From assembly GCA_964429815.1 (NCBI GenBank), contig CAYSCM010000001.1, positions 32,001 to 96,000 of the forward strand: a stretch of DNA of 64,000 bases, given 5' to 3'. Of the stretch, positions 1 through 64,000 are shown piece after piece. Within the stretch, counting starts at the first letter, position 1; every line of letters begins with the position of its first letter. The notes beneath the pieces are model-generated. The model was not told the origin of the DNA. It was given only the letters and a program-made list of their open reading frames with translations, and did not search any database. The DNA comes from an uncultured Candidatus Saccharibacteria bacterium (GTDB lineage Bacteria; Patescibacteriota; Minisyncoccia; Phycocordibacterales; CAYSCM01). The position numbers and the translations under genes were made by a program.

Positions 1-268
1 TTCCCCGCGCGCGAGCGTACGTGAGTGGGACGTTGTTGGAGCCCGAACCGTTGCGGGCAATGGTTTTGAGGTTGACCATCCGTGCAAGCGCATCGACAGT
101 GAGAATCTCGTGCCCAAGAAGAAGGGCGACGACCCTCTCAGGCTCCGCAAGTGCGCCTGGATTTCTTTCGTGAAGAACTTCGAGACCCGCATCCTTGGCG
201 AGAGTCTGGAAATCCTTTTTGCCCGCATAGGTTCCGGGCGTTACGACAAGAACATTTTCTTTCTGCAT
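1..268 (-). CDS. D-isomer-specific 2-hydroxyacid dehydrogenase family protein, N-terminal part (gene runs off left edge)
   Basis: Own translation from ATG at 268 (open at the edge, so absent from the ORF track): MQKENVLVVTPGTYAGKKDF...LKTIARNGSGSNNVPL. SD AAGGAG lies 6 nt upstream. Confidence 0.5.
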   Translation of the reverse strand, partial: MQKENVLVVTPGTYAGKKDFQTLAKDAGLEVLHERNPGALAEPERVVALLLGHEILTVDALARMVNLKTIARNGSGSNNVPLTYARARG

Positions 269-346
269 GCCCTTCTCCTTCTTTCGTGGCCAACTCATGG
301 GGCCCCTCGCAGTTGTTCGGGTTTGAGACGTGCAAAATCCTGGGCC

Positions 347-375
347 ATACTACTTACCGCTTGTCAAATAGTCAA
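347..375 (-). promoter_or_regulatory. sigma70-like promoter for the gene starting at 268
   Basis: Minus-strand TTGACT (375-370), 17-nt spacer, TAGTAT (352-347). It shares the TTGACTATT -35 context with two other promoters in the window. Confidence 0.45.
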
Positions 376-385
376 CTCCCCGATC

Positions 386-419
386 TATAAAAAGTTAAGA
401 GCGGTCCGAAGACCGCTCT
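386..419 (-). terminator. rho-independent terminator after the KdsC-like gene
   Basis: 9-bp stem AGAGCGGTC/GACCGCTCT with a 4-nt loop (398-419), followed on the minus strand by TAACTTTTTAT. Confidence 0.6.
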
Positions 420-440
420 CGTAGGGCAGAAATCCGCAGG

Positions 441-1028
441 TTAGCCGTAGGGCAGCTCAAAGGGATCCTTCTTGTGGACGACTTCGACCAGGAAGTTCGC
501 GAGGTCGCGAATCGCACCCTCGCCGCCTGGCCGGATGCTCACGAAGTGGCAAATCCTCTTGATGGCCTCCTCGCCGGAGATCGGCGCTGCCGAAAAGTGC
601 ACGGCCTTGAGCATCGCGACATCGACAAGGTCGTCGCCCATGGCCCCGCATTGATTAAGTGTTCCCCCGTGTTTGGCGAGCCATTCCTTGAGCGTCTCGA
701 GCTTCTTGGGCCCGCCGCACCCTTCGAAAAGGTCGATGGGGGGCCAGGCACCGCTTTTGCAGGAAGGGAGATTGTTCAGCCGCTCTACGAGCGCGCGGAC
801 ACCGGCTGCGTTATCATCCTTCTCGTTGGTGATGACGCACAGGCGGATGCCGAGCGCCCGCATAAGAGAGAGCCCCTGGCCGTCGTAGTACGTGCGGATT
901 TTGGGTTTGAATTTCACGCCCCCGATCTCGACGCCTTCCCACACGGTGTTTGGAAAAAGGCATCCGTCGGAATCAAACGCGAAGAAAGAGACTTCGCGGG
1001 CACGTTCGAGTACTTCGGTGGACCACAT
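441..1028 (-). CDS. KdsC/YrbI-family HAD phosphatase (sugar-acid phosphate phosphatase)
   Basis: FAFDSDGCLF (HAD motif I), VITNEKD and GDDLVD motifs. SD AGGAGG precedes MWSTEV at 1028; the ORF-track start at 1082 is probably too long. Confidence 0.7.
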   Translation of the reverse strand: MWSTEVLERAREVSFFAFDSDGCLFPNTVWEGVEIGGVKFKPKIRTYYDGQGLSLMRALGIRLCVITNEKDDNAAGVRALVERLNNLPSCKSGAWPPIDLFEGCGGPKKLETLKEWLAKHGGTLNQCGAMGDDLVDVAMLKAVHFSAAPISGEEAIKRICHFVSIRPGGEGAIRDLANFLVEVVHKKDPFELPYG

Positions 1029-1160
1029 GGTCCCTCCTGTTTGTTTGTTGGCTACTGTTTGGCCGGACGCATTCTGACACATCCATTTTATTTGTCAATA
1101 TTCTTCCAGGCTGTCTGGCAATAGAAACCCGTGCTAAGCTTCGCGAGTAACAAACGCGCT

Positions 1161-1697
1161 ATGGACCACCTTAGTCCAGAACTTAGGAAGAAATTCTCGC
1201 AGGTACAGTTTCTCGCGCTCGACTTCGACGGCATTTTCACCACGGGCCACGTGTACGTGCGCCAAGATGGAGAAGAAAGCGTTAAGTGCGACCGGCGCGA
1301 CGGCTTTGGGATTGAGCTTCTGCGCCGAGCCGGAGCCGTTAAAGCTTGCATCATCTCGCGAGAGCCAAACCCCGTCGTGACGGCGCGCGCAAAAAAGCTC
1401 CAACTCCCGGTGTGGCAAGGGATCGAGCGCGGAGGAGGAAAGCTCGAGGTACTCAAAGCTCACGTGGCCGAGCTCGGCATTGCGCTTGAGAACGTCGCAT
1501 ACATGGGGGATGACCTCATCGACATTGCGGTGCTACGAAGCGTCGGACTCCCTATCAGCGTCCCGAACGCCCATCCGAAAGCGCAGAGAGAGGCCCTCTA
1601 CGTCACCAGAGCAGGCGGCGGGGACGGAGCGATCCGTGAGGTCGCCGAGCTTCTCTTGCTAAGCAAAGGTTTCGACCTCGAGGAGCTCTCCCGTTAG
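1161..1697 (+). CDS. KdsC/YrbI-family HAD phosphatase (second, divergent paralogue)
   Basis: LALDFDGIFT, IISREPN and YMGDDLIDIAVL motifs. Divergently oriented to the 441-1028 paralogue. Confidence 0.7.
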   Translation: MDHLSPELRKKFSQVQFLALDFDGIFTTGHVYVRQDGEESVKCDRRDGFGIELLRRAGAVKACIISREPNPVVTARAKKLQLPVWQGIERGGGKLEVLKAHVAELGIALENVAYMGDDLIDIAVLRSVGLPISVPNAHPKAQREALYVTRAGGGDGAIREVAELLLLSKGFDLEELSR

Positions 1698-1737
1698 CCC
1701 AGTGACCCTTTATATGCGTGGTATGGTTATCTCACCT

Positions 1738-2454
1738 ATGAAAAACGATGTCGTGCTAGTGATCCCGGCTCGCGGTGGAAGCAAGGGAGTGCCGCGGAAA
1801 AATATCCGCCCGCTCTATGGAAAGCCCTTGGTTGCCTACACCATTGAAGCGGCGCTTTCCTCAGGAGCCATTAGCCGCGTTATTGTCTCGACCGATGATC
1901 AAGAGATTGGAGCAGTGGCAGAAAAATTTGGTGCGGAGTATCTTGACCGACCGAAAGAAATTTCCGGTGATAAGGTGACACTCGAGCCGGTGATTAAACA
2001 CGCTCTTGCGGCGCTAAAAGAAAAGGAAAACTACGTACCCACCTACATTGCCTGCATTCAGCCGACTTCCCCACTCCTTAGTGGAGATGTTATACGACGT
2101 TGTGTGGAAAAACTTACAAAAGAAAATTTTGATTCATGCATTACTGCGTTTTTGCCTGACACCTACGAATGGAAGTGGAGTCCAATCGTCAAAGACGGTA
2201 AAGAAGTCGGCTTCGAACCTGAACGACCTGTTATGAAGCGCGTGGTGCGGCAAGATTTGCCCAAGGTTTACCACGAGAACGGCGCCTTTTACGTCACCAA
2301 GACCTCACTTTTTAACGAAATCGGCCATCGCTGGGGAGGCAAGATGGCGATCGTTGAGATGACGCAGTTGAATTCTATACAAGTCGATAGCGAAGACCAA
2401 TTCTGGTTTATTGAACAGATCCTCCGCAAGCGCGAAAAAGACAACAAATCGTAG
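1738..2454 (+). CDS. acylneuraminate cytidylyltransferase family (CMP-ulosonic/nonulosonic acid synthetase)
   Basis: N-terminal VLVIPARGGSKGVPRKNIRPLYGKPLVAYTI is the NeuA/KdsB-type CTP-transferase signature. Confidence 0.8.
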   Translation: MKNDVVLVIPARGGSKGVPRKNIRPLYGKPLVAYTIEAALSSGAISRVIVSTDDQEIGAVAEKFGAEYLDRPKEISGDKVTLEPVIKHALAALKEKENYVPTYIACIQPTSPLLSGDVIRRCVEKLTKENFDSCITAFLPDTYEWKWSPIVKDGKEVGFEPERPVMKRVVRQDLPKVYHENGAFYVTKTSLFNEIGHRWGGKMAIVEMTQLNSIQVDSEDQFWFIEQILRKREKDNKS

Positions 2455-2564
2455 CCGCAGTCACTAGACAAATCATCGATTTTCTGGTCTATTGACACCA
2501 GTAACAGATCGCCCTCTAAAAATGTTTAGAGGGTAGGCTCTTTTACAGTTTACAGGAGGAACCA

Positions 2565-4307
2565 ATGACTCTCGAGCTCAGGGACTTTGTCCCGAAGAAG
2601 GCCCTCGGGCTCCATCCCGCCGACGTTGTCGCTGGGATTCCCTGGGGAGGACTCTCCGGTATGCGGGTGTGTTTCATCAACATGCCACTGCGGGAGTCCG
2701 CGAAGCCAAATACCCCGCCGCAAGGTCCCGGCCTTATGGCGGCCCGTCTTATGCAGTATGGCGCTGACGTCTCGATTATCGACCTCAACGGCTACCGTAT
2801 CGATGACGAAGAAGCGCACAAGCGCGGACTCGTCAATGGCCGACACGTCTCCCACAATGAGGCGCGTCAGCTCATCGAGGCGACTTTCCACAAGTTCGGC
2901 GAACCGCACGTGATTGGCCTTTCGGGGAAAATCACGACGTTGCGCTGGCAGGAGTGGACCGCCAAGACGTGTCGTTCGCTCGCTCCAGAGGCGTTTCTCA
3001 TCTCCGGCGGTGGGCTCGCGACCGAGTTCAAAGAAGGACTCTTCAGCTGGGTGCCGCAGCTCGACGCGGTCGGCCACTCGGAAGGCGACGACATCATGGT
3101 CGCCTGCGTGAATGACGTTCGCAAGAGCGGAGGCAAGCGCGAGCGCATGACCGACTCGCCCTACTACGTGGGCGAAATCGGCGGACGCCACCGCTTCCTC
3201 TATGCGGGCGATCGACCAAGGGACCTCGATGCGCTACCGTTTGCTGCGCTCGAACTTCTCGAAGAAGACGTCTTTGGCAATCGCATACTCGACGAGTACA
3301 TCGCGACCCCCGTATGGGGACTCGCGGCGAACAACTCGTCGGCGGCACCTTTCGAGATGAGGAAGTCTCTCACGACCGTCTCCTCTCGCGGCTGTCCGTA
3401 TGCCTGCGCGTTCTGCTTCCGTGGAGCGCAAGGCGAGCAAAAGTGGGGGATCCGCTCCCCCGAGAACCTGCGAGCCGAAGCCGAGTGGATGATTCGGAAG
3501 TATGGCGTGGATTTCATCGGGTTTCCCGATGACAACTTTGCCGTAAGCGTCAAGCGCTGCCAATCGCTTCCGGAGGCCTTTGACGGGCTCTCGTTTCGTT
3601 GGGGCACGCATACGCGCCTTGACGAATGCACGCTCGATCGGATCGTGCCCATGGCGAAAGCTGGGTGCATCTATATCGGCGTCGGTGCCGAATCGGCCTC
3701 GAAACACACCCTCTACCGCATGAAAAAGGGCGGACACATCGTCCGCAAGGACGGCGTGGAGCGTCTCACGAAATGGAACGGGTTCGAATTTCCGACAACG
3801 ATGATCGAGGGGATTCGAAATTGCCGAGACGTGGGTATCCACGTGAACGCGACCTGGATCATGGGATACCCAGGGGAAACCTTGGAGGACCTCAAGACCT
3901 CGGTTGCTTTCATTTCCTGGCAACAGGAGCACTACACCAAGGGATTGGTGCCCGGCACGCCGGAGTATCAAAATGCCTCGGCGTCGGTGAATCGACGCAT
4001 GTTCACGGCGACGTGGTATCCGGGGACCACCATGGTGGAAGCCCCCGAAGCCACGAAACCGCGGGAGCTCCTCGGCGAGCACTTCGGGATTCGTTTCGTC
4101 GAGAAAGGAAGCGGGCATGCACACAAGTTCGTCCCCGTTCCCGACGACGCAATGAAAGCCTATGTGCTGGAACTCGATGACGCGACTAAGATCCTCCACG
4201 GATCCGACGGAGCGCCCATCAACTACTCGGACATGCCGGAGGAGGTCTTCCTCGAGGCCCGTAGTCACATCGATTCGGGTCAAACGGAAAAGATCCTGTC
4301 GATGTAA
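2565..4307 (+). CDS. B12-binding-domain radical SAM enzyme
   Basis: N-terminal Rossmann-like B12-binding region (VCFINMPL...PPQGPGLMAARL) and CxxxCxxC cluster motif SSRGCPYACAFC. SD AGGAGG at 2554-2559. Confidence 0.8.
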   Translation: MTLELRDFVPKKALGLHPADVVAGIPWGGLSGMRVCFINMPLRESAKPNTPPQGPGLMAARLMQYGADVSIIDLNGYRIDDEEAHKRGLVNGRHVSHNEARQLIEATFHKFGEPHVIGLSGKITTLRWQEWTAKTCRSLAPEAFLISGGGLATEFKEGLFSWVPQLDAVGHSEGDDIMVACVNDVRKSGGKRERMTDSPYYVGEIGGRHRFLYAGDRPRDLDALPFAALELLEEDVFGNRILDEYIATPVWGLAANNSSAAPFEMRKSLTTVSSRGCPYACAFCFRGAQGEQKWGIRSPENLRAEAEWMIRKYGVDFIGFPDDNFAVSVKRCQSLPEAFDGLSFRWGTHTRLDECTLDRIVPMAKAGCIYIGVGAESASKHTLYRMKKGGHIVRKDGVERLTKWNGFEFPTTMIEGIRNCRDVGIHVNATWIMGYPGETLEDLKTSVAFISWQQEHYTKGLVPGTPEYQNASASVNRRMFTATWYPGTTMVEAPEATKPRELLGEHFGIRFVEKGSGHAHKFVPVPDDAMKAYVLELDDATKILHGSDGAPINYSDMPEEVFLEARSHIDSGQTEKILSM

Positions 4308-4325
4308 TCCAGTTCTCTCACTCAG

Positions 4326-4357
4326 GGACCGCAGCAATGCGGTCCTTTTTTATTTTT
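4326..4357 (+). terminator. rho-independent terminator
   Basis: GGACCGCA gcaa TGCGGTCC followed by TTTTTTATTTTT. Confidence 0.75.
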
Positions 4358-4431
4358 ATGGTCGTTCGCATCCTCATCCTGACCAATCATCGTGCTTTTT
4401 GATGTGAGCGTGCTTTAGGTATAGTGGAGCG

Positions 4432-5394
4432 ATGAAGATAGTACGGTGGTCCATACCCAAGCACCTCGATCTGTCGATTGAGATTTCCGGTAGAGAACAT
4501 ATGGCACAGGGAGAAAAGATGGGGTCTACGAAAGCCTTGGATGTCCTGCGCGGAATAACCTTCAGCGGCTCAGCGCCGGCGATACAGTTTGCCGATGTCG
4601 AGTCTTTATTTTCCTTTGTAGAAAAAAAATTTTTACATAAGACATTTGCGGGAGTCGGCATCGAAGTCGGCGCGGGGCCGATGATATTTAGCTCGCTCCT
4701 TACGCGCTCACGACCAAACATTCAACAGATGTATGGAATCGAACTAAGTGGCGGTATCGTAGAATTCATTGCCCCGGGAGTGGTTGATGAATTGCTGGGA
4801 CCCAAGAGTGAAAAGGTAGTCGGGGTCATCGGCAGTTTCGACGCGATGGAGCTTACAAGCGAGAGTGTCGATTTTGTTCTTGATTTTATGTCGCTTCACC
4901 ATGCGACCGACCTCGGAGAGGCGTTCGCCGAATGCTACCGGGTGCTAAAACCAGGCGGCTTCGTTGTTCTTTTTGACAAGGCTCGCCCCGATTCCTTCAC
5001 CTCTCAAGACCTGGAGGGATTGCTCAATACCGAGTACAGCGATGAAGAGAAAAAACGCTTTGGGGTGCCTTCCGGCGAACACTTTACACGCCGGATGAAC
5101 GGGGAAAAAGAATACCGGCTTAAAGATTGGTCGGCGGGGGCCTTAGAGGCCGGTTTCCCGACCCTTATGCATTGGCGACTCGCGCGCACCAACGTGCCGG
5201 GTATCTCAGGATTGTACCGACGTTTGCTTTCTCATGTGCCGCTACGCACCCAGATGGCTACTACCGCTATTGCACAAAGCGTACTGGGCAGCGGCTCAAG
5301 AGTGAAGTTTTCACAAAAAAATTTGGTGTACTCGCGGTACGTGAACCCCTTCCCCCGCGAGATCTCGCTCATGATCGCGCACAAGGCTTACTAA
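4432..5394 (+). CDS. class I SAM-dependent methyltransferase
   Basis: Motif I GIEVGAGPM and post-I VLKPGGFVVLFD. Confidence 0.65.
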   Translation: MKIVRWSIPKHLDLSIEISGREHMAQGEKMGSTKALDVLRGITFSGSAPAIQFADVESLFSFVEKKFLHKTFAGVGIEVGAGPMIFSSLLTRSRPNIQQMYGIELSGGIVEFIAPGVVDELLGPKSEKVVGVIGSFDAMELTSESVDFVLDFMSLHHATDLGEAFAECYRVLKPGGFVVLFDKARPDSFTSQDLEGLLNTEYSDEEKKRFGVPSGEHFTRRMNGEKEYRLKDWSAGALEAGFPTLMHWRLARTNVPGISGLYRRLLSHVPLRTQMATTAIAQSVLGSGSRVKFSQKNLVYSRYVNPFPREISLMIAHKAY

Positions 5395-6299
5395 CTTCTC
5401 CACGCGCTCAGGTCGCGCCCGGTAAATGCCTCGAGTTTTTGCAGTTCGGGTTCATAGCGAGCGCGGAGGGCTTCTTTGAGCTTCGGGTCGAGCGTCCCGT
5501 AGCTAGCTTCCCCGGTCCCCGCCCTCGTGTCGATGGAGCGCACTACTTTTTGGTGGAGCGGCGTTTTGCGGAAGAGGGAGAGGAGGGGCTCTCCGAATGG
5601 CAGGGCTTTGAGTAGCTTCCGCGCCCTGAGCGCGTGTCTGCGCAAGAGTGTCGCTCCGGCGGAATTTATGGTCGTGGCGAGCGAGGGCGGCACGAACGAG
5701 GCATCGACGCCGATGAAAGAAAAGATATCTCTCATATATTTTTTTGGGTCGGCACGCATATCGTCATAGAACGTAATGAGTATCTGGTCGCGGGAAAATA
5801 CCTTGAGATAATTTTCGAGGTGCTTCATATAGAAGCTCTCCTCGATAAACGACGGTTTAGTTTTAATAATTTCCTCAAGGGTTGGGAGCTCATGTGCGCC
5901 CTTTAGCTTCGTGTACATGTAGTGGGAAAAAAAGCGCTCCGTAGGGTTTCGCAATACCGCAATGATCTTCGCTTTAGGAAAATGTGTACGGAGGCGCTCC
6001 GGCACCTCGGGTGCGTGAATATAGATAGGAGTGACTTCTCCGTATACCCTCTTCCCTACACAGTGACCAAAATGTTCAAAATACCCTTCGAGAGCGCCGT
6101 TGTATTTTGTTTTCCCCACCAAATCAGTGCGCCAGAAACTTTGCGTCGTGTTAAAAAAGTTGAGCTCTTTGGGTTCGGAAACACAGACCTCGGGGTGCTC
6201 TTTGAGACATTGGTGGAGCCAGGTGGTGCCCGTCCGCTCCGGACCAATCACGAAGAAATCAATGGAAAAAGGCTTTGCTGTAGATGAAATGGTACTCAT
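5391..6299 (-). CDS. sulfotransferase family protein
   Basis: 5'-PSB-like FFVIGPERTGTTWL and 3'-PB-like LRNPTERFFSHY PAPS-binding motifs. Confidence 0.75.
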   Translation of the reverse strand: MSTISSTAKPFSIDFFVIGPERTGTTWLHQCLKEHPEVCVSEPKELNFFNTTQSFWRTDLVGKTKYNGALEGYFEHFGHCVGKRVYGEVTPIYIHAPEVPERLRTHFPKAKIIAVLRNPTERFFSHYMYTKLKGAHELPTLEEIIKTKPSFIEESFYMKHLENYLKVFSRDQILITFYDDMRADPKKYMRDIFSFIGVDASFVPPSLATTINSAGATLLRRHALRARKLLKALPFGEPLLSLFRKTPLHQKVVRSIDTRAGTGEASYGTLDPKLKEALRARYEPELQKLEAFTGRDLSAWRS

Positions 6300-6931
6300 G
6301 AGGCCGTCGGGATGGATTCCTTGTCGCGGTTTGAGAAAAACAGGTAGTCGACGATGGCGTGGAAGAAAACCGCGTGAAGCGCCTCAACGGGACCGTAGGC
6401 ACCTTTTCCTGTCTCAATGATTATCTTGTGGTGACAGAGGCTCTTCGCTTTGCCTCCGTCAAAACCAAGAACGCCTATCGCCGTGCCGCCCTTAGCGCAT
6501 ATGTACTCGATCGCGCGAAGCACATTGGGGGAATTGCCACTTGCGGAAATGACGATGAGCACATCGTCGGGACGAAAAATGTGCTTAAGCTGGTCCGCAA
6601 AAACGTTCTCGTAGCCGACATCGTTCCCGAGCGCCGTCACGGCGGCGATATTGTTGAGCGCGTGAATACGAAACGGCTTTTCTTCCGTACCACCCCCGTT
6701 CGTGGTGAGATCGGCCGCAAAGTGAGCCGCCATGGCAGCGCTCCCCCCGTTGCCGGCGATGTAGATCGTAGAGCCCCTCTCCCGGGCCTTTTGAAGCACG
6801 TCGATAATCTCCTCGACCGCTTTGGAATCTACGGCGGAAGCAAGCTCGAAGGCATGCGCAAGATACCCTTCCATAAATTCGGGTACCGATCCTTTTGTCT
6901 TTTGATAGATGGTATCGACGTGTCCTCTCAT
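6296..6931 (-). CDS. gmhA: SIS-domain sedoheptulose-7-phosphate isomerase (GmhA-like)
   Basis: IYIAGNGGSAAMAAHFAADL and VISASGNSPNVLRAIEY motifs. 4-nt overlap with the next gene. Confidence 0.7.
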   Translation of the reverse strand: MRGHVDTIYQKTKGSVPEFMEGYLAHAFELASAVDSKAVEEIIDVLQKARERGSTIYIAGNGGSAAMAAHFAADLTTNGGGTEEKPFRIHALNNIAAVTALGNDVGYENVFADQLKHIFRPDDVLIVISASGNSPNVLRAIEYICAKGGTAIGVLGFDGGKAKSLCHHKIIIETGKGAYGPVEALHAVFFHAIVDYLFFSNRDKESIPTAS

Positions 6932-7932
6932 AGCGTTGTGAGCACCCCGCGGATGAGCTTCCCTTCCTCGAGGTCTTTGAGGGCGGCTCCTATCTCGTCG
7001 AAGGAATACTCTTTCGTAAGTAACTTATCCAAGCACATGACCTTCGGGTTTTCAACGTATTCACGCGCGTAGCGAGGAATGTCGCGGTCGAGCTCGCTCT
7101 CTCCGCCCCAGGTGCCGTAAAGCTTTTTGCCCTTGATGAGCCCGAAAGGGTTGATCGATATGGTTTCCCCGGGCGCAAGGTTTCCTGCAATAACGACGGT
7201 CCCGGCGTCCTTGACCGCGCGGTAGGCGCTCTCCATGGCGCCCTTGTTTCCCGAACACTCGACGGCCACATCGAAATCCTTTCCCTGAAACTCTTCGGCA
7301 GAGATCGCTTCATCGACGCCGAGCTCCTTTTTCGCATGCGCGAGCTTCCACGGAACGACGTCGATCGCGGTAACGTGAGCACCCTTCATGACGGCTCGAA
7401 TGAGTGCACTCGCTCCGATCCCCCCGATGCCGAATATAACCACTCGTTTGCCGTTGAGGTCTCCTAGGCGGTCGATGATACCCATGCCGGTCGGCACCGC
7501 GCACCCAAGAAGTGCCGCAATCGCGGGCTCCACCCCTTTTGACACCTTGGTGACACGATTCTCTGAGACGACCGCAAGCTCGGTAAACGTCGCCACGGAG
7601 CCACCGTTTACCTTCCCTTCTTTGCTTTGATACGTCGGCACCGGAGCGGATATACCCTCTCCAAGGATCCAACTTGCAACCACATAATCTCCGCTCCTTA
7701 CTTTCTGCACGCCTTCTCCGGCCGCGACCACCTCCGCTGCGGCTTCATGTCCCAATAAGTGGGGAATATATTCCGCTCCTTTCCTGCCGCGGATTTCATT
7801 GAGTTGGCTGTGGCAAAGTCCTGTCGCTAGCACTTTAATAAGTACCTGCCCCTTTTGAAGGGAGGGAACCTCAAGCTCCTCGATGGAGAGCGGTCCACCG
7901 ACGACGCGGAGTACTGCAGCGCGCGTTTTCAT
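6928..7932 (-). CDS. zinc-type (MDR) alcohol dehydrogenase family oxidoreductase
   Basis: GLCHSQLNE, GHEAAAEVVAAGEGV and GIGGIGASAL motifs. Start MKTRAAVL at 7932 is preferred over the track start at 7998. Confidence 0.75.
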   Translation of the reverse strand: MKTRAAVLRVVGGPLSIEELEVPSLQKGQVLIKVLATGLCHSQLNEIRGRKGAEYIPHLLGHEAAAEVVAAGEGVQKVRSGDYVVASWILGEGISAPVPTYQSKEGKVNGGSVATFTELAVVSENRVTKVSKGVEPAIAALLGCAVPTGMGIIDRLGDLNGKRVVIFGIGGIGASALIRAVMKGAHVTAIDVVPWKLAHAKKELGVDEAISAEEFQGKDFDVAVECSGNKGAMESAYRAVKDAGTVVIAGNLAPGETISINPFGLIKGKKLYGTWGGESELDRDIPRYAREYVENPKVMCLDKLLTKEYSFDEIGAALKDLEEGKLIRGVLTTL

Positions 7933-7933
7933 G

Positions 7934-8587
7934 CTAGGGGATAAACCAGTAGTAGTCACCCGTGTAGCCGACCTCGGCGAAGAGTTTTTTCCAATCATCG
8001 ACAGATAGGATGGTCTTTGCAGTAAGATTCCACTTCATCATGCGATCCTTCTCTTCTTCATGGTGGTAGGCGTCGACGGTAATGAACGAGTGTTTTCCTT
8101 TCACACGCTCAATCTCTCGAAGAGCCTCTTTACACTCAGGCAGTGGTAGGTTGTGAATGGTGTTAATCGAAATCACGAGATCGTAGGATTTATCCGCAAA
8201 TTGACTAAGATTTCTTGCATCTCCAACCGATACTGCGCCCGCAATTGAGGGCATGGCATTTTCGATAGCGTAGGAGGAAACATCAATACCGCGAACCACC
8301 ATGTGGGGAAGCCAATAGAGAAAATCATTAAGCATAAATCCCTTAGCACACCCGACATCAAGTACCGAAGAGTTGTTGTTGAGTCCGTAGTAATTTATGA
8401 AATCCCGAACCACCGGTACCCACCTCCCATCATAGCGGAAGCCGCCGTAGCCCTGATCCCTGGTGCCATCAAAAAACTCCCTGCCAAACTTTCGGGCAGT
8501 AGCAACATCCTCAGGAGACTTTTGTCCTCGAGCTTCAATGTTGCGTTTGGCTTTTGGATATTTCGAAAGAAGATCGATTTCTGCCAT
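7934..8587 (-). CDS. class I SAM-dependent methyltransferase
   Basis: VLDVGCAKGFMLNDF motif I. Confidence 0.7.
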   Translation of the reverse strand: MAEIDLLSKYPKAKRNIEARGQKSPEDVATARKFGREFFDGTRDQGYGGFRYDGRWVPVVRDFINYYGLNNNSSVLDVGCAKGFMLNDFLYWLPHMVVRGIDVSSYAIENAMPSIAGAVSVGDARNLSQFADKSYDLVISINTIHNLPLPECKEALREIERVKGKHSFITVDAYHHEEEKDRMMKWNLTAKTILSVDDWKKLFAEVGYTGDYYWFIP

Positions 8588-8596
8588 AGTGGTTGG

Positions 8597-10366
8597 TTAT
8601 TTTTTTTCGGGAAGAAGCTTAACCATCATGTTGTCATTGAACTCTTTTCTTGCAAGTAGCGGCTCGGGATCCTCGAGCGGCCGACCGAACTTTACCTGCG
8701 GGATTACGCGGTGCTTCGGGTTAATCTCGATGTTACAAAACACAGGCCCCCTCATCGCGAGCACCTTCTTAACTCCCCCGCTCAACTCGCGGTTCTTCTT
8801 GATCGTAATGGTTTTGAAGCCAAAGGAGGAAGCAATTTTGGCAAAGTCTGGGAACGCAAGTCCTCCCCCTTCCGAAGACGCAAGATACGCCGAATTAAAC
8901 CACTGATCTTGAGTCTGCTGTATCATACTGTAGCCGTGGTTATTCAATACAAAAATCTTGATCGGAAGTTTGTGCTTGAGAAGGGTACTTAACTCTTGCA
9001 AATTCATTTGGAGTGAACCATCTCCGGTTACACAAATAATTGATTTCTTGTTAAGCGCCAGGCTTACCCCAATGCTCGCCGGCAAAGCCCACCCCATCGC
9101 GGTGTTGTTCCAATCGTGGTAAAGACGCTGACCTTTCTTGAAGGAAAATCCCTGCATCATCCATGCGACCGTGCAGCCGGTATCAATGACCATTACTTCG
9201 TTCTGACGCGTGTAGCGAGAGAGCTCCTCAACAAATACATACGGATTGACCCCTTTCTCTTTGTAGTACGCGGGTGGGCACATGGGATATTTTTTCTTCC
9301 ATGCGGCAATACGTCTAAGCCAGGGTGAGATGTCGTTTTTTGGCAAACGTGCGGCGTGCTTTTGAAATGCCTTCAGCAGCTCTTTTGCGTCACCGGAGAT
9401 ACGCACATCGACTTTCAGGCCAAATTTTTTAAACTTCTTAAGTTCGTAGGGGTCAATATCGATGACTATCTTTTTTGCCTCTCGCGCAAACGTGTTGGGA
9501 GGACTACCCGTCGATTTGGTATCAAGACGGCTTCCGATTGAGAGGATCATGTCAGCGTTCTGGACGGCAAAATTGGCAAACCGCGTGCCGTGAGTGCCAA
9601 AGGTGCCGATGCGAAGTGGATGACTCTCTGGCAGGAGATCCCCTGCCCCCCATGTGAGTGCCGCAGGAAAGCCGAGTGTTTCCAAAAGTGAGATGGCCTC
9701 TTTTTCGGCCCCCGCGAGGTGGATTCCCCACCCAAACACAACGACGGGGCGCTTCGCCTGCCGTAGATAGTTTATGCTTCGAGCTACATCAACCGGCGCT
9801 TTCTTCTTCTCGACGGAGGGTGTAAACGAGGGAAGCTCTCCTGGATTAATTTCTCTGCGCTGAATGTCGTCGGGAATATCGAGCACTACGGGTCCTGGCC
9901 TACCACTTCGCGCCAGAAAGATCGCTTTCTCAAGCTCGTAGCGTATGCGCCTCTCATCGGTGATGAGTATCGCGTACTTAGTGATAGGACGATACATTTC
10001 GACCGTTGCCGTTTCTTGAAAACCCACTTGCCGCACGTTGGTATGACCTTTCATCCTAAAGGTGGCTACTTGGCCGGTAATAAATATGACGGGTACCGAA
10101 TCGTAGTAGGCGGAGCACACTCCCGTGATCATGTTCGTAGCACCTGGCCCTGAGGTGGACATCGCTACACCGAGGCCACCCGTGGCCCTCGCGTACCCGT
10201 CGGCAGCCATTGCCCCCGCTTGCTCGTGTCCTGGACAGATGACCTCCATTCCCCCCGTGCGCGCCACCGAATGAATAAGGTGAAGGGATGCTCCGCCGGA
10301 GATGGCAAAGACATGCTTCACCCCTTCTTTGCGGAGAACCTGTGCTACGTAGTCGGTGAGCTTCAT
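8597..10366 (-). CDS. thiamine-diphosphate enzyme of the acetolactate-synthase large-subunit family
   Basis: 589 aa with three-domain ALS architecture: N-terminal GVKHVFAISGGASL and C-terminal GDGSLQMNLQELST ThDP motif. Confidence 0.8.
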   Translation of the reverse strand: MKLTDYVAQVLRKEGVKHVFAISGGASLHLIHSVARTGGMEVICPGHEQAGAMAADGYARATGGLGVAMSTSGPGATNMITGVCSAYYDSVPVIFITGQVATFRMKGHTNVRQVGFQETATVEMYRPITKYAILITDERRIRYELEKAIFLARSGRPGPVVLDIPDDIQRREINPGELPSFTPSVEKKKAPVDVARSINYLRQAKRPVVVFGWGIHLAGAEKEAISLLETLGFPAALTWGAGDLLPESHPLRIGTFGTHGTRFANFAVQNADMILSIGSRLDTKSTGSPPNTFAREAKKIVIDIDPYELKKFKKFGLKVDVRISGDAKELLKAFQKHAARLPKNDISPWLRRIAAWKKKYPMCPPAYYKEKGVNPYVFVEELSRYTRQNEVMVIDTGCTVAWMMQGFSFKKGQRLYHDWNNTAMGWALPASIGVSLALNKKSIICVTGDGSLQMNLQELSTLLKHKLPIKIFVLNNHGYSMIQQTQDQWFNSAYLASSEGGGLAFPDFAKIASSFGFKTITIKKNRELSGGVKKVLAMRGPVFCNIEINPKHRVIPQVKFGRPLEDPEPLLARKEFNDNMMVKLLPEKK

Positions 10367-10370
10367 GGCG

Positions 10371-11228
10371 CTACCAGGGCATCTGCTCCTTAACGCTTAT
10401 AAAGAGTGTCCCGTCACGGTAGCTCTCGGGCATATCGCCGGCTTTTGTGACAAGTCCCCACCCTATCTTCTGCGAGAACAAATTGACGCCGGAGCCTGTA
10501 AAGTGCTTGAAAATGTGCTTGGCATTCTCCGCGGTCCCAACCTCGACCAGGCCGTCACAGCTCTCCCAATCGGAAGCTTCGGTCGAGAGGAGTACTTCCT
10601 TCTCGTGCCCTTCGACGTCCATTTTGATGAGATCAGCGCCGGCGAGAATCGGCCCGAACGCTTCGAGCTCCACGGAGAACATTTCCCGATCCCCGTAGAC
10701 GTCGTGCTTTGCTCCCGAGAGGTGACTCCCCGTAGTGTTGCCGAGCACTCGGGTAAAATCTGCTGAACCCGAGCGACTTGAGACGGCGCTGTTGTGAAGG
10801 CTGGCAGAATTACATCCGTTACGCGCAAGATTTTTTTTGAGGATATCGAAATGAACCGGATCGGGCTCGTAGGAGGAAACCTTAAAACCACAACGACAAA
10901 GGATAATCGAGTGAAGTCCAATATTTGCTCCGAGGTCTACAACGCTCGTATAGCGATTGCGATTGCGCCAGTAAAAACTGAAAATAACGAGTTCATTGAG
11001 GTCAAAGAGATTCCGCGAATCGACATTACCCATGTTGTGGTATGGAAACGAGATATCTCCAAATGGCGGAAAGTGGACCGACTCTTTTGAATCAACGGGA
11101 AAGAGCCTCTCCACTTCCTTCCGAGCTTTGGCGGCACGTTCTTTGAATGGCGCGCTTGTCGGAGTATGAGAGGGTAATTCCTGCGGGAGCGTGGCAAAGA
11201 TATTCTCCAAAAAAGCCGAGGATTCCAT
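10371..11228 (-). CDS. FkbM-family methyltransferase
   Basis: VVDLGANIGLHSIIL...YEPDPVHFDILKKNL is typical of FkbM. Confidence 0.7.
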   Translation of the reverse strand: MESSAFLENIFATLPQELPSHTPTSAPFKERAAKARKEVERLFPVDSKESVHFPPFGDISFPYHNMGNVDSRNLFDLNELVIFSFYWRNRNRYTSVVDLGANIGLHSIILCRCGFKVSSYEPDPVHFDILKKNLARNGCNSASLHNSAVSSRSGSADFTRVLGNTTGSHLSGAKHDVYGDREMFSVELEAFGPILAGADLIKMDVEGHEKEVLLSTEASDWESCDGLVEVGTAENAKHIFKHFTGSGVNLFSQKIGWGLVTKAGDMPESYRDGTLFISVKEQMPW

Positions 11229-11244
11229 GACGGGAGATACCCTA

Positions 11245-12042
11245 TCAGATTTTTCGTAATTTTAATAGCTCGGGGTCACGCGCGAGCGTTTTTGAAAAGC
11301 GCGCGCTCCCCCACGCGTCATAGACAACGTGTACATCTCTTCCCCCGACTACCTTTTTTGCTGACCCAATGACCCAGTCGAGACAGTCGAGAACTCGCTC
11401 CATGGGTATAAAGTCCCCGCGCGCTAGCTTTTTCCTTGTTCGAGCATACGTATCGCCCGCGCGCCTGCCGGCGGTGATAGTCTCCTGATGGATTTTGCTG
11501 CGCACCCAACCGGGGCCTATGGTGACGAAGCGAGCATCGTTCAGCTCCGCGTCGAGGATTTCAAACATTTTTATGGTCGCTATCTTTGAAACGGTATACG
11601 CCGAGAAATTGCGTGGTGCGTTGTTCGTCCCCCCACCAGAAAATGAAATTATGCAGGGTTTTTTGGATTTCGAACGTCTGGGCAGAAGTCCGTGGATGAT
11701 GCCCATGTGAGAAAGAAAATTGAGGCGAATTGATTTTTCCCAGTCTCCGAAAGAAACGCGTTGAAAAGCTCCTATGGGCGTAAGGGTCGCCGGAGCCAGT
11801 ACAAGAACGTCCCAGGCCACCGCGAGGCTCCGCAACGTACGTAGCGCCCTATGTACAGAGGCAGGTCGAGCGACGTCACAGTGTATAAGGTGTGCGCCAA
11901 GTTTTTGCAATCCTTCTGTGGTGTGGCTGCCGGTTCTATACGTGCCGAAAACCGCCCAGCCGCGGTTTAAGTATCTTCGAGCTATGGCGGTGCCGATATC
12001 GCTTGAAATGCCGACGATGATTATTGAGCCAGTTTTTTTCAT
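11245..12042 (-). CDS. short-chain dehydrogenase/reductase (SDR)
   Basis: GISSDIGTAIARRYL NAD(P)-binding motif and YTVSK catalytic motif. Confidence 0.75.
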   Translation of the reverse strand: MKKTGSIIIVGISSDIGTAIARRYLNRGWAVFGTYRTGSHTTEGLQKLGAHLIHCDVARPASVHRALRTLRSLAVAWDVLVLAPATLTPIGAFQRVSFGDWEKSIRLNFLSHMGIIHGLLPRRSKSKKPCIISFSGGGTNNAPRNFSAYTVSKIATIKMFEILDAELNDARFVTIGPGWVRSKIHQETITAGRRAGDTYARTRKKLARGDFIPMERVLDCLDWVIGSAKKVVGGRDVHVVYDAWGSARFSKTLARDPELLKLRKI

Positions 12043-12215
12043 GACGCGCTCTTTTGGTTGATGACGCTCGCGTTTTTCACGAATATGCCTATACTACACT
12101 ACTGCGCCACCGCAGGTTTCCAACCTACAAAACGCAGTGGAAAAGAAAAATTAATGGGTACGGTGAATTACAACGGGTCGAAACTTGACCCGTCTCTGGT
12201 AGAGTTGTACAGAAC

Positions 12216-13496
12216 ATGCGCCAAAAATTGAGCACCCTTGTCGAAAAACTGACGGTCGCGACCGGCATAAACTTTTCCTACCTCCTGCGCGGAGGGTCCT
12301 GGGCGTTTTCCGAGCAGGTGGTTACCAACGCCATCTCCCTCCTCCAGGCCATCGCGTTTGCCAACCTTATCTCTCCGCAGACGTATGGAGTGTTTAGTGT
12401 CGTGCAATCGTGGATAGGCATTCTCGTTACGTTCGCGCTCGGGAGCCTTCCAAACGCGCTTATAAAAAGCGTTGCGGAAGGCAACGACGGGGAGCTCAAA
12501 CGCGGATTTCTCCTCAAGCTTAAGTATGCTCCCCTTGCCTCTCTGCTCGGGCTCGGATTCTCCTTCTACTATCTATTTATAGGGAACAATACGACCCTCG
12601 CTTACTCGTTTCTCATTGCTTCGTTTTGCATGCCGCTTTACGTAGCGCTTCCGCAGGTCACGTTCTTCCTGTTCGCCAAGGGAGCATTTCTCGATAAGTT
12701 CATCGTGCAAGTGAGCGTTAGTCTTGCTTCGCTGGCAGGAATGACTATTTCAATGCTCTATTTCGGTTCTGTTCCATACCTGATGCTCGCCTACTTCATT
12801 CCACCGATCATCGTGAACGGCATCTTTTTTTGGCGCACGCTGCGCACCAAGGTTCATAATGCCAAGACCGGCGCGAACACGGAGCGGTTTGCGCTCCACC
12901 TTACGGGCATGAGTCTTCTTGGTTCGATAACCAAAAACATCGACCAACTCCTCATGTTCCACTTCAGCGGCGCAGTTCAGCTCGCGGTATATAAATTTGC
13001 CTTGATTCCCATACGAAAGCTGGAGACCTTTTTCCAGATCATCCTCGATCTGCTCCTCCCGCGATTTGCCAAGAGAGAGTACCGCGAGATTTACCAGGGG
13101 TTCGACAGAAAGCTCCTCCTTTCAGGCGCTTTTTCGTTGACGGTCGTGGCTGTTTATTTTTTCAGCATCCCCTACCTCTACAAGCTCTTTTTCCCGAAAT
13201 ACACCGACGCGGTGATATACTCGCGACTCCTTTCCCTGCTGTTTTTGTTTGGCCCTCTCTCATACGTTCAGCAGCTTTGGCTTGCGAAGGCGGAAACTAA
13301 ACGTCTCTATTTTTTAAAAATTCTCGGTGATTCCACCCGGATCTCACTTCATGTCGCGCTTATTCCCGTATTTGGGATCGCCGGTGCAGTGGGAAGCCGG
13401 ATGGTCGCATCCTCCTTTGTCAGCACCGCGGCATTCATTTTATTTTTGAAGGATAGGAGACGGTACGGTAAAGGCTCGAAGCGCCAATCGCAGTAA
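12216..13496 (+). CDS. Wzx-like polysaccharide/oligosaccharide flippase (MOP superfamily)
   Basis: 426 aa, polytopic and hydrophobic throughout, in a glycan-locus context. Confidence 0.65.
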   Translation: MRQKLSTLVEKLTVATGINFSYLLRGGSWAFSEQVVTNAISLLQAIAFANLISPQTYGVFSVVQSWIGILVTFALGSLPNALIKSVAEGNDGELKRGFLLKLKYAPLASLLGLGFSFYYLFIGNNTTLAYSFLIASFCMPLYVALPQVTFFLFAKGAFLDKFIVQVSVSLASLAGMTISMLYFGSVPYLMLAYFIPPIIVNGIFFWRTLRTKVHNAKTGANTERFALHLTGMSLLGSITKNIDQLLMFHFSGAVQLAVYKFALIPIRKLETFFQIILDLLLPRFAKREYREIYQGFDRKLLLSGAFSLTVVAVYFFSIPYLYKLFFPKYTDAVIYSRLLSLLFLFGPLSYVQQLWLAKAETKRLYFLKILGDSTRISLHVALIPVFGIAGAVGSRMVASSFVSTAAFILFLKDRRRYGKGSKRQSQ

Positions 13497-13508
13497 AAAA
13501 CCTTACTA

Positions 13509-14732
13509 TCACGCGCTCCCGCGGGGAGCGAGGGTGTGCGGCCAGGTAAGTACGCCAAGATCTGCCTCCTCGATGTTCTCTTTCCATTTTCGCATATCCG
13601 AAACCGAGATAAGATGTGCAAATTCCTTTTTCAGGGTTTCGAGTGTTTCCTGTTCCCAGGAAACTTTCTGAAATGCTTGTCGTTGCCACGGAAACGAGTC
13701 ACCTTCCTTGAGCCAGCTGTAGTTGTTGGCGACGTCGGGCATCACGAAACTGGACGCAAAGTACGCTATATCATCCCGCAAAAAGGCCCACGAGAGAGGG
13801 CCACTCGAGACGCACAGGTAAAAGAGCGCGCGCTGTACTAGGGCTAGATCCTGCTCGCTGTTCGTCCCATAGTCTTTGGTAAAGATAACGTTTGGCCCGC
13901 GCAGCGCTTCATTGATCTCGGCTCCCCTGCCTAAAATAATGAAGGTGCACTCGGGATACTGCTTCGAACAGTACCTAAAAAATTCTCGCCAGACTTTCGG
14001 TTTAGCGTTTCGGTGCGAGGCAAAAAAGGGATTGCTGCGCAGGCTGACCGCTACGGCGTATCCAGGCGCATGTTTTTTGATAAATGCTCGTGCCCACGCA
14101 TCAGTGAGGGCGGGTATCTTCAGCTTCGGTAGAGATCCGTACCGCTCGTAGAATTCCTTGAAAAACAAGTAGCCACGACGGTAGGGAGAATTGCTATTTA
14201 CGTAGTCAAAAAGAGATGGGGTGAGGATATACTTTCCCCGGCGCTCAGCGAGAAAAGACTCGAATTCATCCCTGGAATCGAAAATGTGGACCGACCCCAA
14301 CTTTGGATTGGTACGCAAAACAGGAAAAATCTCAATGAAGTGGAGCGGGACATTTTCTTTGGTGATCCAACCCGCATATTTAGAATGTCGACTAGGTCTT
14401 TCTCTGTCGTATACAAAAGCGTAGTCGATCTTTTCAACTTCATGGATGTGGGCCTCGCATAGCGTCCTGATCTGGTGCTCGATCAGTATCCCAAATGAGA
14501 CATCGGTGGTGAGAAAATCATTAATGCCCAGAATCCTTCGATCATTTCGCTCGTGGCGACGCAGAACGTAGCGGGCATAGCGCATCGAACCAACAATGCC
14601 TCGACGATACCAACGTTCATACACGCGATACGTCAAAAAATTGACTGCGACATCAAAGGCGGGTACCAAAAAGGGGGGCAGCATTTTTCGAAAATGCACA
14701 ACCGCAGGTTTCTTGTTGAGTGCGCGCAACAT
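13509..14732 (-). CDS. hypothetical protein, possibly a GT9-like (heptosyltransferase-like) GT-B enzyme
   Basis: Long intact ORF inside the operon. The C-terminal half (AVAVSLRS...KVWREFFRYCSKQYPECTFIILGRGAE) only loosely recalls GT9; the function is a guess. Confidence 0.4.
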   Translation of the reverse strand: MLRALNKKPAVVHFRKMLPPFLVPAFDVAVNFLTYRVYERWYRRGIVGSMRYARYVLRRHERNDRRILGINDFLTTDVSFGILIEHQIRTLCEAHIHEVEKIDYAFVYDRERPSRHSKYAGWITKENVPLHFIEIFPVLRTNPKLGSVHIFDSRDEFESFLAERRGKYILTPSLFDYVNSNSPYRRGYLFFKEFYERYGSLPKLKIPALTDAWARAFIKKHAPGYAVAVSLRSNPFFASHRNAKPKVWREFFRYCSKQYPECTFIILGRGAEINEALRGPNVIFTKDYGTNSEQDLALVQRALFYLCVSSGPLSWAFLRDDIAYFASSFVMPDVANNYSWLKEGDSFPWQRQAFQKVSWEQETLETLKKEFAHLISVSDMRKWKENIEEADLGVLTWPHTLAPRGSA

Positions 14733-14733
14733 G

Positions 14734-15231
14734 TTAGCGTCGGTAGGTTGAATTTTTTTTGATTGCCGTAATGATATCGCGTGTGCTTAATTTTTTGTCT
14801 TTCGTAAAGGTAATCCTGCAACCCACCTTCTGAGCGCTTTGTATTTCCTCTGCGAAATCTTTATTCGGCGGGATACCGCGGTAATCGGGACCGCGCACAT
14901 ACAGGTCCGGCTTGAGAGCACGTATGAATCTTGATCCATTGTTAGCATCATTAATGAACACGAAATCAACCGGGCGAAGCTGCGAGAGCATGTAGGCCCG
15001 CATATGCTCGGTGAACACCGGGCGGCCGATACCTTTTTGTCTTCGTACCTGTTTATCACTTGCGATCGCAACCACGAGCACATCACAGAGGCGCTTTGCG
15101 GATTCAAAATGCATCGCATGCCCGGGGTGGAGCAGATCATAGTTGCCGTTACAAAAACCGATGATCTTCCCCTCCTTTTTACGTCGAGCAAGTATGGGAC
15201 GAAGCTGCTGAAAGGAGATGATGCGTGCCAT
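14734..15231 (-). CDS. cytidylyltransferase-fold nucleotidyltransferase (HldC/RfaE domain II or TagD-like)
   Basis: GFCNGNYDLLHPGHAMHFESAK carries the HxGH motif. Confidence 0.7.
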   Translation of the reverse strand: MARIISFQQLRPILARRKKEGKIIGFCNGNYDLLHPGHAMHFESAKRLCDVLVVAIASDKQVRRQKGIGRPVFTEHMRAYMLSQLRPVDFVFINDANNGSRFIRALKPDLYVRGPDYRGIPPNKDFAEEIQSAQKVGCRITFTKDKKLSTRDIITAIKKNSTYRR

Positions 15232-15233
15232 AG

Positions 15234-16238
15234 CTACGGCTGATGGATATACTCGCGTGGATACTTTTTAAGTACATCCCACGACTCAGTGAGCCAAGAG
15301 ATAACTTCCTCAACCCCTCGCTCGAGCGGAATGCGCGGTTTCCACCCAAGAGCCTTCGCGGTCCCTCCAAACGAAAGCGCATAGACCTTATCCTGTCCAG
15401 GACGACCTTCACTCACTTTGGCGACTTCATTGAAACGAACCCCCATCTTGCGACACACGAGCTCAACGACGCCTCGAATGGAGCTCTGAGTGTGTGTCGA
15501 AAAATGATACACGCCACCAGACTTCCCTTTCTGGATCACGAGCTCAATACCGCGACATACATCCTCGATGTGTATGAAGCTACGCTTGATGGTGCCCCCT
15601 TGGTGAAGCGAGAGTTTAGTACCAACAAGGACCGAGAGGACCGTTTTTGGGATTACTTTGAAGAGCTGCTGATGCGCTCCATAGACATTCGCCGAGCGCA
15701 CAAAGCACACCGGAAAACCCTTGGTCTTATGGAGCGCGATGAGGAAGAGATCCCCTGCTCCCTTTGAGGCGGCGTAGGGCGTCGTCGGATTAAAGTAGGT
15801 AAGCGTCTCGGGGCCGCTGTATGAACCGTAAATTTCCGGCGTCGATATTTGTATGTACTTTTTTAAATAGGCCGTGTCTTTGAGGTGATCCGCGAGAGCA
15901 ACAATACCCAAGCAGTTGGTTCTAAACCAATCAAGCGGTTTTTTCCAACTAGCCTCAACGATGCCTTGGGCCGCGAAATTCACGACTATGTCAGGACGCT
16001 CGCTATCAAGGAGAGCGGCAAGTTTTTTTACATCTTTGTTTACGTCGAGCTTATGGAAACGATAGCGGCGCGCGGAGGGTTTTTTCCCTTTGTAGAGGTA
16101 GGGCAAAAATTCAGGCTCCTTCTCAGATGAGCGACTAATACCGATGACTATGTAATTTGTTTTCCGAAGCAGGTAATCGACGAGGTGTCCTCCCGAAAAA
16201 GAATTACTCCCGATGATAGCTATTTTTTTCAGAGCCAT
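15234..16238 (-). CDS. NAD-dependent epimerase/dehydratase (NDP-sugar 4,6-dehydratase-like)
   Basis: IAIIGSNSFSGGHLVDYLL and YAASKGAGD motifs. Confidence 0.8.
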   Translation of the reverse strand: MALKKIAIIGSNSFSGGHLVDYLLRKTNYIVIGISRSSEKEPEFLPYLYKGKKPSARRYRFHKLDVNKDVKKLAALLDSERPDIVVNFAAQGIVEASWKKPLDWFRTNCLGIVALADHLKDTAYLKKYIQISTPEIYGSYSGPETLTYFNPTTPYAASKGAGDLFLIALHKTKGFPVCFVRSANVYGAHQQLFKVIPKTVLSVLVGTKLSLHQGGTIKRSFIHIEDVCRGIELVIQKGKSGGVYHFSTHTQSSIRGVVELVCRKMGVRFNEVAKVSEGRPGQDKVYALSFGGTAKALGWKPRIPLERGVEEVISWLTESWDVLKKYPREYIHQP

Positions 16239-16249
16239 GTGAGCAAAGT

Positions 16250-17317
16250 TTAAAACGGACCGGTAAAACGCTTATCGGGCACATCGAGCGGCGTCGTGCG
16301 TTTCTTCTCTTCCGCTGCGACGAGCGACTCTAATTTTTTTGTATCCCCCTCAACCATAGAGACCACCATTCTGGCCATATCGATATAGCGCGGGTAGTAC
16401 TCATTGGCAAGCGCAGGCGTTGATGGGCTTGGCAGATCCGGCGCGGTAAGCCGGCGAGGGTTGGTCCGTAGACTGATTGTCGAATCCTCCGCGACTTGTG
16501 TGATTATCTCTCCCGCGACCCCGAAGCTGCGATGCCCGAGATCGGCCACAAGCAGCCGTCCTGTTTTTTTGACTGAGCGTGCTATTGTCTCGGTATCAAG
16601 AGGTTTAAGACTTCGCACATCGACGACCTCGGCGCTCACGCCAACCTTTTGGAGTAACTCCTGCGCACGCAGAGCCTCGTAGGTGAAGTAGGACGTTGTT
16701 ACAAGGGAAACATCGCTTCCCCGGCGCATTATACGAGCCTTGCCGATGGGCACCCTATAGTGACCCTCGGGAACATCTTCAGCAAGATCATGGAGCCATC
16801 GATGATCGATATATATGACCGGATTATCGTCCTCAATCGCGGCGAGCATCAGTCCCTTGGCATCGGAGGGGGTCGCGGGCATCACTACCTTGAGCCCGGG
16901 GATGTGCGCATAGAGGGCTTGGAGATTTTGTGAATGCTGCGGGCCCTGCCCCCATCCCATGCCGATGGTCATTTTCACCGTAAGGGGTACCGATTGCGCT
17001 CCGTTGTACATGTACGACCATTTCGCCGCATTGTTGATCACCTGCTCGATCGCAAGAAGGCTGAAGTCAACTCTCTGGTGCGTTAGGACTGGGCGCATCC
17101 CATTTACCGCCGCACCGATGCAGATCCCGGTTACCGCGAGCTCAGAAGTTGGCATATCAAGTACTCGTTTTGCGCCATGTTTTTTCTGAAGTCCCGTCGT
17201 CGTGCCAAAAATTCCCTTTGGATCAGGGACACCCAATCCTATAAGGAACACCGACTTGTCTTTAGCCAGAGCAAGATCAAATGCTTCTCGTATTGCTTGC
17301 GAATATGTTTTACGCAT
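16250..17317 (-). CDS. 2-oxoacid dehydrogenase E1 component, beta subunit-like (transketolase-like)
   Basis: Pyrimidine-binding and C-terminal transketolase domains (IGLGVPDPKGIFGTT...). Start MRKTYSQAIREAF overlaps the alpha-subunit stop by 8 nt. Confidence 0.8.
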   Translation of the reverse strand: MRKTYSQAIREAFDLALAKDKSVFLIGLGVPDPKGIFGTTTGLQKKHGAKRVLDMPTSELAVTGICIGAAVNGMRPVLTHQRVDFSLLAIEQVINNAAKWSYMYNGAQSVPLTVKMTIGMGWGQGPQHSQNLQALYAHIPGLKVVMPATPSDAKGLMLAAIEDDNPVIYIDHRWLHDLAEDVPEGHYRVPIGKARIMRRGSDVSLVTTSYFTYEALRAQELLQKVGVSAEVVDVRSLKPLDTETIARSVKKTGRLLVADLGHRSFGVAGEIITQVAEDSTISLRTNPRRLTAPDLPSPSTPALANEYYPRYIDMARMVVSMVEGDTKKLESLVAAEEKKRTTPLDVPDKRFTGPF

Positions 17318-18269
17318 AGAGGTGTTCGGCAAGAGCTTCCCTCTTTGGAAACGGGCTCTTTTCGGCAAAACGGAATGCTCCATCAACCTGTCGAATCGCA
17401 TCGTTTCGGATTTTTTCGATGAGGTCGCTAGAAAGCACCTCTTTCTTCAGGAGCTCACGCTCGAACATCGCGACAGGATCCTTCTTCTTCCACACGGCAA
17501 CCTCCTTCGGATCACGGTACCCAAGCTCGTCATCAAAATTTGGGCCGCAGTGCTCACGGTAGCGGTAGGTCGAAAATTCCAAAAAAACTGGACCCGAACG
17601 GACGGCTTTTCTGGCTTTTGTTGCGGCAGCGAGAACGGTCGAAACATCGTTACCATCGTGGCGCGACGCAGGAATGCCGTGCCCTTTGGCAAGCGCGTAG
17701 ATGGGGCGTTTAGGTTGGCGCTCAGAGAGATGTGTGTACACCGAGAAGCGGTTATCTTCGCACACAAATACAATGGGTAGTTTGTGGAGCGCCGCAAAAT
17801 TGAGACTTTCATGGAAAGCCCCCTCCTCGACGGTACCATCCCCAAAAAACGAAACGATGACGCGGTTTTCCTTCCGGAGCTTCGCTGCAAACGCCGCTCC
17901 CGTTGCAATCGGAATGCTGTTGCCGACGATGGGTGTGGCCCCGCCAAAACCGGCCTTGAGATCAATGAGGTGCATGGAGCCGCCCTTGCCACCGCAGCAG
18001 CCCGTAGCTTTGCCATAGAGCTCAGCCATCATCGCATTGAGGTTGCCGCCTTTAGCGAGGTAATGAGCGTGACAGCGATGGGTACTATACACGAGATCCT
18101 CTGCCGTGAGCGCCGCGCACACCCCAACCGCAACGGCCTCTTGGCCGATCGAGAGGTGGACGGGACAGCGCATCTTTCCTTCGCTATAGCGACGAGCTAT
18201 CGTCTCTTCCGTCGTGCGTATGAGAATGAGCTTGCGGTAGAGCGATAGGAGTGCTTCATTTTTCTTCAT
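17310..18269 (-). CDS. 2-oxoacid dehydrogenase E1 component, alpha subunit-like (ThDP-binding)
   Basis: GKGGSMH and the ThDP motif region FFGDGTVEEGAFHESLNFA. Confidence 0.8.
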   Translation of the reverse strand: MKKNEALLSLYRKLILIRTTEETIARRYSEGKMRCPVHLSIGQEAVAVGVCAALTAEDLVYSTHRCHAHYLAKGGNLNAMMAELYGKATGCCGGKGGSMHLIDLKAGFGGATPIVGNSIPIATGAAFAAKLRKENRVIVSFFGDGTVEEGAFHESLNFAALHKLPIVFVCEDNRFSVYTHLSERQPKRPIYALAKGHGIPASRHDGNDVSTVLAAATKARKAVRSGPVFLEFSTYRYREHCGPNFDDELGYRDPKEVAVWKKKDPVAMFERELLKKEVLSSDLIEKIRNDAIRQVDGAFRFAEKSPFPKREALAEHLYA

Positions 18270-18270
18270 G

Positions 18271-19248
18271 CTACGTAAGCCCTAGCTTCTGCATCATCTT
18301 GACGTTGTGGTAGAGAGGATTGTTGAGACCGTCTGTTATGTCGCCCCGTTCGTATGCTGCCTTTATAGAGCGCACTGCCTCGGGGATATCAAACTGGGCC
18401 TTAAAGCCGAGTACACGCTCTATCTTGTCGGCATTGAGCTTGTAGGAGCGGTTATCGACGATCGAAGCCGATACCTTGATCGAAACTGCGGGGTCGTTGA
18501 GAACATCCTTGATGAGTTTCCCCGTATCGAGCACCGAAATATTCCAGAACCCGGTATTGAAGACTTCGCGATGAATTTTCTCCTGCGGAGCTGCGAGGAG
18601 CGTCTCGTAAATACGCACCATGTCGCGGATATTTATATGGGGTCGCAACTGGCTCCCGCCGAAGATGGTTATTTTCTTGTTTACGAGCGCATGCATGGTA
18701 AGTAAGTTCACGGTGAGGTCAAGTCGCAAACGCGTCGCGTAACCACACACCGTGCCCGGACGCACCGTCACGTAGTTGAGGTTGGTACCCTCAAGAACCT
18801 TTTCACACTCGAGCTTGTACTTGCCGTAATCCGTGATCGGCCTTCCCACCCTCTCCTCGGTCACTTCCCCCTCTTGGATACCATAGGTGCTCGCGGAGCT
18901 TGCGTAGATAAACCGACCGATGTCGTTTTCCTTCGCCGCATCGATGACGTTGAAGAACGCGTCGTAGTTGATCGATTTCCCGAGCGTTGGGTCGAGCTCG
19001 AAGCTCGGGTCGTTCGACACGCACGCAAGGTGAATGAGGGAATCGCAGCCTTTGGCCGACTCGATTAACTTTTTTCGGTCACGGATATCTCCCCGGATCT
19101 CAGTGAGGTTTTTCTGCTTGATGCCGGAAAAAACATCGCCGTAGAGATAGAGGTCGTACACAACGACGCTATGGCCCGCTTCGAGAAGTTTCGGAACGAG
19201 AGCGCTGCCGACGTATCCCGCTCCGCCTGTGATGAAGATCTTGGTCAT
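18271..19248 (-). CDS. NAD-dependent epimerase/dehydratase
   Basis: ITGGAGYVGSALVPKLL and YGKYK motifs. Confidence 0.8.
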   Translation of the reverse strand: MTKIFITGGAGYVGSALVPKLLEAGHSVVVYDLYLYGDVFSGIKQKNLTEIRGDIRDRKKLIESAKGCDSLIHLACVSNDPSFELDPTLGKSINYDAFFNVIDAAKENDIGRFIYASSASTYGIQEGEVTEERVGRPITDYGKYKLECEKVLEGTNLNYVTVRPGTVCGYATRLRLDLTVNLLTMHALVNKKITIFGGSQLRPHINIRDMVRIYETLLAAPQEKIHREVFNTGFWNISVLDTGKLIKDVLNDPAVSIKVSASIVDNRSYKLNADKIERVLGFKAQFDIPEAVRSIKAAYERGDITDGLNNPLYHNVKMMQKLGLT

Positions 19249-19250
19249 AG

Positions 19251-20309
19251 TTATGCGAGAAGTTCGCTTATAAAATCTTTGAGTTCCGCTTTCTTGATAG
19301 GTCTCTTATTGCCCACTATGCCTATCGCAAGTGCTCCGACTGCATTGCCGATAAAGCCGACCACGTCGAGCGGCACCCGGTTATGTACCAACGGGGCCGT
19401 CAGGGCCAGGAAAGCATCTCCCGCCCCCATTCGGTCGGTAAACGAGCTCCTCATCGTGGGGGCGTTCGTGATCTTCCCCCGATTATATAGGTAACAACCC
19501 ATGGGCCCTCCGGTCACAATGAAGTTTTTGTACCGGAGCTTGGTGGCGACGTTTCGCATGACGCTTATTAGGTCGTGATTGCGCTCGCGCGCCTCGAGCC
19601 GGAGCTCTCGCTCATCGGCGCAAACATAGTCGGCTTTTGGAAATACCGAAAGGGTATGAAACCCCATATTACCCGCGTTCGCCTGGGCCGTAAGGGCCAA
19701 AAAGGGTGAACGCTGCATAAGCTCCTTACGGCTCGCCCGGTCGAGCATGCCGTGCCCGAAATCACCGCAGATGACCAGATCGTGGGACTTGAAGAGCTTG
19801 CGAAGTGTCCGGACGACCTCCGCGCTCTCGCTTGCGCTCGGAGACTTGTCGCTCATAACGTAAAACTCGAGGAGTTTCTGAAGCGGTACCTCTTCCATAA
19901 ACCGCTTCTTCATGATGGTGGGAGCGCTCTTTTTGTAGAAAAAGACTGGCTTGACGTTTTTCGGGAGCGAGCGGCGAACGAATGCTTCTTGGGAATTTTC
20001 CTCGCCGAGCATGGCAAAAAGCGTCACCTCCTTGCAAAAGCTCGCGAGATGGTTGGCGATGGCGATGGACCCTCCGGCGTAGAGCTCTTTTTTTATTTCT
20101 TTGAGCGCGACGATGGGTTCCTTAGCGGACTTTCCAATGGACCTTCCGAACGTATATTCGTCGAGAATAGCCTCGCCCACCACGAGGACTCGCGTGTCTT
20201 TCATCGCTTCGAGCACATCAAAAAGGTACTCTTTCGAATACCTCTTCTTGAAACGCATCAGGTACGAATTCCAGTCGGTGCTAAGATTCTCTTTCATGGA
20301 TTCCGACAT
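19251..20309 (-). CDS. PfkB-family sugar kinase (HldA/RfaE domain I-like heptose-7-phosphate kinase candidate)
   Basis: VLVVGEAILDEY... and C-terminal DRMGAGDAFLA motifs. Start MSESMKEN at 20309; the track's 100-aa N-terminal extension overlaps the upstream gene. Confidence 0.7.
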   Translation of the reverse strand: MSESMKENLSTDWNSYLMRFKKRYSKEYLFDVLEAMKDTRVLVVGEAILDEYTFGRSIGKSAKEPIVALKEIKKELYAGGSIAIANHLASFCKEVTLFAMLGEENSQEAFVRRSLPKNVKPVFFYKKSAPTIMKKRFMEEVPLQKLLEFYVMSDKSPSASESAEVVRTLRKLFKSHDLVICGDFGHGMLDRASRKELMQRSPFLALTAQANAGNMGFHTLSVFPKADYVCADERELRLEARERNHDLISVMRNVATKLRYKNFIVTGGPMGCYLYNRGKITNAPTMRSSFTDRMGAGDAFLALTAPLVHNRVPLDVVGFIGNAVGALAIGIVGNKRPIKKAELKDFISELLA

Positions 20310-20353
20310 GGTACCTGATGGGTGGGAAAAGAAAAGCCGCGAAAAGCTTCCTC

Positions 20354-21724
20354 CTAGGAAATAAAACTGAGCACAGCGGAAGCGATGTGAGAGGCCGACA
20401 TTCCGTCGAATTTCCAGCAGTAGCGATCTTTGAAAACTTTGCGCCGGTCGCTGTGAATCTCGGGGTGCGCAAGGTAGATGTTGATCCATTTCGCAAGTTC
20501 TCCCTTGGAGCCCACGAGAGCGGTCGAGCCGATGGAGAGCCAGGAAACTTGATTTTCCTCCAATCTCCAGCGCCTCACGAGGCTGCGCAGGAACGGTACC
20601 TTTGTTTCCCACCCGTCGAAATTGATGGTGATGAGCGGTTTATCGAAAATAGAAGAATCGATGATGATGGAAGAGATGGTATTGATGACCAGCGAGCTCC
20701 AGTAGAGTGAATCGTAAATGTGTTGAAAGAAGCTCATGTCGAGTTCCCCCTCTCGCTTGTCACGCTCAAGGTCATTGAGCTTGGCGGGGCCTGGAATATC
20801 AATAATAAAGTGCTCGTCTGGTGTGAATTTGGAGAGGTCGACGGGGAGGAACGGGTGGAGCCGAACCAAAATTTGCAAATCGTCGGGGATTTTCTTCTCC
20901 GCAAAGAGGTCTTTGAGGATCTGGCAGGTCTGCCAGTCGGTGTCGATGAAAAAATGTCCGGCGGGCGCGAAGAGGACGAGGCGTTTCTTCGGGTCAGCGC
21001 CGATTTTCTTAAAAAATTCTTCACGCGGGGTCGGCTGCATGGTGAGGTACTTTTCAAACTGCGGGACACCTGATAGCACGATCGTGGTCTCTTTGATGTG
21101 GTGGTAGCGCACCATATCCTCTTTCATGACCTCGTTATGGACGATGAGCCGATCCGGCACGAAGCGAGCATAGCTACGGGACGTCGTATTGTCCCACGAA
21201 CGCACCATCGCGACCGTTCTCACCCCGCGTGCTTTGGCATTTTTGAGAAGGAAGAGGTCCGAGTGATTAAAAAGGTCGGTCGCGAACACGACGCTGGGCC
21301 GATATGTCTCAACATATCGATTGAACGTGTCCTGATTATTGAGCCTATAGTCGAGAAAACGCAGGAATTTCTTGACTGGCGTGATCGGAGCGAACAGGGC
21401 CGTGAAGAGAAGCGACGTATAGTACTTCGGCCAGTTACCCGTCTTCGTCCGCGCCTCGAGTTTATGGATCCACATGACGTTCGTGTCGAGGAGCCACTCG
21501 GCCAGTCTTTGGAACAGCCGGTTGCGGAAACTGGTTACGTTCTTTCCAAGTTCCACCCCCTCGACAATGACGCCCGGGTAGCGTATTTTAAAATATTCCT
21601 CCTGGGGTTTTGCAACAAAAAGGACGACCCGCGCCTCCTTGGTGAGAAGATCGAGCACTCCCGTGTTGAGGATATTTTTTGTTATAAACGGATGAAAATC
21701 CGTAATGAAAACCGTCGGCTTCAT
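20354..21724 (-). CDS. hypothetical protein, probable GT-B-fold transferase of unknown specificity
   Basis: 456-aa intact ORF translationally coupled in the operon. Two-Rossmann-like layout is suggested by VVLFVAKP... and RLVLFAPAGH...LVRLHP. No family confidently recognised. Confidence 0.4.
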   Translation of the reverse strand: MKPTVFITDFHPFITKNILNTGVLDLLTKEARVVLFVAKPQEEYFKIRYPGVIVEGVELGKNVTSFRNRLFQRLAEWLLDTNVMWIHKLEARTKTGNWPKYYTSLLFTALFAPITPVKKFLRFLDYRLNNQDTFNRYVETYRPSVVFATDLFNHSDLFLLKNAKARGVRTVAMVRSWDNTTSRSYARFVPDRLIVHNEVMKEDMVRYHHIKETTIVLSGVPQFEKYLTMQPTPREEFFKKIGADPKKRLVLFAPAGHFFIDTDWQTCQILKDLFAEKKIPDDLQILVRLHPFLPVDLSKFTPDEHFIIDIPGPAKLNDLERDKREGELDMSFFQHIYDSLYWSSLVINTISSIIIDSSIFDKPLITINFDGWETKVPFLRSLVRRWRLEENQVSWLSIGSTALVGSKGELAKWINIYLAHPEIHSDRRKVFKDRYCWKFDGMSASHIASAVLSFIS

Positions 21725-22821
21725 TGAAATAGAGACTTCACCGAGGCAATCACGTGGTCCGACTCAGTTTTCGTAAGTGACGGATAGAGCGGTAGTGCGA
21801 TCATGCCGAAGCCACGCCGCTCGGCGTTGGGGAAGTCCCCTTTTTTGTACGCATATTTTTCCACGTAGTAAGGTTCGAGTGGGATGGGATCGTGATTGAC
21901 TCCGGTCTCCACTCCTAAGGCAGAAAGTTTTTTGCGCAGCTCATCCCGATCGTTCGGATCGACATACATCGCAAAGACATCGTACGCGTGCCGAACATTC
22001 TTATTTCGTCTTGGAAAGGAGACGCCTTGGATGCCGACAAACGCCCTCTCATAGACCTCATACCACTTTTTGCGCTTTTTCCACTGGGCCTCAATACGCG
22101 CGAGTTGGGGAATAAGCATGGCGGCCTGGAATGAGGTCAGAGGGTAACGATAGCCCAGGTAGAGCATACGACGATTACCCTCTCTTTTTTCCATCCCACT
22201 GTCACAAAAAACCCGTACCTTGCGGCACAGCTCAGCGTCGTTGGAGACCATAGCCCCCCCTTGCCCGCTCGTGATGTTTTTTGCCGCATGGAAACTGAAG
22301 AAGGCCGCCGCGGTGAGCTGTCCAGGGCGGATCCCCTCAAAATCACTCTCGAGTGCATGCGCGGCGTCCTCGATGACAAGAAGATTGTGCTTTTTTGCGA
22401 TCTGTGCGAGCCGCTTGATATCGACCATGTTGCCGTAGTAGTGGACCGGTACGATAGCCTTTGTTTTTACGGTTACAGCTGCCTCAATTTTGGCGAGGTC
22501 GATGAGCGATGTGTCTGGATCGACATCAACAAATACTGGTTTCGCACCGGTGTATTCGATGGCGTTTGCAGTCTGGACCGCAGAGAGGGCCGACGTGATA
22601 ACTTCATCTCCTGATCCGACACCAAGGGATGCCAGGGTCGCATGGAGCGCCGCAGTGCCACTTCCCACGACCGCGGTGTCTTTCGCCCCAAGGTATGCCG
22701 CCAAGTCTCCTTCAAGCTCCTTGGAAACCGGCCCGTATGTAAGCCATCCCGATTTCATCGCTTCGGTGGCTCGTTGTATGTCAGCCTTCTTAATTTCGGG
22801 TTTTAGAAATTCTACCTTCAT
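21721..22821 (-). CDS. DegT/DnrJ/EryC1/StrS-family PLP-dependent sugar aminotransferase
   Basis: GPVSKELEGDLAAYLG, VGSGTAALH and FSFHAAKNITSGQGG (PLP lysine) motifs. Confidence 0.85.
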   Translation of the reverse strand: MKVEFLKPEIKKADIQRATEAMKSGWLTYGPVSKELEGDLAAYLGAKDTAVVGSGTAALHATLASLGVGSGDEVITSALSAVQTANAIEYTGAKPVFVDVDPDTSLIDLAKIEAAVTVKTKAIVPVHYYGNMVDIKRLAQIAKKHNLLVIEDAAHALESDFEGIRPGQLTAAAFFSFHAAKNITSGQGGAMVSNDAELCRKVRVFCDSGMEKREGNRRMLYLGYRYPLTSFQAAMLIPQLARIEAQWKKRKKWYEVYERAFVGIQGVSFPRRNKNVRHAYDVFAMYVDPNDRDELRKKLSALGVETGVNHDPIPLEPYYVEKYAYKKGDFPNAERRGFGMIALPLYPSLTKTESDHVIASVKSLFQ

Positions 22822-23537
22822 CTCGTGAAGACAAGCATTTTGTATTTCGACTTCGTGGCGCCGACCATGCGATACAGCGAATCCAAAAACAAGGTGAGCG
22901 TGTATACAAACCAGTTTTTACCTAAATGAAAGAAAAGAAAACTATCGATGAAGTTGACATGGCGCAGTTCTGAGAGCGTGGCACCCACAGCCTCAAACTT
23001 AGCCTTAATCTCCGGCAGGGTTTCGACCTCCTTGTAAGACAACCCTTTCTGGAACGAAGGTACGCTCTCAGGTATGTACTCAAGCAATAGAATTTTGCTC
23101 CCCTTTTTCATGCCAGCTATTCCTTCAAAAAAGGCCAGCCTGGCTTCCGCCGAGAGGTGGACATATACGGTCGTAGTGTATACCACGTCGGCCTTCTTGA
23201 TAGCCTCGACAACTTCCGGTCGTGGTAATGGTTTTGGAACGAAGGATGTTTGCGGCAGGGTTCCGCGTATCCTCTGCACAATTTCGATATTGAACGGGAA
23301 ATCAAAACCCGTGAAGTGCGCGTTTGGCGCCAGTCTGTGAATCGCCTCAAGGTACTCGCCTACGCCGCACCCGACATCTACAACTTCCCTTGCTCCGGCA
23401 AAGTCACGGCGAGAGAAGGCGCCCGTGCGAATGTGGTAGGCGTACCGGTCTTGCCAAACATTATGATAGTGGCAGGGATTGTGGCCTTTTTTTGTTTGTT
23501 CGAGCCAATAGTCTTCTGTGCCGTTCGTATCAAGCAT
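22818..23537 (-). CDS. class I SAM-dependent methyltransferase
   Basis: VVDVGCGVGEYLEAI motif I. Confidence 0.7.
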   Translation of the reverse strand: MLDTNGTEDYWLEQTKKGHNPCHYHNVWQDRYAYHIRTGAFSRRDFAGAREVVDVGCGVGEYLEAIHRLAPNAHFTGFDFPFNIEIVQRIRGTLPQTSFVPKPLPRPEVVEAIKKADVVYTTTVYVHLSAEARLAFFEGIAGMKKGSKILLLEYIPESVPSFQKGLSYKEVETLPEIKAKFEAVGATLSELRHVNFIDSFLFFHLGKNWFVYTLTLFLDSLYRMVGATKSKYKMLVFTR

Positions 23538-24669
23538 GGGTGAGTATCGATTCGTATGCGCCTATGTACAGCTCCCCAATTCTATCCCAGCTGTGTTTTT
23601 TCGCTTCCTCTTTTCCATGCCGTGACATTTCCTCGCGAAGCGCGGGGTTCCCTACGATCTTTCGAATGGCGTCCGCGAGTTCTTTCACTGAATCCTGCGG
23701 CACCAAAAATCCATTGTAGCCGTTTTTTATCACATACTCAGAACCAAACCCGTTGGTACTCACGATAGGAGCCCCCAGTGAATGGGCTTCGTAGTAGACC
23801 ATGGGGAATCCTTCGAATGATCCTTCGATCGTCTGTGCCGCCAGCACGAAAAGAGTACAAGTGCTGTAAAGCTCAAGGAGCTTCTCGTCACTCACGCGCC
23901 CGAGAATATGGACCTGGTCTTCAAGCTTGAGCTCTTTCACAAGGGCCTTCAGCTCTTGTGCAAAAACATCGGTATCATGATAACTTCCCGCGATCTTATA
24001 TTCGAGCTCAGGAAATTCATCGCGAAGCAAATTGAGCGCGCGGACCACATAATTAGTACCCTTGCGCGGTTTGAGGCCTCCGACGGTCAGGAGAAATGGT
24101 TTCTTGGAAGCGGGGTAGCTTTTGATACCAATGAATTTGGATGGATCGACACCGAAGGGCACAAAGTGCCATCGATTGCCGAGCTTTACTGCTCGCTCGA
24201 TGCGCTCAATATTTTGCTTTGACCCGGTCGCGATGTAAGCGGCGTGGTCGTACATAAAGCGCATTACGATGCGCTTAATTCGCTGCCGCATGGTGTTTCC
24301 CGTCGGAACCACGCAGTAGGTCCCAGCAAGGGTGATAATGAATGGCTTACCTAGCACCCATGCCGCAAACGCCGCGCCTGGGCCGAGCGGCTCTATAAGC
24401 GCATGGATCACATCGCAATCTCGTAAATAACGAAAACACATAAAGGCGGTGTGGATCTGGTTCTTGAGTCCGAAACTCAAGTGATTCTTGGACAGGACGT
24501 TTTTTATTTCGTAGTTGACCAGATCATTTTCTGCCTTCTTCGAGGAAAGTACCACCACATTGTGGTAGCGCGCGACCCCACCAACAATGCCCTTCGAAAG
24601 CGTGTCCCAGCCGCCGTGGTAGGAAATCGAGGAGGTCACGTAGCCGATTTTGAGCCGCTTCATTGCCAT
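23530..24669 (-). CDS. GT4-family glycosyltransferase
   Basis: C-terminal EGFPMVYYEAHSLGAPIVSTN (EX7E-type) motif. Confidence 0.8.
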   Translation of the reverse strand: MAMKRLKIGYVTSSISYHGGWDTLSKGIVGGVARYHNVVVLSSKKAENDLVNYEIKNVLSKNHLSFGLKNQIHTAFMCFRYLRDCDVIHALIEPLGPGAAFAAWVLGKPFIITLAGTYCVVPTGNTMRQRIKRIVMRFMYDHAAYIATGSKQNIERIERAVKLGNRWHFVPFGVDPSKFIGIKSYPASKKPFLLTVGGLKPRKGTNYVVRALNLLRDEFPELEYKIAGSYHDTDVFAQELKALVKELKLEDQVHILGRVSDEKLLELYSTCTLFVLAAQTIEGSFEGFPMVYYEAHSLGAPIVSTNGFGSEYVIKNGYNGFLVPQDSVKELADAIRKIVGNPALREEMSRHGKEEAKKHSWDRIGELYIGAYESILTHA

Positions 24670-24713
24670 ACGCTAGCAGATAAGCCAATAAATACGAACT
24701 GGATGATGGATAG

Positions 24714-24742
24714 TTGACTATTGCAGATAATCGTGCTACAAT
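24714..24742 (+). promoter_or_regulatory. near-consensus sigma70 promoter with extended -10
   Basis: TTGACT (24714-24719), 17-nt spacer, TGcTACAAT (24734-24742). Lies 32 nt upstream of the Nudix ATG. Confidence 0.55.
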
Positions 24743-24774
24743 TTTGCCCGGTCTACAAAGCCGAGGAGGCACAC

Positions 24775-25362
24775 ATGCCGAAGTTCTTTCCTGCCCGCCC
24801 CGACCCGGAGCCGCCGGTCTTTTTCGAAGGCGGCGATGGCGTCCGCAAGGGATGGAGCCGGCCGTTCCTTGATGACGCTGAATACCTCACTGCCCTCAAC
24901 AAGCTCCTGATCGTCTGTTCGGACGTCTTATGGGTGAGGCCGGAATCGCAAGAGCTCTGGCTCACCTGGCGCAAGGTGCACAGCACGAAAGGCCCGTGGA
25001 TGTTCGGCGGGCGTCAGCTGCGCGGGGAAACGCCGCGCGAAGCGGCCGTGAGGAAACTCTCACGGGAGGTCGGTACCGACGTCGGGCCGGATGAACTCTC
25101 GTACCTGGCGACGCTCGTGTGGCTCTCCGAATTTCGTCAACAAGAACCCCAGGGCGCCGGCTGCCATTTCATCCTGTTCCACTACTGCTGGCAGCCACAG
25201 GACGAGCTGGTCGCTTCGAAGCAGGCAAAGCTCGACCCGGCCGAGTACGATCTCGAGCACGGCATCAAAGCCTACGGCTTGGCCGACATCGAAGCGCTCG
25301 ACGGGAAACTCTGGCCGCAACGCCAGCTTCTCATCGATCACTGGCGTCGCTGCTTCGGCTAG
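24775..25362 (+). CDS. Nudix-hydrolase-like protein
   Basis: Degenerate Nudix box GGRQLRGETPREAAVRKLSREVG. SD GAGGAGG precedes the ATG at 24775; the track start at 24721 is a TTG extension. Confidence 0.55.
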   Translation: MPKFFPARPDPEPPVFFEGGDGVRKGWSRPFLDDAEYLTALNKLLIVCSDVLWVRPESQELWLTWRKVHSTKGPWMFGGRQLRGETPREAAVRKLSREVGTDVGPDELSYLATLVWLSEFRQQEPQGAGCHFILFHYCWQPQDELVASKQAKLDPAEYDLEHGIKAYGLADIEALDGKLWPQRQLLIDHWRRCFG

Positions 25363-25391
25363 TAGACGTCCGCTCTCGTTCTTAACACTTT

Positions 25392-25422
25392 CGGCCGCAC
25401 CCACAGGGTGCGGCTGATTTTT
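25392..25422 (+). terminator. rho-independent terminator (copy 1 of twin hairpin)
   Basis: CGGCCGCACCC aca GGGTGCGGCTG followed by ATTTTT. Confidence 0.7.
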
Positions 25423-25423
25423 C

Positions 25424-25451
25424 TTGACTATTTAAAATAGTGTGATATTAT
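25424..25451 (+). promoter_or_regulatory. sigma70-like promoter
   Basis: TTGACT (25424-25429), 16-nt spacer, TATTAT (25446-25451). SD AGGAGAGG precedes the ATG at 25483. Confidence 0.5.
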
Positions 25452-25482
25452 CTTCCTAGACTAGAAATTTCAGGAGAGGAAC

Positions 25483-25977
25483 ATGAGCGTGGATAGACTA
25501 CTAATCTCCAAAGAAACAAAAACCCATGAATGGTATCTTCAAAAAAAAGCCCGCGCCGCAGGCGAAACGGGCTATGATCTCTTCTTCAGCAGACTGCAGC
25601 CGTCGGACTTCAGTTTTGTCCTAGAGAAAGAGGCGGGCCGAGTCCTAATTGTAGGGACGAATTCTCAAATTCGCAATTTTTTTGCGGACCAAGAAAAAAT
25701 CCTTCGCGAGGTCTGCACAAGACGTGCCATAGCAAATCCGACGTTCATGGCCGCTGCCTCAACCAACTGGTTCTGGCAAAAATTCTTCAACTATGGAAAT
25801 TTTTTGGACAACCATCCCGAGGGAGCGACCCTTCCCGCGTTGGTTATTGCCTCGGGCGACATCCGCCACTACGACGACTGGGGTCGCGGCACCACTATCG
25901 ACAAGATCGATACGTGGCTCTCTGGCCATTGCGAGCGCTTCGGTGTACCGATTGAGTACATCAAAAGCGCCAATTAA
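25483..25977 (+). CDS. hypothetical protein (no family recognised)
   Basis: 164-aa ORF with its own promoter, SD and terminator. Confidence 0.6.
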   Translation: MSVDRLLISKETKTHEWYLQKKARAAGETGYDLFFSRLQPSDFSFVLEKEAGRVLIVGTNSQIRNFFADQEKILREVCTRRAIANPTFMAAASTNWFWQKFFNYGNFLDNHPEGATLPALVIASGDIRHYDDWGRGTTIDKIDTWLSGHCERFGVPIEYIKSAN

Positions 25978-25985
25978 TTAAGACT

Positions 25986-26017
25986 TCGGCCGCACCCATA
26001 GGGTGCGGCCGATTTTT
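25986..26017. terminator. rho-independent terminator (copy 2 of twin hairpin), between convergent genes
   Basis: TCGGCCGCACCC ata GGGTGCGGCCGA followed by TTTTT. Near-identical to the 25392-25422 hairpin. Confidence 0.7.
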
Positions 26018-26996
26018 ACTTTCCGGGATTTTTTTCGTACCAGGCGATTGTTTTTTTGAGGCCATCTCGTAGTGCCGTCACCGCTTCCCAGCCGGTATCG
26101 CGTTTTATTTTTGAGACGTCCGGAACACGTCGCTTCACGCTTCCCGTGGGACCTGGTTTGCGTTCAATAACGTTCGGCCTCCATCCGGCACGTTCGAACA
26201 AGACTTCGACGAGTTCCCCGATGTTAGTCTCGACGCTCGTACCGATATGATACGTCTCCCCGTCCGTTTTAGAACTTTCCATTACCGCCTGCATCGCCTC
26301 GACCGCATCATCAATGTAGCAAAATGAGCGCGTCTCATCGGCGCCGTAGAGGGCGAACGGATCTTCGCGTCGCTCGATGCGCCCCAACACATCGGGAATC
26401 ACGTGGTGGCCGGAGCGGGGTCCGTAGAAATTATGGGGGCGTACAACGACCGTGCGAAGTCCATACTGTTTTGCATAACTGTTGAAGAGTAGTTCTCCTA
26501 TCAACTTAGTACCGGCATACGACCACCGGGGATTACGAGGGTCAGCGATGACAAGCGGGACATTTTCAAGCGTAGGCAGCGGCAAGATGCCGAAGGCTTC
26601 AAGGGCACCGGCATATGCCTCGTTCGACGAGGTAAAAAGTATTTTTGACCCCTTCTTGTTCTTCTTAAACCACTCGAGCGCATGGACATTAAGAAGAAGG
26701 GCGGAGCGGAGAATTTCCGCAGGTATCTCATAAAAAAGCTTGGTCGAGTTAATGGCGGCTAGATGGTAGACGTCGTCAAAATCGAAGCCGAGCTTCTCCC
26801 AAGCTCTTGCTTGCGTGAGGTCGCACTGTAGGAACACAACTCCCCTCTCCTTAGTGAGAGCCCGGAACTCTTCGTCATGCTGCCCGAGCGCAAAGTTATC
26901 TACCAGGGTGAGCTCGTACCCAGCACCCTGTAATCGCTTAGCTAGGTGGTAGCCGACAAATCCTGCTGCCCCGGTTATCAAAACTCTTTTTGCCAT
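26016..26996 (-). CDS. NAD-dependent epimerase/dehydratase
   Basis: VLITGAAGFVGYHLAKRL and YAGTK motifs. Start MAKRV at 26996. Confidence 0.8.
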   Translation of the reverse strand: MAKRVLITGAAGFVGYHLAKRLQGAGYELTLVDNFALGQHDEEFRALTKERGVVFLQCDLTQARAWEKLGFDFDDVYHLAAINSTKLFYEIPAEILRSALLLNVHALEWFKKNKKGSKILFTSSNEAYAGALEAFGILPLPTLENVPLVIADPRNPRWSYAGTKLIGELLFNSYAKQYGLRTVVVRPHNFYGPRSGHHVIPDVLGRIERREDPFALYGADETRSFCYIDDAVEAMQAVMESSKTDGETYHIGTSVETNIGELVEVLFERAGWRPNVIERKPGPTGSVKRRVPDVSKIKRDTGWEAVTALRDGLKKTIAWYEKNPGK

Positions 26997-27907
26997 GATA
27001 GTCTTCGCTTTATCGCGATCCGAAGAGCCTTGAGCGCTTCCCGACCGGAAACGATCGGCCTTGGCCACTCCGAGAACCATTCAGGAAGGATAGGGAACCG
27101 CTTCTCCGCTCTGAGTTGCACGTTATTTGCCTTGATGGCTCCGCCGAGAAGTTCCATGCTCTTCCCCGCTCGGCCGTGCGCATAGAAAAAGGCGCGCATA
27201 TCTTTCGGCAGACAATGCCCGCCGAAGGCTTTGCCATAGCGGAGGTACGGCTTTCGTTCGAACAAAAAATTGACGACGTTCTCTATTTTGGAGAGCTCCT
27301 TTTGGCTGGTCGGGGTTCCCATCGCGTTACCGAATTCATTCACGAATGCGATACGCATGGCATTCCAGACATTCGACAAATATTTTATGTACGATGCTTC
27401 TTCGGGGGTGCCTGCGAAAGATTTCACCGAACGTTTACGCCACTCATCGAGAAAGCTCGGTTTCTTTTTCCCGGTGCGTGCGCCAACGACGAAGTAGTAC
27501 GGATTGAGGCATTCCTCTACCGCCTTCTTTTCGTGCAAAAATTCAGGAACATAGAAATCAAATGCGAGTTTATCCAGTGATTGTGGTATGACGGTAGAGC
27601 GTAGTATGACCGTCCCCTTCGCTCCCTTCAGGGTCTCAAGGGCTTTTTCTATCGGGGAAACATCCTGAATGCCTTCTTCGGATACGCGATCGCCCACACA
27701 GACCACGTACACGGTGTTCGGGCCATCGTGTTCACGTGCGTGCGAGAGAGAAGCGATTTCCGAGCATTCTTTCTGATATTTTGGGACGTATTTGAGCGAA
27801 GTCTCTGCCACGTCATAGCAAAAAACCGGATATCTCATGATCCGCAGCGAGATGGCATTTGCTTGGCCGACCCAACCGTATCCAACGATGACAATCGTCT
27901 CCTTCAT
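26978..27907 (-). CDS. nucleotide-sugar dehydrogenase-like protein (UDP-glucose/GDP-mannose dehydrogenase family), short form
   Basis: N-terminal IVIVGYGWVG NAD motif and catalytic-Cys motif GGHCLPKD at about residue 232. Only about 77 aa follow it. Confidence 0.6.
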   Translation of the reverse strand: MKETIVIVGYGWVGQANAISLRIMRYPVFCYDVAETSLKYVPKYQKECSEIASLSHAREHDGPNTVYVVCVGDRVSEEGIQDVSPIEKALETLKGAKGTVILRSTVIPQSLDKLAFDFYVPEFLHEKKAVEECLNPYYFVVGARTGKKKPSFLDEWRKRSVKSFAGTPEEASYIKYLSNVWNAMRIAFVNEFGNAMGTPTSQKELSKIENVVNFLFERKPYLRYGKAFGGHCLPKDMRAFFYAHGRAGKSMELLGGAIKANNVQLRAEKRFPILPEWFSEWPRPIVSGREALKALRIAIKRRLSWQKEF

Positions 27908-27936
27908 GGCGAAAAACTATAACATAAAAATGGCCT

Positions 27937-29073
27937 TTAGGTAACGGCCCGAAGGGACTCGAGAATGAGGCGCGCCCGCGCTTCCCAGCTGTAGCGTTTC
28001 GCGAGTTCGCGAGCGACCCGACCTCGATCCACAAATTTGCCCCGAAGTCCTTCGAGCACCGTTTTCAAAAGAATTTCCCCATCGCCAGCGGGAACGAATG
28101 CCGCCTCCCGGTCGGAGAGAATTTCCCGCACCGAGGGAAGATCCGTCGTGACAATAGGAATTCCGCTCGCCATGTAGCTGAACATTTTAAGCGGTGACAT
28201 AAACTTGGCGTAGTGTTCCGTGTTTGGATAGTTCATGACGTGCACGTTGGCGGCTCGGAAATAACCGACCATGTCCTTTTGTGATGGAGTAGCATTAATA
28301 TGAAATTGACTATCTCGAAGACCGGCAGAGTGTGCCATATCGATCGCACGAGCCCTATCGACCTGCGACATACCAGCAAGAAGTAAATACGCGTTTGGTT
28401 CCTCATGGAGTAGTTTCGGAAACAGACGTATAAGCTCCTCGACGCCCTTGCCCCTTCCCATGGTGTGGAGTGCCCCTACATACCCGACCACCTTCGCTTC
28501 GGAGGGGATGCCGTTGCCCCGACGCCACACTCCTACATCAAACGGCTCACGGTAGGGTCGCACATCGACTCCATCGTGAGCTACCACGATCTTCCCAGGA
28601 TCCACCCCTTCGCTCTTCAGAAGCTCTGCGTGTGCTCCCGTGATGGCAACAATGAGCCGAGCACGTTGAAATAGAATTCGAGCGAATCGATTCAGTTTTT
28701 TGGTGTGAACTTCCCACACTACCCTCCCCGTTTTTGCGACAAGAGAAAGCGCCACCTCATCACGACCGTAGATGATATCCGCTCTCGAACTGCGAGCGTA
28801 GAGGTACGAAGCGAAAGCAAACGTTACCACCTGTACGAAAAAGCCAGCGCTCCCGAATCGCACGAGGTCGAGCGAGAAAAGCCTTACGATGCGAAACTGC
28901 GTGCGCACATCATAAAACTCAAACGGATCGACAGCAAGCCGACCGAAGCGCCACGGTACTGCGAGAATCACCTCATGGCCTTCACGGGCAAAGGCCTCGC
29001 ACATCTTCACGACCTGGAGGCCATGCGCCTTCTCGGTCGGCAGTCGGATGTTGGCGACGTAGAGGATTTTCAT
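27937..29073 (-). CDS. GT4-family glycosyltransferase
   Basis: ANIRLPTEKAHGLQV at the N-terminus and the typical GT-B C-terminal domain. Confidence 0.8.
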   Translation of the reverse strand: MKILYVANIRLPTEKAHGLQVVKMCEAFAREGHEVILAVPWRFGRLAVDPFEFYDVRTQFRIVRLFSLDLVRFGSAGFFVQVVTFAFASYLYARSSRADIIYGRDEVALSLVAKTGRVVWEVHTKKLNRFARILFQRARLIVAITGAHAELLKSEGVDPGKIVVAHDGVDVRPYREPFDVGVWRRGNGIPSEAKVVGYVGALHTMGRGKGVEELIRLFPKLLHEEPNAYLLLAGMSQVDRARAIDMAHSAGLRDSQFHINATPSQKDMVGYFRAANVHVMNYPNTEHYAKFMSPLKMFSYMASGIPIVTTDLPSVREILSDREAAFVPAGDGEILLKTVLEGLRGKFVDRGRVARELAKRYSWEARARLILESLRAVT

Positions 29074-29876
29074 AGACTCCTGCGACGCTTATAGAGAAAA
29101 TTGAGCCAGCCGAACGCTAGGTTAAATGCGAGCTGCCGTGTCCACGAAAGATTCTCCTTCCAGGACTCATCGAGCTCTATTTTCTCACTCGCTTCCCCCT
29201 TCATACGGTTGCCACTTATTTGATGATGCGGAAAGGCCCGAAAAGAGAGCATGGCGGGTTCGTAGGAGAGGCCGACCGCTTCCAAGATGCGGGCGAGGGA
29301 TTCCTGCGGATGCGCAACAAGCTCCTCATAGCGCAAGAACAGGTAGCGCGCTTTGACCCTCCTGCGCAGAAGCTCGACTTTGGCGTTCATGAAAAACCAG
29401 CGCGAGAGCGAGAACCACACATGGGCTCCATATTTACGCAGATAGGATGAAAATACCCCGCGCCCGTCTCGCACTACGTGCACGATTACGGGGTCGGGGA
29501 GCGCCCGGCACATGAGTTCGGTATAGTCAGCGTTCTTTGATGAGTCGACAACGACCGAGGCCCCCTTGGTAGCGGCAGCCTTGGTATAGATGGTACGGAC
29601 ACGTTCTCGGTACTGCGCGATGTCGACCGCCTTCCCTGTCTTGGCGTAACGATAATTTTTTGAGCCGAATAGAAAACCGCTTTTGCTTCGGGCTACGTCA
29701 AAGAGTTCCCCTTTCGGGAGAATGTCCCGCCAAAAAGGGTCACTGGTGGGGTCCGAATCCTCCGAGACGAGCTCGCCGATGCCGATGACTTTCGAATGTG
29801 AGTCGAGAAGAAGGTCCAGGAGTGTTGAGCCACTGTGCCCACTTCCGAGGATAAAGAGTACTTGGGGGATTCGCAT
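29070..29876 (-). CDS. sulfotransferase family protein
   Basis: LFILGSGHSGSTLL (5'-PSB) and HVVRDGRGVFSS (3'-PB) motifs. Start MRIPQ at 29876. Confidence 0.7.
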   Translation of the reverse strand: MRIPQVLFILGSGHSGSTLLDLLLDSHSKVIGIGELVSEDSDPTSDPFWRDILPKGELFDVARSKSGFLFGSKNYRYAKTGKAVDIAQYRERVRTIYTKAAATKGASVVVDSSKNADYTELMCRALPDPVIVHVVRDGRGVFSSYLRKYGAHVWFSLSRWFFMNAKVELLRRRVKARYLFLRYEELVAHPQESLARILEAVGLSYEPAMLSFRAFPHHQISGNRMKGEASEKIELDESWKENLSWTRQLAFNLAFGWLNFLYKRRRSL

Positions 29877-29974
29877 GAGAGTGAGTGTTACACGTAAACT
29901 AAATCGACATCGGGAAAGTTGCAATGAGGAGCCTGCGTTTTACTTGTGGCGCTGAGGGGATATAATCCTTACCT

Positions 29975-31243
29975 ATGGACGACCGGGAACGTAGGGTGTG
30001 CCGTATATCCGGCGAGCCTCTCACCGAACTTTTCACACTCGGCGAACTTTACATTTCCGATTTCATCCCGCGAGAGGGAAAGCCCCGTATGAAAAACAAG
30101 GTTGAACTTAAGCTTATGCTTGCACCAAAATCCGGTTTGGTACAGCTCGCGCACACCGCCCCTTTCGATGAGATGTACGGCGAGTATTGGTACCGCTCGG
30201 GCACCAATGAGACCATGCGTCGGGAGCTTAAGGACATCGCAGATTCCGCTTCAAGACTTATGCGACTTGCGAAGGGAGACGTGGTAATTGACATCGGCTG
30301 TAATGACGGGACGCTTTTGAGTTTCCTGGGCACCGAGGTCGTCCGCATAGGCTTTGACCCCGCACGCGGAGACTATCCCGAGCTTGCAAAAAAACATGCA
30401 GACCTTGTCGTGACCGACTACTTCACCTGCGCTGCGTTCAAAAAATCGAGCTTTGGCAAGCAAAGGGCTAAGGTTATCACATCGATCGCGATGTTTTATG
30501 ACCTCGAGAAGCCCGATGAGTTCGTTGCGGATATTGCCGAGGCTCTCGACGATGAAGGACTTTGGATAATACAGATGAGCTACACTCCGCTCATGCTCAA
30601 GCAGTTGGCCTTTGACAACATCTGCCACGAGCACCTTGAGTACTATACGCTCCATTCGCTCCAGTACCTCCTCGCGAAGCATGGGCTCAAGGTCGTTGAC
30701 TGTCAGCTCAATGACGTCAATGGAGGGAGTTTCAGGATCTATATCCGCAAGGAGAAAGCTACTCCCGCCACATTTGCGACCGCGCCATACCGTTATGTAG
30801 CGCAATTCCGGGTCGATTCCATACTCGCGTATGAGAAAACCCTCAACCTAACCGACCCGAAGACCTACCTCGACTTTTTCGAACACGCGAAACGATTGAA
30901 AAAAGAAACCGTCGACTTTATCGTATCCGAAAAGAAAAAGGGTAAGAAGATCTGGGCGTATGGGGCCTCCACCAAGGGCAATACACTCCTGCAGTGGTTC
31001 GGTCTCAATGAGACCCACATCGACGGCATAGCGGAGCGCTCTCCGGCAAAGTTCGGGCTCAAGACAGTGGGCAGTAATATCCCAATTTATTCAGAAGAGG
31101 AGATGCGGGCCGCAAAGCCCGATTACCTTTTGGTCCTGCCGTGGCACTTTATCGAAGAGTTCGTGCGGCGAGAACAGGCGTTCCTCAACGGCGGCGGGAA
31201 ATTCATAGTTCCCTGCCCGAAGTTCGAAATAGTTGGCGCCTAG
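29975..31243 (+). CDS. NDP-sugar C-methyltransferase (TylCIII-like: Zn-ribbon, SAM MTase and C-methyltransferase C-terminal domain)
   Basis: N-terminal CRISGEPLTELFTLGELYISDF, then VIDIGCNDGTLL; length 422 aa. Confidence 0.7.
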   Translation: MDDRERRVCRISGEPLTELFTLGELYISDFIPREGKPRMKNKVELKLMLAPKSGLVQLAHTAPFDEMYGEYWYRSGTNETMRRELKDIADSASRLMRLAKGDVVIDIGCNDGTLLSFLGTEVVRIGFDPARGDYPELAKKHADLVVTDYFTCAAFKKSSFGKQRAKVITSIAMFYDLEKPDEFVADIAEALDDEGLWIIQMSYTPLMLKQLAFDNICHEHLEYYTLHSLQYLLAKHGLKVVDCQLNDVNGGSFRIYIRKEKATPATFATAPYRYVAQFRVDSILAYEKTLNLTDPKTYLDFFEHAKRLKKETVDFIVSEKKKGKKIWAYGASTKGNTLLQWFGLNETHIDGIAERSPAKFGLKTVGSNIPIYSEEEMRAAKPDYLLVLPWHFIEEFVRREQAFLNGGGKFIVPCPKFEIVGA

Positions 31244-31246
31244 TCG

Positions 31247-32251
31247 TTATTCCCTCCTCTGAGCCGCCTCTACCATTTCTTCGACTAGTTCCTTGAAGGA
31301 AATCTTTGGCTCCCATTCGAGCTCCTCAGCAATTTTTGCGTTGTCTCCACGGCGCGGATACATTTCCGCAGGGCGATAGAACTCGCTCGCCACGCGCACA
31401 CGCACAGTACCGGACGGGTCCACTCCGACCTCATATTGCCCTTCCGCTTTCCACGCGATATCCATACCAAGACGTTTCGCAGCTATTTCGATAAACTCCC
31501 GTACGGTATGGGCCCTGCCAGAGGCTATGACGTAGGACTCCGCCCTATCGTGCTGCAGGGTCTTCCAAACGGCTTGGACGACGTCTCTGGCGTGTGACCA
31601 ATCGCGCCTCACATCGAGATTCCCTATCCGCAACTCCTGCTCTTTCCCCAGAGAAATGCGCGCGAGCGTCGTCGCTATTTTTTGGGTCACGAATTCCCTT
31701 CCACGACGAGGACTCTCGTGATTAAAAAGAATTCCAGACACGGAAAAAATATGGTGGTCACGCCGATATGCCTCGATAAGGTTATGCGCAGCTGTTTTTC
31801 CGACGCCGTAGGGGTTGCAGGGCCGAAAGGGCGTATTCTCATTTTGCGGGCTTTCTGACGCTTCGCCGTACATTTCTGCCGATGATGCTTGGAACAGTCT
31901 CGATCCAGGCAAAAATTCTCGCATCGCCTCGAGGATAGTGAGGGGAACGAACGCAGTGCTCTCAAGGGTTTTGCGCGGGTTCTCCCAGGGGTTTGCCACC
32001 GTGCTCACCGAGGCAAGATTATATATTTCATCGGGACAGACGACTTTGAGCTGTTCGCGTAAAAAGTGAGAGTCGGTCACATCCCCTGCGGAGAGCGCGA
32101 CCCCGGTAACGTCTTTAAGATTTTCCTTCGTCGAACCTGCGCGTTCAATGCCGAACACCCGATATCCCTTTTGAAGCAAAAGTTCGGCCAAGTAGGAACC
32201 GTCTTGGCCGCCGATCCCCGTGATAAGGGCTGTTGTTGCCTTCTCTCTCAT
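31247..32251 (-). CDS. GDP-mannose 4,6-dehydratase paralogue (divergent catalytic motifs)
   Basis: ALITGIGGQDGSYLAELLL and GILFNHESPRRG motifs, but SSAEMYG and NPYGVGK replace the canonical TSE and Y-AxAK contexts. Confidence 0.7.
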   Translation of the reverse strand: MREKATTALITGIGGQDGSYLAELLLQKGYRVFGIERAGSTKENLKDVTGVALSAGDVTDSHFLREQLKVVCPDEIYNLASVSTVANPWENPRKTLESTAFVPLTILEAMREFLPGSRLFQASSAEMYGEASESPQNENTPFRPCNPYGVGKTAAHNLIEAYRRDHHIFSVSGILFNHESPRRGREFVTQKIATTLARISLGKEQELRIGNLDVRRDWSHARDVVQAVWKTLQHDRAESYVIASGRAHTVREFIEIAAKRLGMDIAWKAEGQYEVGVDPSGTVRVRVASEFYRPAEMYPRRGDNAKIAEELEWEPKISFKELVEEMVEAAQRRE

Positions 32252-33283
32252 CTATTCATCTCCCCCCTTCTTATGGCCCGCGATAAGTCGTAGGTCCGAT
32301 TCAACCATCATCTCTACGAGATCTTGAAACGATACCTTCGGCTTCCACCCCAATTCCCGCAGGGCTTTGGTGGAATCGCCCTCAAGAGCCTCAACCTCCT
32401 GTGGTCGGAAGAAGCGCGAATTGACTTCGATGATACATTTTCCGTGCTGATCGTATCCCTTTTCTTCGAGTCCCTTCCCCCTCCACGTAATGTCGATCCC
32501 AAGCGCATGACACACCGCTGCGACAAGATCTCTCACGGTGTGGGACTTTCCTGTGGCGATAACATAATTCGAGGGTCGCGCAGGCTGGAGCATCATCCAC
32601 ATCGCCTCGACGTAATCTCCCGCAAAGCCCCAATCGCGTTTGGCCCCAAGGTTCCCTAGCCTTACTTTTTCCTGAAGTCCAAGTTTGATTTTCACCAATG
32701 AGTGGGTAAGTTTGCGTGTCACGAAGTGCTTGCCGCGGCGAGGACTTTCATGGTTGAACAATATTCCGGAGACAGCGTACTTACCTTCTTTTTGCCAGGC
32801 ACTCACAAGCTCATGTGAATGCAGTTTCGAGACCGCATACGGGCTTACTGGCTGAAATGGGCTCGCCTCGCTCTGCGGTGGCGGGGTGCTGCCGAACATT
32901 TCGCTAGTCGAAGCCTGATACACTTTCACTTTCGGGTTGCGACGGAATGCTTCAGTGCCAAGGCGTTCGAGGCCTTTGAAGTTTATATCGTCGGTCTCAT
33001 CGGGACAGAGAAACGAAACACCGACATGCGATTGTGCCGCAAGATTGTAGATCTCATCAGGTTTGGCTTCCTCAAGCGCTCGCACGATGGTCGGCATGTC
33101 GCGCATATTCCCATACATGAGATCGATCTCACCCTTGATATAGAGATCCTCTATCCGCACGAAAGGGTCCGTGCTGGTGCGGCGCATAAATCCGAATACT
33201 CGGTACCCTTTTCGTATCAGAAGCTCAGCCAGGTAGGAACCGTCCTGCCCCGTGATGCCTGTTATAAGAGCCCGTTTTTGCAT
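32252..33283 (-). CDS. gmd: GDP-mannose 4,6-dehydratase
   Basis: ALITGITGQDGSYLAELLI, QASTSEMFG, SPYAVSKL and GILFNHESPRRG motifs. Confidence 0.85.
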   Translation of the reverse strand: MQKRALITGITGQDGSYLAELLIRKGYRVFGFMRRTSTDPFVRIEDLYIKGEIDLMYGNMRDMPTIVRALEEAKPDEIYNLAAQSHVGVSFLCPDETDDINFKGLERLGTEAFRRNPKVKVYQASTSEMFGSTPPPQSEASPFQPVSPYAVSKLHSHELVSAWQKEGKYAVSGILFNHESPRRGKHFVTRKLTHSLVKIKLGLQEKVRLGNLGAKRDWGFAGDYVEAMWMMLQPARPSNYVIATGKSHTVRDLVAAVCHALGIDITWRGKGLEEKGYDQHGKCIIEVNSRFFRPQEVEALEGDSTKALRELGWKPKVSFQDLVEMMVESDLRLIAGHKKGGDE

Positions 33284-33291
33284 AGGGAAAA

Positions 33292-34515
33292 CTATACACT
33301 AGCGAGCGCCTCCCTGATAACTTCCTCCACCCGTTCACGGGAAAACAAGCTCTGCGAACACGCAACCGCCGCACGGGACATGGCCGCACGGACGGCGACA
33401 TTGCGTAGCGTTGAAAGCGCGGAGAGATACTCCTTAGCCGTCTCGGCATAGAACACTTCCTTCCCGTTTTCGAAGGGATAACCGACCGTACTGTACTTGG
33501 ACGTTATGAGCGGGACGCCACGCACCAGGGGTTCGAACACTTTTCCCTGCATGCCGACGCGCTTCGGGGATGGGACTAGGGCGATATCCATCGAACGCAC
33601 GTAGGTCGGAAATTCTTCGGAGGGGATGAAGCCGTCGTGGATGATCGTTTTTCCGTCGATATATTTCCGAAAATAATCGGGGAGTCGTGTGCCGGAGATA
33701 TGGAGCTCGTAGGCACCTGGAGAAGATCTTGCAAGTTCTGGCATGATGCGCCCCAGAATGAACTGAAGTGCCTTGCGGTTGTGGGATATGGCGTAGGAAG
33801 ATCCCAAAAAGAGCACCCGCAGCGGTTTCATCTCGCGAATAGGGTGAGATTCCCCTATGAGAGCGGGAAGCCATCGAAGCGGCAGCACTTCGACTTTCCG
33901 TGCTCCTAGACGCGCGTAGGCGGCTGCGTCGTTGGGATTGAGCGCTAGGATAAGTGTACTTTTTTTAGAGACCAGCCACTCGCTCATGAGTTTTATGAGA
34001 TAGCGTGGAATAGTTAGAAGCGAACGTTCGTGTTCCTCGAGGAAATGACGTGCTTCGAAATTTATCGATCGCGTTATTATCGGGATTCCGCGCGAACGAA
34101 CTTCTCCATAGAGTGGCCACAGATAGGTGTAGTCGAACCAAACAACGTCCGGCTGAAATGTGTTGAGTTCTTCCGCCAGTACCCTCCTCGTCAGCGGGTC
34201 ACTATACTCAAACGCCGCCCCGTCCCAAAGCCGCGGATCGATGAGACGCCGCAGGAAGCGCCCGAGACGCTCCTGGGTCGACCTCTCTCGGGCGAACGAG
34301 TAGGTGACTGGCCGTATTGGAATTCCCCACGTCCTCTGCGCTTCCTCCACCGCGCTCCTATCCGAAGGGACGACCATGACGATGACCCGCACCCTGCAGC
34401 CAAGCTTTTGGAGAAGCTTGATGCCCATGCCCCGATCAAGTTCATCGGCTCCCTGCATGGAAAAGGGGGTGCGAGGCGTTACCACCAGCACTTTCTTGCC
34501 GCGGATCCCTTCCAT
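33292..34515 (-). CDS. GT4-like glycosyltransferase
   Basis: GT-B layout with C-terminal MQGKVFEPLVRGVPLITS. Confidence 0.65.
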   Translation of the reverse strand: MEGIRGKKVLVVTPRTPFSMQGADELDRGMGIKLLQKLGCRVRVIVMVVPSDRSAVEEAQRTWGIPIRPVTYSFARERSTQERLGRFLRRLIDPRLWDGAAFEYSDPLTRRVLAEELNTFQPDVVWFDYTYLWPLYGEVRSRGIPIITRSINFEARHFLEEHERSLLTIPRYLIKLMSEWLVSKKSTLILALNPNDAAAYARLGARKVEVLPLRWLPALIGESHPIREMKPLRVLFLGSSYAISHNRKALQFILGRIMPELARSSPGAYELHISGTRLPDYFRKYIDGKTIIHDGFIPSEEFPTYVRSMDIALVPSPKRVGMQGKVFEPLVRGVPLITSKYSTVGYPFENGKEVFYAETAKEYLSALSTLRNVAVRAAMSRAAVACSQSLFSRERVEEVIREALASV

Positions 34516-34516
34516 G

Positions 34517-36331
34517 TTAGGTTTTTATGGAAAATGCTTTCGCCCACAGCTGGAACACCAGGAGACTCCACAGGCTTTGGAGATGATATCCGCCTTGCTG
34601 GTGGTCCTTGCGAAGCCGTTCTATCTCATGCCAGTTAAAAAGGCTTTTTGTTTCGACGTAAAATGATGGAGAAAGTACCTCCCTGGCAAATGCTGCGACG
34701 TCGGGACGACGCAGCCACTTTGCGGCTGGAGAAAACCACCCCCTTTTTTCCTGGCTGAGGAGAAACTCCGGCACATGACCGCGGAGCGCCTCTTTGTAGA
34801 GTATTTTTTTATCAAACGACGAAATGAGATCGCTCTGGGATAATCGATCCGCGAAGGAAAGAAGCTCCAGGTCGAGGAGCGGCACGCGCACCTCAAGCCC
34901 CGCGGCCATCCCCATCTTATCGGTACGCAGTAGCGCCTCATCGACAAGCCAATTCTTTCTGTCGACGGCCATGAACTGTTTTTCAAATGACTTCTCTACC
35001 GTCGGGAATCTGTTGCTCAGATATTCGAGGACGGGCTCACTATTGTTGTCACCTTTTTCAAGAATCGCTTGCACAGTATCCTCCGTTTGCAACATGAACC
35101 ACGCGAAACGCTCTCCTCCCTCTTCTGTCGACAGGGGTTTTAGTTTTTTATTGAGCAACCCGAGCTTTGAAAATAGCGGAATGCGACGAAGTAAACTTAG
35201 CTGATGTGATTTGCGATAACGCTCATATCCACCAAAGAGTTCATCGCCCCCGTCACCTGCGAGAGCTACTGCAACCTGCGGTTTTGTGAATTCCGCAAGT
35301 TTGAGCATAGAAAGCGACGTCGGATTCCAGTTTGGATCATCGAGATGCCAAACCGCCTTTTCGAGATAGGGGATAACCTCTGTGGCGGAAAAGAGGACAC
35401 TATGATGTTCAACACCAAACTGTGCCGCAGCGCGCTTGGCAAGTTCAAGATCTGCATTGAATTTTTCTTTTTGCTCTCCCTCCTCAAGTTCAAACCCTAC
35501 GCTAAACGTTTTCAGTTTGTGTCCCGTCTCAAAGAGAGCTGCCAGGATAGCATTTGAATCTAGGCCTCCCGAAAGATAGAGCCCTACTGGGCGATCAGAA
35601 ACAAGTTGGCGACTTACGCCCCCCTTCAACACTTCCCATAGCTTGTGCGCGCGGTCTGTTCGGTCCGCTGGCAGGAAAATCTCTCTCTCATACGCTTGGT
35701 ATGTGCTAAGTGATATTTCGCCACGACGGTACTTGAGCACCTGACCTGGTTGAATACGAGATATGCTCTCAAACATTGTCGTGGGTCCTGGCGTATAGAG
35801 AAATCGGAAATAGAGATTGAGCGAATCGCGATTAAGTTTTCGAGTAATTCCCGTTTCGAGGAGCGCCTTGATCTCCGAAGAAAAAAAGAGCTCGTTATCC
35901 TTTTCTAGATAGTAAAGAGGCTTGATGCCGACCGGGTCGCGCACGAGATAGAGAGTTTCTTCTCTCTCGTCCCAGAGCGCAAAAGCAAACATGCCATTGA
36001 AACGTGAGAGGCAGTCAACTCCCCATCTCTCCCACGCCGCCAAGATAACTTCGGTATCGCTCTCGCTCCGAAAGGGGTAGGCCGGCAATTCTTTCTTGAT
36101 ATCGCGGTAGTTGTAGAGTTCTCCGTTGTAGGTAATGGTGAATCGCCCGTCGTGGCTTGCCATCGGCTGTTTGCCACCCTCGGAGAGGTCAATGATAGCG
36201 AGGCGATTGTGCCCCAAGGTTACTTTCCCAGCCCAAAGCCCCGTGCCGTCGGGGCCCCGGTGGTTGGTTTCTTTATTCATCCGCTCAACAAGAGCGGAGT
36301 GACTTCCCGTACATCCGTTAATGCCGCACAT
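34517..36331 (-). CDS. asnB: asparagine synthase (glutamine-hydrolysing) family amidotransferase
   Basis: MCGI N-terminal nucleophile Cys and the SGGLDS PP-loop motif. Confidence 0.85.
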   Translation of the reverse strand: MCGINGCTGSHSALVERMNKETNHRGPDGTGLWAGKVTLGHNRLAIIDLSEGGKQPMASHDGRFTITYNGELYNYRDIKKELPAYPFRSESDTEVILAAWERWGVDCLSRFNGMFAFALWDEREETLYLVRDPVGIKPLYYLEKDNELFFSSEIKALLETGITRKLNRDSLNLYFRFLYTPGPTTMFESISRIQPGQVLKYRRGEISLSTYQAYEREIFLPADRTDRAHKLWEVLKGGVSRQLVSDRPVGLYLSGGLDSNAILAALFETGHKLKTFSVGFELEEGEQKEKFNADLELAKRAAAQFGVEHHSVLFSATEVIPYLEKAVWHLDDPNWNPTSLSMLKLAEFTKPQVAVALAGDGGDELFGGYERYRKSHQLSLLRRIPLFSKLGLLNKKLKPLSTEEGGERFAWFMLQTEDTVQAILEKGDNNSEPVLEYLSNRFPTVEKSFEKQFMAVDRKNWLVDEALLRTDKMGMAAGLEVRVPLLDLELLSFADRLSQSDLISSFDKKILYKEALRGHVPEFLLSQEKRGWFSPAAKWLRRPDVAAFAREVLSPSFYVETKSLFNWHEIERLRKDHQQGGYHLQSLWSLLVFQLWAKAFSIKT

Positions 36332-37373
36332 GTTCGATAAGTATAGTCGAAATCGTTTTTACGATGGCTTTGGTGCTGAAGCGCTCTCCCGCCACACGCG
36401 AGAGGTACGCTCCGATCTGGGGGCGGTCGACCGACTCGACGAGCGCACGTATTCGCTCCGCGAGCGCTATGGGGTCGCGTTCGGGAAAGGTGAGACGCGA
36501 GGCGTACTGCCCAAAGTATCCGCTAAACGCGACATTGCTCACGATGGGAGGTGTTCCCGCGGCCATGGATTCGATGACGGCTTTATCGAGGCCGCCGGGC
36601 GGGGTCATATTGACGGAAACGCTCGCCCGACAGTACCACACGGGAAGTCCCTCGTTGGGAATGGAGCCTATAAAACGGACGGTCTTCCCTAGTCCGCGTT
36701 CTTCGACGAGCCTGAGAAGCTTTTTTTCATATGCGCGATCGCTTTCGTGGACCGGAGCTCCAATGAACGTGACGCTGAACCTCTCCTTCCAGTGACGCTT
36801 TAAGATCTCTGCCGCCTCGATGAGCGTATCGCAGTTCTTGATGGGCGTGATACGCCCGACGCTTATGACGGCACGCTCCTCACGCGCAGAGCTCTCGCAG
36901 GCAAAGCGCCCCACCTCGATGCCATGCCCGAGAATGTGAAGTTTCCGCGACGGCAACCGAAAGCTGTAGCGCGATGCGGTTAAGACCGCGTGGCTGAAAA
37001 GATGCGCTACGTAGAGCTTGAGGTTCACCTGCCGATGCGTATACCATAATCCGACCCGCTTTCCCATAAGGCGCCAGGGTATGCCGCCCAAGACGACATA
37101 CTCGGGATTCATGTGAACGAGTACGACGTCGTACGGACGACGGATGGAAAAAATATATTGATAGAAACGCCACAGGTACGTGAGCCTCCCGGCACCTTCC
37201 TCCTTCCCCAGCGAGCGCACATGGACGTTCTCGGGTAGTGTAGCTCCTCCGCGTTCAAGACAGATGACCTCGACGGCCGTAAAGTGCCGTGCGAATTCCT
37301 GCAACCACGATATGACGTACGCTAGAAGATCGTCGTCTTCGTCAATTTTCTGGGTAATAAAGAGGAGTCGCAT
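36318..37373 (-). CDS. GT4-family glycosyltransferase
   Basis: GT-B C-terminal domain GGLDKAVIESMAAGTPPIVSN. Confidence 0.75.
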   Translation of the reverse strand: MRLLFITQKIDEDDDLLAYVISWLQEFARHFTAVEVICLERGGATLPENVHVRSLGKEEGAGRLTYLWRFYQYIFSIRRPYDVVLVHMNPEYVVLGGIPWRLMGKRVGLWYTHRQVNLKLYVAHLFSHAVLTASRYSFRLPSRKLHILGHGIEVGRFACESSAREERAVISVGRITPIKNCDTLIEAAEILKRHWKERFSVTFIGAPVHESDRAYEKKLLRLVEERGLGKTVRFIGSIPNEGLPVWYCRASVSVNMTPPGGLDKAVIESMAAGTPPIVSNVAFSGYFGQYASRLTFPERDPIALAERIRALVESVDRPQIGAYLSRVAGERFSTKAIVKTISTILIEHVRH

Positions 37374-37374
37374 G

Positions 37375-38478
37375 TCAGTTCGTGAGAAGGTCGATATAGC
37401 GCTTCAGGTATTCCTTCTTGGTTGCCGCAAAGCCGGTGAGGCCGAGAACGAAATCCCCTGCCGTCGCCCTGCCATCTTTAATGGTCTCTCGCAGTGCGTC
37501 AGCGAACTCATTTATTGAGCGGCCTGCGACGATGGCGGAGCGTGCGCCGAGATTGTAGAGCTCCCGGGCTACGCCTACATCGGTCGACACGAAAGGGCAC
37601 CCGAGTGCCGCGGCTTCGACAAGCGCGAGTCCGTAGCCGTCATAAGCGCTGGTGAAAAGGAGGGCATCCGCGCTTTTATAGAGGCCGCCGAGATTCTCTC
37701 TCCAGCCCATGAATACAACTCTGTCGGAAATACCGAGGTTTTTTGCCCGAAACTCCAAATGTGCCCGGTCACTTCCATCTCCGGCAATACAAAGCCCTAC
37801 CCCTTTCGGCTGCAAGGCTATAACATCAATGGCCAGAGCGATGCCTTTTTCTTTCTCAAGCCGAGCCGCAACAAGCACGTGCTTGCGAAATTGCGGGTAC
37901 ATTTTCTTGAGATCACTACCTTCTTCTTCCCAGAGTTTTTTGAGATCCGTAAATATCGGCAGTACGTGGACGGGAGCTTTCAGGCGGAGGGGCCGTAGCG
38001 AGTCGACTATGCGTTTGCTGACGACGCGTATTGAGTTGGTTTTGGGTAAAAGTATCGTGCCGATGAACACTCGCAGGCGATTGAGCATCGAGAGCGAAGC
38101 AAAATAGGGGCTCAAAAAATCAGTATGGATCTGCGCCTGGAAGCGTGCGCGATGATACCGAGCCAGCCGCCAACCGACGAGCCCCGTCTCGAAGGGGTCT
38201 TGCGTGCTCACGACCGAGACACCCTTGATTTTTTTGCCGATGCGGTAGGCGCCCAACAGGTACAAGAGTCTGTGGCATGCACTCGTCGGATACAGGAAGA
38301 GATTTTCCTCTGCCACAGCAGCAAACCCGTGTCTTTTTGTCGAAAACACGATGACGTGAAGCTCGCTTCCTTTGTGCCTATGTGTTTCGAGCGCGTGAGC
38401 ATACTCCCGCAGGCGCTGCCGCACGGCGGAGCGCTCGTCGAATGCCTTTCGGTCTGTTGATACCATGAGCACCTTCAT
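37375..38478 (-). CDS. GT4-family glycosyltransferase
   Basis: YDGYGLALVEAAALGCPFVSTDVG. Confidence 0.75.
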   Translation of the reverse strand: MKVLMVSTDRKAFDERSAVRQRLREYAHALETHRHKGSELHVIVFSTKRHGFAAVAEENLFLYPTSACHRLLYLLGAYRIGKKIKGVSVVSTQDPFETGLVGWRLARYHRARFQAQIHTDFLSPYFASLSMLNRLRVFIGTILLPKTNSIRVVSKRIVDSLRPLRLKAPVHVLPIFTDLKKLWEEEGSDLKKMYPQFRKHVLVAARLEKEKGIALAIDVIALQPKGVGLCIAGDGSDRAHLEFRAKNLGISDRVVFMGWRENLGGLYKSADALLFTSAYDGYGLALVEAAALGCPFVSTDVGVARELYNLGARSAIVAGRSINEFADALRETIKDGRATAGDFVLGLTGFAATKKEYLKRYIDLLTN

Positions 38479-39587
38479 ACGTTTTTCTTCAAGAATTCCT
38501 CCACAGCCTCAACCATCTTCGCTTCAGAAAATTTGGCAAGCGAGCGCCTCCCTGCCGCGGAAAGTTTCCCCGCAAGTGAGCGCTCCCCGAGCACCCGGAG
38601 CATCGCGGTCTCCAGGGCTTTCCGATTGTTGTAGGGCACAAGAAGTCCGTTTTTGCCATCCTCGATGACTTCCGGGTTACCACCAACTTTGGTCGTCACG
38701 ATCGGAGTGCCGACGGCAAGGACTTCGAGAAGTTGGTGCGAGAGCCCTTCGTAGCCGGTATTGAGAACAAAAAGGTCCGCCGCTTTGATGTAGCGCAGGA
38801 GAACGTCGCGCTCGAGATTTCCTGCCAGAACGACATTCTCCTCGAGGCCTTTCGTTTCAATGAGCGTCTCAAGAGCTCCTCGCTGTGGCCCGTCCCCGGC
38901 AATCATGAGCTTCACGTTGGGGAATTTTTTACGTAGCGTCGGCACGGCCGAGATGAGGGTCTCAAAACCCTTCCAGGGTACGAGGCGCCCTGCGGACATG
39001 ACAAAAACCCCGTCGAACTGGAGTATCCCGCGCAGTACGTCGCGCCTCCCGGAGACCGCAATATCTTCAACGGCGCTTAAAATGACCTCGATTTTTTTTG
39101 CTTCGATCCCCCACTTCCCTATGACTTTCTTGAAATAGGCGCTCGGCACGATGATGCGCCGCGCCTTGCGGGCGACGTAGCGCTCGACGAAGACGAAGAG
39201 ACGGACAAGCGGGTGCGTTTGTCCCTGCTTTACGAAATCGTCGAGAAGTTCGGTGACACCGAATCGGTTCATGCCCTGCTCCCACGCGAAATCCCCCGCG
39301 ACGCGTAAGAGGAAGGTCTTTTTTCGAAACGAGGCGACGAGTGCAGCCGGGAACCCCACGGAAACGGGGTCGAGGGCGAGAATGGCGTCACAGCTCTCCG
39401 AGAGCTTCCACAGGAGGGCTAGGTACACGAGGTGGCGTACTCCGGGCGGAAACTTCCGGACCTTCCCAAAGTAGGCGACGGAAATTTCGATGCCGCGGCC
39501 GGGGAGGTGTGTGATGAGGCTTTTGGCAAAAGTAGCCGGCCCGCCGACATCAGGGGGGAGAAGCGGGGTCGCTAGCAAGAGCCGCAT
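38475..39587 (-). CDS. GT4-family glycosyltransferase
   Basis: YEGLSHQLLEVLAVGTPIVTTKVGG. Start MRLLLATP preferred. Confidence 0.75.
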   Translation of the reverse strand: MRLLLATPLLPPDVGGPATFAKSLITHLPGRGIEISVAYFGKVRKFPPGVRHLVYLALLWKLSESCDAILALDPVSVGFPAALVASFRKKTFLLRVAGDFAWEQGMNRFGVTELLDDFVKQGQTHPLVRLFVFVERYVARKARRIIVPSAYFKKVIGKWGIEAKKIEVILSAVEDIAVSGRRDVLRGILQFDGVFVMSAGRLVPWKGFETLISAVPTLRKKFPNVKLMIAGDGPQRGALETLIETKGLEENVVLAGNLERDVLLRYIKAADLFVLNTGYEGLSHQLLEVLAVGTPIVTTKVGGNPEVIEDGKNGLLVPYNNRKALETAMLRVLGERSLAGKLSAAGRRSLAKFSEAKMVEAVEEFLKKNV

Positions 39588-39620
39588 AGGAGTAGTATAA
39601 CGGCAAACCATGGCTCTCGG

Positions 39621-40829
39621 TCAGCGCGAAAGGAGCGGCATAAATACCCTTTCGCGCATACCGGCAGCGACGAGGCTCCAGTCATATTTTTCAAACACGA
39701 GCTTGCGAGCATACTTGACGACTCCCGAGACCTTCTCGGGACCGGCAAGAATATCTTCGACCGCCGCGACGATATCGCTCGGAGAGTCTTTATCGACGGC
39801 CCACCCGGTGGTCGGTTTGTCGGGGTTTCGTTTCGCATCAAACAGGAAGTCCGCAATGCCCCCTTCCTGGGTCCCAATGACGGGAATTCCTGCTGCCATA
39901 GCTTCGATGAATGAATTTCCCATGCCCTCCGAGCGGCTCGGGCGGATGAAAATATCGCACGCTTTGAGATACTTCGGCATCTCGTCATGAGAGAGCTGGC
40001 CGAGGAATTTCACCCGCCTCTCGACCCCAAGCTCCCGCGCAAGGGCCTTTAGTTTTATCTCGTCGGGCCCGACGCCAAAGACGACGAAATGGACACTCTG
40101 TGGAAGGCCGCGCTGTGCGCGTATGACGTCGTCGACAGCGTTTTTGTGGACAAGCCGGGAAGTCGTCACCAGAAAAACATCGCCCTCTTTCTTGCCGAGG
40201 AGCGTCTTCACCGTTTCCATCTCCTCGGGCGGATAGGAGGCCGAGAAACGTTTGGTATCAACGGCGTTCGGGATGATTTCAAGGCGCCCCTTGAAACCTC
40301 GTCGGCGCGCCCAGGAGCCTAAGAACGTGGAGATCGCTTGGATAGTGTCGGCCGTCGTGAAGGCGCGAGAAAAAAGTGGCCATACCGGGCGAGCCAGGCG
40401 TTCGATATGCTCCGGTGGATCACCTTCTTGGAGGGTGAGAATAAACGGGACCTTGGGGTGGAACCACTTGAAAAGCGCCGCGGGGATGCCACATGAGTGC
40501 GCCATCATTGCCCAGATAGCATCGAAGTGATACCTCCGGTGAAGCGAGAGGGCCTTCCAGGCCGCAAGAAACTGAAAGAGATGCTTATTGTAGTGGAGGG
40601 GAAATCGCTTAAGGTCTGCCATCGTGGGGTTCGGACGCGCAGGCCCAATGCGATGGACATACACATTTCCTATTTTTTCTTCCTTGGGAAGGGAGGAGTC
40701 GAATCTCAGGCACACCATGTGAAGTTCAATTTCAGATGTAGCAATGCGATCAGTAATTTCTTTGATAGCCACCTCTGCCCCGCCCACGTGCGGGTAATAG
40801 GTCAGGGAAAAAATGAGTATTCGTTTCAT
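39621..40829 (-). CDS. GT4-family glycosyltransferase
   Basis: SEGMGNSFIEAMAAGIPVIGTQEGG. Start MKRILIF at 40829 forms an ATGA overlap with the upstream gene. Confidence 0.8.
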   Translation of the reverse strand: MKRILIFSLTYYPHVGGAEVAIKEITDRIATSEIELHMVCLRFDSSLPKEEKIGNVYVHRIGPARPNPTMADLKRFPLHYNKHLFQFLAAWKALSLHRRYHFDAIWAMMAHSCGIPAALFKWFHPKVPFILTLQEGDPPEHIERLARPVWPLFSRAFTTADTIQAISTFLGSWARRRGFKGRLEIIPNAVDTKRFSASYPPEEMETVKTLLGKKEGDVFLVTTSRLVHKNAVDDVIRAQRGLPQSVHFVVFGVGPDEIKLKALARELGVERRVKFLGQLSHDEMPKYLKACDIFIRPSRSEGMGNSFIEAMAAGIPVIGTQEGGIADFLFDAKRNPDKPTTGWAVDKDSPSDIVAAVEDILAGPEKVSGVVKYARKLVFEKYDWSLVAAGMRERVFMPLLSR

Positions 40830-41689
40830 GTGCGCCGCGCTTCCTTGATGTATTCCTCGACGGACTTGGTTATCTTCCACCCGATGGATTCCGACCTACT
40901 GGTATCGATCGCGGAGCTCATACGATTCCCTGCACGCTCGGGAAGCATTTTAATTTCAGTGCCAAACAGTTTCGCAATGTCGAGGATGGAATATTCACGC
41001 ACATCCCCCAAACCATAGTCATCGCCCTCCCCCCTTTCCCCAACAATCACAAGTCCCTCGACAATGTCGTGCACGTGGGTAAAGTTGCGTTTTTGGGTGC
41101 CGGGAGACACGACCGTAAGGGGTTCCCCCGCAAGATATTTTTGTCGGAAGATTTCTATGACCGTACCGTACGCCCCCGCACGTTCACGCGGCCCATACAC
41201 GTTGTAAAAATAGGTGATCGCGTACGGGACGCCAAACCACACGCCGTAGTTATGAACCAGGTCCGTATTGCTTGCCTTACACCACGCATAGGGGCTCTGG
41301 TGCCTCCCAAGCCCATCATCAGCAAATTTTGTGGACGATCCGGCGTAGACGAGTTTTGATCCACGGTTTCGACAGAACTCCACCACCCCAAATGTTCCAA
41401 GTACATTGAGGTCCCATACCAGTGAAGGCTCGTCAAAGCTCTTTTCGACACGGGAATACTCCCCGAGGTGATATACAACATCAGGTTTCTCCGGTATGTG
41501 CGTGTCGATATCTTTGGTATGCCCCTCGCGATAGGTGACTCCAGGGACGTGATTTTCCCTCGAGCCGGTGAAATAGTTATCGAGGGATATGACCTTATGC
41601 CCATCTTTCGCGAGACGTTCACATAAGTGTGAGCCTATGAAACCGGCTCCGCCGGTCACTAGGATGAGTTTTTGTATAGCCAAAGCCAT
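40826..41689 (-). CDS. NAD-dependent epimerase/dehydratase (UDP-glucuronate decarboxylase-like)
   Basis: LVTGGAGFIGSHLCERL, LDNYFTGSRENH and YAWCK motifs. Confidence 0.75.
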   Translation of the reverse strand: MALAIQKLILVTGGAGFIGSHLCERLAKDGHKVISLDNYFTGSRENHVPGVTYREGHTKDIDTHIPEKPDVVYHLGEYSRVEKSFDEPSLVWDLNVLGTFGVVEFCRNRGSKLVYAGSSTKFADDGLGRHQSPYAWCKASNTDLVHNYGVWFGVPYAITYFYNVYGPRERAGAYGTVIEIFRQKYLAGEPLTVVSPGTQKRNFTHVHDIVEGLVIVGERGEGDDYGLGDVREYSILDIAKLFGTEIKMLPERAGNRMSSAIDTSRSESIGWKITKSVEEYIKEARRT

Positions 41690-41718
41690 GGAAGTTAAGC
41701 CTACGGTAGCGATTCTCT

Positions 41719-42498
41719 TTATTCAATGATCTCGTACTCGGCCGCTTCGGCTGACACTGAAATGCTCGAGTCGTGTTTTCGGCGCGCAAGGTATACAGCG
41801 CCTGCGCCGAGCGCTAGCACGGTGCCGAGCGCGAGCCACCACAGGTACGGGGAGTGTTGTTCCTCCCCAGTAGCCACGAACCCCGGCTTCGGGGTCAGTG
41901 CGCTCTCTACAACGCCCGGGGGTGGCTCGAGGTTGGCGGGCTTTCGCGACGCTTTTTGTGTAATCACATTTGGGGAAGAAGGAGCGGTTTTTGCTGTCGG
42001 GATATCGGCTTGCGCGAGTGCCCGACCTGGAGAAGGTTTCGCGGCGATGAAGCCTCCGAGGGTGCGTGAGAGCGAAAGTCCGTCCCCTGCCGCGCCAAGC
42101 GCGTGTGTGTACGTGACCGAATCGAGCGTCGAGCTTCCGCTCAAAAGCGCGATTGTTTCGCCGGTATTCGAGAGCGAAAACGAGCTATCAAAAAGCGCCC
42201 CGGTGTAAGATGGGTTGTCGGCCAAAAATTTCGCCGGATCGGCGGCGATGACCGCATACACCCCCGAAGCCAGAACAGACGTACCGGACGCTTTGAGAGT
42301 GTGTCTGACTCCACCCTCGAGCAGCCTGAGGGTCGTAAGGTCGACGGGTCCGCCTCCCCCGTTGTATACCTCGATCCACTCGCGGCCATCATCGGCACCA
42401 GGGAGGTCATAGAGCACCTCGCTGATAGAGACCTGCGCGAAAAGCGGTAGTGGAGCGACGAGGAGCCCGATAAGCGCGCTAGTTCGAGTCATCAGCAA
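41719..42498 (-). CDS. lamin-tail-domain (LTD) protein with signal peptide and C-terminal membrane anchor
   Basis: ISEVLYDLPGADDGREWIEVYNGG is the LTD signature. N-terminal hydrophobic leader and C-terminal YLWWLALGTVLALGAGAVYL helix. Confidence 0.7.
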   Translation of the reverse strand: MLMTRTSALIGLLVAPLPLFAQVSISEVLYDLPGADDGREWIEVYNGGGGPVDLTTLRLLEGGVRHTLKASGTSVLASGVYAVIAADPAKFLADNPSYTGALFDSSFSLSNTGETIALLSGSSTLDSVTYTHALGAAGDGLSLSRTLGGFIAAKPSPGRALAQADIPTAKTAPSSPNVITQKASRKPANLEPPPGVVESALTPKPGFVATGEEQHSPYLWWLALGTVLALGAGAVYLARRKHDSSISVSAEAAEYEIIE

Positions 42499-44260
42499 GC
42501 ATTTTTCGAAGCTCTTCGGGTGAGGGTTCGCCCGTATGCTGTTGTGTCGGAGTCGCTTCGTTGGTCAATTCTTTCGATGATTCCCCCTTTCGTTCCTCCT
42601 GGGCTCGAGCGCGCTCAGCCATAGCCTTTGCGAGTGCATCGCGCAGTGCATTGTTTTGTTTCGGAGTCTCCGGCTGCGCCTGCTCCCTTTTATCTTTCTT
42701 TTCGAGCTCTTTCCCGGCCACCTGGCGTAGCGTCTCGCGAAGTTTCGCAAGATGGTCTCCTGTCGACTGCTGCGGGCGAGAAGATATCTGTGAAGGAACT
42801 CCCGTGGAAGGAGGAGGTGCTCTTCTCTCCTCACGGCGGGTATCAGCTCCGCGCTCAGGGCGCGCTTCAGCATTACGATGTTCGCGGGGACGAGATCCCC
42901 CGTTGCGGTCTCGGGAGGAAACGCCCGCTCCGGCAGGAGCCGTCGATGGTCGCAGGGGTTCCACCGGTTCATGCCACTTGGCAATATCCCGCTCGACATC
43001 AGCACGTGGGCGAGCAAATTGCTGGCGCGACATCGCAAGGATTTCTTGCTTAAAGGAGCGCGTGGGTGCCTCAATTGGCGGAAGAGTTACGGCAGAAAAG
43101 GGCGGCGAGCCGACGCCGTCGATCATGAGTGAGAGGTATATCTGGCGAAGACCAAGGTTGACGATATCCTCTGCAGTAAATTTTGGCGCAAAAACTTTCT
43201 CCAGGAGCTCCGCATCGAGTGGACCCACTCGAAAGGCGATAGTGGTGCCAACGTTGCCAAACACCGCATCGCGCACCTCCTCTTCCATTTGTTCCACATA
43301 TTGATGTGCGATGGTGAGGGAGAGCCTATATTTGCGGGCCTCGGCAAGAATATCCGCAAAGGATGCATTCGCAAACGACTGAAACTCGTCTACGTAAAAA
43401 TAGAGACTGGGGAGTTTGGCCTGTGTTGCGGCGGAAGTATCTGCGCGGCTCATGGCGGCCAAATAGATGCGCGTGGTGAGCATAGAACCAAGAAGTGCTG
43501 TGTTTGTCTCCCCCACTAAGCCCTTGGAGAGATTCATGATGATGATTTTTTTCTCATCCATCAATTTACGCAAGTCAAAAGAAGATTTGGACTGTCCGAT
43601 GATGTTGCGAATAAGGGGGTTGGAGCTGTACTGCCCCACCTTGTTCTGAATTGCAGGGGTTGCTTCTGCTGCGAAGCGCTCAGTGTACTTGGCAAATTCA
43701 TTGACCCAAAACGCTTTCACTGATGGGTCGGAAATGTTAGCGACAACTCGATCTCGATAGGGTTTATCCGAGAGCATGCGGTTCACCGCAAGGAGCGTTG
43801 TGTCTGGATATTCCAAAAGTGCCAAGAGTGTATTGGTAAGGATGTATTCCATGCGGGCGCTCCAGGTGTCTGGGCCCCACACTTTTTTAAAGGCACTCAT
43901 AAGTCCCGAGGCGACGAAGTGTCTTCGCGCTGGACCCACATCTTCCATCACGTTGAAGGCCACCGGGTAGTCGGTATCAAACGGCGCGAAATAGAGCACG
44001 TCTTTCACACGCTCGGCCGGAATATAGTCGAGAAGTTTTTCAGCCGTGCCACCGTGCGGATCGATAAAGGCAAGTCCCTCACCATTCATAATGTCCTGGA
44101 TGGCCATGTTCTCGAGAAGAGTCGACTTACCCATGCCCGTTTTACCGATGACATAGACGTGCCGTGAGCGGTCTTTGGCTTTGATGCCAAAGGGGGTGCG
44201 CTTGCCGCGTGAGTCGGTAACAGCAAAATACGTTATCCTCTCGTCGGGATTCATCTTCAT
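42479..44260 (-). CDS. soluble VirD4/TraG/TraD-like (type IV coupling protein-like) P-loop ATPase with a disordered R/E/P-rich tail
   Basis: Walker A VIGKTGMGKST and Walker B-like FYVDEFQSF. The last roughly 170 aa are low-complexity. No N-terminal TM segments. Confidence 0.55.
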   Translation of the reverse strand: MKMNPDERITYFAVTDSRGKRTPFGIKAKDRSRHVYVIGKTGMGKSTLLENMAIQDIMNGEGLAFIDPHGGTAEKLLDYIPAERVKDVLYFAPFDTDYPVAFNVMEDVGPARRHFVASGLMSAFKKVWGPDTWSARMEYILTNTLLALLEYPDTTLLAVNRMLSDKPYRDRVVANISDPSVKAFWVNEFAKYTERFAAEATPAIQNKVGQYSSNPLIRNIIGQSKSSFDLRKLMDEKKIIIMNLSKGLVGETNTALLGSMLTTRIYLAAMSRADTSAATQAKLPSLYFYVDEFQSFANASFADILAEARKYRLSLTIAHQYVEQMEEEVRDAVFGNVGTTIAFRVGPLDAELLEKVFAPKFTAEDIVNLGLRQIYLSLMIDGVGSPPFSAVTLPPIEAPTRSFKQEILAMSRQQFARPRADVERDIAKWHEPVEPLRPSTAPAGAGVSSRDRNGGSRPREHRNAEARPERGADTRREERRAPPPSTGVPSQISSRPQQSTGDHLAKLRETLRQVAGKELEKKDKREQAQPETPKQNNALRDALAKAMAERARAQEERKGESSKELTNEATPTQQHTGEPSPEELRKMLADDSN

Positions 44261-44338
44261 GAGTATAGCAATTTTGCCGCCATCGCGATGCAAAAAGCCC
44301 CGCACTCTTTTGCGGGGCTTCCAGGTGTACGGCTTCGA

Positions 44339-44554
44339 TCAATGAACGCTGACCGGCTCGAGATCGTGGCTTTTCACGGCCTGGAACGCTGTGTCACGGT
44401 CGCTGATGATCGCGAGTTGGGTCCCGTCTGCCGCGTGGACGGAGAATGCGCGCTCACCATTTTCAACGACCGGCTTGATGTAGGCCACCCTATTTAGCAT
44501 CCACACCTGCCACTCAGCCTGCGTCAGGGGCCTGTAGATGGTGTCGGTTTTCAT
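44339..44554 (-). CDS. DUF1150-family small protein
   Basis: VAYIKPV...FSVHAADGTQLAIISDRDTAFQAVKSHDLEPVSVH matches the DUF1150 pattern from memory. SD GAGGTG at 44559-44564. Confidence 0.6.
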   Translation of the reverse strand: MKTDTIYRPLTQAEWQVWMLNRVAYIKPVVENGERAFSVHAADGTQLAIISDRDTAFQAVKSHDLEPVSVH

Positions 44555-44619
44555 GGCACACCTCGTCGTCGCTACCTTCAGTAGACCAGATATCCGATTT
44601 CACGCAATTGCGTTACGCA

Positions 44620-45975
44620 CTACTGTGCCGCTGTCGTCGAAGCCGCTGGTTCACGCGCCAACACCGTGCGCAAGCTCGTGTACTTGTTCGCGGCATCCCA
44701 GATGAGGTACGAGTTCAGGCCGGAGTCGAGGTTTGCTTGTATCTGCTCCTTCACCATGTCAGGCGTGTAGGTGACGGGGTAGTCAAACGATTGGAGCCAG
44801 GGGCGAATGATGGAAGCGGGATAGGCCGGCTTTGAGTACAGACCGCTCGCCAATTCCCTGGTCGTCGTGGGAGTCGTCGTCCCCGCCACTTCCACGGTTT
44901 TCATGATGGGCGTGTAGGCCATCGAAAAGAGCTCGGTGGTGGTCGCCATCGCCCGTGCGACTGCCGAGTCGAGAGAGACTCTAACCACCTTGTACGGGTC
45001 CGAGTTGACGTTTTTAAGTCCAACAAAGCCGCTGTTGTAGTGGGAAGGGTAGACCATTGGGTCTATGAAGTCGAAGTAGGGCATCGCGCGCTCGAGAACC
45101 TGTCCGATACCGAGGTCGTCGACGTGGACCGTCACATAGCCGAAGAGATCGGCGGACATAACGGCGCCGATCTGCTTTACGTGAGCGTGCAAATATTGGA
45201 AAAACTCCTCGAGCGCCTGCGCCTTGGTCTTCCCCTCGTCGAGCATATAAACCGCATCCGCCATAGGACCATCCGAGGGGAAGCGAATGTAATCGAAGTT
45301 AAGCTCGTCGAAGCCCATCTCCTCGTACGAGACTTTGCTCAGTTCGACGATGTAGTCCCAAAACGGTTTCGCGCCGACGTCGACAAACGAGAGTCCTCCA
45401 TAGTTTTTCCAAATCCCTCCCTTTTTGCTTTGCACCGCGAGATCGGGATGCTCCTTCGTGTAGGTGGGGTCTTGGAAGACAGTAATGCGGCCGATGACGT
45501 AAATGCCCTTGTCGTGCAGGTTTTTAACGAACGACTTCATGTCGGCCGCACCGCACGCTTTCGAGACATTATCCCGGAGGAGTGAGCTATCGGTCGGAAA
45601 GGCGATGCCGCCGGAGTAGTCCTTTATGTCAATGACGATTGCGTTGAGTTCGGTCCTGTCGATGAGCCCCAGAAGGTCTTTGCGGAACGAGGGCGTACCC
45701 GCCGCGCACTGGCTCATGTAGATGGCCTTCACGGGGTCCGGGGTCGGCACATGGGTGATCGAGGGGTGTTGCACGATGGTGGTCGTGGCCGCCGAGGTCG
45801 AGCTGGCGAGCGTGGCATTGTGATAAGACGTTTCAATAGCGGCCGGAATGCCGAAAAAGGCCGCCGCGGCCACGCCGGAGAGAAGAAGCCCAAGATAGGC
45901 TCCCCGGATAAGCCCCAAGGGCTGTTTTTTAGGAGCGCGCATCGACGCCAGGGCGTTCACGCATCGCGCTGTCAC
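44620..45975 (-). CDS. membrane-anchored putative glycoside hydrolase (DUF4015/GHL-type TIM barrel)
   Basis: NAIVIDIKDYSGGIAFP, GRITVFQDP and GFDELNFDYIRFPSDG motifs, with an N-terminal TM helix. Confidence 0.55.
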   Translation of the reverse strand: MTARCVNALASMRAPKKQPLGLIRGAYLGLLLSGVAAAAFFGIPAAIETSYHNATLASSTSAATTTIVQHPSITHVPTPDPVKAIYMSQCAAGTPSFRKDLLGLIDRTELNAIVIDIKDYSGGIAFPTDSSLLRDNVSKACGAADMKSFVKNLHDKGIYVIGRITVFQDPTYTKEHPDLAVQSKKGGIWKNYGGLSFVDVGAKPFWDYIVELSKVSYEEMGFDELNFDYIRFPSDGPMADAVYMLDEGKTKAQALEEFFQYLHAHVKQIGAVMSADLFGYVTVHVDDLGIGQVLERAMPYFDFIDPMVYPSHYNSGFVGLKNVNSDPYKVVRVSLDSAVARAMATTTELFSMAYTPIMKTVEVAGTTTPTTTRELASGLYSKPAYPASIIRPWLQSFDYPVTYTPDMVKEQIQANLDSGLNSYLIWDAANKYTSLRTVLAREPAASTTAAQ

Positions 45976-46129
45976 GACTGCGTCCCTCCTGCCGCAAGGC
46001 GAACGCGAGGGCGGCTACCAGTAATCCGAAGAGCACGTAGAGCGGGGTCTTCCAGGGGGTCGGAACGCCCACGAACGGCAAGAGAGCGACGAGGAGAGCG
46101 AACAGAATGATGGTGGCATGTTTGGACAT
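45929..46129 (-). CDS. small membrane protein (hypothetical)
   Basis: 66 aa from MSKHATIILFALLVALLPFVG, with two hydrophobic helices. Overlaps the start of the next gene. Confidence 0.4.
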   Translation of the reverse strand: MSKHATIILFALLVALLPFVGVPTPWKTPLYVLFGLLVAALAFALRQEGRSRDSAMRERPGVDARS

Positions 46130-46243
46130 GCGCACAGTATACCCTATAAGCACTGACCTAAGCGGGAACGAAGGTTCATTCCTGCATTTCACCCAAACCA
46201 GAGGGTCTTGAAGGGTCTGGAGGGGTTAGTGCTTGGGTATACC

Positions 46244-46927
46244 CTATGTACCTTCGACCATGACGACGAATTCACCCCGCACCGTATCGGGATTTTCCGC
46301 AAAGTGGGATTCGATCTCCGAAACGGTGCCCACCAGCGTCTCCTCGTACACCTTGGTGAGCTCGCGCGCGACCGCAATGCGCCGGGTTGGCGGGAGATGC
46401 GCCCTGAGCGACGCGAGGGTTTTCATAATGCGGTGCGGGGATTCATAGAAGACAACGACGCGAGATGAAGCGGCTATTTCCCTAAAGAGGGTTTCTCTCC
46501 CTTTTTTGTGGGGCAAAAAACCCAAGAAAGTAAATTCAGATACCGGAAATCCAGACGTTGAGAGAGCCGCAATCGCCGCGTTTGGTCCCGGAATGGCAAT
46601 AATTTTTACCTCAGGGAGCTTTTCGCGGATAAGAGCAACGAGACGAGAGCCTGGATCTGAAATTCCTGGAGTTCCTGCATCCGAAACAAGTGCCGCGCTC
46701 TTTTCCTCCGTGAGGGCGTCGAGAATTTCTCCGTGGCGTTTATCGGAGGCATGCGCGTTATAAGAAAGCATAGGCTTTTTGAGACCATATTCGTGGAGAA
46801 GCTTGCCGGTCACTCGTGTGTCTTCGCATACGACAATATCGACCTCAGAGAGTACTCGCAGCGCCCGCGAGGTAATATCCTCGAGATTACCGATGGGGGT
46901 CGCGACGATGTAGAGCATGACGGCCAT
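46244..46927 (-). CDS. rsmI: 16S rRNA (cytidine1402-2'-O)-methyltransferase
   Basis: LYIVATPIGNLEDITSRALRVL...VVCEDTR tetrapyrrole-methylase-fold signature. Confidence 0.85.
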   Translation of the reverse strand: MAVMLYIVATPIGNLEDITSRALRVLSEVDIVVCEDTRVTGKLLHEYGLKKPMLSYNAHASDKRHGEILDALTEEKSAALVSDAGTPGISDPGSRLVALIREKLPEVKIIAIPGPNAAIAALSTSGFPVSEFTFLGFLPHKKGRETLFREIAASSRVVVFYESPHRIMKTLASLRAHLPPTRRIAVARELTKVYEETLVGTVSEIESHFAENPDTVRGEFVVMVEGT

Positions 46928-47006
46928 GGCATGAACCTACCACAATTTGCCGAAGCTCGGAAAAGGGGTTTAATGGGTAACGGAACGGTGCAAAAAGGAG
47001 TTCGCA

Positions 47007-47231
47007 ATGCCGAGAAAAAAGCTCGAGGACATGCTTAATGCCACTGCGGAAGATTGGGCGAAGATCCCCCCCGATCCGGATGGACGCCGTATGGTATCCG
47101 TATCCGGCCCTCTCGAGGGGGATCTTCTCAGCGCCGCTCATGCCGCGCTTCATCACGGCGTCGGTCTCAAAGCCAGGACGAAAGAGGCAAAACTCTCTAT
47201 GCATGAGAACGTGTCCGAGCAGGACAAATAA
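47007..47231 (+). CDS. hypothetical small protein
   Basis: 74 aa. SD AAGGAG lies 7 nt upstream, and a terminator follows directly. Confidence 0.45.
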   Translation: MPRKKLEDMLNATAEDWAKIPPDPDGRRMVSVSGPLEGDLLSAAHAALHHGVGLKARTKEAKLSMHENVSEQDK

Positions 47232-47245
47232 CGCCTGCGCCCCAG

Positions 47246-47277
47246 GACGCCCGCCACAAACGGGCGTCTATTTTTTT
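47246..47277. terminator. bidirectional terminator between convergent genes
   Basis: GACGCCCG ccacaaa CGGGCGTC followed by TATTTTTTT. Confidence 0.65.
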
Positions 47278-47810
47278 GGAAAAATCGCCATACGGCGCCA
47301 GTCCAGAAAGAATGCCGGGAGAGGAACAAAATAGTTTTTGAGAGCATCCTTCTCCGAACCGGCGGGGTCGTGATAGAAAAAACCTGCGATTTCCCCGCCC
47401 TCACCCTCTCGAACCCCCACTAAAAGTACCTGATGGAATTTACGTTGATCCCAGAGGCGTAGTTGTGTCGAAATTATAACAGGATTCCCTATCTTAATGG
47501 CATTGCGAATCTGTGTGATATCGCGCTCGGACATCTGCTCTTTTCGCTCACATCCAAAACCAAATCTTTGTATAAGCGAGACCGAATAGTCATGTATCCA
47601 CCCCGAATCGCCGTAGCCTCCTTCCCTCATACCCCGTGCAATGAGTTCATCGAGACTCGGCAATTTTGCACCAAAGTACGCAAGCGCCATGTATACACAG
47701 GTCATCCCGCAGGAAAAAATACGTGAGTCAGGATTTTTGACGTCACGATACTGGGAATAGTAGGGAACTTCGAGAATCGTATCCGTGAAGGTTATCTGTC
47801 GGGTCATCAT
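47268..47810 (-). CDS. peptidase C39-like (papain-fold) domain protein
   Basis: VPYYSQYRD...SCGMTCVYMALAYFG with a downstream His region, typical of the C39_2 family. Confidence 0.6.
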   Translation of the reverse strand: MMTRQITFTDTILEVPYYSQYRDVKNPDSRIFSCGMTCVYMALAYFGAKLPSLDELIARGMREGGYGDSGWIHDYSVSLIQRFGFGCERKEQMSERDITQIRNAIKIGNPVIISTQLRLWDQRKFHQVLLVGVREGEGGEIAGFFYHDPAGSEKDALKNYFVPLPAFFLDWRRMAIFPKK

Positions 47811-47817
47811 GGTTGTA

Positions 47818-48282
47818 TTACGAAGTTAGAAATGGGTGGATATAAATAGCTGCCACCTTACGAACAGGATTACCCTCCGCCTGTGCCGCGTAATGTAGAG
47901 GATGTTCAATCGGGATGCGATATTCGAAACGGCTGCTGACGGCGGTCTTTTCGTTGAGCACAAAACCGTTGTGCTCATGCATTTCCTCATCTCTCTGTTT
48001 TATTTTTTCCCAAAGAACGACAGCTCCAGGGACTGGTTTATCCGTTGTGGTCCATCCTGATGCTTCCATATCCCGTGTCGTGCCCGAGACTGTGGCATGA
48101 ACTTCCTTAAGCAACTTGAAGTGGTACAGGATTGAAGAAACAAAATAAGCGCAAGAAACATCACCGTCGCGCAAGATGTCCTCCTTCTTGCCATCCACCT
48201 CCGCATAAAGAGTGCGAAAAAGGTTCGAACCGACCGAGTTGCGGATCATCGCGAGGTAGGTGTCCTTCAATAAAAATTTCAT
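47818..48282 (-). CDS. hypothetical protein with possible Cys/His papain-like (NlpC/P60- or CHAP-like) motifs
   Basis: SCAYFVSSILY and HEHNGFVL motifs; the function is a guess. Confidence 0.45.
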   Translation of the reverse strand: MKFLLKDTYLAMIRNSVGSNLFRTLYAEVDGKKEDILRDGDVSCAYFVSSILYHFKLLKEVHATVSGTTRDMEASGWTTTDKPVPGAVVLWEKIKQRDEEMHEHNGFVLNEKTAVSSRFEYRIPIEHPLHYAAQAEGNPVRKVAAIYIHPFLTS

Positions 48283-48310
48283 TTCCCGATACTACTTTAT
48301 TTTACTGAGG

Positions 48311-48392
48311 TGGGCGAGGGGAGAGTTGAACTCCCAATCCTTGCGGAATACGCTTCTGAGGCGTACGTGTATACCAATTCCACCACTCGCCC
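48311..48392 (-). tRNA. tRNA-Leu (anticodon CAG), class II with long variable arm
   Basis: Hand-folded. Acceptor GGGCGAG/CTCGCCC. Anticodon stem TACGC/GCGTA with loop CTCAGAA. Variable arm TCC-GCAA-GGA. T arm GGGAG-TTCAACT-CTCCC. No encoded CCA. Confidence 0.9.
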
Positions 48393-48544
48393 GTCTGTTC
48401 CATCCTACTCAAATATGAAAACGGGTCTAGCCGACATCAGACCGCGTGGGTCTCATTTAAAGGCGCCATCAATCCGATTTAAGCCTTCGACACACTGTTC
48501 TGTCAGCCGACTGGCGAGGGGCGGAAAAGCTGTACCGTCCTGTG

Positions 48545-48616
48545 TGCGAGTGGAAGGAATCGAACCTTCGACCTCTGTCTTATCAGGACAGCGTTCTACC
48601 ACTGAACTACACTCGC
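48545..48616 (-). tRNA. tRNA-Ile (anticodon GAU)
   Basis: Hand-folded. Acceptor GCGAGTG/CACTCGC. D arm GTTC/GAAC. Anticodon stem CTGTC/GACAG with loop CTGATAA. T arm GAAGG-TTCGATT-CCTTC. No encoded CCA. Confidence 0.9.
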
Positions 48617-48923
48617 AATGAGGTGGATACTAGCAAGAGAGCGCCTCCCTATCAACAGCTCCCCCTTCATGCGGGGTGCGTTTGGTCGGTACAATGATGG
48701 TGGTTCCAGTAGAAAGGAGAGAACCTTTGTGCGGTTGGTCACGACGTACACTCAAACGGGATCGCGGTCGTAGCCGAGAAATTCGGTCAAAGCCCATCCA
48801 GGAGGAGCTTTCCCTGCTCACCCCGAATGTCTCACGTGTCCTTCCCGAAGCCACAGTCGCTCCACCGGCGAGTCGCTCCGCGCGGCTCCCCTCACAGCAG
48901 CGACTCGCTGAGCTCTATGCCGC

Positions 48924-48973
48924 AAGGAGGTGATCCAGTCGCGTAAGAGCCCTACCAAGGCGCTTACGACTAC
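48924..48973 (-). rRNA. orphan 16S rRNA 3'-terminal segment (AGTCGTAA, hairpin, CTGGATCACCTCCTT)
   Basis: Minus-strand sequence GTAGTCGTAAGCGCCTTGGTAGGGCTCTTACGCGACTGGATCACCTCCTT. 15-nt identity to the universal 16S end, followed by the ITS and tRNA-Ile. Confidence 0.7.
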
Positions 48974-49028
48974 CGTTTTCGAACGTTCTTTCTTTCAAGC
49001 GCGCCGCGTTAGCGGCGCGCTTTCTATT

Positions 49029-49057
49029 CAAAAAAAGACCCGCTCTCAGAGCGGGTC
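49029..49057 (-). terminator. rho-independent terminator of the small-membrane-protein operon
   Basis: GACCCGCT ctgag AGCGGGTC followed by TTTTTTT on the minus strand. A second 11-bp GC hairpin lies at 48997-49022. Confidence 0.7.
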
Positions 49058-49069
49058 AGGTACGGGGGG

Positions 49070-49477
49070 TTATGCATCGTCGCGGTGACATAGCCGCAGG
49101 AGCGCACTAACGATGAGGACAGCTCCGAGGACGACCGGGGTGAACGCGGCGTTGAGTTCCCTATGGATGCCTAACCGGAGACCAATGAAGGTGACGACGA
49201 GGCCACCGAAGAACAGGATCGCGCTTTTCTCCACGTACGGGCTCCAGATTCGACAGAGGATGCCGCGCCATCCTCCCGTCATGAGAGCGGAAGCTACCAC
49301 CCCCAAGCTGTAGGAGGGAAAAGAATCCGTTTCCCGAACGAGGGCGTGGACGAAAAGCATGAGCCCGAGGAGAAAGACAAACGTGCCGAGTCCGATGATA
49401 AGCCGAGCCACGATGGACTCGCGAAGAACGCGAGGACGACTCCAATCGTGAAAAAGCTTGGTGGAGCGTTGAGACAT
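49070..49477 (-). CDS. small integral membrane protein (hypothetical), about 135 aa
   Basis: Starts at MSQRSTKL with SD AGAAGGAGGG 7 nt upstream. Three to four TM-length hydrophobic segments. Confidence 0.55.
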   Translation of the reverse strand: MSQRSTKLFHDWSRPRVLRESIVARLIIGLGTFVFLLGLMLFVHALVRETDSFPSYSLGVVASALMTGGWRGILCRIWSPYVEKSAILFFGGLVVTFIGLRLGIHRELNAAFTPVVLGAVLIVSALLRLCHRDDA

Positions 49478-49561
49478 GGATGGACCCTCCTTCTTTCGTC
49501 GTGATACCACTCTTCCTGAGCCGCCGCAACCTGTGGAAAACCGTTACGCAAGAAGGCCGCC

Positions 49562-49771
49562 CTACGGGCGGCCTTGCGGCTTTTTCTCGGCGCGACAGAT
49601 AAAGACGCACAGTATCATAAGCGCGATCGCGATGATGATAAAGAGCGTCCCCGCCGGCAGCGCATGAACAGGTTTTCCGCGTTGGATGATGCCGCCGATG
49701 AGCGCGGCAAAGCCGGCACCGGCAAGAACGAGCGCGAAGAAAGCCGTTGTGAGATTCGCTGCCTTTTTCAT
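49562..49771 (-). CDS. small membrane protein (hypothetical), 69 aa
   Basis: MKKAANLTTAFFALVLAGAGFAALIGG... with two TM-length segments. ATGA overlap with the upstream mini-ORF. Confidence 0.5.
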   Translation of the reverse strand: MKKAANLTTAFFALVLAGAGFAALIGGIIQRGKPVHALPAGTLFIIIAIALMILCVFICRAEKKPQGRP

Positions 49772-49893
49772 GGGAGCCTCACGAGCGGTCCGTGGAAGTA
49801 GAGAAACACGTCGAGCGCCAAACTGAAAAAGAACAGGCTTAGCAGGATACGTTTCTTCCCGCTTGGGCCCGAGAACGCCTTGATGGGATGCAT
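49768..49893 (-). CDS. mini-ORF, 41 aa hydrophobic peptide (hypothetical)
   Basis: Own translation: MHPIKAFSGPSGKKRILLSLFFFSLALDVFLYFHGPLVRLP. SD GGGAGGG lies 6 nt upstream. Below the ORF-track cutoff. Confidence 0.4.
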   Translation of the reverse strand: MHPIKAFSGPSGKKRILLSLFFFSLALDVFLYFHGPLVRLP

Positions 49894-49996
49894 GCTAGCC
49901 CTCCCTGGTACCTTGGCACATCCTAGCTAAAGAGGCATGCCGGCGCAATCTAAGAAGAGCGCCGCCGGTGGTGCCGGCGGCGTCGTGTCCCCACGA

Positions 49997-50251
49997 TCAA
50001 GGGAAGGTTCGGTCGATGAACGAGCCGAAGTAGCCGACGCCGAAGCCGAGTCCGAGGTACTGGAGCGGTCGGAGCGGTGCCTCGAGCATGTTGACGGCAG
50101 CGTAGGCGCCGAGCATCCAGGCTATACCTACCGTGAGCGCCCCGGCGGCCACGCCGGTCGCAACGTCACGGTACCAAGAGGCCTGAGCGTCCCACATGTG
50201 GTCGAGGCGCTCGAGTCCAGTGCGATAGTTCCGTAGGGTTCCGTCGGGCAT
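49997..50251 (-). CDS. small membrane protein (hypothetical), 84 aa
   Basis: SD AAGGAGGTT at 50255-50263. Hydrophobic core VATGVAAGALTVGIAWMLGAYAAV and a second segment LGLGFGVGYFGSF. Confidence 0.55.
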   Translation of the reverse strand: MPDGTLRNYRTGLERLDHMWDAQASWYRDVATGVAAGALTVGIAWMLGAYAAVNMLEAPLRPLQYLGLGFGVGYFGSFIDRTFP

Positions 50252-50322
50252 AGGAACCTCCTTTCCTTTCCCGTCCCTGTTCTACCGAAGTTTTGCGCTC
50301 TACACAATGGCTTCCTCCCCAT

Positions 50323-50357
50323 GCGCAAAAAAGCCCCTTATAAGGGGCTTTTTTGCG
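50323..50357. terminator. strong bidirectional hairpin with A/T runs immediately after the 16S trailer stem
   Basis: CGCAAAAAAGCCCC ttataa GGGGCTTTTTTGCG. Confidence 0.6.
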
Positions 50358-50359
50358 TT

Positions 50360-50388
50360 GGTACCAGAGTCTCTTTTGTTCCGTTCAA
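50360..50388 (-). promoter_or_regulatory. 3' arm of the pre-16S processing stem (RNase III-type)
   Basis: Complementary to 51987-52015: 8 bp, a 2x2 internal loop, then 19 bp. Confidence 0.7.
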
Positions 50389-50516
50389 TATACCAGTACG
50401 CATTTCTGGAAAGCGAGCAGACTTTAAAGACATACTGCTATGGTCTACTTCCGTACTCGATCGAGATACAGAATATCGACCGGATAAGTCTTACCTTCCG
50501 AAGAAGGAGACAGTTC

Positions 50517-51981
<1,465 letters not shown>

Positions 51982-51986
51982 ATTCG

Positions 51987-52015
51987 TTGAACGGAACAAA
52001 AGAGAGGCTGGTACC
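51987..52015 (-). promoter_or_regulatory. 5' arm of the pre-16S processing stem
   Basis: GGTACCAGCCTCTCTTTTGTTCCGTTCAA on the minus strand, pairing with 50360-50388. Preceded in the leader by the SD-like AGAAGGAGGT. Confidence 0.7.
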
Positions 52016-52230
52016 TCCTTCTTGATTCCTTTTACCCGTCCGAGCCGCAAAGCGGTTAGGATTAGGGTTTTTTGATCAGACTACACCGCCCTGGTTGGCG
52101 GCTAATCTAGTTGAACAGATTTTGTCTGCTCGCACATAACGTTCTTTGATTATCAATGATCACTACCTCATTGGCCGTTCGCCTCAAGCGGATTAGGCCG
52201 AAACAAAAACCTGCCCAAGGCAGTGCAGAC

Positions 52231-52258
52231 AGTATACGCAGAATTTGATGGGTGTCAA
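52231..52258 (-). promoter_or_regulatory. candidate 16S promoter
   Basis: Minus-strand TTGACA (52258-52253), 16-nt spacer, TATACT (52236-52231). About 250 nt upstream of the 16S 5' end. Confidence 0.5.
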
Positions 52259-52386
52259 ATGAAGGTCGCTCGCACACATCTTTTTGGAAACACGCATAAA
52301 ATAGGGCTTATTTTTGCTCCGCTCGCGCCGTCGCTCTGTGCGAGGTTTCCAAAAAGAGAATGCTCGCTCAAACAGGAAATGTAAAA

Positions 52387-52989
52387 TCAGATTGCGCCAC
52401 TCTGTGGAGGTTTTTTATTGAGATGTTGCCCAAAGAACGCCAGAGCTGTGATCGTTGTGTTGGCAAAAATCAAATAAATCGGATAAATCAGGTTAGCAAT
52501 ATCGAATTTTGTAGTCGAGACGGCAGCTAGAATTGCAGCGACGGCAATCATTGCCCACCCGAGAACGTTTTCTGAATAGGGCTCTCGATATGTCTTGGCT
52601 ATTGTCGGAATAGTCGAAATCAGGTCAGCCAGTACCGCTAGAATGAGCGCTACGAGAGGTTGTTTTGTAATTTGCCACAAACCTATAGCGATTATTGCTA
52701 GAGCAAAACAAGTATAATCAAGTGCCCCGTATTTTCTGTACCCATAACCAGACAAAGCAACAACAAGAATAAGCGCAGTGTTAAAAGTTGTTGTTATCAA
52801 GATTATGATGGACCACGATGCGCCGGCACTGAACTGAGCGGCTATGGCAATAATTTGTAGCGTGGTCCAAAGAACAAATGAAATTATATTTGGCCGAGTC
52901 GTACCCTTTATCATGCTTCTGACATAGGGGAAAACAGAGGCAATCTGGATTATTCCAGCAATAATTCCAACTACCGCATGCCAATCCAT
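52387..52989 (-). CDS. polytopic integral membrane protein (hypothetical; faint PQ-loop-like flavour)
   Basis: 200 aa from MDWHAVVGIIAGIIQIASVF, hydrophobic throughout. The track's N-terminal extension overlaps secF and is rejected. Confidence 0.5.
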   Translation of the reverse strand: MDWHAVVGIIAGIIQIASVFPYVRSMIKGTTRPNIISFVLWTTLQIIAIAAQFSAGASWSIIILITTTFNTALILVVALSGYGYRKYGALDYTCFALAIIAIGLWQITKQPLVALILAVLADLISTIPTIAKTYREPYSENVLGWAMIAVAAILAAVSTTKFDIANLIYPIYLIFANTTITALAFFGQHLNKKPPQSGAI

Positions 52990-52990
52990 C

Positions 52991-53893
52991 TTATTTCTTC
53001 TGCCAGCGCTCGATGGTGACGAGAAGTGGCGAGCCGAGGAAAATTGAGGAGTAGGTACCAGCGGCAATACCAATGAGAAGGGCAAGGGCGAAATTTTTGG
53101 TCGCCTCCGCGCCGAAAAAGTAAAGCGCGAGGAGCGAGAGGAGCACGGAGAGCGAGGTGTTGATCGAGCGATTAAAGGTCTGCGCAATACTCTTCCCAAC
53201 CGTAGTCCCAAACTCTTCCCGAATTCCCTGCTGGTGATTCACGCGGAGATTTTCACGCACGCGGTCGAAGACGACGATGGTATCGTGGACCGAAAAACCG
53301 AGCACCACGAGAAGCGCAGTGACAAAGAGCGTATCCACCTCAAACCCGGCATAGTGTCCGAGTATCGCAAATACCCCCGTTGGAATGATGACGTTATGGA
53401 TAAGCCCCACAATGGCGACCAATCCATACTTCCACGATGAAACAGGCTGCGACACCTTGCGAAACGCGAACGCGATGAAGAGGAGGATGGCCACGATGAC
53501 GAGCGCGACCGCGATCGTCGACTTGGTGCGAAGTTCCGAGCCGATCGTGGGGCCGATAGAGTTGTGCTGCTCACTCGTGATCTTCGCCGTCCCCCCGAGA
53601 GAAAGGGCGTTGAGAACTGCCACACGCTCTGGCTCTTGGAGATCTCGCGAACGAAGGATGTAACCATCGACTCCTGTGGGGCGCAGCGAGTAGGTTCCGA
53701 GCGTGAGAGTATTTAATTTACCCTCAGCCGCGGTTTTATCGGGCACTTGTCCCGCGTAGTGGACCTCTGTGAGAGCCCCGCCGGTAAAATCAATGCCGAG
53801 CTGAAGTCCAAAGAAAACAATCGCAAGGAGAGAGAGCCCCACCAGGACGGCGGAGAGGGCGTAGAAGAGTTTTCGATAAGTGATGACGAACAT
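52991..53893 (-). CDS. secF: protein translocase subunit SecF
   Basis: LGIDFTGGALTEV and the C-terminal RND-like TM bundle. Confidence 0.85.
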   Translation of the reverse strand: MFVITYRKLFYALSAVLVGLSLLAIVFFGLQLGIDFTGGALTEVHYAGQVPDKTAAEGKLNTLTLGTYSLRPTGVDGYILRSRDLQEPERVAVLNALSLGGTAKITSEQHNSIGPTIGSELRTKSTIAVALVIVAILLFIAFAFRKVSQPVSSWKYGLVAIVGLIHNVIIPTGVFAILGHYAGFEVDTLFVTALLVVLGFSVHDTIVVFDRVRENLRVNHQQGIREEFGTTVGKSIAQTFNRSINTSLSVLLSLLALYFFGAEATKNFALALLIGIAAGTYSSIFLGSPLLVTIERWQKK

Positions 53894-53895
53894 AG

Positions 53896-55281
53896 CTAGA
53901 ATTTGAACCCGTTACCAAAGAGTGCTCGCACTGCGCCCTTGTTTTCCCGGTGAAGAAGGCCGAGCGCATAAAGGAAGGTACGGCTTATAGAGACCGCGGT
54001 AAACATCGAGACGAGGACCCCGACCCCGAAGACAAGCGCAAAACCTTTAATAACCGCTGTGCCGCCAAGCCAGTAGAGGATAAAGGCGGTAATGATGGAA
54101 GAAATATTTGAGTCGCGGATTGAAGGCCACGCACGCGCAAAGCCTTCACGGATGGCTTCACCGAGCTTGTGTCCACGATTGAGCTCCTCTTTCATACGCT
54201 CGAATATGAGAATGTTCGCGTCAACCGCCATACCGACAGAGAGAATGAATCCTGCGATGCCGGCCGCAGTGAGCGTCACCGGGATGATCTTAAAGAGCGC
54301 GAGCATCATGACGACGTACATTCCGAGCGCCAGAATAGAGATGAGGCCGGGGAGGCGGTACCACAGGAGCATGAAGAGGGCGACGGCAAGGAAGCCGAGT
54401 TCGCCCGCATAGACACTCTTAGCTGCTGCCGCTTCTCCGAGCGAGGCACCGATCGTTTGAGTCCCGATAAGGGAAATGGGTACAGGGAGCGCGCCGAAAT
54501 TGAGGCTCTGCACAAGATCGCGCGCCTCGGTCGGCGTAAAGTTCCCGGAAATCGTCGCTTTACCACCAGTGATGGCCTCGCGGATGACTGGGGTCGATAT
54601 CGGTACGCCGTCGAGGAAAATGCCCAGTACGCCGCCTACATGCTCGCGCGTAATCTTTTCAAAAAGCGCCGAACCTTCCGCATTGAATTCGATCGACACG
54701 ATCGGTTGATTAATGTTCGCGCCACCCTGCCCTGTCCCGAAATTGAGCGTTGCGCGGGAGAAGAGGCGCCCGGTGAGGCCGGTGTCCGTGAAGGCCGAGT
54801 TGACGTCGAAAGTTTTGGCCTCTGAGGAGCCCGGCTCCGGTATCTTCGCGTCCGGCTTCATGAGCTTGAACTCAAGGAGAGGCGTCTTGCCGATGGCGAA
54901 AATCGCGGCGTTTACGTCCGTGACGCCAGGAAGCTCGACGATGAGGCGGTTCTCGGAGACGCCGGAGAGCGCGCTTGCGCGCTCCACCTGCACGAGAGGC
55001 TCCGAGACACCGAAAGCATTTACACGGCTCTCAATGACGGTGCGCAGCACTTCCATCGATGGTCCAATGTCGCCGGAAGCAACCTTTTTGGTGTCGGCTT
55101 TGTAGACGAGATGCGACCCGCCCGAGAGGTCGAGGCCGAGCTTAAAGGCGAAGCGCCCCGGGGAAAGCTGGGAGTGATAGACGAAGTAGCCGACCGCAAT
55201 CCCTGCGATGAGTATTAAAATGGCACTGACGCGCTGCCATACCATGGGGGTGAGCTTAGCAGAAAACCCTACCGTATGCAC
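53896..55281 (-). CDS. secD: protein translocase subunit SecD
   Basis: LGLDLSGGSHLVYKAD and the C-terminal TM bundle. The start may instead be at 55245. Confidence 0.85.
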   Translation of the reverse strand: MHTVGFSAKLTPMVWQRVSAILILIAGIAVGYFVYHSQLSPGRFAFKLGLDLSGGSHLVYKADTKKVASGDIGPSMEVLRTVIESRVNAFGVSEPLVQVERASALSGVSENRLIVELPGVTDVNAAIFAIGKTPLLEFKLMKPDAKIPEPGSSEAKTFDVNSAFTDTGLTGRLFSRATLNFGTGQGGANINQPIVSIEFNAEGSALFEKITREHVGGVLGIFLDGVPISTPVIREAITGGKATISGNFTPTEARDLVQSLNFGALPVPISLIGTQTIGASLGEAAAAKSVYAGELGFLAVALFMLLWYRLPGLISILALGMYVVMMLALFKIIPVTLTAAGIAGFILSVGMAVDANILIFERMKEELNRGHKLGEAIREGFARAWPSIRDSNISSIITAFILYWLGGTAVIKGFALVFGVGVLVSMFTAVSISRTFLYALGLLHRENKGAVRALFGNGFKF

Positions 55282-55286
55282 TACTG

Positions 55287-56231
55287 CTACAGGAGCTCCT
55301 GGGTTTGTGTGAGACCTTCGATAAGCGTATGTCGAGGCACGTATCCGAGAATCTTTTTTGCCTTAGATATATCGGCAAAGCTGTGTGGGATATCTCCAGG
55401 GCGAGAGGGCGCAAAATGAGGCTCGATAGAGGTTCCAAGCACGGTGTTGATGGTCGCCACAAGTTCGCGAAGGTTCGTCCGCTCCAGCCCCCCCACATTG
55501 AAAACCTCGCCCGCGATACCCTCTTTCTCTGCCGCCAAGATATTTGCAGCCACGGCGTCGGAGACGTAGGTGAACGAGCGGGAAGCTGACCCATCGCCAT
55601 AAATAGTCGGCCGTTCCCCGGCCTTCATAAGTTTAATGAATTTGGGAATTACCGCGGAATACTCTGAATTCGGATCCTGCCGCGGCCCATAGATATTAAA
55701 ATAGCGTAGGGAGACAGTTTCGAGCCCGAAAAGCGAATAAAATTGTTTTGCGTACACCTCCCCGAGATATTTCTGCGCAGCATAGGGAGAAAGAGGATTG
55801 GGAGGCAAATCTTCGACCTGCGGTAGCACGGGCGTGTCGCCATAGTAGGAACTTGATGCGGCATACACCACTCGCTGGACGCCCGTGTCGCGGGCCGCGA
55901 GAAGTACCTGGAGCGTTCCCGTCGCATTCGCCTCATGCGAGGTAAGCGGGTCCCGTACGCTCTTGGGAACGGACGGTACCGCTGCCTGGTGGAACACAAC
56001 ATTAGCGCCCGAGAAAACGCGGGCGAGAGCGCCGAGGTCGAGAATGCTCGCCGGTATGAATTCGATACGGTCGGCAACACCTTTAAGATTTTCTGCACTA
56101 CCTGTTGATACGTCATCGACCACTCTGACGGTATACCCGCGCAACAGAAGCTCTTCAACGAGATGCGAACCAATGAATCCCGCACCTCCTGTTACCACAG
56201 CTCTTTTCATGGTAGGTGTAACGACCTTCAT
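55287..56231 (-). CDS. NAD-dependent epimerase/dehydratase (UDP-hexose 4-epimerase-like)
   Basis: VVTGGAGFIGSHLVEELL and YAAQK motifs. Confidence 0.8.
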   Translation of the reverse strand: MKVVTPTMKRAVVTGGAGFIGSHLVEELLLRGYTVRVVDDVSTGSAENLKGVADRIEFIPASILDLGALARVFSGANVVFHQAAVPSVPKSVRDPLTSHEANATGTLQVLLAARDTGVQRVVYAASSSYYGDTPVLPQVEDLPPNPLSPYAAQKYLGEVYAKQFYSLFGLETVSLRYFNIYGPRQDPNSEYSAVIPKFIKLMKAGERPTIYGDGSASRSFTYVSDAVAANILAAEKEGIAGEVFNVGGLERTNLRELVATINTVLGTSIEPHFAPSRPGDIPHSFADISKAKKILGYVPRHTLIEGLTQTQELL

Positions 56232-56236
56232 GCGGC

Positions 56237-57586
56237 CTACGTTCCACTTCTCGAGAGAAGTGCGCGTACGGTCTTAAGGGCAATGTGGAAATCAAGCACG
56301 AGTGAGCGGTGTTTTACGTAGTACAAGTCGTAGGAGAGTTTCCGCGCTGTTTTTTCAACGTCAACGACACCCCGGGGGGCATCGTAGTCATTGATCTGTG
56401 CCCAGCCGGAGAGACCTGGCTTCACCAGGTGTCGGGCGTTGTAGAGAGGTAATTCTTTTTCGTAGGCCCTAACCAACGTGGGGATCTCCGGACGAGGCCC
56501 GATGAGAGAGAGCTCACCCCGTAAGACATTCAAGAGCTGGGGAAACTCGTCGATACGTGATTTGCGCAGTACTTTTCCCGCCTCCGTGATACGGTTTTTC
56601 TTGTGAAGCTCAGGATCGCCGTGATCATCAAAGAGCCAAGAGCGGAATTTCATGAGCTCAAAAGAGCGGTTATTCTGTCCGACCCTCTCCTGAGATATAA
56701 AAAGCGGCCCCGAGGAAGTTACTCTCAGTGCGATCGCGCCTCCAAAGCAAAATGGGAGCGCGATGACACCCGCAATGAGTGCCACCACGATGTCCATCGC
56801 ACGCTTGAGCGCGTCATACGCACTATGCCGATCGCGAATTTCTTCAGTGAGAAGCTTGGTTTCGTCGATGAGTGTAAGCGGCACACGCTGAAAGAGGTCC
56901 TCAAAGAGCGTCGCAGTATCGATAAAACGCGTACCCTCGAACACTAACGCGGAAAAATCGCGCGCGTACGGGGAAAGTTTCTCGTGGTGCGCATCGAATA
57001 CAATGACCCGAGGCCTTTCTTGGCGCGCACGCGCGAGAATTTTTTTTGCATCGAAGGCGCTCGCGGAGATTTTGTCTTTAAGGATGATGCCGTGTCGTGG
57101 ATTATGTGTGAGCTCATGCGCTATCGCATCTATCTCCTTTCCCTCCCCAATGAGATACGCTGTCACAGGTACCCGAGGTCGAAGCTTCGGGACAATGAGA
57201 AGTCGCCAGAAAAGAATACTCCCCACAGATACACCGAGGTAGATGAGAAGTGTCGTCTTCGGAGCAATACCAAACCAAGGAGCAAAGAAAAAGAACAAGG
57301 CGGCAATGATGACATTCGCGACTTGGGCCTGGACAATCGCTAGCGGCATGCGCTCAACCACCGCGAGAGTGCGACGCTCGTAGAGCTCAAGAATGAAAAA
57401 AACCCCTATCCAAACGAGAAAGAGGAACGAAAACGGCACAAGATGTTGCAGGAAAACGGCTCCGGTCGGAAACGAAAAGGTCCTCAAATAGAGGGATAGC
57501 CATAGGGACGCGACAAAACAAAAAACGTCTCCGAGGAGGAGCACGAAGGTGCCGGTGTGCCGAAGCCGCATGGTCACACCATACAA
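56237..57586 (-). CDS. polyprenyl-phosphate sugar-phosphate transferase (WbaP/exopolysaccharide priming transferase family)
   Basis: N-terminal TM helices and the C-terminal bacterial sugar transferase domain (KFRSW...DEFPQLLNVLRGELSLIGPRP). Confidence 0.8.
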   Translation of the reverse strand: MYGVTMRLRHTGTFVLLLGDVFCFVASLWLSLYLRTFSFPTGAVFLQHLVPFSFLFLVWIGVFFILELYERRTLAVVERMPLAIVQAQVANVIIAALFFFFAPWFGIAPKTTLLIYLGVSVGSILFWRLLIVPKLRPRVPVTAYLIGEGKEIDAIAHELTHNPRHGIILKDKISASAFDAKKILARARQERPRVIVFDAHHEKLSPYARDFSALVFEGTRFIDTATLFEDLFQRVPLTLIDETKLLTEEIRDRHSAYDALKRAMDIVVALIAGVIALPFCFGGAIALRVTSSGPLFISQERVGQNNRSFELMKFRSWLFDDHGDPELHKKNRITEAGKVLRKSRIDEFPQLLNVLRGELSLIGPRPEIPTLVRAYEKELPLYNARHLVKPGLSGWAQINDYDAPRGVVDVEKTARKLSYDLYYVKHRSLVLDFHIALKTVRALLSRSGT

Positions 57587-57649
57587 CGATTTAGCTCTTA
57601 CACAAGTTACCTATGTGGAGCGCTACCTCGTGGTAGCCTTTTATAAACT

Positions 57650-58762
57650 ATGAAGGTTCTCTATGTCATCACAAAAGGTAATTTTGGAGGCGCCCAGCGC
57701 TACGTGTTTGAGTTGGCGGTTGAAGCAAAACGTCGAGGGCATGATGTGACTGTCGTTTACGGGGAGCCCGGCGTATTGATCAAGAAGCTAGCAGGGGCCT
57801 ACATACGGACAATTTCCCTTTCTACTCTTCAGAGAAACATCAATCCCCTCAAAGAGATCGGGAGTTTCATTCGCCTTGTGTCCCTCATACATTCATTACA
57901 TCCTGATGTGGTCCATCTCAATAGCGCCAAAGCCGGAGGACTCGGCGCCCTCGCCGCTCGCGTGATGGCAGTACCACGAATTGTTTTCACTGTTCATGGC
58001 TGGCCCTTTAACGAAGAACGGCTATGGGTTGACAACATGGTCCGGGCTTTGTTGCAGTGGCTTACGGTGATGCTAACGCATGTAAGCATTGTCGTTGCAG
58101 AGAGCGACAAAAAGCAGGTCGCTCACTGGCCCTTTGTGCAGAAGAAAATAGTGTGCATTCATAATGGCGTTGGCACCATAGATTTTCTTGAAAGGAGCAC
58201 CTCGCGCGCAAACCTTTTATCTACGCACGTCGAGAAATTCTGGATCGGAGCACATACCGAAAACAAAAATAAGGGCATCGACTTTCTTTTGAAAGCCTAT
58301 GCGCGCGCCCGGGAAAAACTTTCTTCCGCGATCATCGTACTTTTCGGCACAGGGCCGGAAGAGTCCAATCTTAAACGCCTCACACGGGAGTTAGGGATCG
58401 AGGATAAGGTTTTTTTTCTTGGATTTTTAGATAATGCACGAGCGTACCTTAAAGCTTTCGATGTTTACACCATTCCCTCCCGTAAAGAAGGATTGCCGTA
58501 TTCACTCCTCGAGGCCGGCGCGGCGGGACTCCCGGTCGTTGCGAGCCGGGTGGGAGGCATCCCCGAAGCAGTAACCGACACGCAAAGTGGTTTTCTCACA
58601 GCCCCTGGCGATGTAGTACTTCTTTCAGCCAGGCTCGCAGAGCTCATAGAAAGCGAACCGCTGCGCGAAAAATTTGGACAGGCCTTGCGAGCGAAAGTTG
58701 AAAAAGAATTCTCTCTTTCTCACGTGTTTGAAAAAACATTTGCTCTCTACTCACACCCCTAG
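57650..58762 (+). CDS. GT4-family glycosyltransferase
   Basis: KEGLPYSLLEAGAAGLPVVASRVGG. Confidence 0.8.
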   Translation: MKVLYVITKGNFGGAQRYVFELAVEAKRRGHDVTVVYGEPGVLIKKLAGAYIRTISLSTLQRNINPLKEIGSFIRLVSLIHSLHPDVVHLNSAKAGGLGALAARVMAVPRIVFTVHGWPFNEERLWVDNMVRALLQWLTVMLTHVSIVVAESDKKQVAHWPFVQKKIVCIHNGVGTIDFLERSTSRANLLSTHVEKFWIGAHTENKNKGIDFLLKAYARAREKLSSAIIVLFGTGPEESNLKRLTRELGIEDKVFFLGFLDNARAYLKAFDVYTIPSRKEGLPYSLLEAGAAGLPVVASRVGGIPEAVTDTQSGFLTAPGDVVLLSARLAELIESEPLREKFGQALRAKVEKEFSLSHVFEKTFALYSHP

Positions 58763-59902
58763 AAACTCTTTCCCGATATCGTCGCGGTGGAAGGCCCTGC
58801 TGTAGGCTCGCTGTCCCATCAAAATGCCGAGCCCCATATACTCGGTGAGGAGGTGTGAGCCGCCGTAGCTCATGAAGGGAATGGTGATGCCGGTCACCGG
58901 CAAGAGCCCGATGTTGAAACCGATGTGAATGATGAGGTGACTCAAGAAGTACACCGCAAGGCCAGCTGCAAATAAGGTCTCAAAATTACTCTCCCCGTGC
59001 ATAGCGGTCGCGATGATACGCCACAAAATAATCCCGTAGAGGATAAAGAGCAGAAGAACGCCAACAAATCCCCACTCTTCGGCGAACGCTGCGAAGATAA
59101 AGTCCGTTTGATACTCAGGGAGAAACTGCAGCCGGCTCTGGGTTCCGTAACCAACCCCCTTCCCCACAAGCCGTCCCGAGCCGACCGCGATCGTGGACTG
59201 GTAGGCATTGTAGCCGGCGCCGCGAATGTCGGTGAGGGGGTGAATGAACGTGAGGACGCGCTGCTTCTGGTATGGCCGGAGTGCAAAGAGCCACATGCCC
59301 GCCGCTATCACGGCCGCGACCAGAAAGACCGTGAGAAGATGACGAAGCGATATCCCCGCAACGAGGACCATCCCGAGCCATATGGTGCCGATGATGATGG
59401 CCGAACCGAGATCAGGCTGGAGAAAGATGAGGACGAAAGGAACGAGCGTATACGCGCCAGAGAGGAGGATGTGCCGGATGTGTGCTATTTCCACATGCCG
59501 ACGCGAAAAATACTTGGCGAGGACTATGATGAGCACGAGCTTCATCGGGTCGGCGGGTTGCAGCGCGAATGAACCGAAGTTGAAGCGAGCCTGAGCGCCC
59601 TTAGCGATGGAGCCGAACACGAAAATGAGGAAGAGCAGCGCGATGGCCGCGACGTAGAGCGACGCGATAACGGAGGTGCGCCGCAGGAAGTGATAGTCGA
59701 AGAGTGCGAAAATGAAAAAGCTCGCAAGCGCGAGCGCTATCCAGACAAGCTGTTTGTTGAAGAAGTAATTCTCCGCCCCGAAGGAATTCATCGTAAAGAG
59801 GCCTGCCGCGAGGATGGGGAGCGTCGAGAGGAGGAGCACCCAGTCGATACTCTGCCGTATGTTCGTGAAAAAACGGCGTCCTCGGGCGATGGTAGCGGCC
59901 AT
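58751..59902 (-). CDS. rodA: FtsW/RodA/SpoVE-family peptidoglycan glycosyltransferase
   Basis: QSTIAVGSGRLVGKG...LPEYQTDFIFAAFAEEWGF. Start MAATIARG at 59902, just after the upstream stop. Confidence 0.8.
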   Translation of the reverse strand: MAATIARGRRFFTNIRQSIDWVLLLSTLPILAAGLFTMNSFGAENYFFNKQLVWIALALASFFIFALFDYHFLRRTSVIASLYVAAIALLFLIFVFGSIAKGAQARFNFGSFALQPADPMKLVLIIVLAKYFSRRHVEIAHIRHILLSGAYTLVPFVLIFLQPDLGSAIIIGTIWLGMVLVAGISLRHLLTVFLVAAVIAAGMWLFALRPYQKQRVLTFIHPLTDIRGAGYNAYQSTIAVGSGRLVGKGVGYGTQSRLQFLPEYQTDFIFAAFAEEWGFVGVLLLFILYGIILWRIIATAMHGESNFETLFAAGLAVYFLSHLIIHIGFNIGLLPVTGITIPFMSYGGSHLLTEYMGLGILMGQRAYSRAFHRDDIGKEFLGV

Positions 59903-59904
59903 GA

Positions 59905-60666
59905 TCAGAGAGGCCTGACCCGGACCTTCACATCGACCGTAGTCGAGGTCGCTGTAAACGGACGAGGCCACGTGAAGGTGAGCGTGTTACTCCCCTGCGC
60001 AGGGAGCTCTCTCACGACCGTGCGGGACGCCGCCATTGCATTGCCGTTTTCGTTGAAGATAACCGCGGTCGCCTCGATGCTTTGTATCGGCCGAAGTGAG
60101 GTGTTGCTGATGGTCACCGTGAGCTTGGGAGAGGCGCCCGCCTCGGAAAGTCCTCGCTCCCCTATCAAAATACTTTTAGCAGGATCGTCGGCTAGGGTGA
60201 AATTTTGTACGGGCGAAAATTCGAAGAAGGTGCGCGAGGGGGTTCGATTCCCCGTCGTTATGCCCGGTTCAACGATGACGTTAACCTGGCCTGGCGAGAG
60301 GAATGTGGTCCCCTTACGCTCCACGACGAGGATGTTTCCCTCATCGTAGAGCTTGAAATCGTAGGGAAAGGAGAGAACAGCACCGCTCTCATTGGGATTG
60401 TTGACGTAGGCGATCGCCGTCCACACCCCCGGCGTTACCTCGACGGAGCGTGCCCACATGACCGTGGCTGGGGATGTTTTGAAGGGGCAGATTTTCTTGC
60501 AAGCGCCACCGCAGTCAATTCCCTCTTCCCTGCCATCTTGTCTGCCGTCGGAGCAGGTCGGCGCCGTGGAGAGGAGTGAGTACGCGATACCCCCAAAAAG
60601 AAGCAGAAGAACGAGTAGTATGCCGCTTACGTAGAGGCCCTTGCGGCGATTAGCCCAGGCTGACAT
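59905..60666 (-). CDS. membrane-anchored extracytoplasmic protein (hypothetical)
   Basis: Start MSAWANRRKG at 60666, one N-terminal TM helix and a Cys-rich segment CSDGRQDGREEGIDCGGACKKIC. The track start at 60699 lies inside the terminator. Confidence 0.55.
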   Translation of the reverse strand: MSAWANRRKGLYVSGILLVLLLLFGGIAYSLLSTAPTCSDGRQDGREEGIDCGGACKKICPFKTSPATVMWARSVEVTPGVWTAIAYVNNPNESGAVLSFPYDFKLYDEGNILVVERKGTTFLSPGQVNVIVEPGITTGNRTPSRTFFEFSPVQNFTLADDPAKSILIGERGLSEAGASPKLTVTISNTSLRPIQSIEATAVIFNENGNAMAASRTVVRELPAQGSNTLTFTWPRPFTATSTTVDVKVRVRPL

Positions 60667-60684
60667 GGGAAGAATAGTAACACG

Positions 60685-60715
60685 AAAAAAACACCTCACT
60701 TTGAGGTGTTTTTTT
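60685..60715. terminator. terminator of the 23S-5S unit (bidirectional hairpin)
   Basis: AAAAAAACACCTCA ctt TGAGGTGTTTTTTT. Confidence 0.7.
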
Positions 60716-60730
60716 GACTTTTAAATCCCC

Positions 60731-60840
60731 TAACCTGGCGGCTACCTACTCTCCCCTTGCGAGTACCTAGCGGCGTAGCGGGCTGAAAGCGAGGGTTCGC
60801 AGCTTTCAGAGCCGCAGGCCTGTTCGAGGCCGAGGCGGGG
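60731..60840 (-). pseudogene. 5S rRNA-like element lacking the 5' ~25 nt and carrying an extra internal hairpin
   Basis: 37 nt identical to the 5S 3' end (60731-60767 equals 60914-60950). It then diverges but stays alignable (GCCCGCTACGCCGCTAGGTAC versus GCCCGCTAGCGCCGATGGTAC). Inserted hairpin CTGAAAGC...GCTTTCAG. Confidence 0.5.
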
Positions 60841-60875
60841 TCACGCATAAAATGCAGCAGCATTTTATGCGTGAC
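60840..60875. repeat. perfect 16-bp palindromic hairpin
   Basis: GTCACGCATAAAATGC agca GCATTTTATGCGTGAC. Confidence 0.85.
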
Positions 60876-60914
60876 TAACGGCATGTCCCGTCCAAAATGT
60901 TAGTTAGAAACTAT

Positions 60915-61022
60915 AACCTGGCGGCTACCTACTCTCCCCTTGCGAGTACCATCGGCGCTAGCGGGCTTAACGGCCGTGTTCGGAATGAGAACGGGTGTTT
61001 CCCCGCCGCCAAACCACCAGAT
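60915..61022 (-). rRNA. rrf: 5S rRNA
   Basis: Minus strand: CTGGTGGTTTGGCGGCGGGGAAACACCCGTTCTCATTCCGAACACGGCCGTTAAGCCCGCTAGCGCCGATGGTACTCGCAAGGGGAGAGTAGGTAGCCGCCAGGTT. Helix I closes with G-U pairs. Flanked by the 12-bp inverted repeat 60889-60900 / 61057-61068. Confidence 0.85.
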
Positions 61023-61073
61023 TATAAATTCCAACTATTTTCGATCTCTAAGTGTGACATTTTGGACGGATTC

Positions 61074-61119
61074 TCGGAATGAGAACGGGTGTTTCCCCGC
61101 CGCCAAACCACCAGATTAT
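61074..61119 (-). repeat. orphan duplicate of the 5S 5' half
   Basis: 46-nt perfect direct repeat of 60980-61025. Confidence 0.85.
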
Positions 61120-62388
61120 GAGATTCAAAAAGTCGGGTTCGGCAGCCGACTTCCTCGATAGGATGAGGAAGATCGGCTGCCGCCCGCGCAAGGACGTGAG
61201 CAGTTGAGCGGGGCGCTCCTCCCGAGCGGCCACCATTCCCATCGCAGTGCTAAAGCGCTTCTTAGAATGGTCGCGGAGGGCGACACCATTCCAGCTCCGC
61301 AAAGGGTCCGTGCACGCTTCTTTCCCACGTCCGAAAAGCGAAAACAAAGAACTTAACGTTTCGAAGCGTCCGAAATCCGGGTAGATTTCGGCCACCAGTA
61401 AAACGTCAAGCGGGTTAAAAAAGTAACGAAAATCATATTCAATCAATTGCGACATGCAGATTCCCTGACAGGAAACTCGACGTATTAGTACGCCTCGGCT
61501 CAATCCGTTGCCGGACTTCCACCTGGCGCCTATCAACGTAATAGTCTCTTACGGGTCTCAACGAGTCCTCATCTCAGAGTTGGCTTCTTGCTTAGATGCT
61601 TTCAGCAATTATCCATGCCGAACTTAGCTACGCAGCGTGCTTCTGGCGAAACAGCTGCCACACCAGAGGTTCGTCCATTCCGGTCCTCTCGTACTAGGAA
61701 CAGATCTCTTCAAGACTCAACGCCCATGGTAGATAGGAGACCAACCTGTCTCACGACGGTTTGAACCCAGCTCGCGTATCTTTTTAATTGGCGAACAGCC
61801 AAACCCTTGGGACCTTCTCCAGCCCCAGGATAAGATGAGCCGACATCGAGGTGCCGAACGGTACCGTCGCTATGGACGCTTGGGTACCACTAGCCTGTTA
61901 TCCCCAGAGTAGCTTTTGTCCGATAATCTTCCCCCGCATCTAATGCGTAAGGTCGGTTCACTTTGCTCCGCTTTCGCGCCTGCTCGGCATGTACGCCTTA
62001 CAGTCAAGCTCCCTTTTGCCAATACACTATCGGCACGGTTTCCATTCGCGCCTAGGGAACCTTAATAGACTCCTCCGTTACTCTTTAGGAGGATAGCGCC
62101 CCACTAAAACTGCCTGCCATGCAGTGTCCCTCATCGTTTTTGCCGACGAGGTTAGAGACTATATGTTGTCAGGATGGTATTTCACTGGCGAGTCCACACT
62201 CCCCGGAAGGAATGCTTCAACCTCTCCCATCTATGCTGCGCAGAAAAAACATAGCCCCACTACAAAGCTACAGTAAAGCTTCTGGGGTCTTTTCGTCTAA
62301 CCACGGGTAACCGGCATCTTCACCGGTATTGTATTTTCACCAGGCTGATCCTCGAGACAGTCCCCCAGTCGTTACACCATTCGTGCAC

Positions 62389-62428
<40 letters not shown>

Positions 62429-63158
62429 GATTATAGTTATCGCCGACATTCACCAGGGCTTGCATAGCCCAGCACTACACATAAATGCATAGCACCATCC
62501 ATGCTTGACCTTCTGGCATTGGTCAGGTGTCACCCCCTATACATCCTCTTACGAGTTCGCAGGGAGCTGTGTTTTTGGTAAACAGTCGCCAGGAGTACTT
62601 TCGCTGCGGCCCCGCCGACTTGCGTCGAAAGGGCAGGCCTTATTGCTAACGTACGGCCGCTTTTTTGCCGAGTTCCTTGAGGATCAATCACCTGTTCGCC
62701 TTGGTCTACTCGACCTGACCACCTGTGTCGGATTACGGTACGGTCTCGTGTTTGTTATGCTTAGAGATTTTTCTTGGAAGCGTGCTCCCATGCGTAAATC
62801 CTCCGTAGAGGATCTCCCCGTGATGCTCGGACTTGCGACTCCCGGATTTTCCTAGAAGTCATCCTCACACCCCAGACACCAATCCAATAAGATGCGCATA
62901 GTACAACCCTTCGTCCTCTCATCGCACAAACACAAGGTCATGGAATATTAACCATGCATCCATTAGGTACGGCTTTCGCCATCCCCTTAGGACCGACTAA
63001 CCCTTGGCTGATCTTCATCGCCAAGGAAACCTTGGTCTTTCGGCGTGGGGGAGTCTCACCCCCATTGTGGTTACTCGTGCCGGCATTCTCACTTCGCAAC
63101 GCTCCACGCTCAGTTACCCTCGCGCTTCATGGCGGATGCGAACGCTCTCCTACCGCGT

Positions 63159-63336
63159 TATGTGTTTCGTTGAGGAGCCGAGGATGGCTCCTCGGCTATT
63201 AGTCTTCTTCGTCGTTATAGATGAACGGTATAGGTCCAAACATTGACCAGACCGCGACCGCAATGACGTAGATTGCAAACCAGTCGTCTTCCAACATGGC
63301 TTCACCTCTTTTGTACTTTCCTCAACGAAACACACA
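63159..63336 (-). other. intervening sequence (IVS) replacing 23S helix 45
   Basis: The E. coli hairpin GCAGCGACGCTTATGCGTTGTTG is replaced by about 175 nt. The insert is closed by a 16+2 bp stem (63159-63176 / 63319-63336) between CCGAAACTGAGGG and GGTAGGAGAGCGTTC. Confidence 0.7.
63199..63297 (-). CDS. candidate 32-codon mini-ORF inside the 23S IVS
   Basis: Own translation: MLEDDWFAIYVIAVAVWSMFGPIPFIYNDEED. SD GAGGTG lies 5 nt upstream. Stop TAA is followed by the 9-bp hairpin 63176-63197. Confidence 0.3.
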   Translation of the reverse strand: MLEDDWFAIYVIAVAVWSMFGPIPFIYNDEED

Positions 63337-63417
63337 ACACCCTCAGTTTCGGTACAACGCTTAAGCCCCGATTATTTCCGGCGCAAGATCTCTCGATGAG
63401 TGAGCTGTTACGCTTTC

Positions 63418-63449
<32 letters not shown>

Positions 63450-64000
63450 TCATTGTCAGAGAAATTTCACCTCCTTAAGATGCACTGAGCGTTGATTTTG
63501 GGACCTTAACTTGAGATCTAGGCTCTTCCCTTTTTGACCACCGGAGCTTAGCCCCCGGAGTCTAACTGCGTGGTAGTGGAGAACGGTATTTGGAGTTTGA
63601 TAGGATTGACGAGCTTTCGCCCTATTCAATCCTTCCAGTGCTCTACCCCCGTTCTATAAACCACACGCCAGCCCAAAAGCTGTTTCGGAGAGAACCAGCT
63701 ATTACCAGGTTCGATAAGCTTTTCACTCCAACCCACAAGTCATCCGAATGCGTTGAACGACATACCGGTTCGGGCCTCCCCACTCCTTTCGGAGTGGTTC
63801 ACCCTGCTCATGGGTAGCTCACCTGGCTTCGGGTCGTATACGCGCTACTTAGTCGCGCTATTCACACTCGCTTTCGCTACGGCTTCGTCCGACAAAGGAC
63901 TTAGCCTCGCAACGCGCATACACTCGCCGGCTCATTCTTCAATAGGCACGCGGTCACCCGGAAGGATAGAAGCACCCAAGACTAGCCGATGGGTCGTTGC

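Follow-up and report, generated by a model that had tools for sequence, protein, structure and literature searches.

The DNA analysed here, a stretch of 64,000 nucleotides (the window), carries a large glycan island that runs past its left edge, spanning window positions -13274 to 42498 (approximately 55.8 kb, 53 genes), which is 11% of the 502-kb contig (501,704 bp, the longest contig with island genes). The first-pass annotation had proposed a locus of more than 41 kb and around 40 genes; the large size stands, but base 1 is merely the edge of the window, and the locus continues to the left for 13.3 kb on the same contig. This extension adds NeuB, a second CMP-transferase, a PAPS synthase and a Wzy_C+TPR protein with 12 transmembrane (TM) segments, followed by SecA. 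Its genes lie on one 63-kb Logan contig that covers SecA through tRNA-Ile and matches the window with 100% identity over the common part. Within the window, 32 of the 40 genes of the locus are on the minus strand, 12 of the 39 gene junctions overlap and 29 are spaced by 20 nt or less. The earlier description of a near-unbroken minus-strand array with many overlaps needs correction for the eight plus-strand genes, which form four blocks by the gene calls (1131-5394, 12216-13496, 24721-25977 and 29975-31243). Families were assigned gene by gene with Pfam and NCBIfam. The earlier assignments held in this domain search, every class being present, including seven GT4 glycosyltransferases, two sulfotransferases, an amidotransferase (AsnB) and a Wzx flippase. 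Because almost none of the NCBIfam scores reaches its equivalog cutoff, the families can be considered established but the substrates cannot, and the sugar identities given below are guesses. Glycan-pathway families are found in approximately 46 of the 53 island genes, and Logan assemblies made independently from two sequencing runs are 100% identical to the window; the clustering of these genes is therefore not a chance pattern.

Coordinates refer to the window, and genes are on the minus strand unless marked plus. The window opens within a 338-aa 2-hydroxyacid dehydrogenase (1-298, N-terminal part; the gene extends to the left), recognised by Pfam 2-Hacid_dh on the identical Logan contig and PGDH/glyoxylate-reductase-like by NCBIfam below cutoff. 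It is followed by a 195-aa HAD-family phosphatase (441-1028; Pfam Hydrolase_3, 25.4 bits), a KdsC-type ulosonate-phosphate phosphatase (1131-1697, plus; TIGR01670, KdsC-phosphatase subfamily, 114.3 bits, above the cutoff of 106.95; KDN-9-P phosphatase model, 90 bits) and the first of two CMP-ulosonic-acid synthetase-like cytidylyltransferases (1738-2454, plus; Pfam CTP_transf_3, 103 bits; PseF model, 150.9 bits, below the cutoff of 205.7). The block with NeuB and the second CMP-transferase, at the far left of the island, also has a 358-aa unknown protein with a predicted UDP-GlcNAc 2-epimerase/NeuC-like fold. No nonulosonic-acid transferase was identified in the locus. Two plus-strand genes follow: a B12-binding radical-SAM enzyme (2565-4307; Pfam Radical_SAM, 58.9 bits, and a weak B12-binding match), which has weak matches to B12-rSAM methyltransferase models and is a candidate C- or P-methyltransferase, and a SAM-dependent methyltransferase (4432-5394; Methyltransf_11, 50.7 bits). 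Regarding sulfation, the locus has two sulfotransferases (5391-6299; Sulfotransfer_1, 80.2 bits, and Sulfotransfer_3, 68.3 bits; and 29070-29924; Sulfotransfer_3, 79 bits), and the case is strengthened by the island's own bifunctional PAPS synthase, just left of the window.

A putative heptose/branched-sugar cassette of approximately 15 genes has counterparts with 45-70% identity in other metagenomic contigs of 38-41% GC (L086 and L091 among them), where it moves as a unit with its own Wzx. The genes in this part of the window begin with a GmhA-like SIS-domain sugar-phosphate isomerase (6296-6931; SIS_2, 59.5 bits; gmhA model, 94.8 bits, below the cutoff of 209) and two cassette members, a Zn-dependent alcohol dehydrogenase (6928-7932; ADH_N and ADH_zinc_N), matched by a Zn-ADH gene (Pfam) at the equivalent position in L091, and a SAM methyltransferase (7934-8587; Methyltransf_31/25/11; 64% identity to its L091 homologue). 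The ALS/YerE-like thiamine-diphosphate enzyme (8597-10366; TPP_enzyme_N/M/C, 118-135 bits; ALS large-subunit model, 448.8 bits, below the cutoff of 538; 65-67% identity to L086 and L091) is a candidate for the C-branching of a keto-sugar. Next to it are an FkbM-family methyltransferase (10371-11228; Methyltransf_21, 41.7 bits), a short-chain dehydrogenase/reductase of the cassette (11245-12042; adh_short, 75.9 bits; 51-52% identity to L086 and L091) and the Wzx-type flippase (12216-13496, plus; Polysacc_synt, 61.7 bits; at least seven hydrophobic segments). The 407-aa soluble protein at 13509-14732, also part of the cassette, has no Pfam or NCBIfam match and no predicted TM segment, and only seven homologues were found among 5.8 billion proteins. 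In a Foldseek search of the PDB with its AF2 model (pLDDT 79.5), the top nine hits were all GT9 (WaaC, WaaF and 3tov; E 4e-6 to 4e-4), so that its predicted GT-B fold best matches GT9 heptosyltransferases; in the Kaiserbacteria island described below, a Pfam-recognised GT9 adjoins ADH, E1 and PfkB genes. The series continues with an HldC-like sugar-1-phosphate nucleotidyltransferase (14734-15231; CTP_transf_like, 62.6 bits; rfaE_dom_II model, 112 bits, below the cutoff of 181.5, versus 37 bits for the TagD model), an NDP-sugar 4,6-dehydratase-like SDR (15234-16238; GDP_Man_Dehyd, 158.9 bits; dTDP-glucose dehydratase model, 188.7 bits, below cutoff), and E1 beta-like (AviB2-like) and E1 alpha-like (AviB1-like) thiamine enzymes. 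The former (16250-17317; 65-70% identity to L086 and L091) has transketolase pyrimidine-binding and C-terminal domains (Transket_pyr, 103 bits; Transketolase_C, 100.7 bits), and the latter (17310-18269; 62-66% identity to the same contigs) matches E1_dh with 230.6 bits. The genes after these encode an NAD-dependent sugar epimerase (18271-19248; Epimerase, 123.5 bits; heptose_epim model, 72 bits, below cutoff), an HldA-like PfkB sugar kinase (19251-20297; PfkB, 49.5 bits; rfaE_dom_I model, 102 bits, below the cutoff of 345), a TagF-like glycerophosphotransferase or glycosyltransferase (20354-21724; Glyphos_transf, 50.4 bits; BFO_1060 family model, 43.5 bits, below cutoff; 68% identity to L086), a DegT-family sugar aminotransferase (21721-22821; DegT_DnrJ_EryC1, 355.9 bits) and a methyltransferase (22818-23537; weak family matches; 50% identity to L086). 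No GmhB gene was identified in the locus.

The genes from 23530 to 36331 include two GT4 glycosyltransferases of the variable region (23530-24669 and 27937-29073; Glycos_transf_1, 128 and 58.9 bits) and a GT4-like one (33292-34515; Glyco_trans_1_4, 47.2 bits), a NUDIX hydrolase (24721-25362, plus; NUDIX, 38.7 bits) and a 164-aa protein without Pfam match (25483-25977, plus; gene call). An NDP-sugar epimerase/dehydratase (26016-26996, start shifted to an internal Met; Epimerase, 150.4 bits; 58% identity to L086) is followed by a short NDP-sugar dehydrogenase of 309 aa (26978-27907), which has the N-terminal and central UDPG_MGDP_dh domains only, without the C-terminal one; its L086 homologue (298 aa, 56% identity) is equally short. 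Further genes encode an NDP-sugar C-methyltransferase (29975-31243, plus; Methyltransf_14, 155.8 bits, with Methyltransf_13 and Methyltransf_23), a GDP-mannose 4,6-dehydratase (32252-33283; GDP_Man_Dehyd, 383.3 bits; gmd model, 394.8 bits, just below the cutoff of 415) and a Gmd paralogue (31247-32251; GDP_Man_Dehyd, 360.7 bits; gmd model, 333.5 bits, below the same cutoff), possibly a GDP-4-keto-6-deoxymannose reductase. GDP-mannose supply genes were not identified in the locus. An AsnB-type glutamine amidotransferase (34517-36331; Asn_synthase, 238.5 bits; TIGR01536, 424 bits, above cutoff) is the last of these genes.

The right side of the island is conserved. Four consecutive GT4 genes (36318-37373, 37375-38478, 38475-39611 and 39621-40829; Glycos_transf_1, 71-133 bits), whose homologues, taken individually, are found in 35-51 of 56 relatives, are headed by an NDP-sugar epimerase (40826-41689; Epimerase, 151.9 bits) present in 32 of the 56 with a median identity of 66%. 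The adjacent anchor gene encodes an LTD-domain surface protein (41719-42498; LTD, 49.8 bits) whose N-terminus is signal-like and which has a linker rich in Pro/Ser/Ala and a TM anchor at the C-terminus; it occurs at the equivalent position in L008 and in 12 of the 56 relatives (tblastn), and is a candidate glycan acceptor. The right-hand anchor is a T4SS-coupling-protein-like ATPase (T4CP; 42479-44305; TrwB_AAD_bind and T4SS-DNA_transf, approximately 30 bits each). Farther right, an NDP-sugar epimerase (55287-56231; Epimerase, 210.5 bits) adjoins the polyprenyl-phosphate sugar-phosphate (priming) transferase (56237-57586; Bac_transf, 182 bits; five TM segments), and an eighth GT4 diverges from the latter (57650-58762, plus; Glycos_transf_1, 126 bits), both as placed by the first-pass annotation at 56237-58762. 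The priming transferase, 15 kb outside the island, could serve another polymer; in the relative L016, just SecD, SecF and DUF4015 lie between it and T4CP.

The best 80 genomic relatives of the flanking T4CP gene are all Patescibacteria MAGs, and for this reason the host, suspected earlier to be CPR-like, is assigned by homology to the CPR/Patescibacteria, Parcubacteria-type (Paceibacterota). The right anchor is T4CP-LTD-epimerase-4xGT4 and the left anchor Wzy_C/TPR-(MurB)-SecA. In relatives the order RsmI-DUF4015-T4CP-(LTD)-epimerase-GT4x4 is conserved, with the exact four-GT4 order downstream of T4CP in 33 of the 56 Patescibacteria loci with enough flank; on the left, MurB-SecA comes after Wzy_C+TPR in L094, L095 and L096, and in L008 a 220-aa FAD_binding_4 (MurB-like) ORF and SecA come after it. 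From anchor to anchor, L008 has approximately 2.8 kb, the complete 617-kb chromosome OZ244961.1 has 25.4 kb, Kaiserbacteria JACPLB010000007.1 has 33.6 kb and the present genome has 53.6 kb, and the anchors share one orientation in all four. The present island is thus the largest of the four measured and no singular oddity. A tiny-genome CPR bacterium does spend some 56 kb, about a tenth of its 502-kb contig, on one surface-sugar island, as the earlier remark on a striking investment implied, but the two relatives with islands of approximately 25 and 34 kb show that the lineage normally has a large island at this position. Elsewhere the same chromosomal site holds shorter islands of other composition, with ordinary GT2/GT4/PMT genes, and the 109 ORFs after the core array in 34 relatives are mostly GT4, GT2, methyltransferases and epimerases. 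This comparison with relatives, conserved anchors around differing content and length, suggests that the locus is probably a variable cell-surface glycan island.

As the first-pass annotation had supposed, the set of genes is consistent with a surface glycan that is heavily modified by methylation, sulfation, amidation and C-branching. A pathway can be proposed, each step from homology and synteny. The Bac_transf enzyme would prime undecaprenyl phosphate, and the neighbouring GT4 and the conserved four-GT4 array would build a lineage-conserved core oligosaccharide, to be extended by the island-specific three further GT4, the TagF-like enzyme and the novel GT9-like protein. A CMP-nonulosonic/ulosonic acid donor would come from the 2-epimerase-fold proteins, NeuB, the KdsC-type phosphatase and the two CMP-transferases. 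The GmhA/HldA/HldC-like genes would supply a heptose-like NDP-sugar, which may be dehydrated (4,6-dehydratase), aminated (DegT), methylated and C-branched via the ALS-like and E1 alpha/beta thiamine enzymes and reductases. GDP-6-deoxyhexose donors would be made by the two Gmd genes and the C-methyltransferase, and an amidated uronic acid donor possibly by the NDP-sugar dehydrogenase and AsnB. The two sulfotransferases would draw PAPS from the bifunctional synthase, Wzx would flip the lipid-linked glycan, and Wzy_C+TPR may move it as one block onto an acceptor, which may be a wall component or a protein, for example the neighbouring LTD protein.

More than one product could come from the island. 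The 56 kb may represent two or more co-located glycoconjugate systems instead of one pathway, which we consider possible but rather unlikely; one conceivable split is a conserved wall or core polymer (priming transferase and GT4 array), a separate system that modifies protein with nonulosonic acid, and a heptose/branched-sugar polymer that has a flippase and a GT9-like transferase of its own. Strand switches part at least five transcription blocks, the cassette travels into other contigs with its own Wzx, the NeuB block sits at the far left with two CMP-transferases in the locus, and the TagF-like enzyme suggests a phosphodiester-linked polymer. On the other hand, there is one Wzx, one Wzy_C-family protein and one priming transferase only (window -14.5 kb to 64 kb), and the two anchors are those of the single small L008 locus. 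It is doubtful that Wzy_C+TPR acts as a genuine Wzy polymerase and that a long capsule- or O-antigen-like repeat-unit polysaccharide is made here by the classical Wzx/Wzy pathway. A Wzx and a 12-TM Wzy_C-family protein do share one locus whose general layout is like that of O-antigen and capsule clusters, but no Wzz/PCP chain-length regulator was found in the window and left extension, and approximately 11 transferases is a high number for a single repeat unit. That the variable part is a secondary-metabolite cluster making a glycosylated antibiotic is very improbable. Deoxysugar pathways of antibiotics are typically marked by B12-radical-SAM enzymes, C-methyltransferases, E1 alpha/beta (AviB1/B2-like) and DegT. 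The cassette composition recalls these, AviB1/AviB2-type enzymes being known from the avilamycin and paulomycin pathways (PMC4753412), but PKS, NRPS, aglycone and resistance genes are absent from the region, which has Wzx, Wzy_C and a priming transferase, sits between envelope genes and holds ordinary GT2/GT4/PMT genes in relatives. Least credible is a chimeric assembly, the objection foreseen in the first-pass annotation, or a region acquired very recently from outside the CPR: its GC ranges from 0.49 to 0.57, the lowest tetranucleotide correlation with housekeeping genes is 0.785, at 10.4-15.4 kb, and the cassette occurs in contigs of lower GC, but the signature agrees throughout (r = 0.79-0.93) with no sharp break, the two-run assemblies are identical and one contig joins SecA to tRNA-Ile, both ends keep Patescibacteria synteny, and cassette homologues of only 45-70% identity argue against recent transfer.

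No Wzy, Wzz or ABC exporter had been recognised in the window by the first-pass annotation, and none was found inside it, but the search beyond it for a polymerase or ligase found the Wzy_C+TPR gene ('O-antigen-ligase family') 11 kb to the left, next to SecA. It has more than 4475 homologues, the best 120 of which are 43-62% identical over the full length; the organism-named ones among these 120 are Parcubacteria-type/Patescibacteria, save one candidate division KSB1. A PDB sequence search matched only the TPR part. Wzy polymerases are normally repeat-unit-specific and highly divergent in O-antigen systems. Because Wzy_C+TPR keeps this level of identity among Parcubacteria and the glycan genes that lie between the anchors have been exchanged almost wholly, we favour an en bloc ligase over a repeat-unit polymerase, on the conservation pattern only, a pattern typical of WaaL/PglL-type ligases and unlike that of serotype-specific Wzy polymerases.

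The glycan locus, which the first-pass annotation had put at more than 41 kb and about 40 genes, is real, larger and better organised than it first appeared, and its glycan product is predicted from gene content. An exact-protein look-up matched the region to a Logan contig of 63,154 bp that corresponds to positions -14554 to 48599 of the window (negative coordinates lie left of base 1), and a 501,704-bp contig at NCBI has the same proteins on record. From the gene of an LTD-domain surface protein (LTD, 41719-42498) to that of a Wzy_C-domain protein left of base 1, the locus covers 55,773 bp and 53 genes, approximately 11% of the 502-kb contig.

ORFs were mapped, and each candidate gene of positions 1-41689 and of the rest of the window was scanned against Pfam, key genes also against NCBIfam. 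The list of families first drawn up from the sequence alone holds almost gene for gene. All seven GT4 glycosyltransferases are found by Pfam (23530-24669, 27937-29073, 33292-34515, 36318-37373, 37375-38478, 38475-39611 and 39621-40829), together with two sulfotransferases above Pfam cutoffs (5391-6299 and 29070-29924), an AsnB-type amidotransferase (34517-36331; TIGR01536, 424 bits, above cutoff) and a MOP-family flippase, Wzx (12216-13496; Polysacc_synt, 61.7 bits against a cutoff of 28.2). The sugar routes proposed earlier are likewise represented: CMP-ulosonic acid, at family level, by a KdsC-type phosphatase and a CMP-transferase (1131-2454), GDP-6-deoxyhexose by two Gmd-family genes (31247-33283), and the aminated, C-methylated and C-branched sugars by a DegT aminotransferase (21721-22821), a Methyltransf_14 sugar C-methyltransferase (29975-31243), an ALS-like thiamine enzyme (8597-10366) and an E1 alpha/beta pair (16250-18269). 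A B12-binding radical-SAM enzyme is encoded at 2565-4307. The nucleotide-heptose route fared less well: GmhA-like (6296-6931), HldA-like (19251-20297) and HldC-like (14734-15231) genes are present and these are their best NCBIfam matches, but their scores lie far under the equivalog cutoffs (94.8 against 209, 102 against 345 and 112 against 181.5 bits, respectively), and the locus genes gave no hit to the GmhB phosphatase, only generic HAD phosphatases. Overall, the enzyme families are established, and nearly all NCBIfam scores fall under equivalog cutoffs and do not fix substrates. The picture of a near-unbroken minus-strand array with many overlaps of 1-20 nt had to be softened, as eight of 40 genes lie on the plus strand, in four blocks, and genes overlap at 12 of the 39 junctions, with a spacing of 20 nt or less at 29. 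Three alternative ORFs without family hits in Pfam were dropped, two on the plus strand (474-1124 and 2-424) and one on the minus strand (3234-4337).

Left of base 1 the locus continues with, in order, two 2-hydroxyacid dehydrogenases, two AAA_33 kinase-like genes, a NeuB-family synthase, a cupin, an uncharacterised 342-aa protein, a second CMP-transferase, an uncharacterised 152-aa protein, a HAD_2 phosphatase, an uncharacterised 358-aa protein and a bifunctional 608-aa PAPS synthase (-11069 to -9243; PUA_2, ATP-sulfurylase and APS_kinase domains). It closes with a 723-aa protein that contains a Wzy_C domain and 12 hydrophobic segments and has TPR repeats at its C-terminus (Wzy_C+TPR, -13274 to -11103), beyond which a spacer of about 650 nt leads to the start of SecA. 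Because Wzy_C+TPR lies left of base 1, the earlier statement that no Wzy was present is valid for the window and not for the locus. The scan of genes between -14.5 kb and 64 kb gave no family of Wzz/PCP chain-length regulators. The sulfated product that had been proposed gains a PAPS supply from the 608-aa synthase, so that two sulfotransferases, an ATP sulfurylase and an APS kinase form a PAPS-dependent sulfation set that is complete at family level.

The left part also bears on the ulosonic acid. The NeuB-family synthase (332 aa, -4448 to -3450) carries PF03102 and reaches 250 bits with the NeuB_NnaB model (equivalog cutoff 399.65). Both putative CMP-sugar synthetases are CTP_transf_3 genes (103 bits in Pfam for the first copy) and score about 151 bits with the PseF model, which has a cutoff of 205.7, and the KdsC-subfamily phosphatase exceeds the cutoff of its NCBIfam model. 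The predicted structure of the 358-aa protein (pLDDT 95) has a UDP-GlcNAc 2-epimerase/NeuC-like fold (E ~1e-9, TM-score ~0.62). A word-indexed search with this protein found only itself, while an exhaustive HMMER search found 69 distant homologues, two of them on contigs too short for informative gene context; the 342-aa protein appears to be its distant paralogue. Since the 358-aa fold, NeuB, the KdsC-type phosphatase and two CMP-transferases occur together, an ulosonic-acid route through a phosphorylated intermediate is plausible. No ulosonic-acid transferase of the sialyltransferase, Maf or Kdo-transferase families was recognised among the locus genes.

A 407-aa protein encoded at 13509-14732 had no hits in Pfam, including Glyco_transf_9, or in NCBIfam. 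The best PDB matches to its AF2 model (pLDDT 79.5) are GT9 heptosyltransferases, the top nine hits being WaaC, WaaF and 3tov (E 4e-6 to 4e-4, TM-scores 0.43-0.55), and by this predicted fold it is a candidate GT9-like transferase. Its position beside Wzx raised the possibility that it was the missing Wzy polymerase, which was ruled out by the prediction of no TM segment and a soluble GT9-like fold. Among 5.8 billion proteins it has seven homologues (33-47% identity), found on contigs of 38-41% GC with the same neighbour genes as here: Wzx, TagF-like, PfkB, HldC-like, epimerase, SDR, ALS-like enzyme, E1 alpha, E1 beta, dehydratase, methyltransferase and Zn-ADH. The genes of this recurrent cassette are 44-70% identical to those of the window in two metagenomic contigs, L086 and L091, and 29-44% identical in a partial copy, L089. 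L086, which comes from the 0.1-µm fraction of Hainich groundwater, has two further features in common with the locus, a PAPS synthase and a run of genes for the short NDP-sugar dehydrogenase, an epimerase, a GT4, a methyltransferase, DegT and the TagF-like enzyme. In the Kaiserbacteria island L096, a GT9 that can be recognised by sequence lies beside ADH, E1 and PfkB genes.

For the 165-aa nucleotidyltransferase, an HldC-like identity is preferred to the TagD/CDP-glycerol reading because it scores 112 bits with the HldC model and 37 with TagD, although TagD stays possible on account of the TagF-like neighbour. L089 encodes a nucleotidyltransferase fused to a PfkB kinase (11226-12770) in the order CTP_transf_like-PfkB, whereas canonical HldE has the kinase first. 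The NDP-sugar dehydrogenase at 26978-27907 has only 309 aa and is without the C-terminal domain; its homologue in L086 (2513-3409, 298 aa, 56% identical) has the same shape, and because this contig is unrelated the truncation is considered conserved and not a pseudogene artefact.

Two-carbon branching of 4-keto sugars is known to be carried out either by a single YerE-type flavoenzyme or by an AviB1/AviB2 E1-like pair (PMC4753412). The cassette has both, a YerE-type (ALS-like) and an AviB1/B2-type enzyme, here and in L086 and L091, and the co-occurrence of both thiamine enzyme types with heptose-like activation genes points to a putative branched higher sugar that has not been described. In this gene set the ALS-like and E1 alpha/beta genes lie next to a 4,6-dehydratase and reductases, in agreement with the YerE pathway of yersiniose O-antigens and the AviB1/AviB2 pathways of avilamycin and paulomycin, which install an acetyl or hydroxyethyl branch at C-4 of 4-keto sugars (PMC4753412). 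In contrast to those systems, both enzyme types occupy one cassette here, together with HldA/HldC/GmhA-like and GT9-like genes, whose presence suggests a heptose-derived substrate, which would be new for either type of system.

In order to identify the host, the T4SS-coupling-protein-like ATPase next to the LTD gene (T4CP, 42479-44305) was searched against one genome per species and the best 80 loci were taken. All are from Patescibacteria MAGs (54-75% identity) labelled Adlerbacteria, Kaiserbacteria, Nomurabacteria, Zambryskibacteria or only Paceibacterota/Parcubacteria. In the relatives' loci the homologues of RsmI, DUF4015, SecD/F, FtsW and SecA are syntenic and 50-67% identical, the 16S gene (50519-51980) is unlinked from 23S-5S (60916-64000) in the window, and the GC content along the window (0.49-0.57) agrees with the values in Adlerbacteria MAG names. 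Together, the T4CP relatives and the housekeeping synteny support the CPR-like host that had been supposed.

The genes that follow T4CP here, for the LTD protein, the epimerase and the four GT4 enzymes, also follow it in the relatives. Counted over the 56 relatives' loci whose flank reaches 7 kb or more, homologues of the four GT4 genes are present in 51, 44, 48 and 35, respectively, their exact order is kept in 33, and the epimerase is found in 32 (median identity 66%). Past this array the loci differ in content. In a set of 109 ORFs taken from 34 relatives, GT4 (21), methyltransferases (14), GT2 (13) and epimerases (7) are the most frequent families, followed by GT47 (5), PMT_2 (4) and NDP-sugar dehydrogenases (3), and the relative L037 carries two genes for sulfotransferases in this part. 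At the other end, Wzy_C+TPR is a gene conserved in Parcubacteria: at E ≤ 1e-20 its homologues number more than 4475, and the best 120 are 43-62% identical along their full length. Those that are named in their source are annotated as 'O-antigen ligase family protein' and come from Kaiserbacteria, Yonathbacteria, Lloydbacteria and other groups; one bears the label candidate division KSB1. Three relatives (L094, L095 and L096) have Wzy_C+TPR followed by MurB and SecA, and a fourth, L008, has it followed by a 220-aa FAD_binding_4 (MurB-like) ORF and SecA. In this genome about 650 nt without a called gene (L084, 15109-15756; window about -13922 to -13275) take the place of MurB, which must therefore have been lost or be encoded at another site.

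The distance from T4CP to Wzy_C+TPR could be compared in four genomes with both on one contig and in the same orientation. It is about 2.8 kb in L008, where only an LTD+PKD protein and one GT4 lie between, 25.4 kb in the complete 617,472-bp chromosome OZ244961.1, 33.6 kb in Kaiserbacteria JACPLB010000007.1 and 53.6 kb here, the largest of the four and 1.6-2.1 times the two mid-sized ones. Because the anchors are conserved while spacing and content vary, the locus is an enlarged case of a lineage-wide variable glycan island.

Some features of the anchors deserve mention. T4CP is predicted to lack TM segments, its gene shares 20 nt with the LTD gene, and in the Patescibacteria relatives it immediately precedes the glycan island, a consistent link of a VirD4/TraG-like ATPase to a glycan locus. 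A membrane-anchored, putative glycoside-hydrolase-like DUF4015 protein (44620-45975, 289 bits) is encoded just upstream of T4CP in 25 of 53 relatives' loci with enough upstream flank and may be functionally part of the glycan system. An SIS+CBS (KpsF/GutQ-like) isomerase gene lies a few genes upstream of Wzy_C+TPR in L094 (3270-4244), L095 (8991-9956, directly adjoining) and L096 (3236-4204); this genome has no SIS+CBS isomerase at that position, only the GmhA-like SIS protein.

The earlier placement of a priming transferase and an eighth GT4 at 56237-58762 was confirmed by Pfam. The former (56237-57586; Bac_transf, 182 bits; five TM segments) lies 15 kb outside the island, and in the relative L016 only SecD, SecF and DUF4015 separate it from T4CP. 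We propose that this enzyme would prime undecaprenyl phosphate, that a conserved core would be made by the adjoining GT4 together with the array of four GT4 enzymes kept among relatives, and that island-specific transferases would lengthen it using donors made by the island; the glycan would then be methylated, amidated and sulfated, flipped by Wzx and transferred by Wzy_C+TPR. The preference between ligase and polymerase for the last enzyme is guided by its conservation among relatives. It has PF04932 on record (64.9 bits against a cutoff of 31.7 in the L008 orthologue) and 12 hydrophobic segments, in keeping with the multi-TM Wzy_C proteins of WaaL/PglL-type systems, and a PDB sequence search matched TPR proteins only. 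Its orthologues stay 43-62% identical while the islands differ in content and length (2.8-54 kb). WaaL/PglL ligases and Wzy enzymes are known to contrast in this behaviour, PglL-type enzymes having a Wzy_C domain and tolerating many glycans. By this analogy we favour a ligase or oligosaccharyltransferase over a polymerase, since it persists across relatives whose glycan genes have been swapped and the scanned stretch has no Wzz. The LTD protein at the right-hand end of the locus is a candidate acceptor for such a ligase: its N-terminus is signal-like, its linker is rich in Pro, Ser and Ala, and it ends in a C-terminal TM anchor. Less probable rivals are several co-located pathways instead of one, and a true Wzx/Wzy polymer.

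A chimeric assembly of the region is very unlikely. Across the shared part the 63,154-bp Logan contig is 100% identical to the window, as are smaller Logan contigs from a second run, and the tetranucleotide profiles of 5-kb chunks correlate with those of the housekeeping genes of the window at r = 0.79-0.93, without a sharp break. A secondary-metabolite cluster was considered and rejected. Right of the island, 16S (50519-51980) does not adjoin 23S-5S (61464-64000 and 60916-61021); about 9 kb with FtsW, GT4, priming transferase, epimerase and SecDF genes lie between them. From 16S to tRNA-Ile/tRNA-Leu (48309-48616) about 1.9 kb are without family hit, and the independent Logan contig terminates within tRNA-Ile. 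Just upstream of 16S, a 274-aa ORF (52387-53211; about 7-9 hydrophobic segments, no Pfam hits) shares 220 nt with the 3' end of SecF in a different reading frame; it may be spurious, or a real small membrane protein whose start lies further downstream. Between RsmI and the tRNAs (47268-48282), a C39-like peptidase (40.5 bits) adjoins a weak CHAP-domain protein; the pair are possible cell-wall or secretion-processing enzymes.

Taken together, these data allow a broader reading, which we offer tentatively and regard, as a whole, as somewhat improbable. Parcubacteria/Paceibacterota would share an undescribed, class-wide surface-glycosylation system whose constant parts are the T4CP-like ATPase, LTD, the epimerase, the four-GT4 core array and Wzy_C+TPR next to MurB/SecA. 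Between these parts a hypervariable island, from 3 kb to over 50 kb long, would set the outer glycan. Here this would be a sulfated glycan with nonulosonic acid and a new heptose-derived C-branched sugar, made by the YerE-type plus AviB1/B2-type cassette and installed by a new GT9-like transferase family, and the glycan would serve as a variable recognition surface towards the cells or phages met.

The abundance of glycosyltransferases in Parcubacteria has been noted before, with 20 in Ca. Parcunitrobacter, and the gap in knowledge of the CPR cell envelope was stated explicitly in the same paper (PMC5220378). Our literature search found no description of the anchored island, of sulfotransferase/PAPS genes in a CPR glycan locus or of the cassette, and no prior description of nonulosonic acid or glycan islands in CPR. 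The envelope of CPR bacteria, how they recognise cells and how phages recognise them are largely unknown, and the present analysis gives a genome-anchored handle on them: with a fixed site and conserved anchors, any MAG can be screened for the variable surface-glycan genes of Parcubacteria, and this genome, by the share of its contig in the island, is an extreme case. A mere polysaccharide cluster would be routine; host lineage, anchor structure and chemistry raise the interest of this one. Leads for further work are PAPS-dependent sulfation in a CPR organism, for which we found no linking paper, the recurrent cassette for an undescribed branched higher sugar, and two protein families without Pfam/NCBIfam matches, for which the predicted folds give candidate functions.

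In layout the locus is a Wzx-type heteroglycan cluster. Like the Wzx/Wzy O-antigen and capsule clusters of Proteobacteria and Firmicutes, it has NDP-sugar genes, a run of glycosyltransferases, Wzx, a Wzy_C-family protein and a Bac_transf priming enzyme, with hypervariable content between conserved flanks. It differs from them in its CPR host, without an LPS context in the examined sequence and without Wzz, in a Wzy_C protein that has a TPR domain and is conserved class-wide instead of serotype-specific, in a priming transferase 15 kb away and in a disproportionate size, 56 kb against a longest contig of 502 kb.

By analogy, the logic of the locus resembles that of the 27-kb cluster for general protein O-glycosylation in Tannerella forsythia (PMC6120980). 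As in PglL-type systems, many glycosyltransferases and methyltransferases and, as proposed here, a species-specific outer glycan on a conserved core are common to both, and the TagF-like gene gives a weak match, under cutoff, to the NCBIfam model of the BFO_1060 family glycosyltransferase. The T. forsythia glycan reportedly contains nonulosonic acid and an amidated uronic acid, and candidate routes to both are found in this locus. Core and variable genes are contiguous here, whereas in T. forsythia the core is encoded at another place in the genome; this locus would add C-branching by thiamine enzymes and sulfation from PAPS.

In genomic arrangement the locus resembles the hypervariable glycosylation regions of free-living bacteria with streamlined genomes, such as HVR2 of SAR11, and the cwps locus of Lactococcus with its conserved and variable parts, where surface-glycan genes of variable content and length occupy a fixed site between conserved flanks and take up a large share of a small genome. 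The fixed site, the variable glycan genes and the large share of a small genome recur here in another lineage, with other anchors (T4CP/LTD and Wzy_C-TPR/MurB/SecA) and with variation among distant genomes rather than within a population.

Follow-up and report, generated by a model that had tools for sequence, protein, structure and literature searches.

Two sulfotransferase genes, here called ST-A and ST-B, are located in a glycan locus of the window (the whole 64-kb stretch of DNA that was analysed), and the question raised by this locus is where their sulfate donor, PAPS, comes from. A preliminary description of the DNA had proposed that, if the genome lacks PAPS synthesis, the donor would be scavenged, for example from a host cell, or an alternative donor used. 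Our analysis is mainly a correction of this view: what looked like a metabolic gap closes when the flanking sequence is taken into account. We consider it probable that this is a self-sufficient surface-glycan locus, in which a Wzx-type glycan would be sulfated in the cytoplasm with PAPS from a synthase encoded by the cluster itself. The features are listed in Table 1.

Table 1. Features of the glycan locus (window positions; 5′-PSB, 5′-phosphosulfate-binding; 3′-PB, 3′-phosphate-binding)
Feature	Coordinates	Strand	Details
ST-A, sulfotransferase, heparan-sulfate NST/3-OST-like subfamily	5391..6299	-	302 aa, ATG start
ST-A 5′-PSB loop PERTGTTW	6219..6242	-	aa 20-27; Arg22 at Lys position
ST-A PKELNFF motif, candidate catalytic Glu	6153..6173	-	K44, E45, F49 invariant columns in alignment A1
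ST-A 3′-PB motif RNPTERFFS	5925..5951	-	aa 117-125; R117, P119, S125 invariant
GmhA-like SIS isomerase	6296-6931	-	Pfam/NCBIfam; ST-A operon, upstream of ST-A
Zn-ADH	6928-7932	-	Pfam/NCBIfam; ST-A operon
Methyltransferase	7934-8587	-	Pfam/NCBIfam; ST-A operon
Acetolactate-synthase-like TPP enzyme	8597-10366	-	Pfam/NCBIfam; ST-A operon
FkbM methyltransferase	10371-11228	-	Pfam/NCBIfam; ST-A operon
SDR	11245-12042	-	Pfam/NCBIfam; ST-A operon
ST-B, sulfotransferase, Sulfotransfer_3 (TPST/CurM-like) subfamily	29070..29876	-	268 aa from ATG
ST-B 5′-PSB loop GSGHSGSTL	29820..29846	-	aa 11-19; His14 where TPST2 has Arg78
ST-B 3′-PB motif RDGRGVFSS	29445..29471	-	aa 136-144; R136, D137, G138, R139 invariant, S144 near-invariant
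GT4 glycosyltransferase	27937..29073	-	Pfam Glycos_transf_1 + Glyco_transf_4
PseF/KdsB-like CMP-ulosonic-acid cytidylyltransferase	1738..2454	+	Pfam CTP_transf_3; NCBIfam PseF 3.4e-44, below family cut-off
Wzx-type flippase (Polysacc_synt)	12216..13496	+	Pfam 1e-16
Glycosyltransferase block (GT1/GT4 x5) + AsnB-like amidotransferase	33292..40880	-	Pfam
Initiating phosphoglycosyl transferase (Bac_transf)	56237..57586	-	Pfam 1e-53
Fused Sat-CysC (PAPS synthase)	~window -9243 to -11069 (L003:20272 onward)	-	608 aa

Both open reading frames were found where they had been described, and the four motifs reported for them (PERTGTTW, RNPTERFFS, GSGHSGSTL and RDGRGVFSS) are all present, far beyond chance expectation. 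ST-A matched the Pfam families Sulfotransfer_1 (2.1e-22, 80.2 bits; gathering cut-off 22) and Sulfotransfer_3 (1.5e-18, 68.3 bits; gathering cut-off 27). Its nearest solved relatives, by both sequence and fold, are the heparan-sulfate NST and 3-OST enzymes and the Alicyclobacillus sulfotransferase 3RNL: sequence matches in the PDB were 3RNL (3.3e-30), the NDST1 sulfotransferase domain (1e-12) and 3-OST-1 (3e-11), and a Foldseek search of the PDB with the AF2 model (pLDDT 83) gave 3RNL (8e-16), NDST1 (1e-11) and 3-OSTs (~1e-10), the best 50 matches listed being sulfotransferase-fold proteins. The NST/3-OST sequence matches range from 1e-12 to 1e-9, with an identity of just 19-25% (3RNL included). 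ST-A shares with these enzymes the 5′-PSB and RNPxxRxxS motifs and presumably KExxFF; it differs in the Arg that replaces Lys in its PSB loop, and it lacks a Golgi anchor and a deacetylase domain.

PERTGTTW of ST-A aligned with GPQKTGTT of NST-1 and fits the pattern (P/x)-K/R-x-G-T/S-T that defines the superfamily 5′-PSB loop after strand 1; in an alignment of 16 homologues (A1), G19 was invariant, T25 near-invariant and the basic residue of the loop either K or R. RNPTERFFS aligned with INPADRAYS of NST-1 and RNPVDRAFS of 3RNL and follows the 3′-PB pattern R-x(7)-S, in which R117 and S125 are invariant. PKELNFF presumably corresponds to the KExxFF catalytic-Glu motif of 3-OST-1 and NST-1, and we take its E45 to be the candidate equivalent of 3-OST-1 Glu90 and NST-1 Glu642 on the basis of the sequence alignment.

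ST-B belongs to a different subfamily. It matched Sulfotransfer_3 (6.5e-22, 79.3 bits; gathering cut-off 27); its longest open reading frame begins at a TTG and extends to 29924. The nearest solved folds are TPST1/2 and the CurM and olefin-synthase ST domains, with E-values from 4e-8 to 1e-6 (CurM ST 3.9e-8 and TPST2 1.8e-7 by Foldseek against the PDB with an AF2 model of pLDDT 93.3). All matches below E=1e-3 had the sulfotransferase fold (retinol dehydratase among them), and P-loop kinases appeared only at E>1e-3, beneath them. Like TPST and CurM, ST-B has an xSG(S/T)T(L) loop, a Glu after strand 2 and an RDGR...S motif: GSGHSGSTL aligned with PRSGSTLL of CurM ST and PRSGTTLM of TPST2, and RDGRGVFSS with VRDGRASVHS of TPST2. 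It differs from them in being a stand-alone protein of 268 aa paired with a GT4 in glycan clusters and in carrying His14; the geometry of the loop is kept, but the basic residue Lys/Arg (Arg in CurM and TPST2) is replaced by His. Among 20 homologues, G13 and H14 were near-invariant (His in 19, Lys in one), G16 and T18 invariant, and E35, the candidate catalytic Glu, near-invariant; the R-x(7)-S pattern is represented by the invariant R136 and the near-invariant S144. E35 aligned with the position of TPST2 Glu99, the catalytic Glu of that enzyme, and is presumably its equivalent.

No TM segment was found in ST-A or ST-B. Neither reached the equivalog level of the NCBIfam model NoeE (Nod-factor sulfotransferase), which has a cut-off of 500 bits and matched them with 13.5 and 29.1 bits, and no further ST-like 5′-PSB loop was found in any of the six frames of the 64-kb window. 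The Pfam profiles, the conserved motifs and the predicted folds confirm that both proteins are PAPS-type sulfotransferases, as the preliminary description had claimed, rather than members of other P-loop families. Its remark that bacterial carbohydrate sulfotransferases are comparatively rare carries little weight at the sequence level, as 35,528 cluster representatives among 1.84 billion matched ST-A at E<=1e-3 and 499 matches to ST-B were obtained at E<=1e-5.

The replacements in the 5′-PSB loops, Arg for Lys in ST-A and His for Lys/Arg in ST-B, might indicate that the proteins are catalytically inactive or serve a different function, for example PAP/nucleotide binding or that of a kinase-like P-loop enzyme. 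We regard this as very unlikely, given that the His of ST-B is near-invariant with Lys as the one exception in 20, that the K/R exchange is seen across the ST-A homologues, that the 3′-PB RDGR...S, the candidate catalytic Glu and the other motifs are conserved, and that P-loop kinases rank under the sulfotransferase-fold matches in Foldseek. Such conservation is what purifying selection on an active site would produce, and both proteins are predicted to be active sulfotransferases.

Both genes sit among genes for glycan assembly, including GT4/GT1 glycosyltransferases, Wzx, Bac_transf and sugar-nucleotide dehydratases, epimerases and aminotransferases. The glycan-biosynthesis supercluster spans ~-11 kb to +41.7 kb, plus 55-59 kb, and most of it lies in the window. 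Because the sulfotransferases are set among glycosyltransferases, sugar-nucleotide enzymes, the flippase and the initiating phosphoglycosyl transferase, a sulfated glycan, the product suggested earlier, is indeed the most likely one. Five open reading frames of the window (474-1124+, 17447-18016-, 19752-20318+, 27116-27580+ and 49161-49610-) were set aside as probable shadow ORFs; they are Arg-rich and without family matches. A 16S rRNA gene is located at 50519-51980, and for the right flank only an 8.8-kb contig with rRNA genes at its bounds was obtained.

ST-A closes a compact operon for sugar modification, the genes upstream of it occupying 6296..12042 on the - strand (gene calls from contigs L001 and L003); ATGA start/stop overlaps link the ADH to the SIS isomerase gene and the latter to ST-A. 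A second PseF/KdsB-like copy and NeuB were found just left of the window among the L003 genes. We considered a conserved ST-A/NeuB cassette leading to a sulfated ulosonic acid, which locus L004 supports; as the ST-A orthologue is located elsewhere in L089 and L091, it is kept as a possibility only.

The stop codon of ST-B overlaps the GT4 gene by 4 nt (ATGA), and the two genes are probably translationally coupled. Comparison with the GT4 genes adjoining ST-B homologues found that this same GT4 is their best match (32% identity, 1e-54 in L006; 28% identity, 2e-49 in L087), so that the ST-B/GT4 pairing is kept in two relatives. This bears on whether one or both of the sulfotransferases, most likely ST-B, sulfate a non-glycan acceptor and stand in a glycan neighbourhood by coincidence. 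The acceptor could then be a protein or peptide tyrosine, as for TPST and RaxST, or a lipid/acyl intermediate, as for the ST domains of CurM and olefin synthase. CurM ST, TPST1/2 and the olefin-synthase ST are indeed the best solved relatives of ST-B, E35 lies at the presumed catalytic-Glu position of TPST2, and the acceptors of these relatives are protein tyrosine or acyl-ACP and not sugars. The identity of ST-B to TPST and CurM is just 17-22%, however, and no PKS, RiPP or peptide-precursor genes are found near it, while all the ST-B homologue loci examined with annotated neighbours are glycan clusters. Together with the overlap and the conserved pairing with GT4, these data make a non-glycan acceptor unlikely, and a sugar remains the favoured acceptor for both enzymes.

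As to the donor, Pfam scans of the ~50 larger ORFs of the window gave no match to PF01747, PF01583 or PF01507, and tblastn with the PAPS synthase of a Candidatus Kaiserbacteria contig and two CysQ-like proteins found neither a PAPS synthase nor a CysQ-like gene in the window. The reported lack of CysD, CysN and CysC therefore holds for the 64 kb, but not for the neighbourhood. Two contigs align to the window with 0 mismatches, L003 over 11,028 bp and L001 over 16,299 bp, and on the matching public contig the cluster runs on leftward past the window edge (1..440). There, ~9.2 kb beyond window position 1 and ~15.5 kb from ST-A, a fused Sat-CysC gene is located on the same strand. Evidently, the absence of a sulfate-donor gene is an effect of the window edge.

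The domain order of the 608-aa called product is PUA_2, ATP-sulfurylase and APS_kinase. The N-terminal 105 aa were read directly, whereas the Sat and kinase domains were taken from precomputed Pfam matches to the 608-aa product. This N-terminal part matched PUA_2 (6e-12) and is 54% identical to the Kaiserbacteria PAPS synthase; its best matches in GTDB representative contigs, at 50-54% identity, were the N-termini of Sat from cyanobacteria, Desulfobulbus and others, and a protein homologue search with the same fragment gave no match. In some fused Sat-APSK proteins the kinase-like domain is inactive. Two AAA_33 P-loop kinases encoded at L003:12826-13458 and 13620-14333, just beyond the left edge of the window, were also considered as divergent APS kinases and rejected; they gave no PF01583 match at E<=0.1, no NCBIfam match and no significant similarity to the APS-kinase domain. 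Neither a sulfate transporter nor CysQ was found in the ~84 kb examined (the window with L001 and L003).

In relatives the three functions stand side by side. The Kaiserbacteria contig (L088) carries an ST-B homologue followed by a fused PAPS synthase, in which the GLSGAGKST P-loop, LDGD, RNPxHxxH and GRDHAG are all intact, and then by a CysQ-like gene. Seven sulfotransferases precede a CysQ-like gene and an APS kinase on a Candidatus Magasanikbacteria contig (L087), and the order sulfotransferase, PAPS synthase, CysQ was also found in two metagenome loci (L092 and L114). The co-occurrence is not seen everywhere: no Sat/APSK was found within 10 kb of the ST-A orthologues in four other loci, nor at one ST-B homologue locus. 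Since the PAPS synthase of L088, L092 and L114 is followed by a CysQ-like gene, a CysQ of the present cluster may lie just beyond the sequence at hand; we predict it directly downstream of the synthase, and we predict that the genome has neither cysH nor cysJI, sulfate activation then serving sulfation alone. PAP removal and sulfate uptake do not strictly define a self-contained cluster of this kind.

A genome devoid of PAPS synthesis, with sulfotransferases that rely on PAPS scavenged from a host or on some other sulfate donor, would agree with the absence of Sat, CysC, CysDN and CysQ from the 64-kb window and with the report that Patescibacteria MAGs are almost entirely without sulfur-metabolism functions (PMC8672522). 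Against it stand the 608-aa Sat-CysC of the same cluster and strand on a contig without mismatches to the window, and the CPR relatives in which PAPS synthase and CysQ lie directly beside the sulfotransferases. This explanation is largely refuted, and we consider it highly improbable.

We therefore return to a locus that makes its own PAPS. The fused ATP-sulfurylase/APS-kinase would produce PAPS in the cell, and ST-A and ST-B, both soluble, cytoplasmic and PAPS-dependent enzymes by prediction, would transfer sulfate to sugars of the glycan, or to nucleotide- or lipid-linked precursors, ahead of flipping by Wzx. ST-A probably acts on a sugar of the pathway encoded by its operon, and ST-B probably sulfates the residue added by the coupled GT4.

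The organism is probably a Patescibacteria/CPR-type bacterium. Our search of the open-access literature found no discussion of sulfotransferases in CPR, Patescibacteria or Parcubacteria, and the mentions of Sat in PMC10811913 refer to other taxa; the locus itself belongs to a known kind, and its mild novelty lies in a lineage not discussed in the literature searched. Judging from this locus and those of its relatives, some Patescibacteria may devote a dedicated PAPS module to the sulfation of their surface glycans, and such glycans could bear on the interaction between episymbiont and host. It is conceivable, though we hold it only tentatively, that these reduced-genome bacteria keep a compact sulfation-only module (sulfotransferases, a fused Sat-CysC and, in relatives, CysQ) solely for the decoration of an elaborate surface glycan, perhaps one composed of branched, C-methylated, heptose- or ulosonic-acid-type sugars; ST-B would then represent a His-containing variant of the 5′-PSB loop, and the sulfated glycans could be determinants of host-cell attachment. 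Enzyme mining for polysaccharide sulfotransferases could also draw on ST-A and ST-B.

Linkage of a sulfotransferase to a dedicated PAPS-synthesis module, as found here, is also known from rhizobial NodH/NodPQ and Xanthomonas RaxST/RaxPQ. The acceptor of NodH is a lipochitooligosaccharide and that of RaxST a peptide tyrosine; NodPQ and RaxPQ are GTPase-coupled sulfurylases of the CysDN/CysC type, whereas the present enzyme is of the homo-oligomeric Sat type with PUA_2. The order PUA_2, ATP-sulfurylase and APS_kinase in one polypeptide is shared with the fused ATP sulfurylase-APS kinases of Aquifex and fungi. The sulfated capsule cluster of Vibrio sp. KMM 8419 has separate cysD, cysN and cysC genes instead of a single fused Sat-CysC, and uses ABC (Kps) export where the present pathway looks Wzx-dependent (PMC11641403). 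Its product was proven chemically while the present one is predicted from genes, and, in contrast to Vibrio, the present host probably belongs to the reduced-genome Patescibacteria. Nevertheless, both clusters are large and combine several sulfotransferase genes with PAPS-synthesis genes of their own, and the presence of these two kinds of genes in a polysaccharide cluster has been described as the hallmark of sulfated polysaccharide biosynthesis (PMC11641403).

Both open reading frames that the preliminary description had named as sulfotransferases, ST-A and ST-B, are present in the window exactly as it had delimited them, and the PAPS-binding motifs (5′-PSB and 3′-PB) that it quoted were found at residues 20-27 and 117-125 of ST-A and 11-19 and 136-144 of ST-B. 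The ATG start of ST-B is identical in the public gene call P0041. Pfam searches assigned ST-A to Sulfotransfer_1 (2.1e-22) and Sulfotransfer_3 (1.5e-18), and ST-B to Sulfotransfer_3 (6.5e-22), all well over the gathering scores. With an identity of only ~22% (E about 1e-3), ST-A and ST-B are not recent duplicates; no third sulfotransferase-like loop was found in any frame of the window. ST-A matched the Alicyclobacillus sulfotransferase 3RNL over its full length (3.3e-30), followed by the heparan-sulfate N-sulfotransferase domain (~1e-12) and 3-O-sulfotransferases (3e-11 to 4e-9), and ST-B weakly matched the CurM sulfotransferase and TPST2 (about 3e-5). The supposed rarity of such enzymes was not borne out at sequence level, with 35,528 50%-identity cluster representatives for ST-A at E<=1e-3 (593 at 1e-30) and 499 matches for ST-B at E<=1e-5.

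Coordinates of the features discussed (window positions; minus values lie left of position 1)
Feature	Position	Strand	Remark
Putative PAPS synthase gene	from about -9243 (L003:20272)	as ST-A	608 aa
Two unannotated ~350-aa proteins	about -5000 to -9240 (L003:15983-17011; L003:19196-20272)	-; + (in L003)	
AAA_33 kinases	about -1800 to -3300 (L003:12826-13458; L003:13620-14333)	-; + (in L003)	210 and 237 aa
B12-type radical SAM enzyme	2565-4307		
ST-A	5391-6299	-	302 aa
Acetolactate-synthase-like TPP enzyme	8597-10366		TIGR00118 2.5e-134, below cut-off
Protein without Pfam family	13509-14732	-	407 aa
Split transketolase	16250-17401		
GT4 beside ST-B	27937-29073		
ST-B	29070-29876	-	268 aa from ATG; upstream TTG would reach 29924
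ST-B 5′-PSB loop	29820-29846		aa 11-19
Sugar C-methyltransferase	29975-31243		Methyltransf_14
Lamin-tail, VirD4/TraG-like and DUF4015 genes	41719-45975		
tRNAs	48309-48392; 48544-48616		
16S rRNA	50519-51980	-	
Other rRNA genes	60916-61021; 61464-64000	-	
Protein in L148	57650-58762		

The fold search with the AlphaFold model of ST-B (pLDDT 93.3) returned the CurM sulfotransferase (3.9e-8), then TPST2, the olefin-synthase sulfotransferase, TPST1, Stf9 and 3RNL. All 27 matches with E under 1e-3 are proteins of the sulfotransferase fold, retinol dehydratase among them, and P-loop kinases and GTPases appeared only beyond E about 1e-3. The ST-A model (pLDDT 83.4) matched 3RNL (8e-16), NDST1 (1e-11) and 3-OST-1/3/5 (about 1e-10). 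Sequence and fold searches therefore do not refute the identification of the pair as sulfotransferases rather than other P-loop proteins.

Alignment with 16 homologues of ST-A showed G19, K44, E45, F49, G87, E88, R117, P119 and S125 to be invariant, the basic residue of the 5′-PSB loop being K or R. In the alignment of ST-B homologues, G16, T18, R136, D137, G138 and R139 were invariant and G13, H14, E35, S113, K114 and S144 nearly so. The predicted PAPS-binding elements are conserved across the homologues of both proteins, and it is very improbable that ST-A and ST-B are non-catalytic. The PKELNFF stretch of ST-A presumably corresponds to the KExxFF motif in which 3-OST-1 and NST-1 have their catalytic Glu, and E35 of ST-B lines up with its presumed counterpart, Glu99 of TPST2. 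At the 5′-PSB position occupied by Arg in TPST2 and CurM, ST-B has His14; this His (GHSGSTLL) is a subfamily trait (19/20 His, 1/20 Lys), and characterised sulfotransferases have Lys or Arg at the position. Many members of the subfamily also carry a CxCG...C insertion, which ST-B lacks. Neither ST-A nor ST-B contains a hydrophobic stretch of membrane-spanning length, and they are thus expected to work in the cytoplasm.

When the larger ORFs were scanned against Pfam and NCBIfam, the greater part of the window proved to be a single, very large glycan locus. Its genes encode a PseF/KdsB-like cytidylyltransferase, a B12-type radical SAM enzyme, several methyltransferases, a GmhA-like SIS isomerase, a Zn-ADH, an acetolactate-synthase-like TPP enzyme, an SDR and a Wzx flippase. 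Further genes code for a TagD-like cytidylyltransferase, a TagF-like glycerophosphotransferase, a split transketolase, a DegT aminotransferase, a sugar C-methyltransferase, two GDP-mannose-dehydratase-family enzymes, several epimerases, an AsnB-like amidotransferase and seven GT1/GT4 glycosyltransferases; further along, the window has a Bac_transf phosphoglycosyl transferase, an initiating enzyme, and one more GT4. The TPP enzyme, split transketolase, C-methyltransferase and radical SAM enzyme together suggest branched-chain or C-methylated sugars, as in yersiniose-like chemistry. Between the flippase and the TagD-like gene lies a 407-aa protein that falls in no Pfam family and lacks predicted TM segments, and which is kept in an identical public contig.

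ST-A closes a compact minus-strand operon (SDR, FkbM methyltransferase, TPP enzyme, methyltransferase, ADH, SIS, ST-A), in which ATGA start/stop overlaps link ADH/SIS and SIS/ST-A. The start of a GT4 gene overlaps the ST-B stop codon by 4 nt, and this GT4 is the best match of those beside ST-B homologues in L006 (32% identity, 1e-54) and L087 (28%, 2e-49); the ST-B/GT4 pair is therefore conserved. An acceptor other than a glycan, for ST-B especially, is suggested by its nearest folds, TPST and CurM; beside this gene order we consider it unlikely.

The preliminary description had found no sulfate-activation gene, and had supposed that, should the genome lack PAPS synthesis, the donor would be scavenged or another donor used. 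Within the 64 kb this was confirmed: family scans of the larger ORFs found no ATP sulfurylase, APS kinase, CysD/N or CysQ, and tblastn with two CysQ-like proteins and the PAPS synthase from Kaiserbacteria was likewise negative. The public contig Logan SRR12313482_12957 (63,154 bp), which matches the window with 0 mismatches along stretches of 16,299 and 11,028 bp, reaches about 14.5 kb further left. Leftward from position 1 it carries two 2-hydroxyacid dehydrogenases, two AAA_33 kinases, then NeuB, a cupin, a second PseF-like cytidylyltransferase, a HAD phosphatase and two unannotated ~350-aa proteins, and beyond these a called 608-aa gene with precomputed Pfam matches to PUA_2, ATP-sulfurylase and APS_kinase. 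Its first 105 residues, the part read, matched PUA_2 (6.2e-12) and are 54% identical to the N-terminus of the Kaiserbacteria PAPS synthase and 50-54% to Sat N-termini in many genomes. The cluster encodes its own putative PAPS synthase, about 15.5 kb from ST-A, with kinase and sulfurylase activities predicted from the domains. The activation genes are thus missing because the window ends short of them; the placement of sulfotransferases in a glycan locus held (profiles, fold, neighbours), the gap in donor supply did not, and a scavenged donor is scarcely credible.

The AAA_33 pair, which adjoins NeuB and has no NCBIfam match, was rejected as APS kinases after family scans and comparison with an APS-kinase domain. 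The two ~350-aa proteins are weakly similar (44% over 45 aa, E 3e-5), each adjoins a CMP-ulosonic-acid or PAPS-synthase gene, and both could represent new transferases for glycosyl or ulosonic-acid residues.

Those ST-B homologues that share ~40% identity with it carry the labels Candidatus Magasanikbacteria, Kaiserbacteria and Paceibacterota. In Kaiserbacteria (L088) the homologue is directly followed by a 547-aa PUA_2, ATP-sulfurylase and APS_kinase gene with intact RNPIHRGH, GRDHAG, GLSGAGKST and LDGD motifs, then by an Inositol_P (CysQ-like) gene. A metagenome scan with this enzyme found two 68%-identical relatives (L092 and L114), both ordered sulfotransferase, PAPS synthase, CysQ. In Magasanikbacteria (L087) a glycan cluster with seven sulfotransferase genes ends in a CysQ-like gene and an APS kinase. 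No Sat or APS kinase was found within 10 kb in L006 (five sulfotransferases), L004, L089, L090 or L091; tight linkage is thus frequent, not universal. Orthologues of ST-A (51-59% identity) always lie within glycan clusters: that of L004 is accompanied by the gene set of the present locus (NeuB, cupin, HAD, radical-SAM, cytidylyltransferase, SIS and ADH), and those of L089 and L091 adjoin an epimerase and a GMC oxidoreductase. The five to seven sulfotransferases, of several subfamilies, in single clusters of L087 (GCA_014729395.1) and L006 (GCA_054013255.1; with a faint sulfatase-like gene too) suggest heavily or variably sulfated glycans.

Directly after the glycosyltransferase block lie a lamin-tail-domain protein, a VirD4/TraG-like coupling ATPase and a DUF4015 glycosyl-hydrolase-like gene, the latter two in the same order in MAG GCA_030647535.1 (L089:18305-20897). 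Together with the ST-B homologue labels and the synteny with L089, these neighbours, typical of the group, appear to point to Patescibacteria/CPR. The rRNA genes are unlinked, with 16S and 23S-5S ~9 kb apart and a 264-aa unknown, FtsW/RodA, GT4, phosphoglycosyl transferase, epimerase and SecD/SecF between them; tRNA-Ile(GAT) lies ~2 kb beyond 16S, and no tRNA-Ala was found. Such a split is compatible with Patescibacteria/CPR and no proof of it. Proteins right of about 48.6 kb were found only on 8.8-kb contigs ending at rRNA genes, whereas the record for ST-A and ST-B is a 501,704-bp NCBI contig; evidently, short-read assemblies break at rRNA genes here.

From family, fold, motifs, gene order and linkage we infer activity, acceptor and timing as follows. 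The fused Sat-CysC would convert sulfate to APS and PAPS, and the soluble ST-A and ST-B would transfer the sulfo group to sugar hydroxyl, possibly amino, groups. The acceptor of ST-A would be what its own sugar-modification operon produces, and that of ST-B the residue that the adjoining GT4 adds. Sulfation would occur at the cytoplasmic face, ahead of Wzx export of the lipid-linked unit initiated by the Bac_transf enzyme. We consider this scheme as a whole probable.

A literature search on sulfotransferases, APS kinase or Sat in CPR, Patescibacteria or Parcubacteria found nothing relevant, and a groundwater study reported sulfur-metabolism functions to be absent from almost all Patescibacteria MAGs (PMC8672522). 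The host lineage is the modest new element; a compact sulfation-only module in Patescibacteria genomes, if true, merits a survey. NodH/NodPQ and RaxST/RaxPQ are the classical linked pairs. Sulfotransferase and PAPS-synthesis genes within one polysaccharide cluster are a described pattern, as in Vibrio sp. (PMC11641403).

Follow-up and report, generated by a model that had tools for sequence, protein, structure and literature searches.

YerE-like lyases and E1 alpha/beta enzymes are two types of ThDP enzyme that are both established for carbon branching of sugars (PMC9306805, PMC12247030); in the literature the former are tied to LPS and the latter to actinomycete antibiotics (PMC12247030). The YerE-like lyases YpYerE, PpYerE, ErwE, MMAR_2332 and JanthE share a three-domain ALS-type fold, are encoded in surface-glycan loci together with a keto-sugar-forming short-chain dehydrogenase (SDR) and a nearby ketoreductase, and have nucleotide-4-keto sugars as their known physiological acceptors (PMC9306805). 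JanthE has been characterised as an enzyme that accepts ketones (PMC12188165). Known E1 pairs of the alpha-KADH2 type have been assigned the addition of a C2 (acetyl) branch to nucleotide-keto sugars (PMC12247030). The pairs AviB1/B2 and KbDH-alpha/beta and those of aldgamycin and paulomycin all belong to sugar pathways, are translationally coupled and have no E2 or E3 partner, features shared by the E1 pair described here. The ADP-L-glycero-beta-D-manno-heptose pathway (GmhA, HldE, GmhB, HldD) offers a further comparison. In the 6-deoxyheptose pathways (DmhA/WcbK/DdahA), a GDP-heptose is dehydrated at positions 4 and 6 to a 4-keto intermediate, the GDP-alpha-heptose being supplied by a GHMP kinase and HddC.

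Gene content of the locus

The window, that is the whole 64-kb stretch of DNA analysed, carries three ThDP genes, all at the coordinates given in the original prediction and all on the minus strand. A 589-aa ALS-family protein (8597..10366) contains Pfam TPP_enzyme_N/M/C domains (E 1e-34 to 1e-39), and E1 alpha (alpha-KADH2 type, 319 aa, 17310..18269; PF00676, E 3e-68) is followed by E1 beta (355 aa, 16250..17317; Transket_pyr and Transketolase_C); the domain E-values for these genes are far beyond chance. The true E1 beta start is the ATG at 17317, giving a 355-aa protein of which an identical copy is already on record, and the listed 383-aa ORF from 17401 is overlong. From this start, the E1 beta frame shares 8 nt (ATGCGTAA) with the end of E1 alpha, which confirms that the pair at 16250-18269 is translationally coupled, as had been claimed. 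Domain scans of the ORFs detected no E2, E3 or IlvN gene and no lipoyl, 2-oxoacid_dh, Pyr_redox or ACT/IlvN domain, so that the reported absence of E2/E3 genes nearby holds for the entire 64 kb.

The neighbouring domains agree with the described setting among epimerases, methyltransferases and a flippase. A Wzx-type flippase gene in the opposite orientation (12216..13496, plus strand; PF01943) separates two minus-strand blocks (5391-12042 and 13509-24669), within which neighbouring genes are spaced by -8 to +16 nt, the one exception being 44 nt between the kinase and TagF-like genes. Around the ALS-like gene, the first block encodes a divergent SIS-domain, GmhA-like sugar-phosphate isomerase (6296..6931; 95 bits against a 209-bit cut-off), a Zn-dependent medium-chain dehydrogenase (Zn-ADH; 6928..7932, start probably M23 of the listed ORF) that is a putative ketoreductase, a class I SAM methyltransferase (MT1; 7934..8587), an FkbM-family methyltransferase (10371..11228) and a classical SDR (11245..12042). 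The last of these is a putative branch ketoreductase and would be the role analogue of YerF.

The second block begins with an orphan 407-aa protein (13509..14732) predicted to adopt a GT9-like (ADP-heptose heptosyltransferase) fold. It continues with an RfaE-domain-II-like nucleotidyltransferase of 165 aa (14734..15231), an extended SDR resembling NDP-sugar 4,6-dehydratases (15234..16238; motifs STPEIYG and YAASK), the E1 pair, an extended SDR of GalE- or HldD-like type, either epimerase or oxidoreductase (18271..19248), and a PfkB-family, RfaE-domain-I-like sugar-phosphate kinase (19251..20309, start probably M102 of the listed ORF). The methyltransferases and the classical SDR were assigned by domain scans; the Zn-ADH, nucleotidyltransferase, GalE/HldD-like SDR and kinase by domain and NCBIfam scans. 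Accessory genes at 20354..24669 (minus strand, domain scan), encoding a TagF-like glycerophosphotransferase, a DegT aminotransferase, a methyltransferase and a GT4 glycosyltransferase, are common only to the closest relatives, the Saccharibacteria and Nomurabacteria loci (L003, L046).

Conservation across phyla

Among species-representative genomes we found 527 relatives of the ALS-like protein, the best 80 of which (48-67% identity) come from about 20 bacterial phyla and from Methanoregula, Woesearchaeota and other archaea; orthologues overall share 48-69% identity. Gene neighbourhoods were counted at 84 loci by two approaches, tblastn and an independent ORF clustering, and the latter recovered the identical core genes. 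MT1 accompanies the ALS-like gene most constantly (59-69 of 84 loci), and the classical SDR (58-69) mostly adjoins E1 beta or the ALS-like gene. The counts by tblastn are 63 for E1 beta, 60 for the dehydratase-like SDR, 50 for the epimerase-like SDR, 41 for the PfkB kinase and 37 for the RfaE-II-like nucleotidyltransferase, while E1 alpha was found near the ALS-like gene in 49-57 loci, the FkbM methyltransferase in 39-48, the Zn-ADH in 45-47, the SIS/GmhA cluster in 33-37 and the TagF-like gene in only 3-4. For MT1, the classical SDR, E1 alpha, FkbM, Zn-ADH and SIS, the upper figure of each range is the one obtained by tblastn. Both E1 subunits are present in 33 of the 40 well-flanked loci (at least 8 kb on each flank), the median distance to the ALS-like gene being 1.8 kb, and pairing with an E1 is the rule for the ALS-like family across genomes. 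Called-gene contexts from Elusimicrobia, Nomurabacteria and one ENA contig show the identical gene set. As part of our best overall explanation, we lean towards the three ThDP genes being core parts of one conserved, horizontally spread cassette of roughly 12 genes; a literature search found no description of this cassette.

Relationships of the ThDP enzymes

The ALS-like protein belongs to the same three-domain fold family as the YerE-like lyases, and its gene, as theirs do, lies in a surface-glycan locus near a putative keto-sugar-forming SDR and a putative ketoreductase. It retains the catalytic Glu48 (HEQ), the ThDP motif GDG-X25-NN (448-476) and an RLDTK motif of AHAS type. It scored under all curated AHAS cut-offs in the NCBIfam scan (449 bits against 538), and its closest PDB match was JanthE (8rph, 373 bits, about 36% identity), followed by 5ahk (310 bits, about 34%) and the top plant AHAS (302 bits). 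In an NJ tree with few reference sequences, the cassette enzymes formed a tight clade of their own (48-69% identity internally; 100/100) that was joined by its sister JanthE (88/100) and then by 5ahk (100/100), with E. coli IlvB and IlvI outside this grouping; the phylogenetic check proposed in the original prediction thus came down on the YerE-like side. Together, the scores, the best solved relative and the tree mark the ALS-like enzyme as YerE-like and speak for a sugar-pathway carboligase and against an IlvB. The cassette enzymes differ from JanthE in having the canonical GDG, where JanthE has CDG, in the ThDP motif, and a His at the FAD-stabilising position that is Tyr in both JanthE and 5ahk. 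Unlike the YerE-like lyases, they occur alongside a second ThDP enzyme, and their pathway context is ADP-heptose-like rather than that of a CDP-3,6-dideoxyhexose (Ddh). In some organisms MT1 is fused to the C-terminus of the ALS-like enzyme (residues 628-842 of fusion protein P0029 match MT1 at 58% identity), which links the methyltransferase to the same pathway.

Both E1 subunits score under the PDH cut-offs of NCBIfam (326 against 394 bits for E1 alpha), no E2 or E3 was found in the cassette loci of relatives, and E1 relatives lie within sugar clusters at 50-63 of the 84 loci, which argues that the pair is not a PDH. The E1 beta protein ends in a family-specific tail (...LDVPDKRFTGPF), conserved as DVPxxF(T/K)GPF among cassette E1 betas and lacking in PDH E1 beta; AviB and KbDH were compared by description, not sequence. 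In an NJ tree that included few references, five of them complex-type, and left out AviB, AlmD and KbDH, the cassette E1 betas were separated from the complex-type references (68/100) and grouped with E1 betas of E2-less sugar clusters on plasmids of Azospirillum and Solidesulfovibrio, where the E1 genes occur with SIS, kinase, SDR and DegT genes and without an ALS-like gene. The known sugar-branching pairs come from actinomycete antibiotic clusters, whereas the cassette pair resides in loci for cell-surface glycans in many phyla. Both active-site histidines used by PDH E1 for lipoyl acetylation are kept, so that an oxidative role is compatible with the sequence alone, and the assignment of the pair as a sugar-pathway carboligase instead of a dehydrogenase-complex component is partly supported. 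At the Methanoregula locus a split transketolase occupies the E1 position, suggesting C2 transfer as the function conserved at that locus; at another locus (L043) it is present together with E1 alpha/beta.

A possible route to a branched heptose

The best NCBIfam matches of the SIS protein, the kinase and the nucleotidyltransferase are GmhA and RfaE domains I and II. A GmhB-like phosphatase is missing from the 64-kb window, and one relative (L052) has a GmhB match that scores 177 bits, the cut-off being 178. All heptose-pathway homologues fall under the curated cut-offs, so that the pathway could start from a different ketose phosphate. In most relatives the nucleotidyltransferase is fused N-terminally to the kinase, the reverse of the order in E. 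coli HldE. The dehydratase-like SDR is an addition relative to the ADP-heptose pathway; it keeps T/E/Y/K without the Asp found in the 'TDE' motif of RmlB, and 4,6-dehydration by this protein is plausible. The concept resembles that of the 6-deoxyheptose pathways, from which the cassette differs in its PfkB kinase and RfaE-II-type nucleotidyltransferase. The orphan protein, with its predicted resemblance to GT9 heptosyltransferases, is the putative transferase for the sugar. Given the GmhA/HldE-like genes and this GT9-like transferase, an ADP-heptose-type acceptor is more likely than the CDP-3,6-dideoxyhexose of YerE. The branched-sugar role originally proposed is thus upheld in part: scores, trees and context favour sugar-pathway carboligases over IlvB and PDH, and the acceptor is likely a different one.

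On the strength of homology, gene-neighbourhood conservation and fold, we infer the following pathway, including its step order, donor acids and positions of attack. A ketose phosphate, most likely sedoheptulose-7-P, would first be a substrate for the GmhA-like isomerase; the PfkB kinase would then phosphorylate the sugar at position 1, and the RfaE-II-like enzyme would add the nucleotide to yield an ADP-heptose-type donor, from which the two extended SDRs (4,6-dehydratase-like and HldD/GalE-type oxidoreductase) would generate keto intermediates. The YerE-like enzyme and an E1 alpha/beta heterotetramer would each decarboxylate a 2-oxo acid (by default pyruvate) and add the acyl anion to a sugar carbonyl, forming two C-C bonds in total and hence either two branches or a single lengthened one. 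The classical SDR and the Zn-ADH would reduce the new acyloin ketones, the two methyltransferases would cap hydroxyl groups, the GT9-like protein would transfer the sugar, and Wzx would flip the lipid-linked unit. The genes could accordingly form two parallel lines, each with a keto-generating SDR, a ThDP carboligase, a ketoreductase and a methyltransferase. The product is probably a carbon-branched, methylated heptose for the cell surface, and the reading that we, by a modest measure, prefer is a cassette that builds a nucleotide-activated sugar of heptose type, heavily modified and destined for a surface glycan.

The ThDP enzymes might instead work before nucleotide activation by transketolase/DXP-synthase logic, the E1 pair and/or the ALS-like enzyme joining small precursors into a new ketose phosphate, branched or extended, that the divergent isomerase, kinase and nucleotidyltransferase then activate. 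The split transketolase replacing E1 alpha/beta in Methanoregula and accompanying it in L043, the lack of a GmhB gene in the window and the scores of those three enzymes well under heptose-pathway cut-offs, which fit a non-standard substrate, would all suit this scheme. We nevertheless consider it unlikely, since the ALS-like clade is sister to ketone-accepting enzymes whose acceptors are nucleotide-4-keto sugars (PMC9306805), about 60 of the 84 loci encode a dehydratase-like SDR that could provide the keto acceptor, and the GT9-like fold indicates an ordinary ADP-heptose-type donor scaffold. Less probable still is acetoin/butanediol-type chemistry, in which the ThDP enzymes, SDR and Zn-ADH would make a C4-C6 acyloin or diol as a non-carbohydrate glycan substituent, possibly via the kinase, nucleotidyltransferase and TagF-like phosphotransferase. 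The gene set does mirror acetoin metabolism (ALS, AcoAB-type E1 and butanediol dehydrogenases of the SDR and MDR types), the small nucleotidyltransferase bears a further resemblance to glycerol-3-P cytidylyltransferase, and a TagF-like CDP-alditol phosphotransferase gene adjoins in the window and its closest relatives. However, the rarity of that gene places it outside the core, which always includes nucleotide-sugar SDRs; the plasmid-borne E1 pairs keep SIS, kinase, SDR and DegT genes without an ALS-like gene, and the ALS-like clade is YerE-like, not catabolic-ALS-like.

The ThDP proteins share superfamilies, cofactor motifs and catalytic residues with IlvB/IlvI/IlvG and with PDH or acetoin-dehydrogenase E1, and the names that NCBIfam ranks first for them are those of the acetolactate synthase large subunit and of PDH E1 alpha and beta. 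A housekeeping acetohydroxyacid synthase and E1 located in a polysaccharide locus by chance is nonetheless very improbable. Every score is under the curated cut-offs, regulatory, E2 and E3 partners were not found in the 64 kb, the trees separate the proteins from IlvB/IlvI and from E2-linked E1 betas, and the sugar neighbourhood recurs over about 20 phyla and archaea. The host belongs to the CPR and is Parcubacteria-like, and to our knowledge CPR bacteria generally lack AHAS/PDH-type central pathways. The co-occurrence of neighbours (84 loci; 33 of 40) and the ALS-like and E1 beta trees effectively refute this housekeeping assignment, and neither the clades nor the neighbourhoods match those expected of housekeeping enzymes.

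The original prediction had regarded the presence of both enzyme types together as unusual. This is true of the literature consulted, but not of genomes, where most well-flanked loci of this family carry both. The pairing of ThDP enzymes is no local oddity, and recurs in archaea as well as in about 20 bacterial phyla.

Locus architecture and conservation of the cassette

The three ThDP-dependent enzyme genes on which the original prediction rested are present, all on the minus strand, and their domains and coordinates were confirmed. The ALS-like ORF (8597-10366, minus strand, 589 aa) contains all three TPP_enzyme domains (Pfam, E 1e-34 to 1e-39), E1 alpha (17310-18269, minus strand, 319 aa) matches PF00676 (E 3e-68), and E1 beta (16250-17317, minus strand, 355 aa) carries Transket_pyr and Transketolase_C domains. 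E1 beta starts at the ATG at 17317, which gives a protein of 355 aa rather than the 383 aa of a mechanical ORF list, and an identical 355-aa protein is on record. The stop of E1 alpha and the start of E1 beta share 8 nt, ATGCGTAA, a classic case of translational coupling, which bears out the coupling claimed for this pair.

Read along the minus strand from 20309, the genes encode a PfkB kinase (RfaE-I-like), a GalE/HldD-like SDR, E1 alpha, E1 beta, a 4,6-dehydratase-like SDR, an RfaE-II-like nucleotidyltransferase, an orphan 407-aa protein (13509-14732) and, on the opposite strand, Wzx; these are followed, down to 6296, by a classical SDR, an FkbM methyltransferase, the ALS-like enzyme, a class I methyltransferase (MT1, 7934-8587), a Zn-ADH and a GmhA-like SIS isomerase. 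Upstream lie genes for a TagF-like phosphotransferase, a DegT aminotransferase, a methyltransferase and a GT4 glycosyltransferase, and downstream those for a sulfotransferase, a methyltransferase, a B12-radical-SAM enzyme, a CMP-sugar-synthetase-like protein and a KdsC-like phosphatase. The oppositely oriented Wzx gene sits between two minus-strand blocks (5391-12042 and 13509-24669), within which intergenic gaps range from -8 to +16 nt, the exception being 44 nt that separate the kinase from the TagF-like gene.

The pairing of the ALS-like enzyme with the E1 alpha/beta pair is a conserved cassette. A search with the ALS-like protein returned thousands of matches, the best 120 of which aligned over the full length at 59-69% identity and came from Nomurabacteria, Nitrospirota, Saganbacteria, Elusimicrobia, Chlamydiae and Pirellulales. 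In three contexts taken from unrelated samples, the ALS-like gene was surrounded by the same set of genes, E1 alpha/beta among them. Scanning a single genome for each species yielded 527 relatives, the closest at 67% identity, and the best 80 of these (48-67% identity) were distributed over about 20 bacterial phyla as well as Methanoregula, Woesearchaeota and other archaea. Hosts include the cultured Pseudocolwellia agarivorans QM50 and Phormidium sp. FACHB-1136, and also Prochlorococcus single-cell genomes.

When the window proteins were used as tblastn queries against 84 loci containing the ALS-like gene, the most frequent partners were MT1 (69), the SDR (69), E1 beta (63), the dehydratase-like SDR (60), E1 alpha (57), the epimerase-like SDR (50) and FkbM (48), followed by Zn-ADH (47), the kinase (41), the nucleotidyltransferase (37) and SIS (37). 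The E1 pair lies within the sugar cassette in 50-63 of the 84 loci. Both subunits were found in 33 of the 40 loci having at least 8 kb on each flank, where the median distance from the ALS-like gene to E1 beta was 1.8 kb. A separate all-against-all clustering of ORFs recovered the same core; in most genomes it showed the kinase fused to the nucleotidyltransferase (median 512 aa). The CMP-sugar synthetase, KdsC-like phosphatase and B12-radical-SAM enzyme were considered as core components and rejected, being present in no more than about 6 of the 84 loci; on the tblastn counts over these loci, the TagF-like and DegT genes were likewise judged not to be core.

Fusions of the ALS-like enzyme with a methyltransferase were seen in two of the best 120 matches. 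The metagenome proteins P0029 and P0047 carry a class I methyltransferase fused to the ALS-like C-terminus, and in the window MT1 is a separate gene 9 nt downstream. In P0029, where the ALS-like part is N-terminal, residues 628-842 share 58% identity with MT1.

Affiliation of the two ThDP enzyme types

Biosynthetic AHAS (IlvB/IlvG/IlvI) differs from the ALS-like enzyme, which falls below every curated AHAS cut-off (best TIGR00118, 449 vs 538 bits) and for which Pfam scans detected no ACT/IlvN-type small-subunit gene nearby. Among PDB entries it matched 8rph (JanthE) best, at 373 bits, ahead of 5ahk, which we take to be PpYerE (310 bits), and the best plant AHAS (302 bits). JanthE is a characterised YerE-like enzyme that joins 2-oxo acids to ketones (PMC12188165). 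A neighbor-joining tree was built from 26 cassette proteins and a small reference set comprising JanthE, 5ahk and three E. coli proteins (IlvB, IlvI and Gcl). The cassette clade was monophyletic in this tree (100/100) and grouped with JanthE (88/100) and then with 5ahk (100/100), while IlvB and IlvI fell outside; within this small reference set, the placement agrees with the YerE-like rather than IlvB-like affiliation originally proposed.

The cofactor motifs are intact, with HEQ at Glu48 and GDGSLQMN...LNN at 448-476. As for the FAD-binding motif that was to be checked, the TPP_enzyme_M domain has an AHAS-type R-x-D-x-K motif, RLDTK, which aligns with RMDVR of 5ahk, an alignment from which we infer FAD binding. 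The genomic context offers candidates for both keto-sugar formation and ketoreduction, a 4,6-dehydratase-like SDR being present in about 60 and the SDR in 69 of the 84 loci. The cassette enzyme resembles YerE-like ThDP lyases in its affiliation with the ketone-accepting JanthE, in its cofactor motifs and in its sugar-gene neighborhood.

The E1 pair scores below the curated PDH cut-offs (E1 alpha 326 vs 394 bits, E1 beta 280 vs 321). Since both active-site histidines for lipoyl acetylation are kept, these residues do not discriminate between the two types of function. No lipoyl/E2, E3 or IlvN-type gene was detected when all ORFs of appreciable size in the 64 kb were scanned with Pfam, so that the lack of E2/E3 partners reported for the vicinity of the pair holds over the entire window, and E2 and E3 are absent from the cassette loci as well. 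In contrast, an E2 gene directly follows each of the complex-type E1 pairs on plasmids of Rhizobium, Halobaculum and Pseudoroseomonas.

A neighbor-joining tree of E1 beta proteins compared the E2-less proteins, namely those of the cassette, of plasmid sugar clusters in Azospirillum oryzae, A. lipoferum and Solidesulfovibrio magneticus and of a Streptomyces secondary-metabolite pair, with five complex-type references. The E2-less proteins clustered as one, apart from all five (68/100); as far as these complex-type references go, the tree agrees with the predicted separation from PDH. In addition, a conserved C-terminal tail, (H/L)DVP(D/G)xxF(T/K)GPF-COOH (16250-16290 in the window, and alike in the homologous loci L001-L081), is present in 44 of the 51 cassette E1 betas and reaches about 40 residues past the end of PDH E1 beta structures. 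It is missing from those E1 beta and transketolase-C versions that are shorter and divergent. Because of the missing E2/E3 genes, the tree grouping and the conserved tail, three lines of sequence evidence, we consider the E1 pair to be separate from complex-type E1. It differs from the E1 of PDH/acetoin-dehydrogenase complexes in its scores and in having neither E2 (lipoyl) nor E3, and is like the sugar-branching alpha-KADH2 enzymes, in which E1 alpha and beta act in a sugar pathway without these partners.

Predicted pathway and variants of the ThDP steps

The best curated families for the SIS, kinase and nucleotidyltransferase proteins were those of the ADP-heptose pathway, GmhA (95 vs 209), RfaE-I (101 vs 345) and RfaE-II (112 vs 181), all with scores below the equivalog cut-off; the Pseudocolwellia versions of these genes score higher. 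Two related loci additionally encode a GmhB-like phosphatase (177 bits against a cut-off of 178). The dehydratase-like SDR contains the motifs STPEIYG and YAASK, which give it a T/E/Y/K set of the GMD kind that lacks the RmlB Asp. Taken together, the GmhA/RfaE/GmhB-like families and these motifs lead us to favor a donor of the ADP-heptose type. The orphan 407-aa protein has a predicted GT-B fold closest to WaaC/WaaF, which likens it to the GT9 heptosyltransferases.

In the pathway we propose, a heptose-type sugar phosphate would be activated, two extended SDRs would create one or two keto positions, and two acyl-anion additions would follow, one by the YerE-like enzyme and the other by the E1 pair. 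The SDR and Zn-ADH would then reduce the new ketones, and O-methylation would precede transfer and flipping. By predicted role the gene set has a two-fold symmetry, in that keto-forming SDRs, carboligases, reductases and methyltransferases are each present twice. This is consistent with two rounds of branching, which may affect two separate positions of the ring or side chain or may follow one another on a single branch.

Two rival explanations concern the stage and the product of the ThDP reactions: the chemistry may take place at the sugar-phosphate stage, or the enzymes may synthesize a small acyloin or diol substituent. A third, in which the ThDP genes are housekeeping enzymes, is effectively excluded. 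Returning to two successive ThDP-dependent C-C bond formations on an ADP-heptose-derived sugar, we tentatively propose, as possible rather than probable, that paired enzymes of two superfamilies build an undescribed class of monosaccharide, that the E1 beta tail might link the enzymes physically, and that CPR bacteria, cyanobacteria, planctomycetes, proteobacteria and archaea alike would present the sugar on their surfaces.

Variant loci bear on the individual ThDP steps. In a Methanoregula MAG (L052, 3131-4886), a split transketolase, with its N- and C-terminal halves encoded by separate genes, replaces the E1 pair between the methyltransferase and the ALS-like gene. Here one ThDP C2-transfer enzyme seems to have taken the place of another that is not its orthologue, and because the transketolase holds the E1 position there, it suggests that the conserved function at this position is transfer of a C2 unit. 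Another locus (L043, 19625-21432) has a split transketolase alongside the E1 pair. In clusters on plasmids of Azospirillum and Solidesulfovibrio, the E1 pair has kinase, SIS, SDR, DegT and NUDIX genes as neighbors but the ALS-like gene is absent, indicating that the two ThDP steps are separable modules. These E1-only clusters lie on a plasmid of A. oryzae KACC 14407 (L088), pDMC1 of S. magneticus RS-1 (L090) and p6 of A. lipoferum 4B (L091), and contain varying mixes of kinase, SIS, SDR, DegT aminotransferase, NUDIX and radical-SAM genes. The E1-only variant possibly makes an aminoethyl-branched sugar.

Flanking modules and biological significance

A NUDIX hydrolase gene borders the locus (24721-25362, plus strand), and NUDIX genes also lie beside the E1 alpha/beta sugar clusters L088, L090, L063 and L064; the flanking protein could be a nucleotide-sugar (ADP-sugar) pyrophosphatase with a role in proofreading or recycling. 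A second deoxysugar module (29070-33283) encodes a sulfotransferase, a TylCIII-type sugar C-methyltransferase (29975-31243, Methyltransf_14) and two tandem GDP-mannose-4,6-dehydratase-family proteins. Its content suggests the synthesis of a separate C-methyl-branched 6-deoxy sugar and, together with the sulfotransferase at 5391-6299, a sulfated glycan. The left-flank genes (1131-4307, plus strand) encode the KdsC-like HAD phosphatase, the CMP-sugar-synthetase-like protein (CTP_transf_3) and the 580-aa B12-binding radical-SAM enzyme. They also occur beside the cassette in the Nomurabacteria, Saccharibacteria and Elusimicrobia loci, but in few besides these, and may represent an ulosonic-acid or C-methylation add-on.

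Elsewhere in the window, the rRNA genes (48309-64000, minus strand) are not linked to one another and their order is unusual: 23S (64000-61464, truncated at the window end) and 5S (61021-60916) are followed by genes for FtsW, GT4, Bac_transf, an epimerase, SecD and SecF, and then by 16S (51980-50519), tRNA-Ile (48616-48544) and tRNA-Leu (48392-48309). A lamin-tail-domain protein adjoins a VirD4/TraG-like type IV coupling protein (41719-44305, minus strand). The nearest named relatives of the window SecD belong to Paceibacterota, Parcubacteria, Wolfebacteria and Kaiserbacteria, from which we assign the window to a Parcubacteria-like CPR bacterium. A CPR host fits with the closest cassette relatives, which are found in Saccharibacteria and Nomurabacteria genomes.

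YerE-like enzymes have been tied to LPS sugars, and E1 alpha/beta (alpha-KADH2) enzymes to C2 branches in actinomycete antibiotics (PMC9306805, PMC12247030). Searches of the literature on ThDP/YerE sugars, heptoses with ThDP enzymes, branched heptoses, Coxiella virenose/dihydrohydroxystreptose loci and kibdelomycin turned up no account of a cassette that combines the two ThDP types; the in-silico survey of Krug et al. 2024 may list such clusters. Here one cassette joins both types of sugar-branching catalyst in a fixed combination and adds a heptose-type route of activation. For glycobiology, it provides a defined gene set and cultured hosts (QM50, FACHB-1136) in which to seek a new higher sugar, with Azospirillum and Solidesulfovibrio available for the E1-only variant, and for biocatalysis a large conserved family of predicted ketone-accepting carboligases. 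The spread of the cassette across a large part of bacterial diversity and to archaea implies a common, chemically undescribed surface sugar, and it is to one such sugar that a genome-reduced CPR bacterium commits a large locus.
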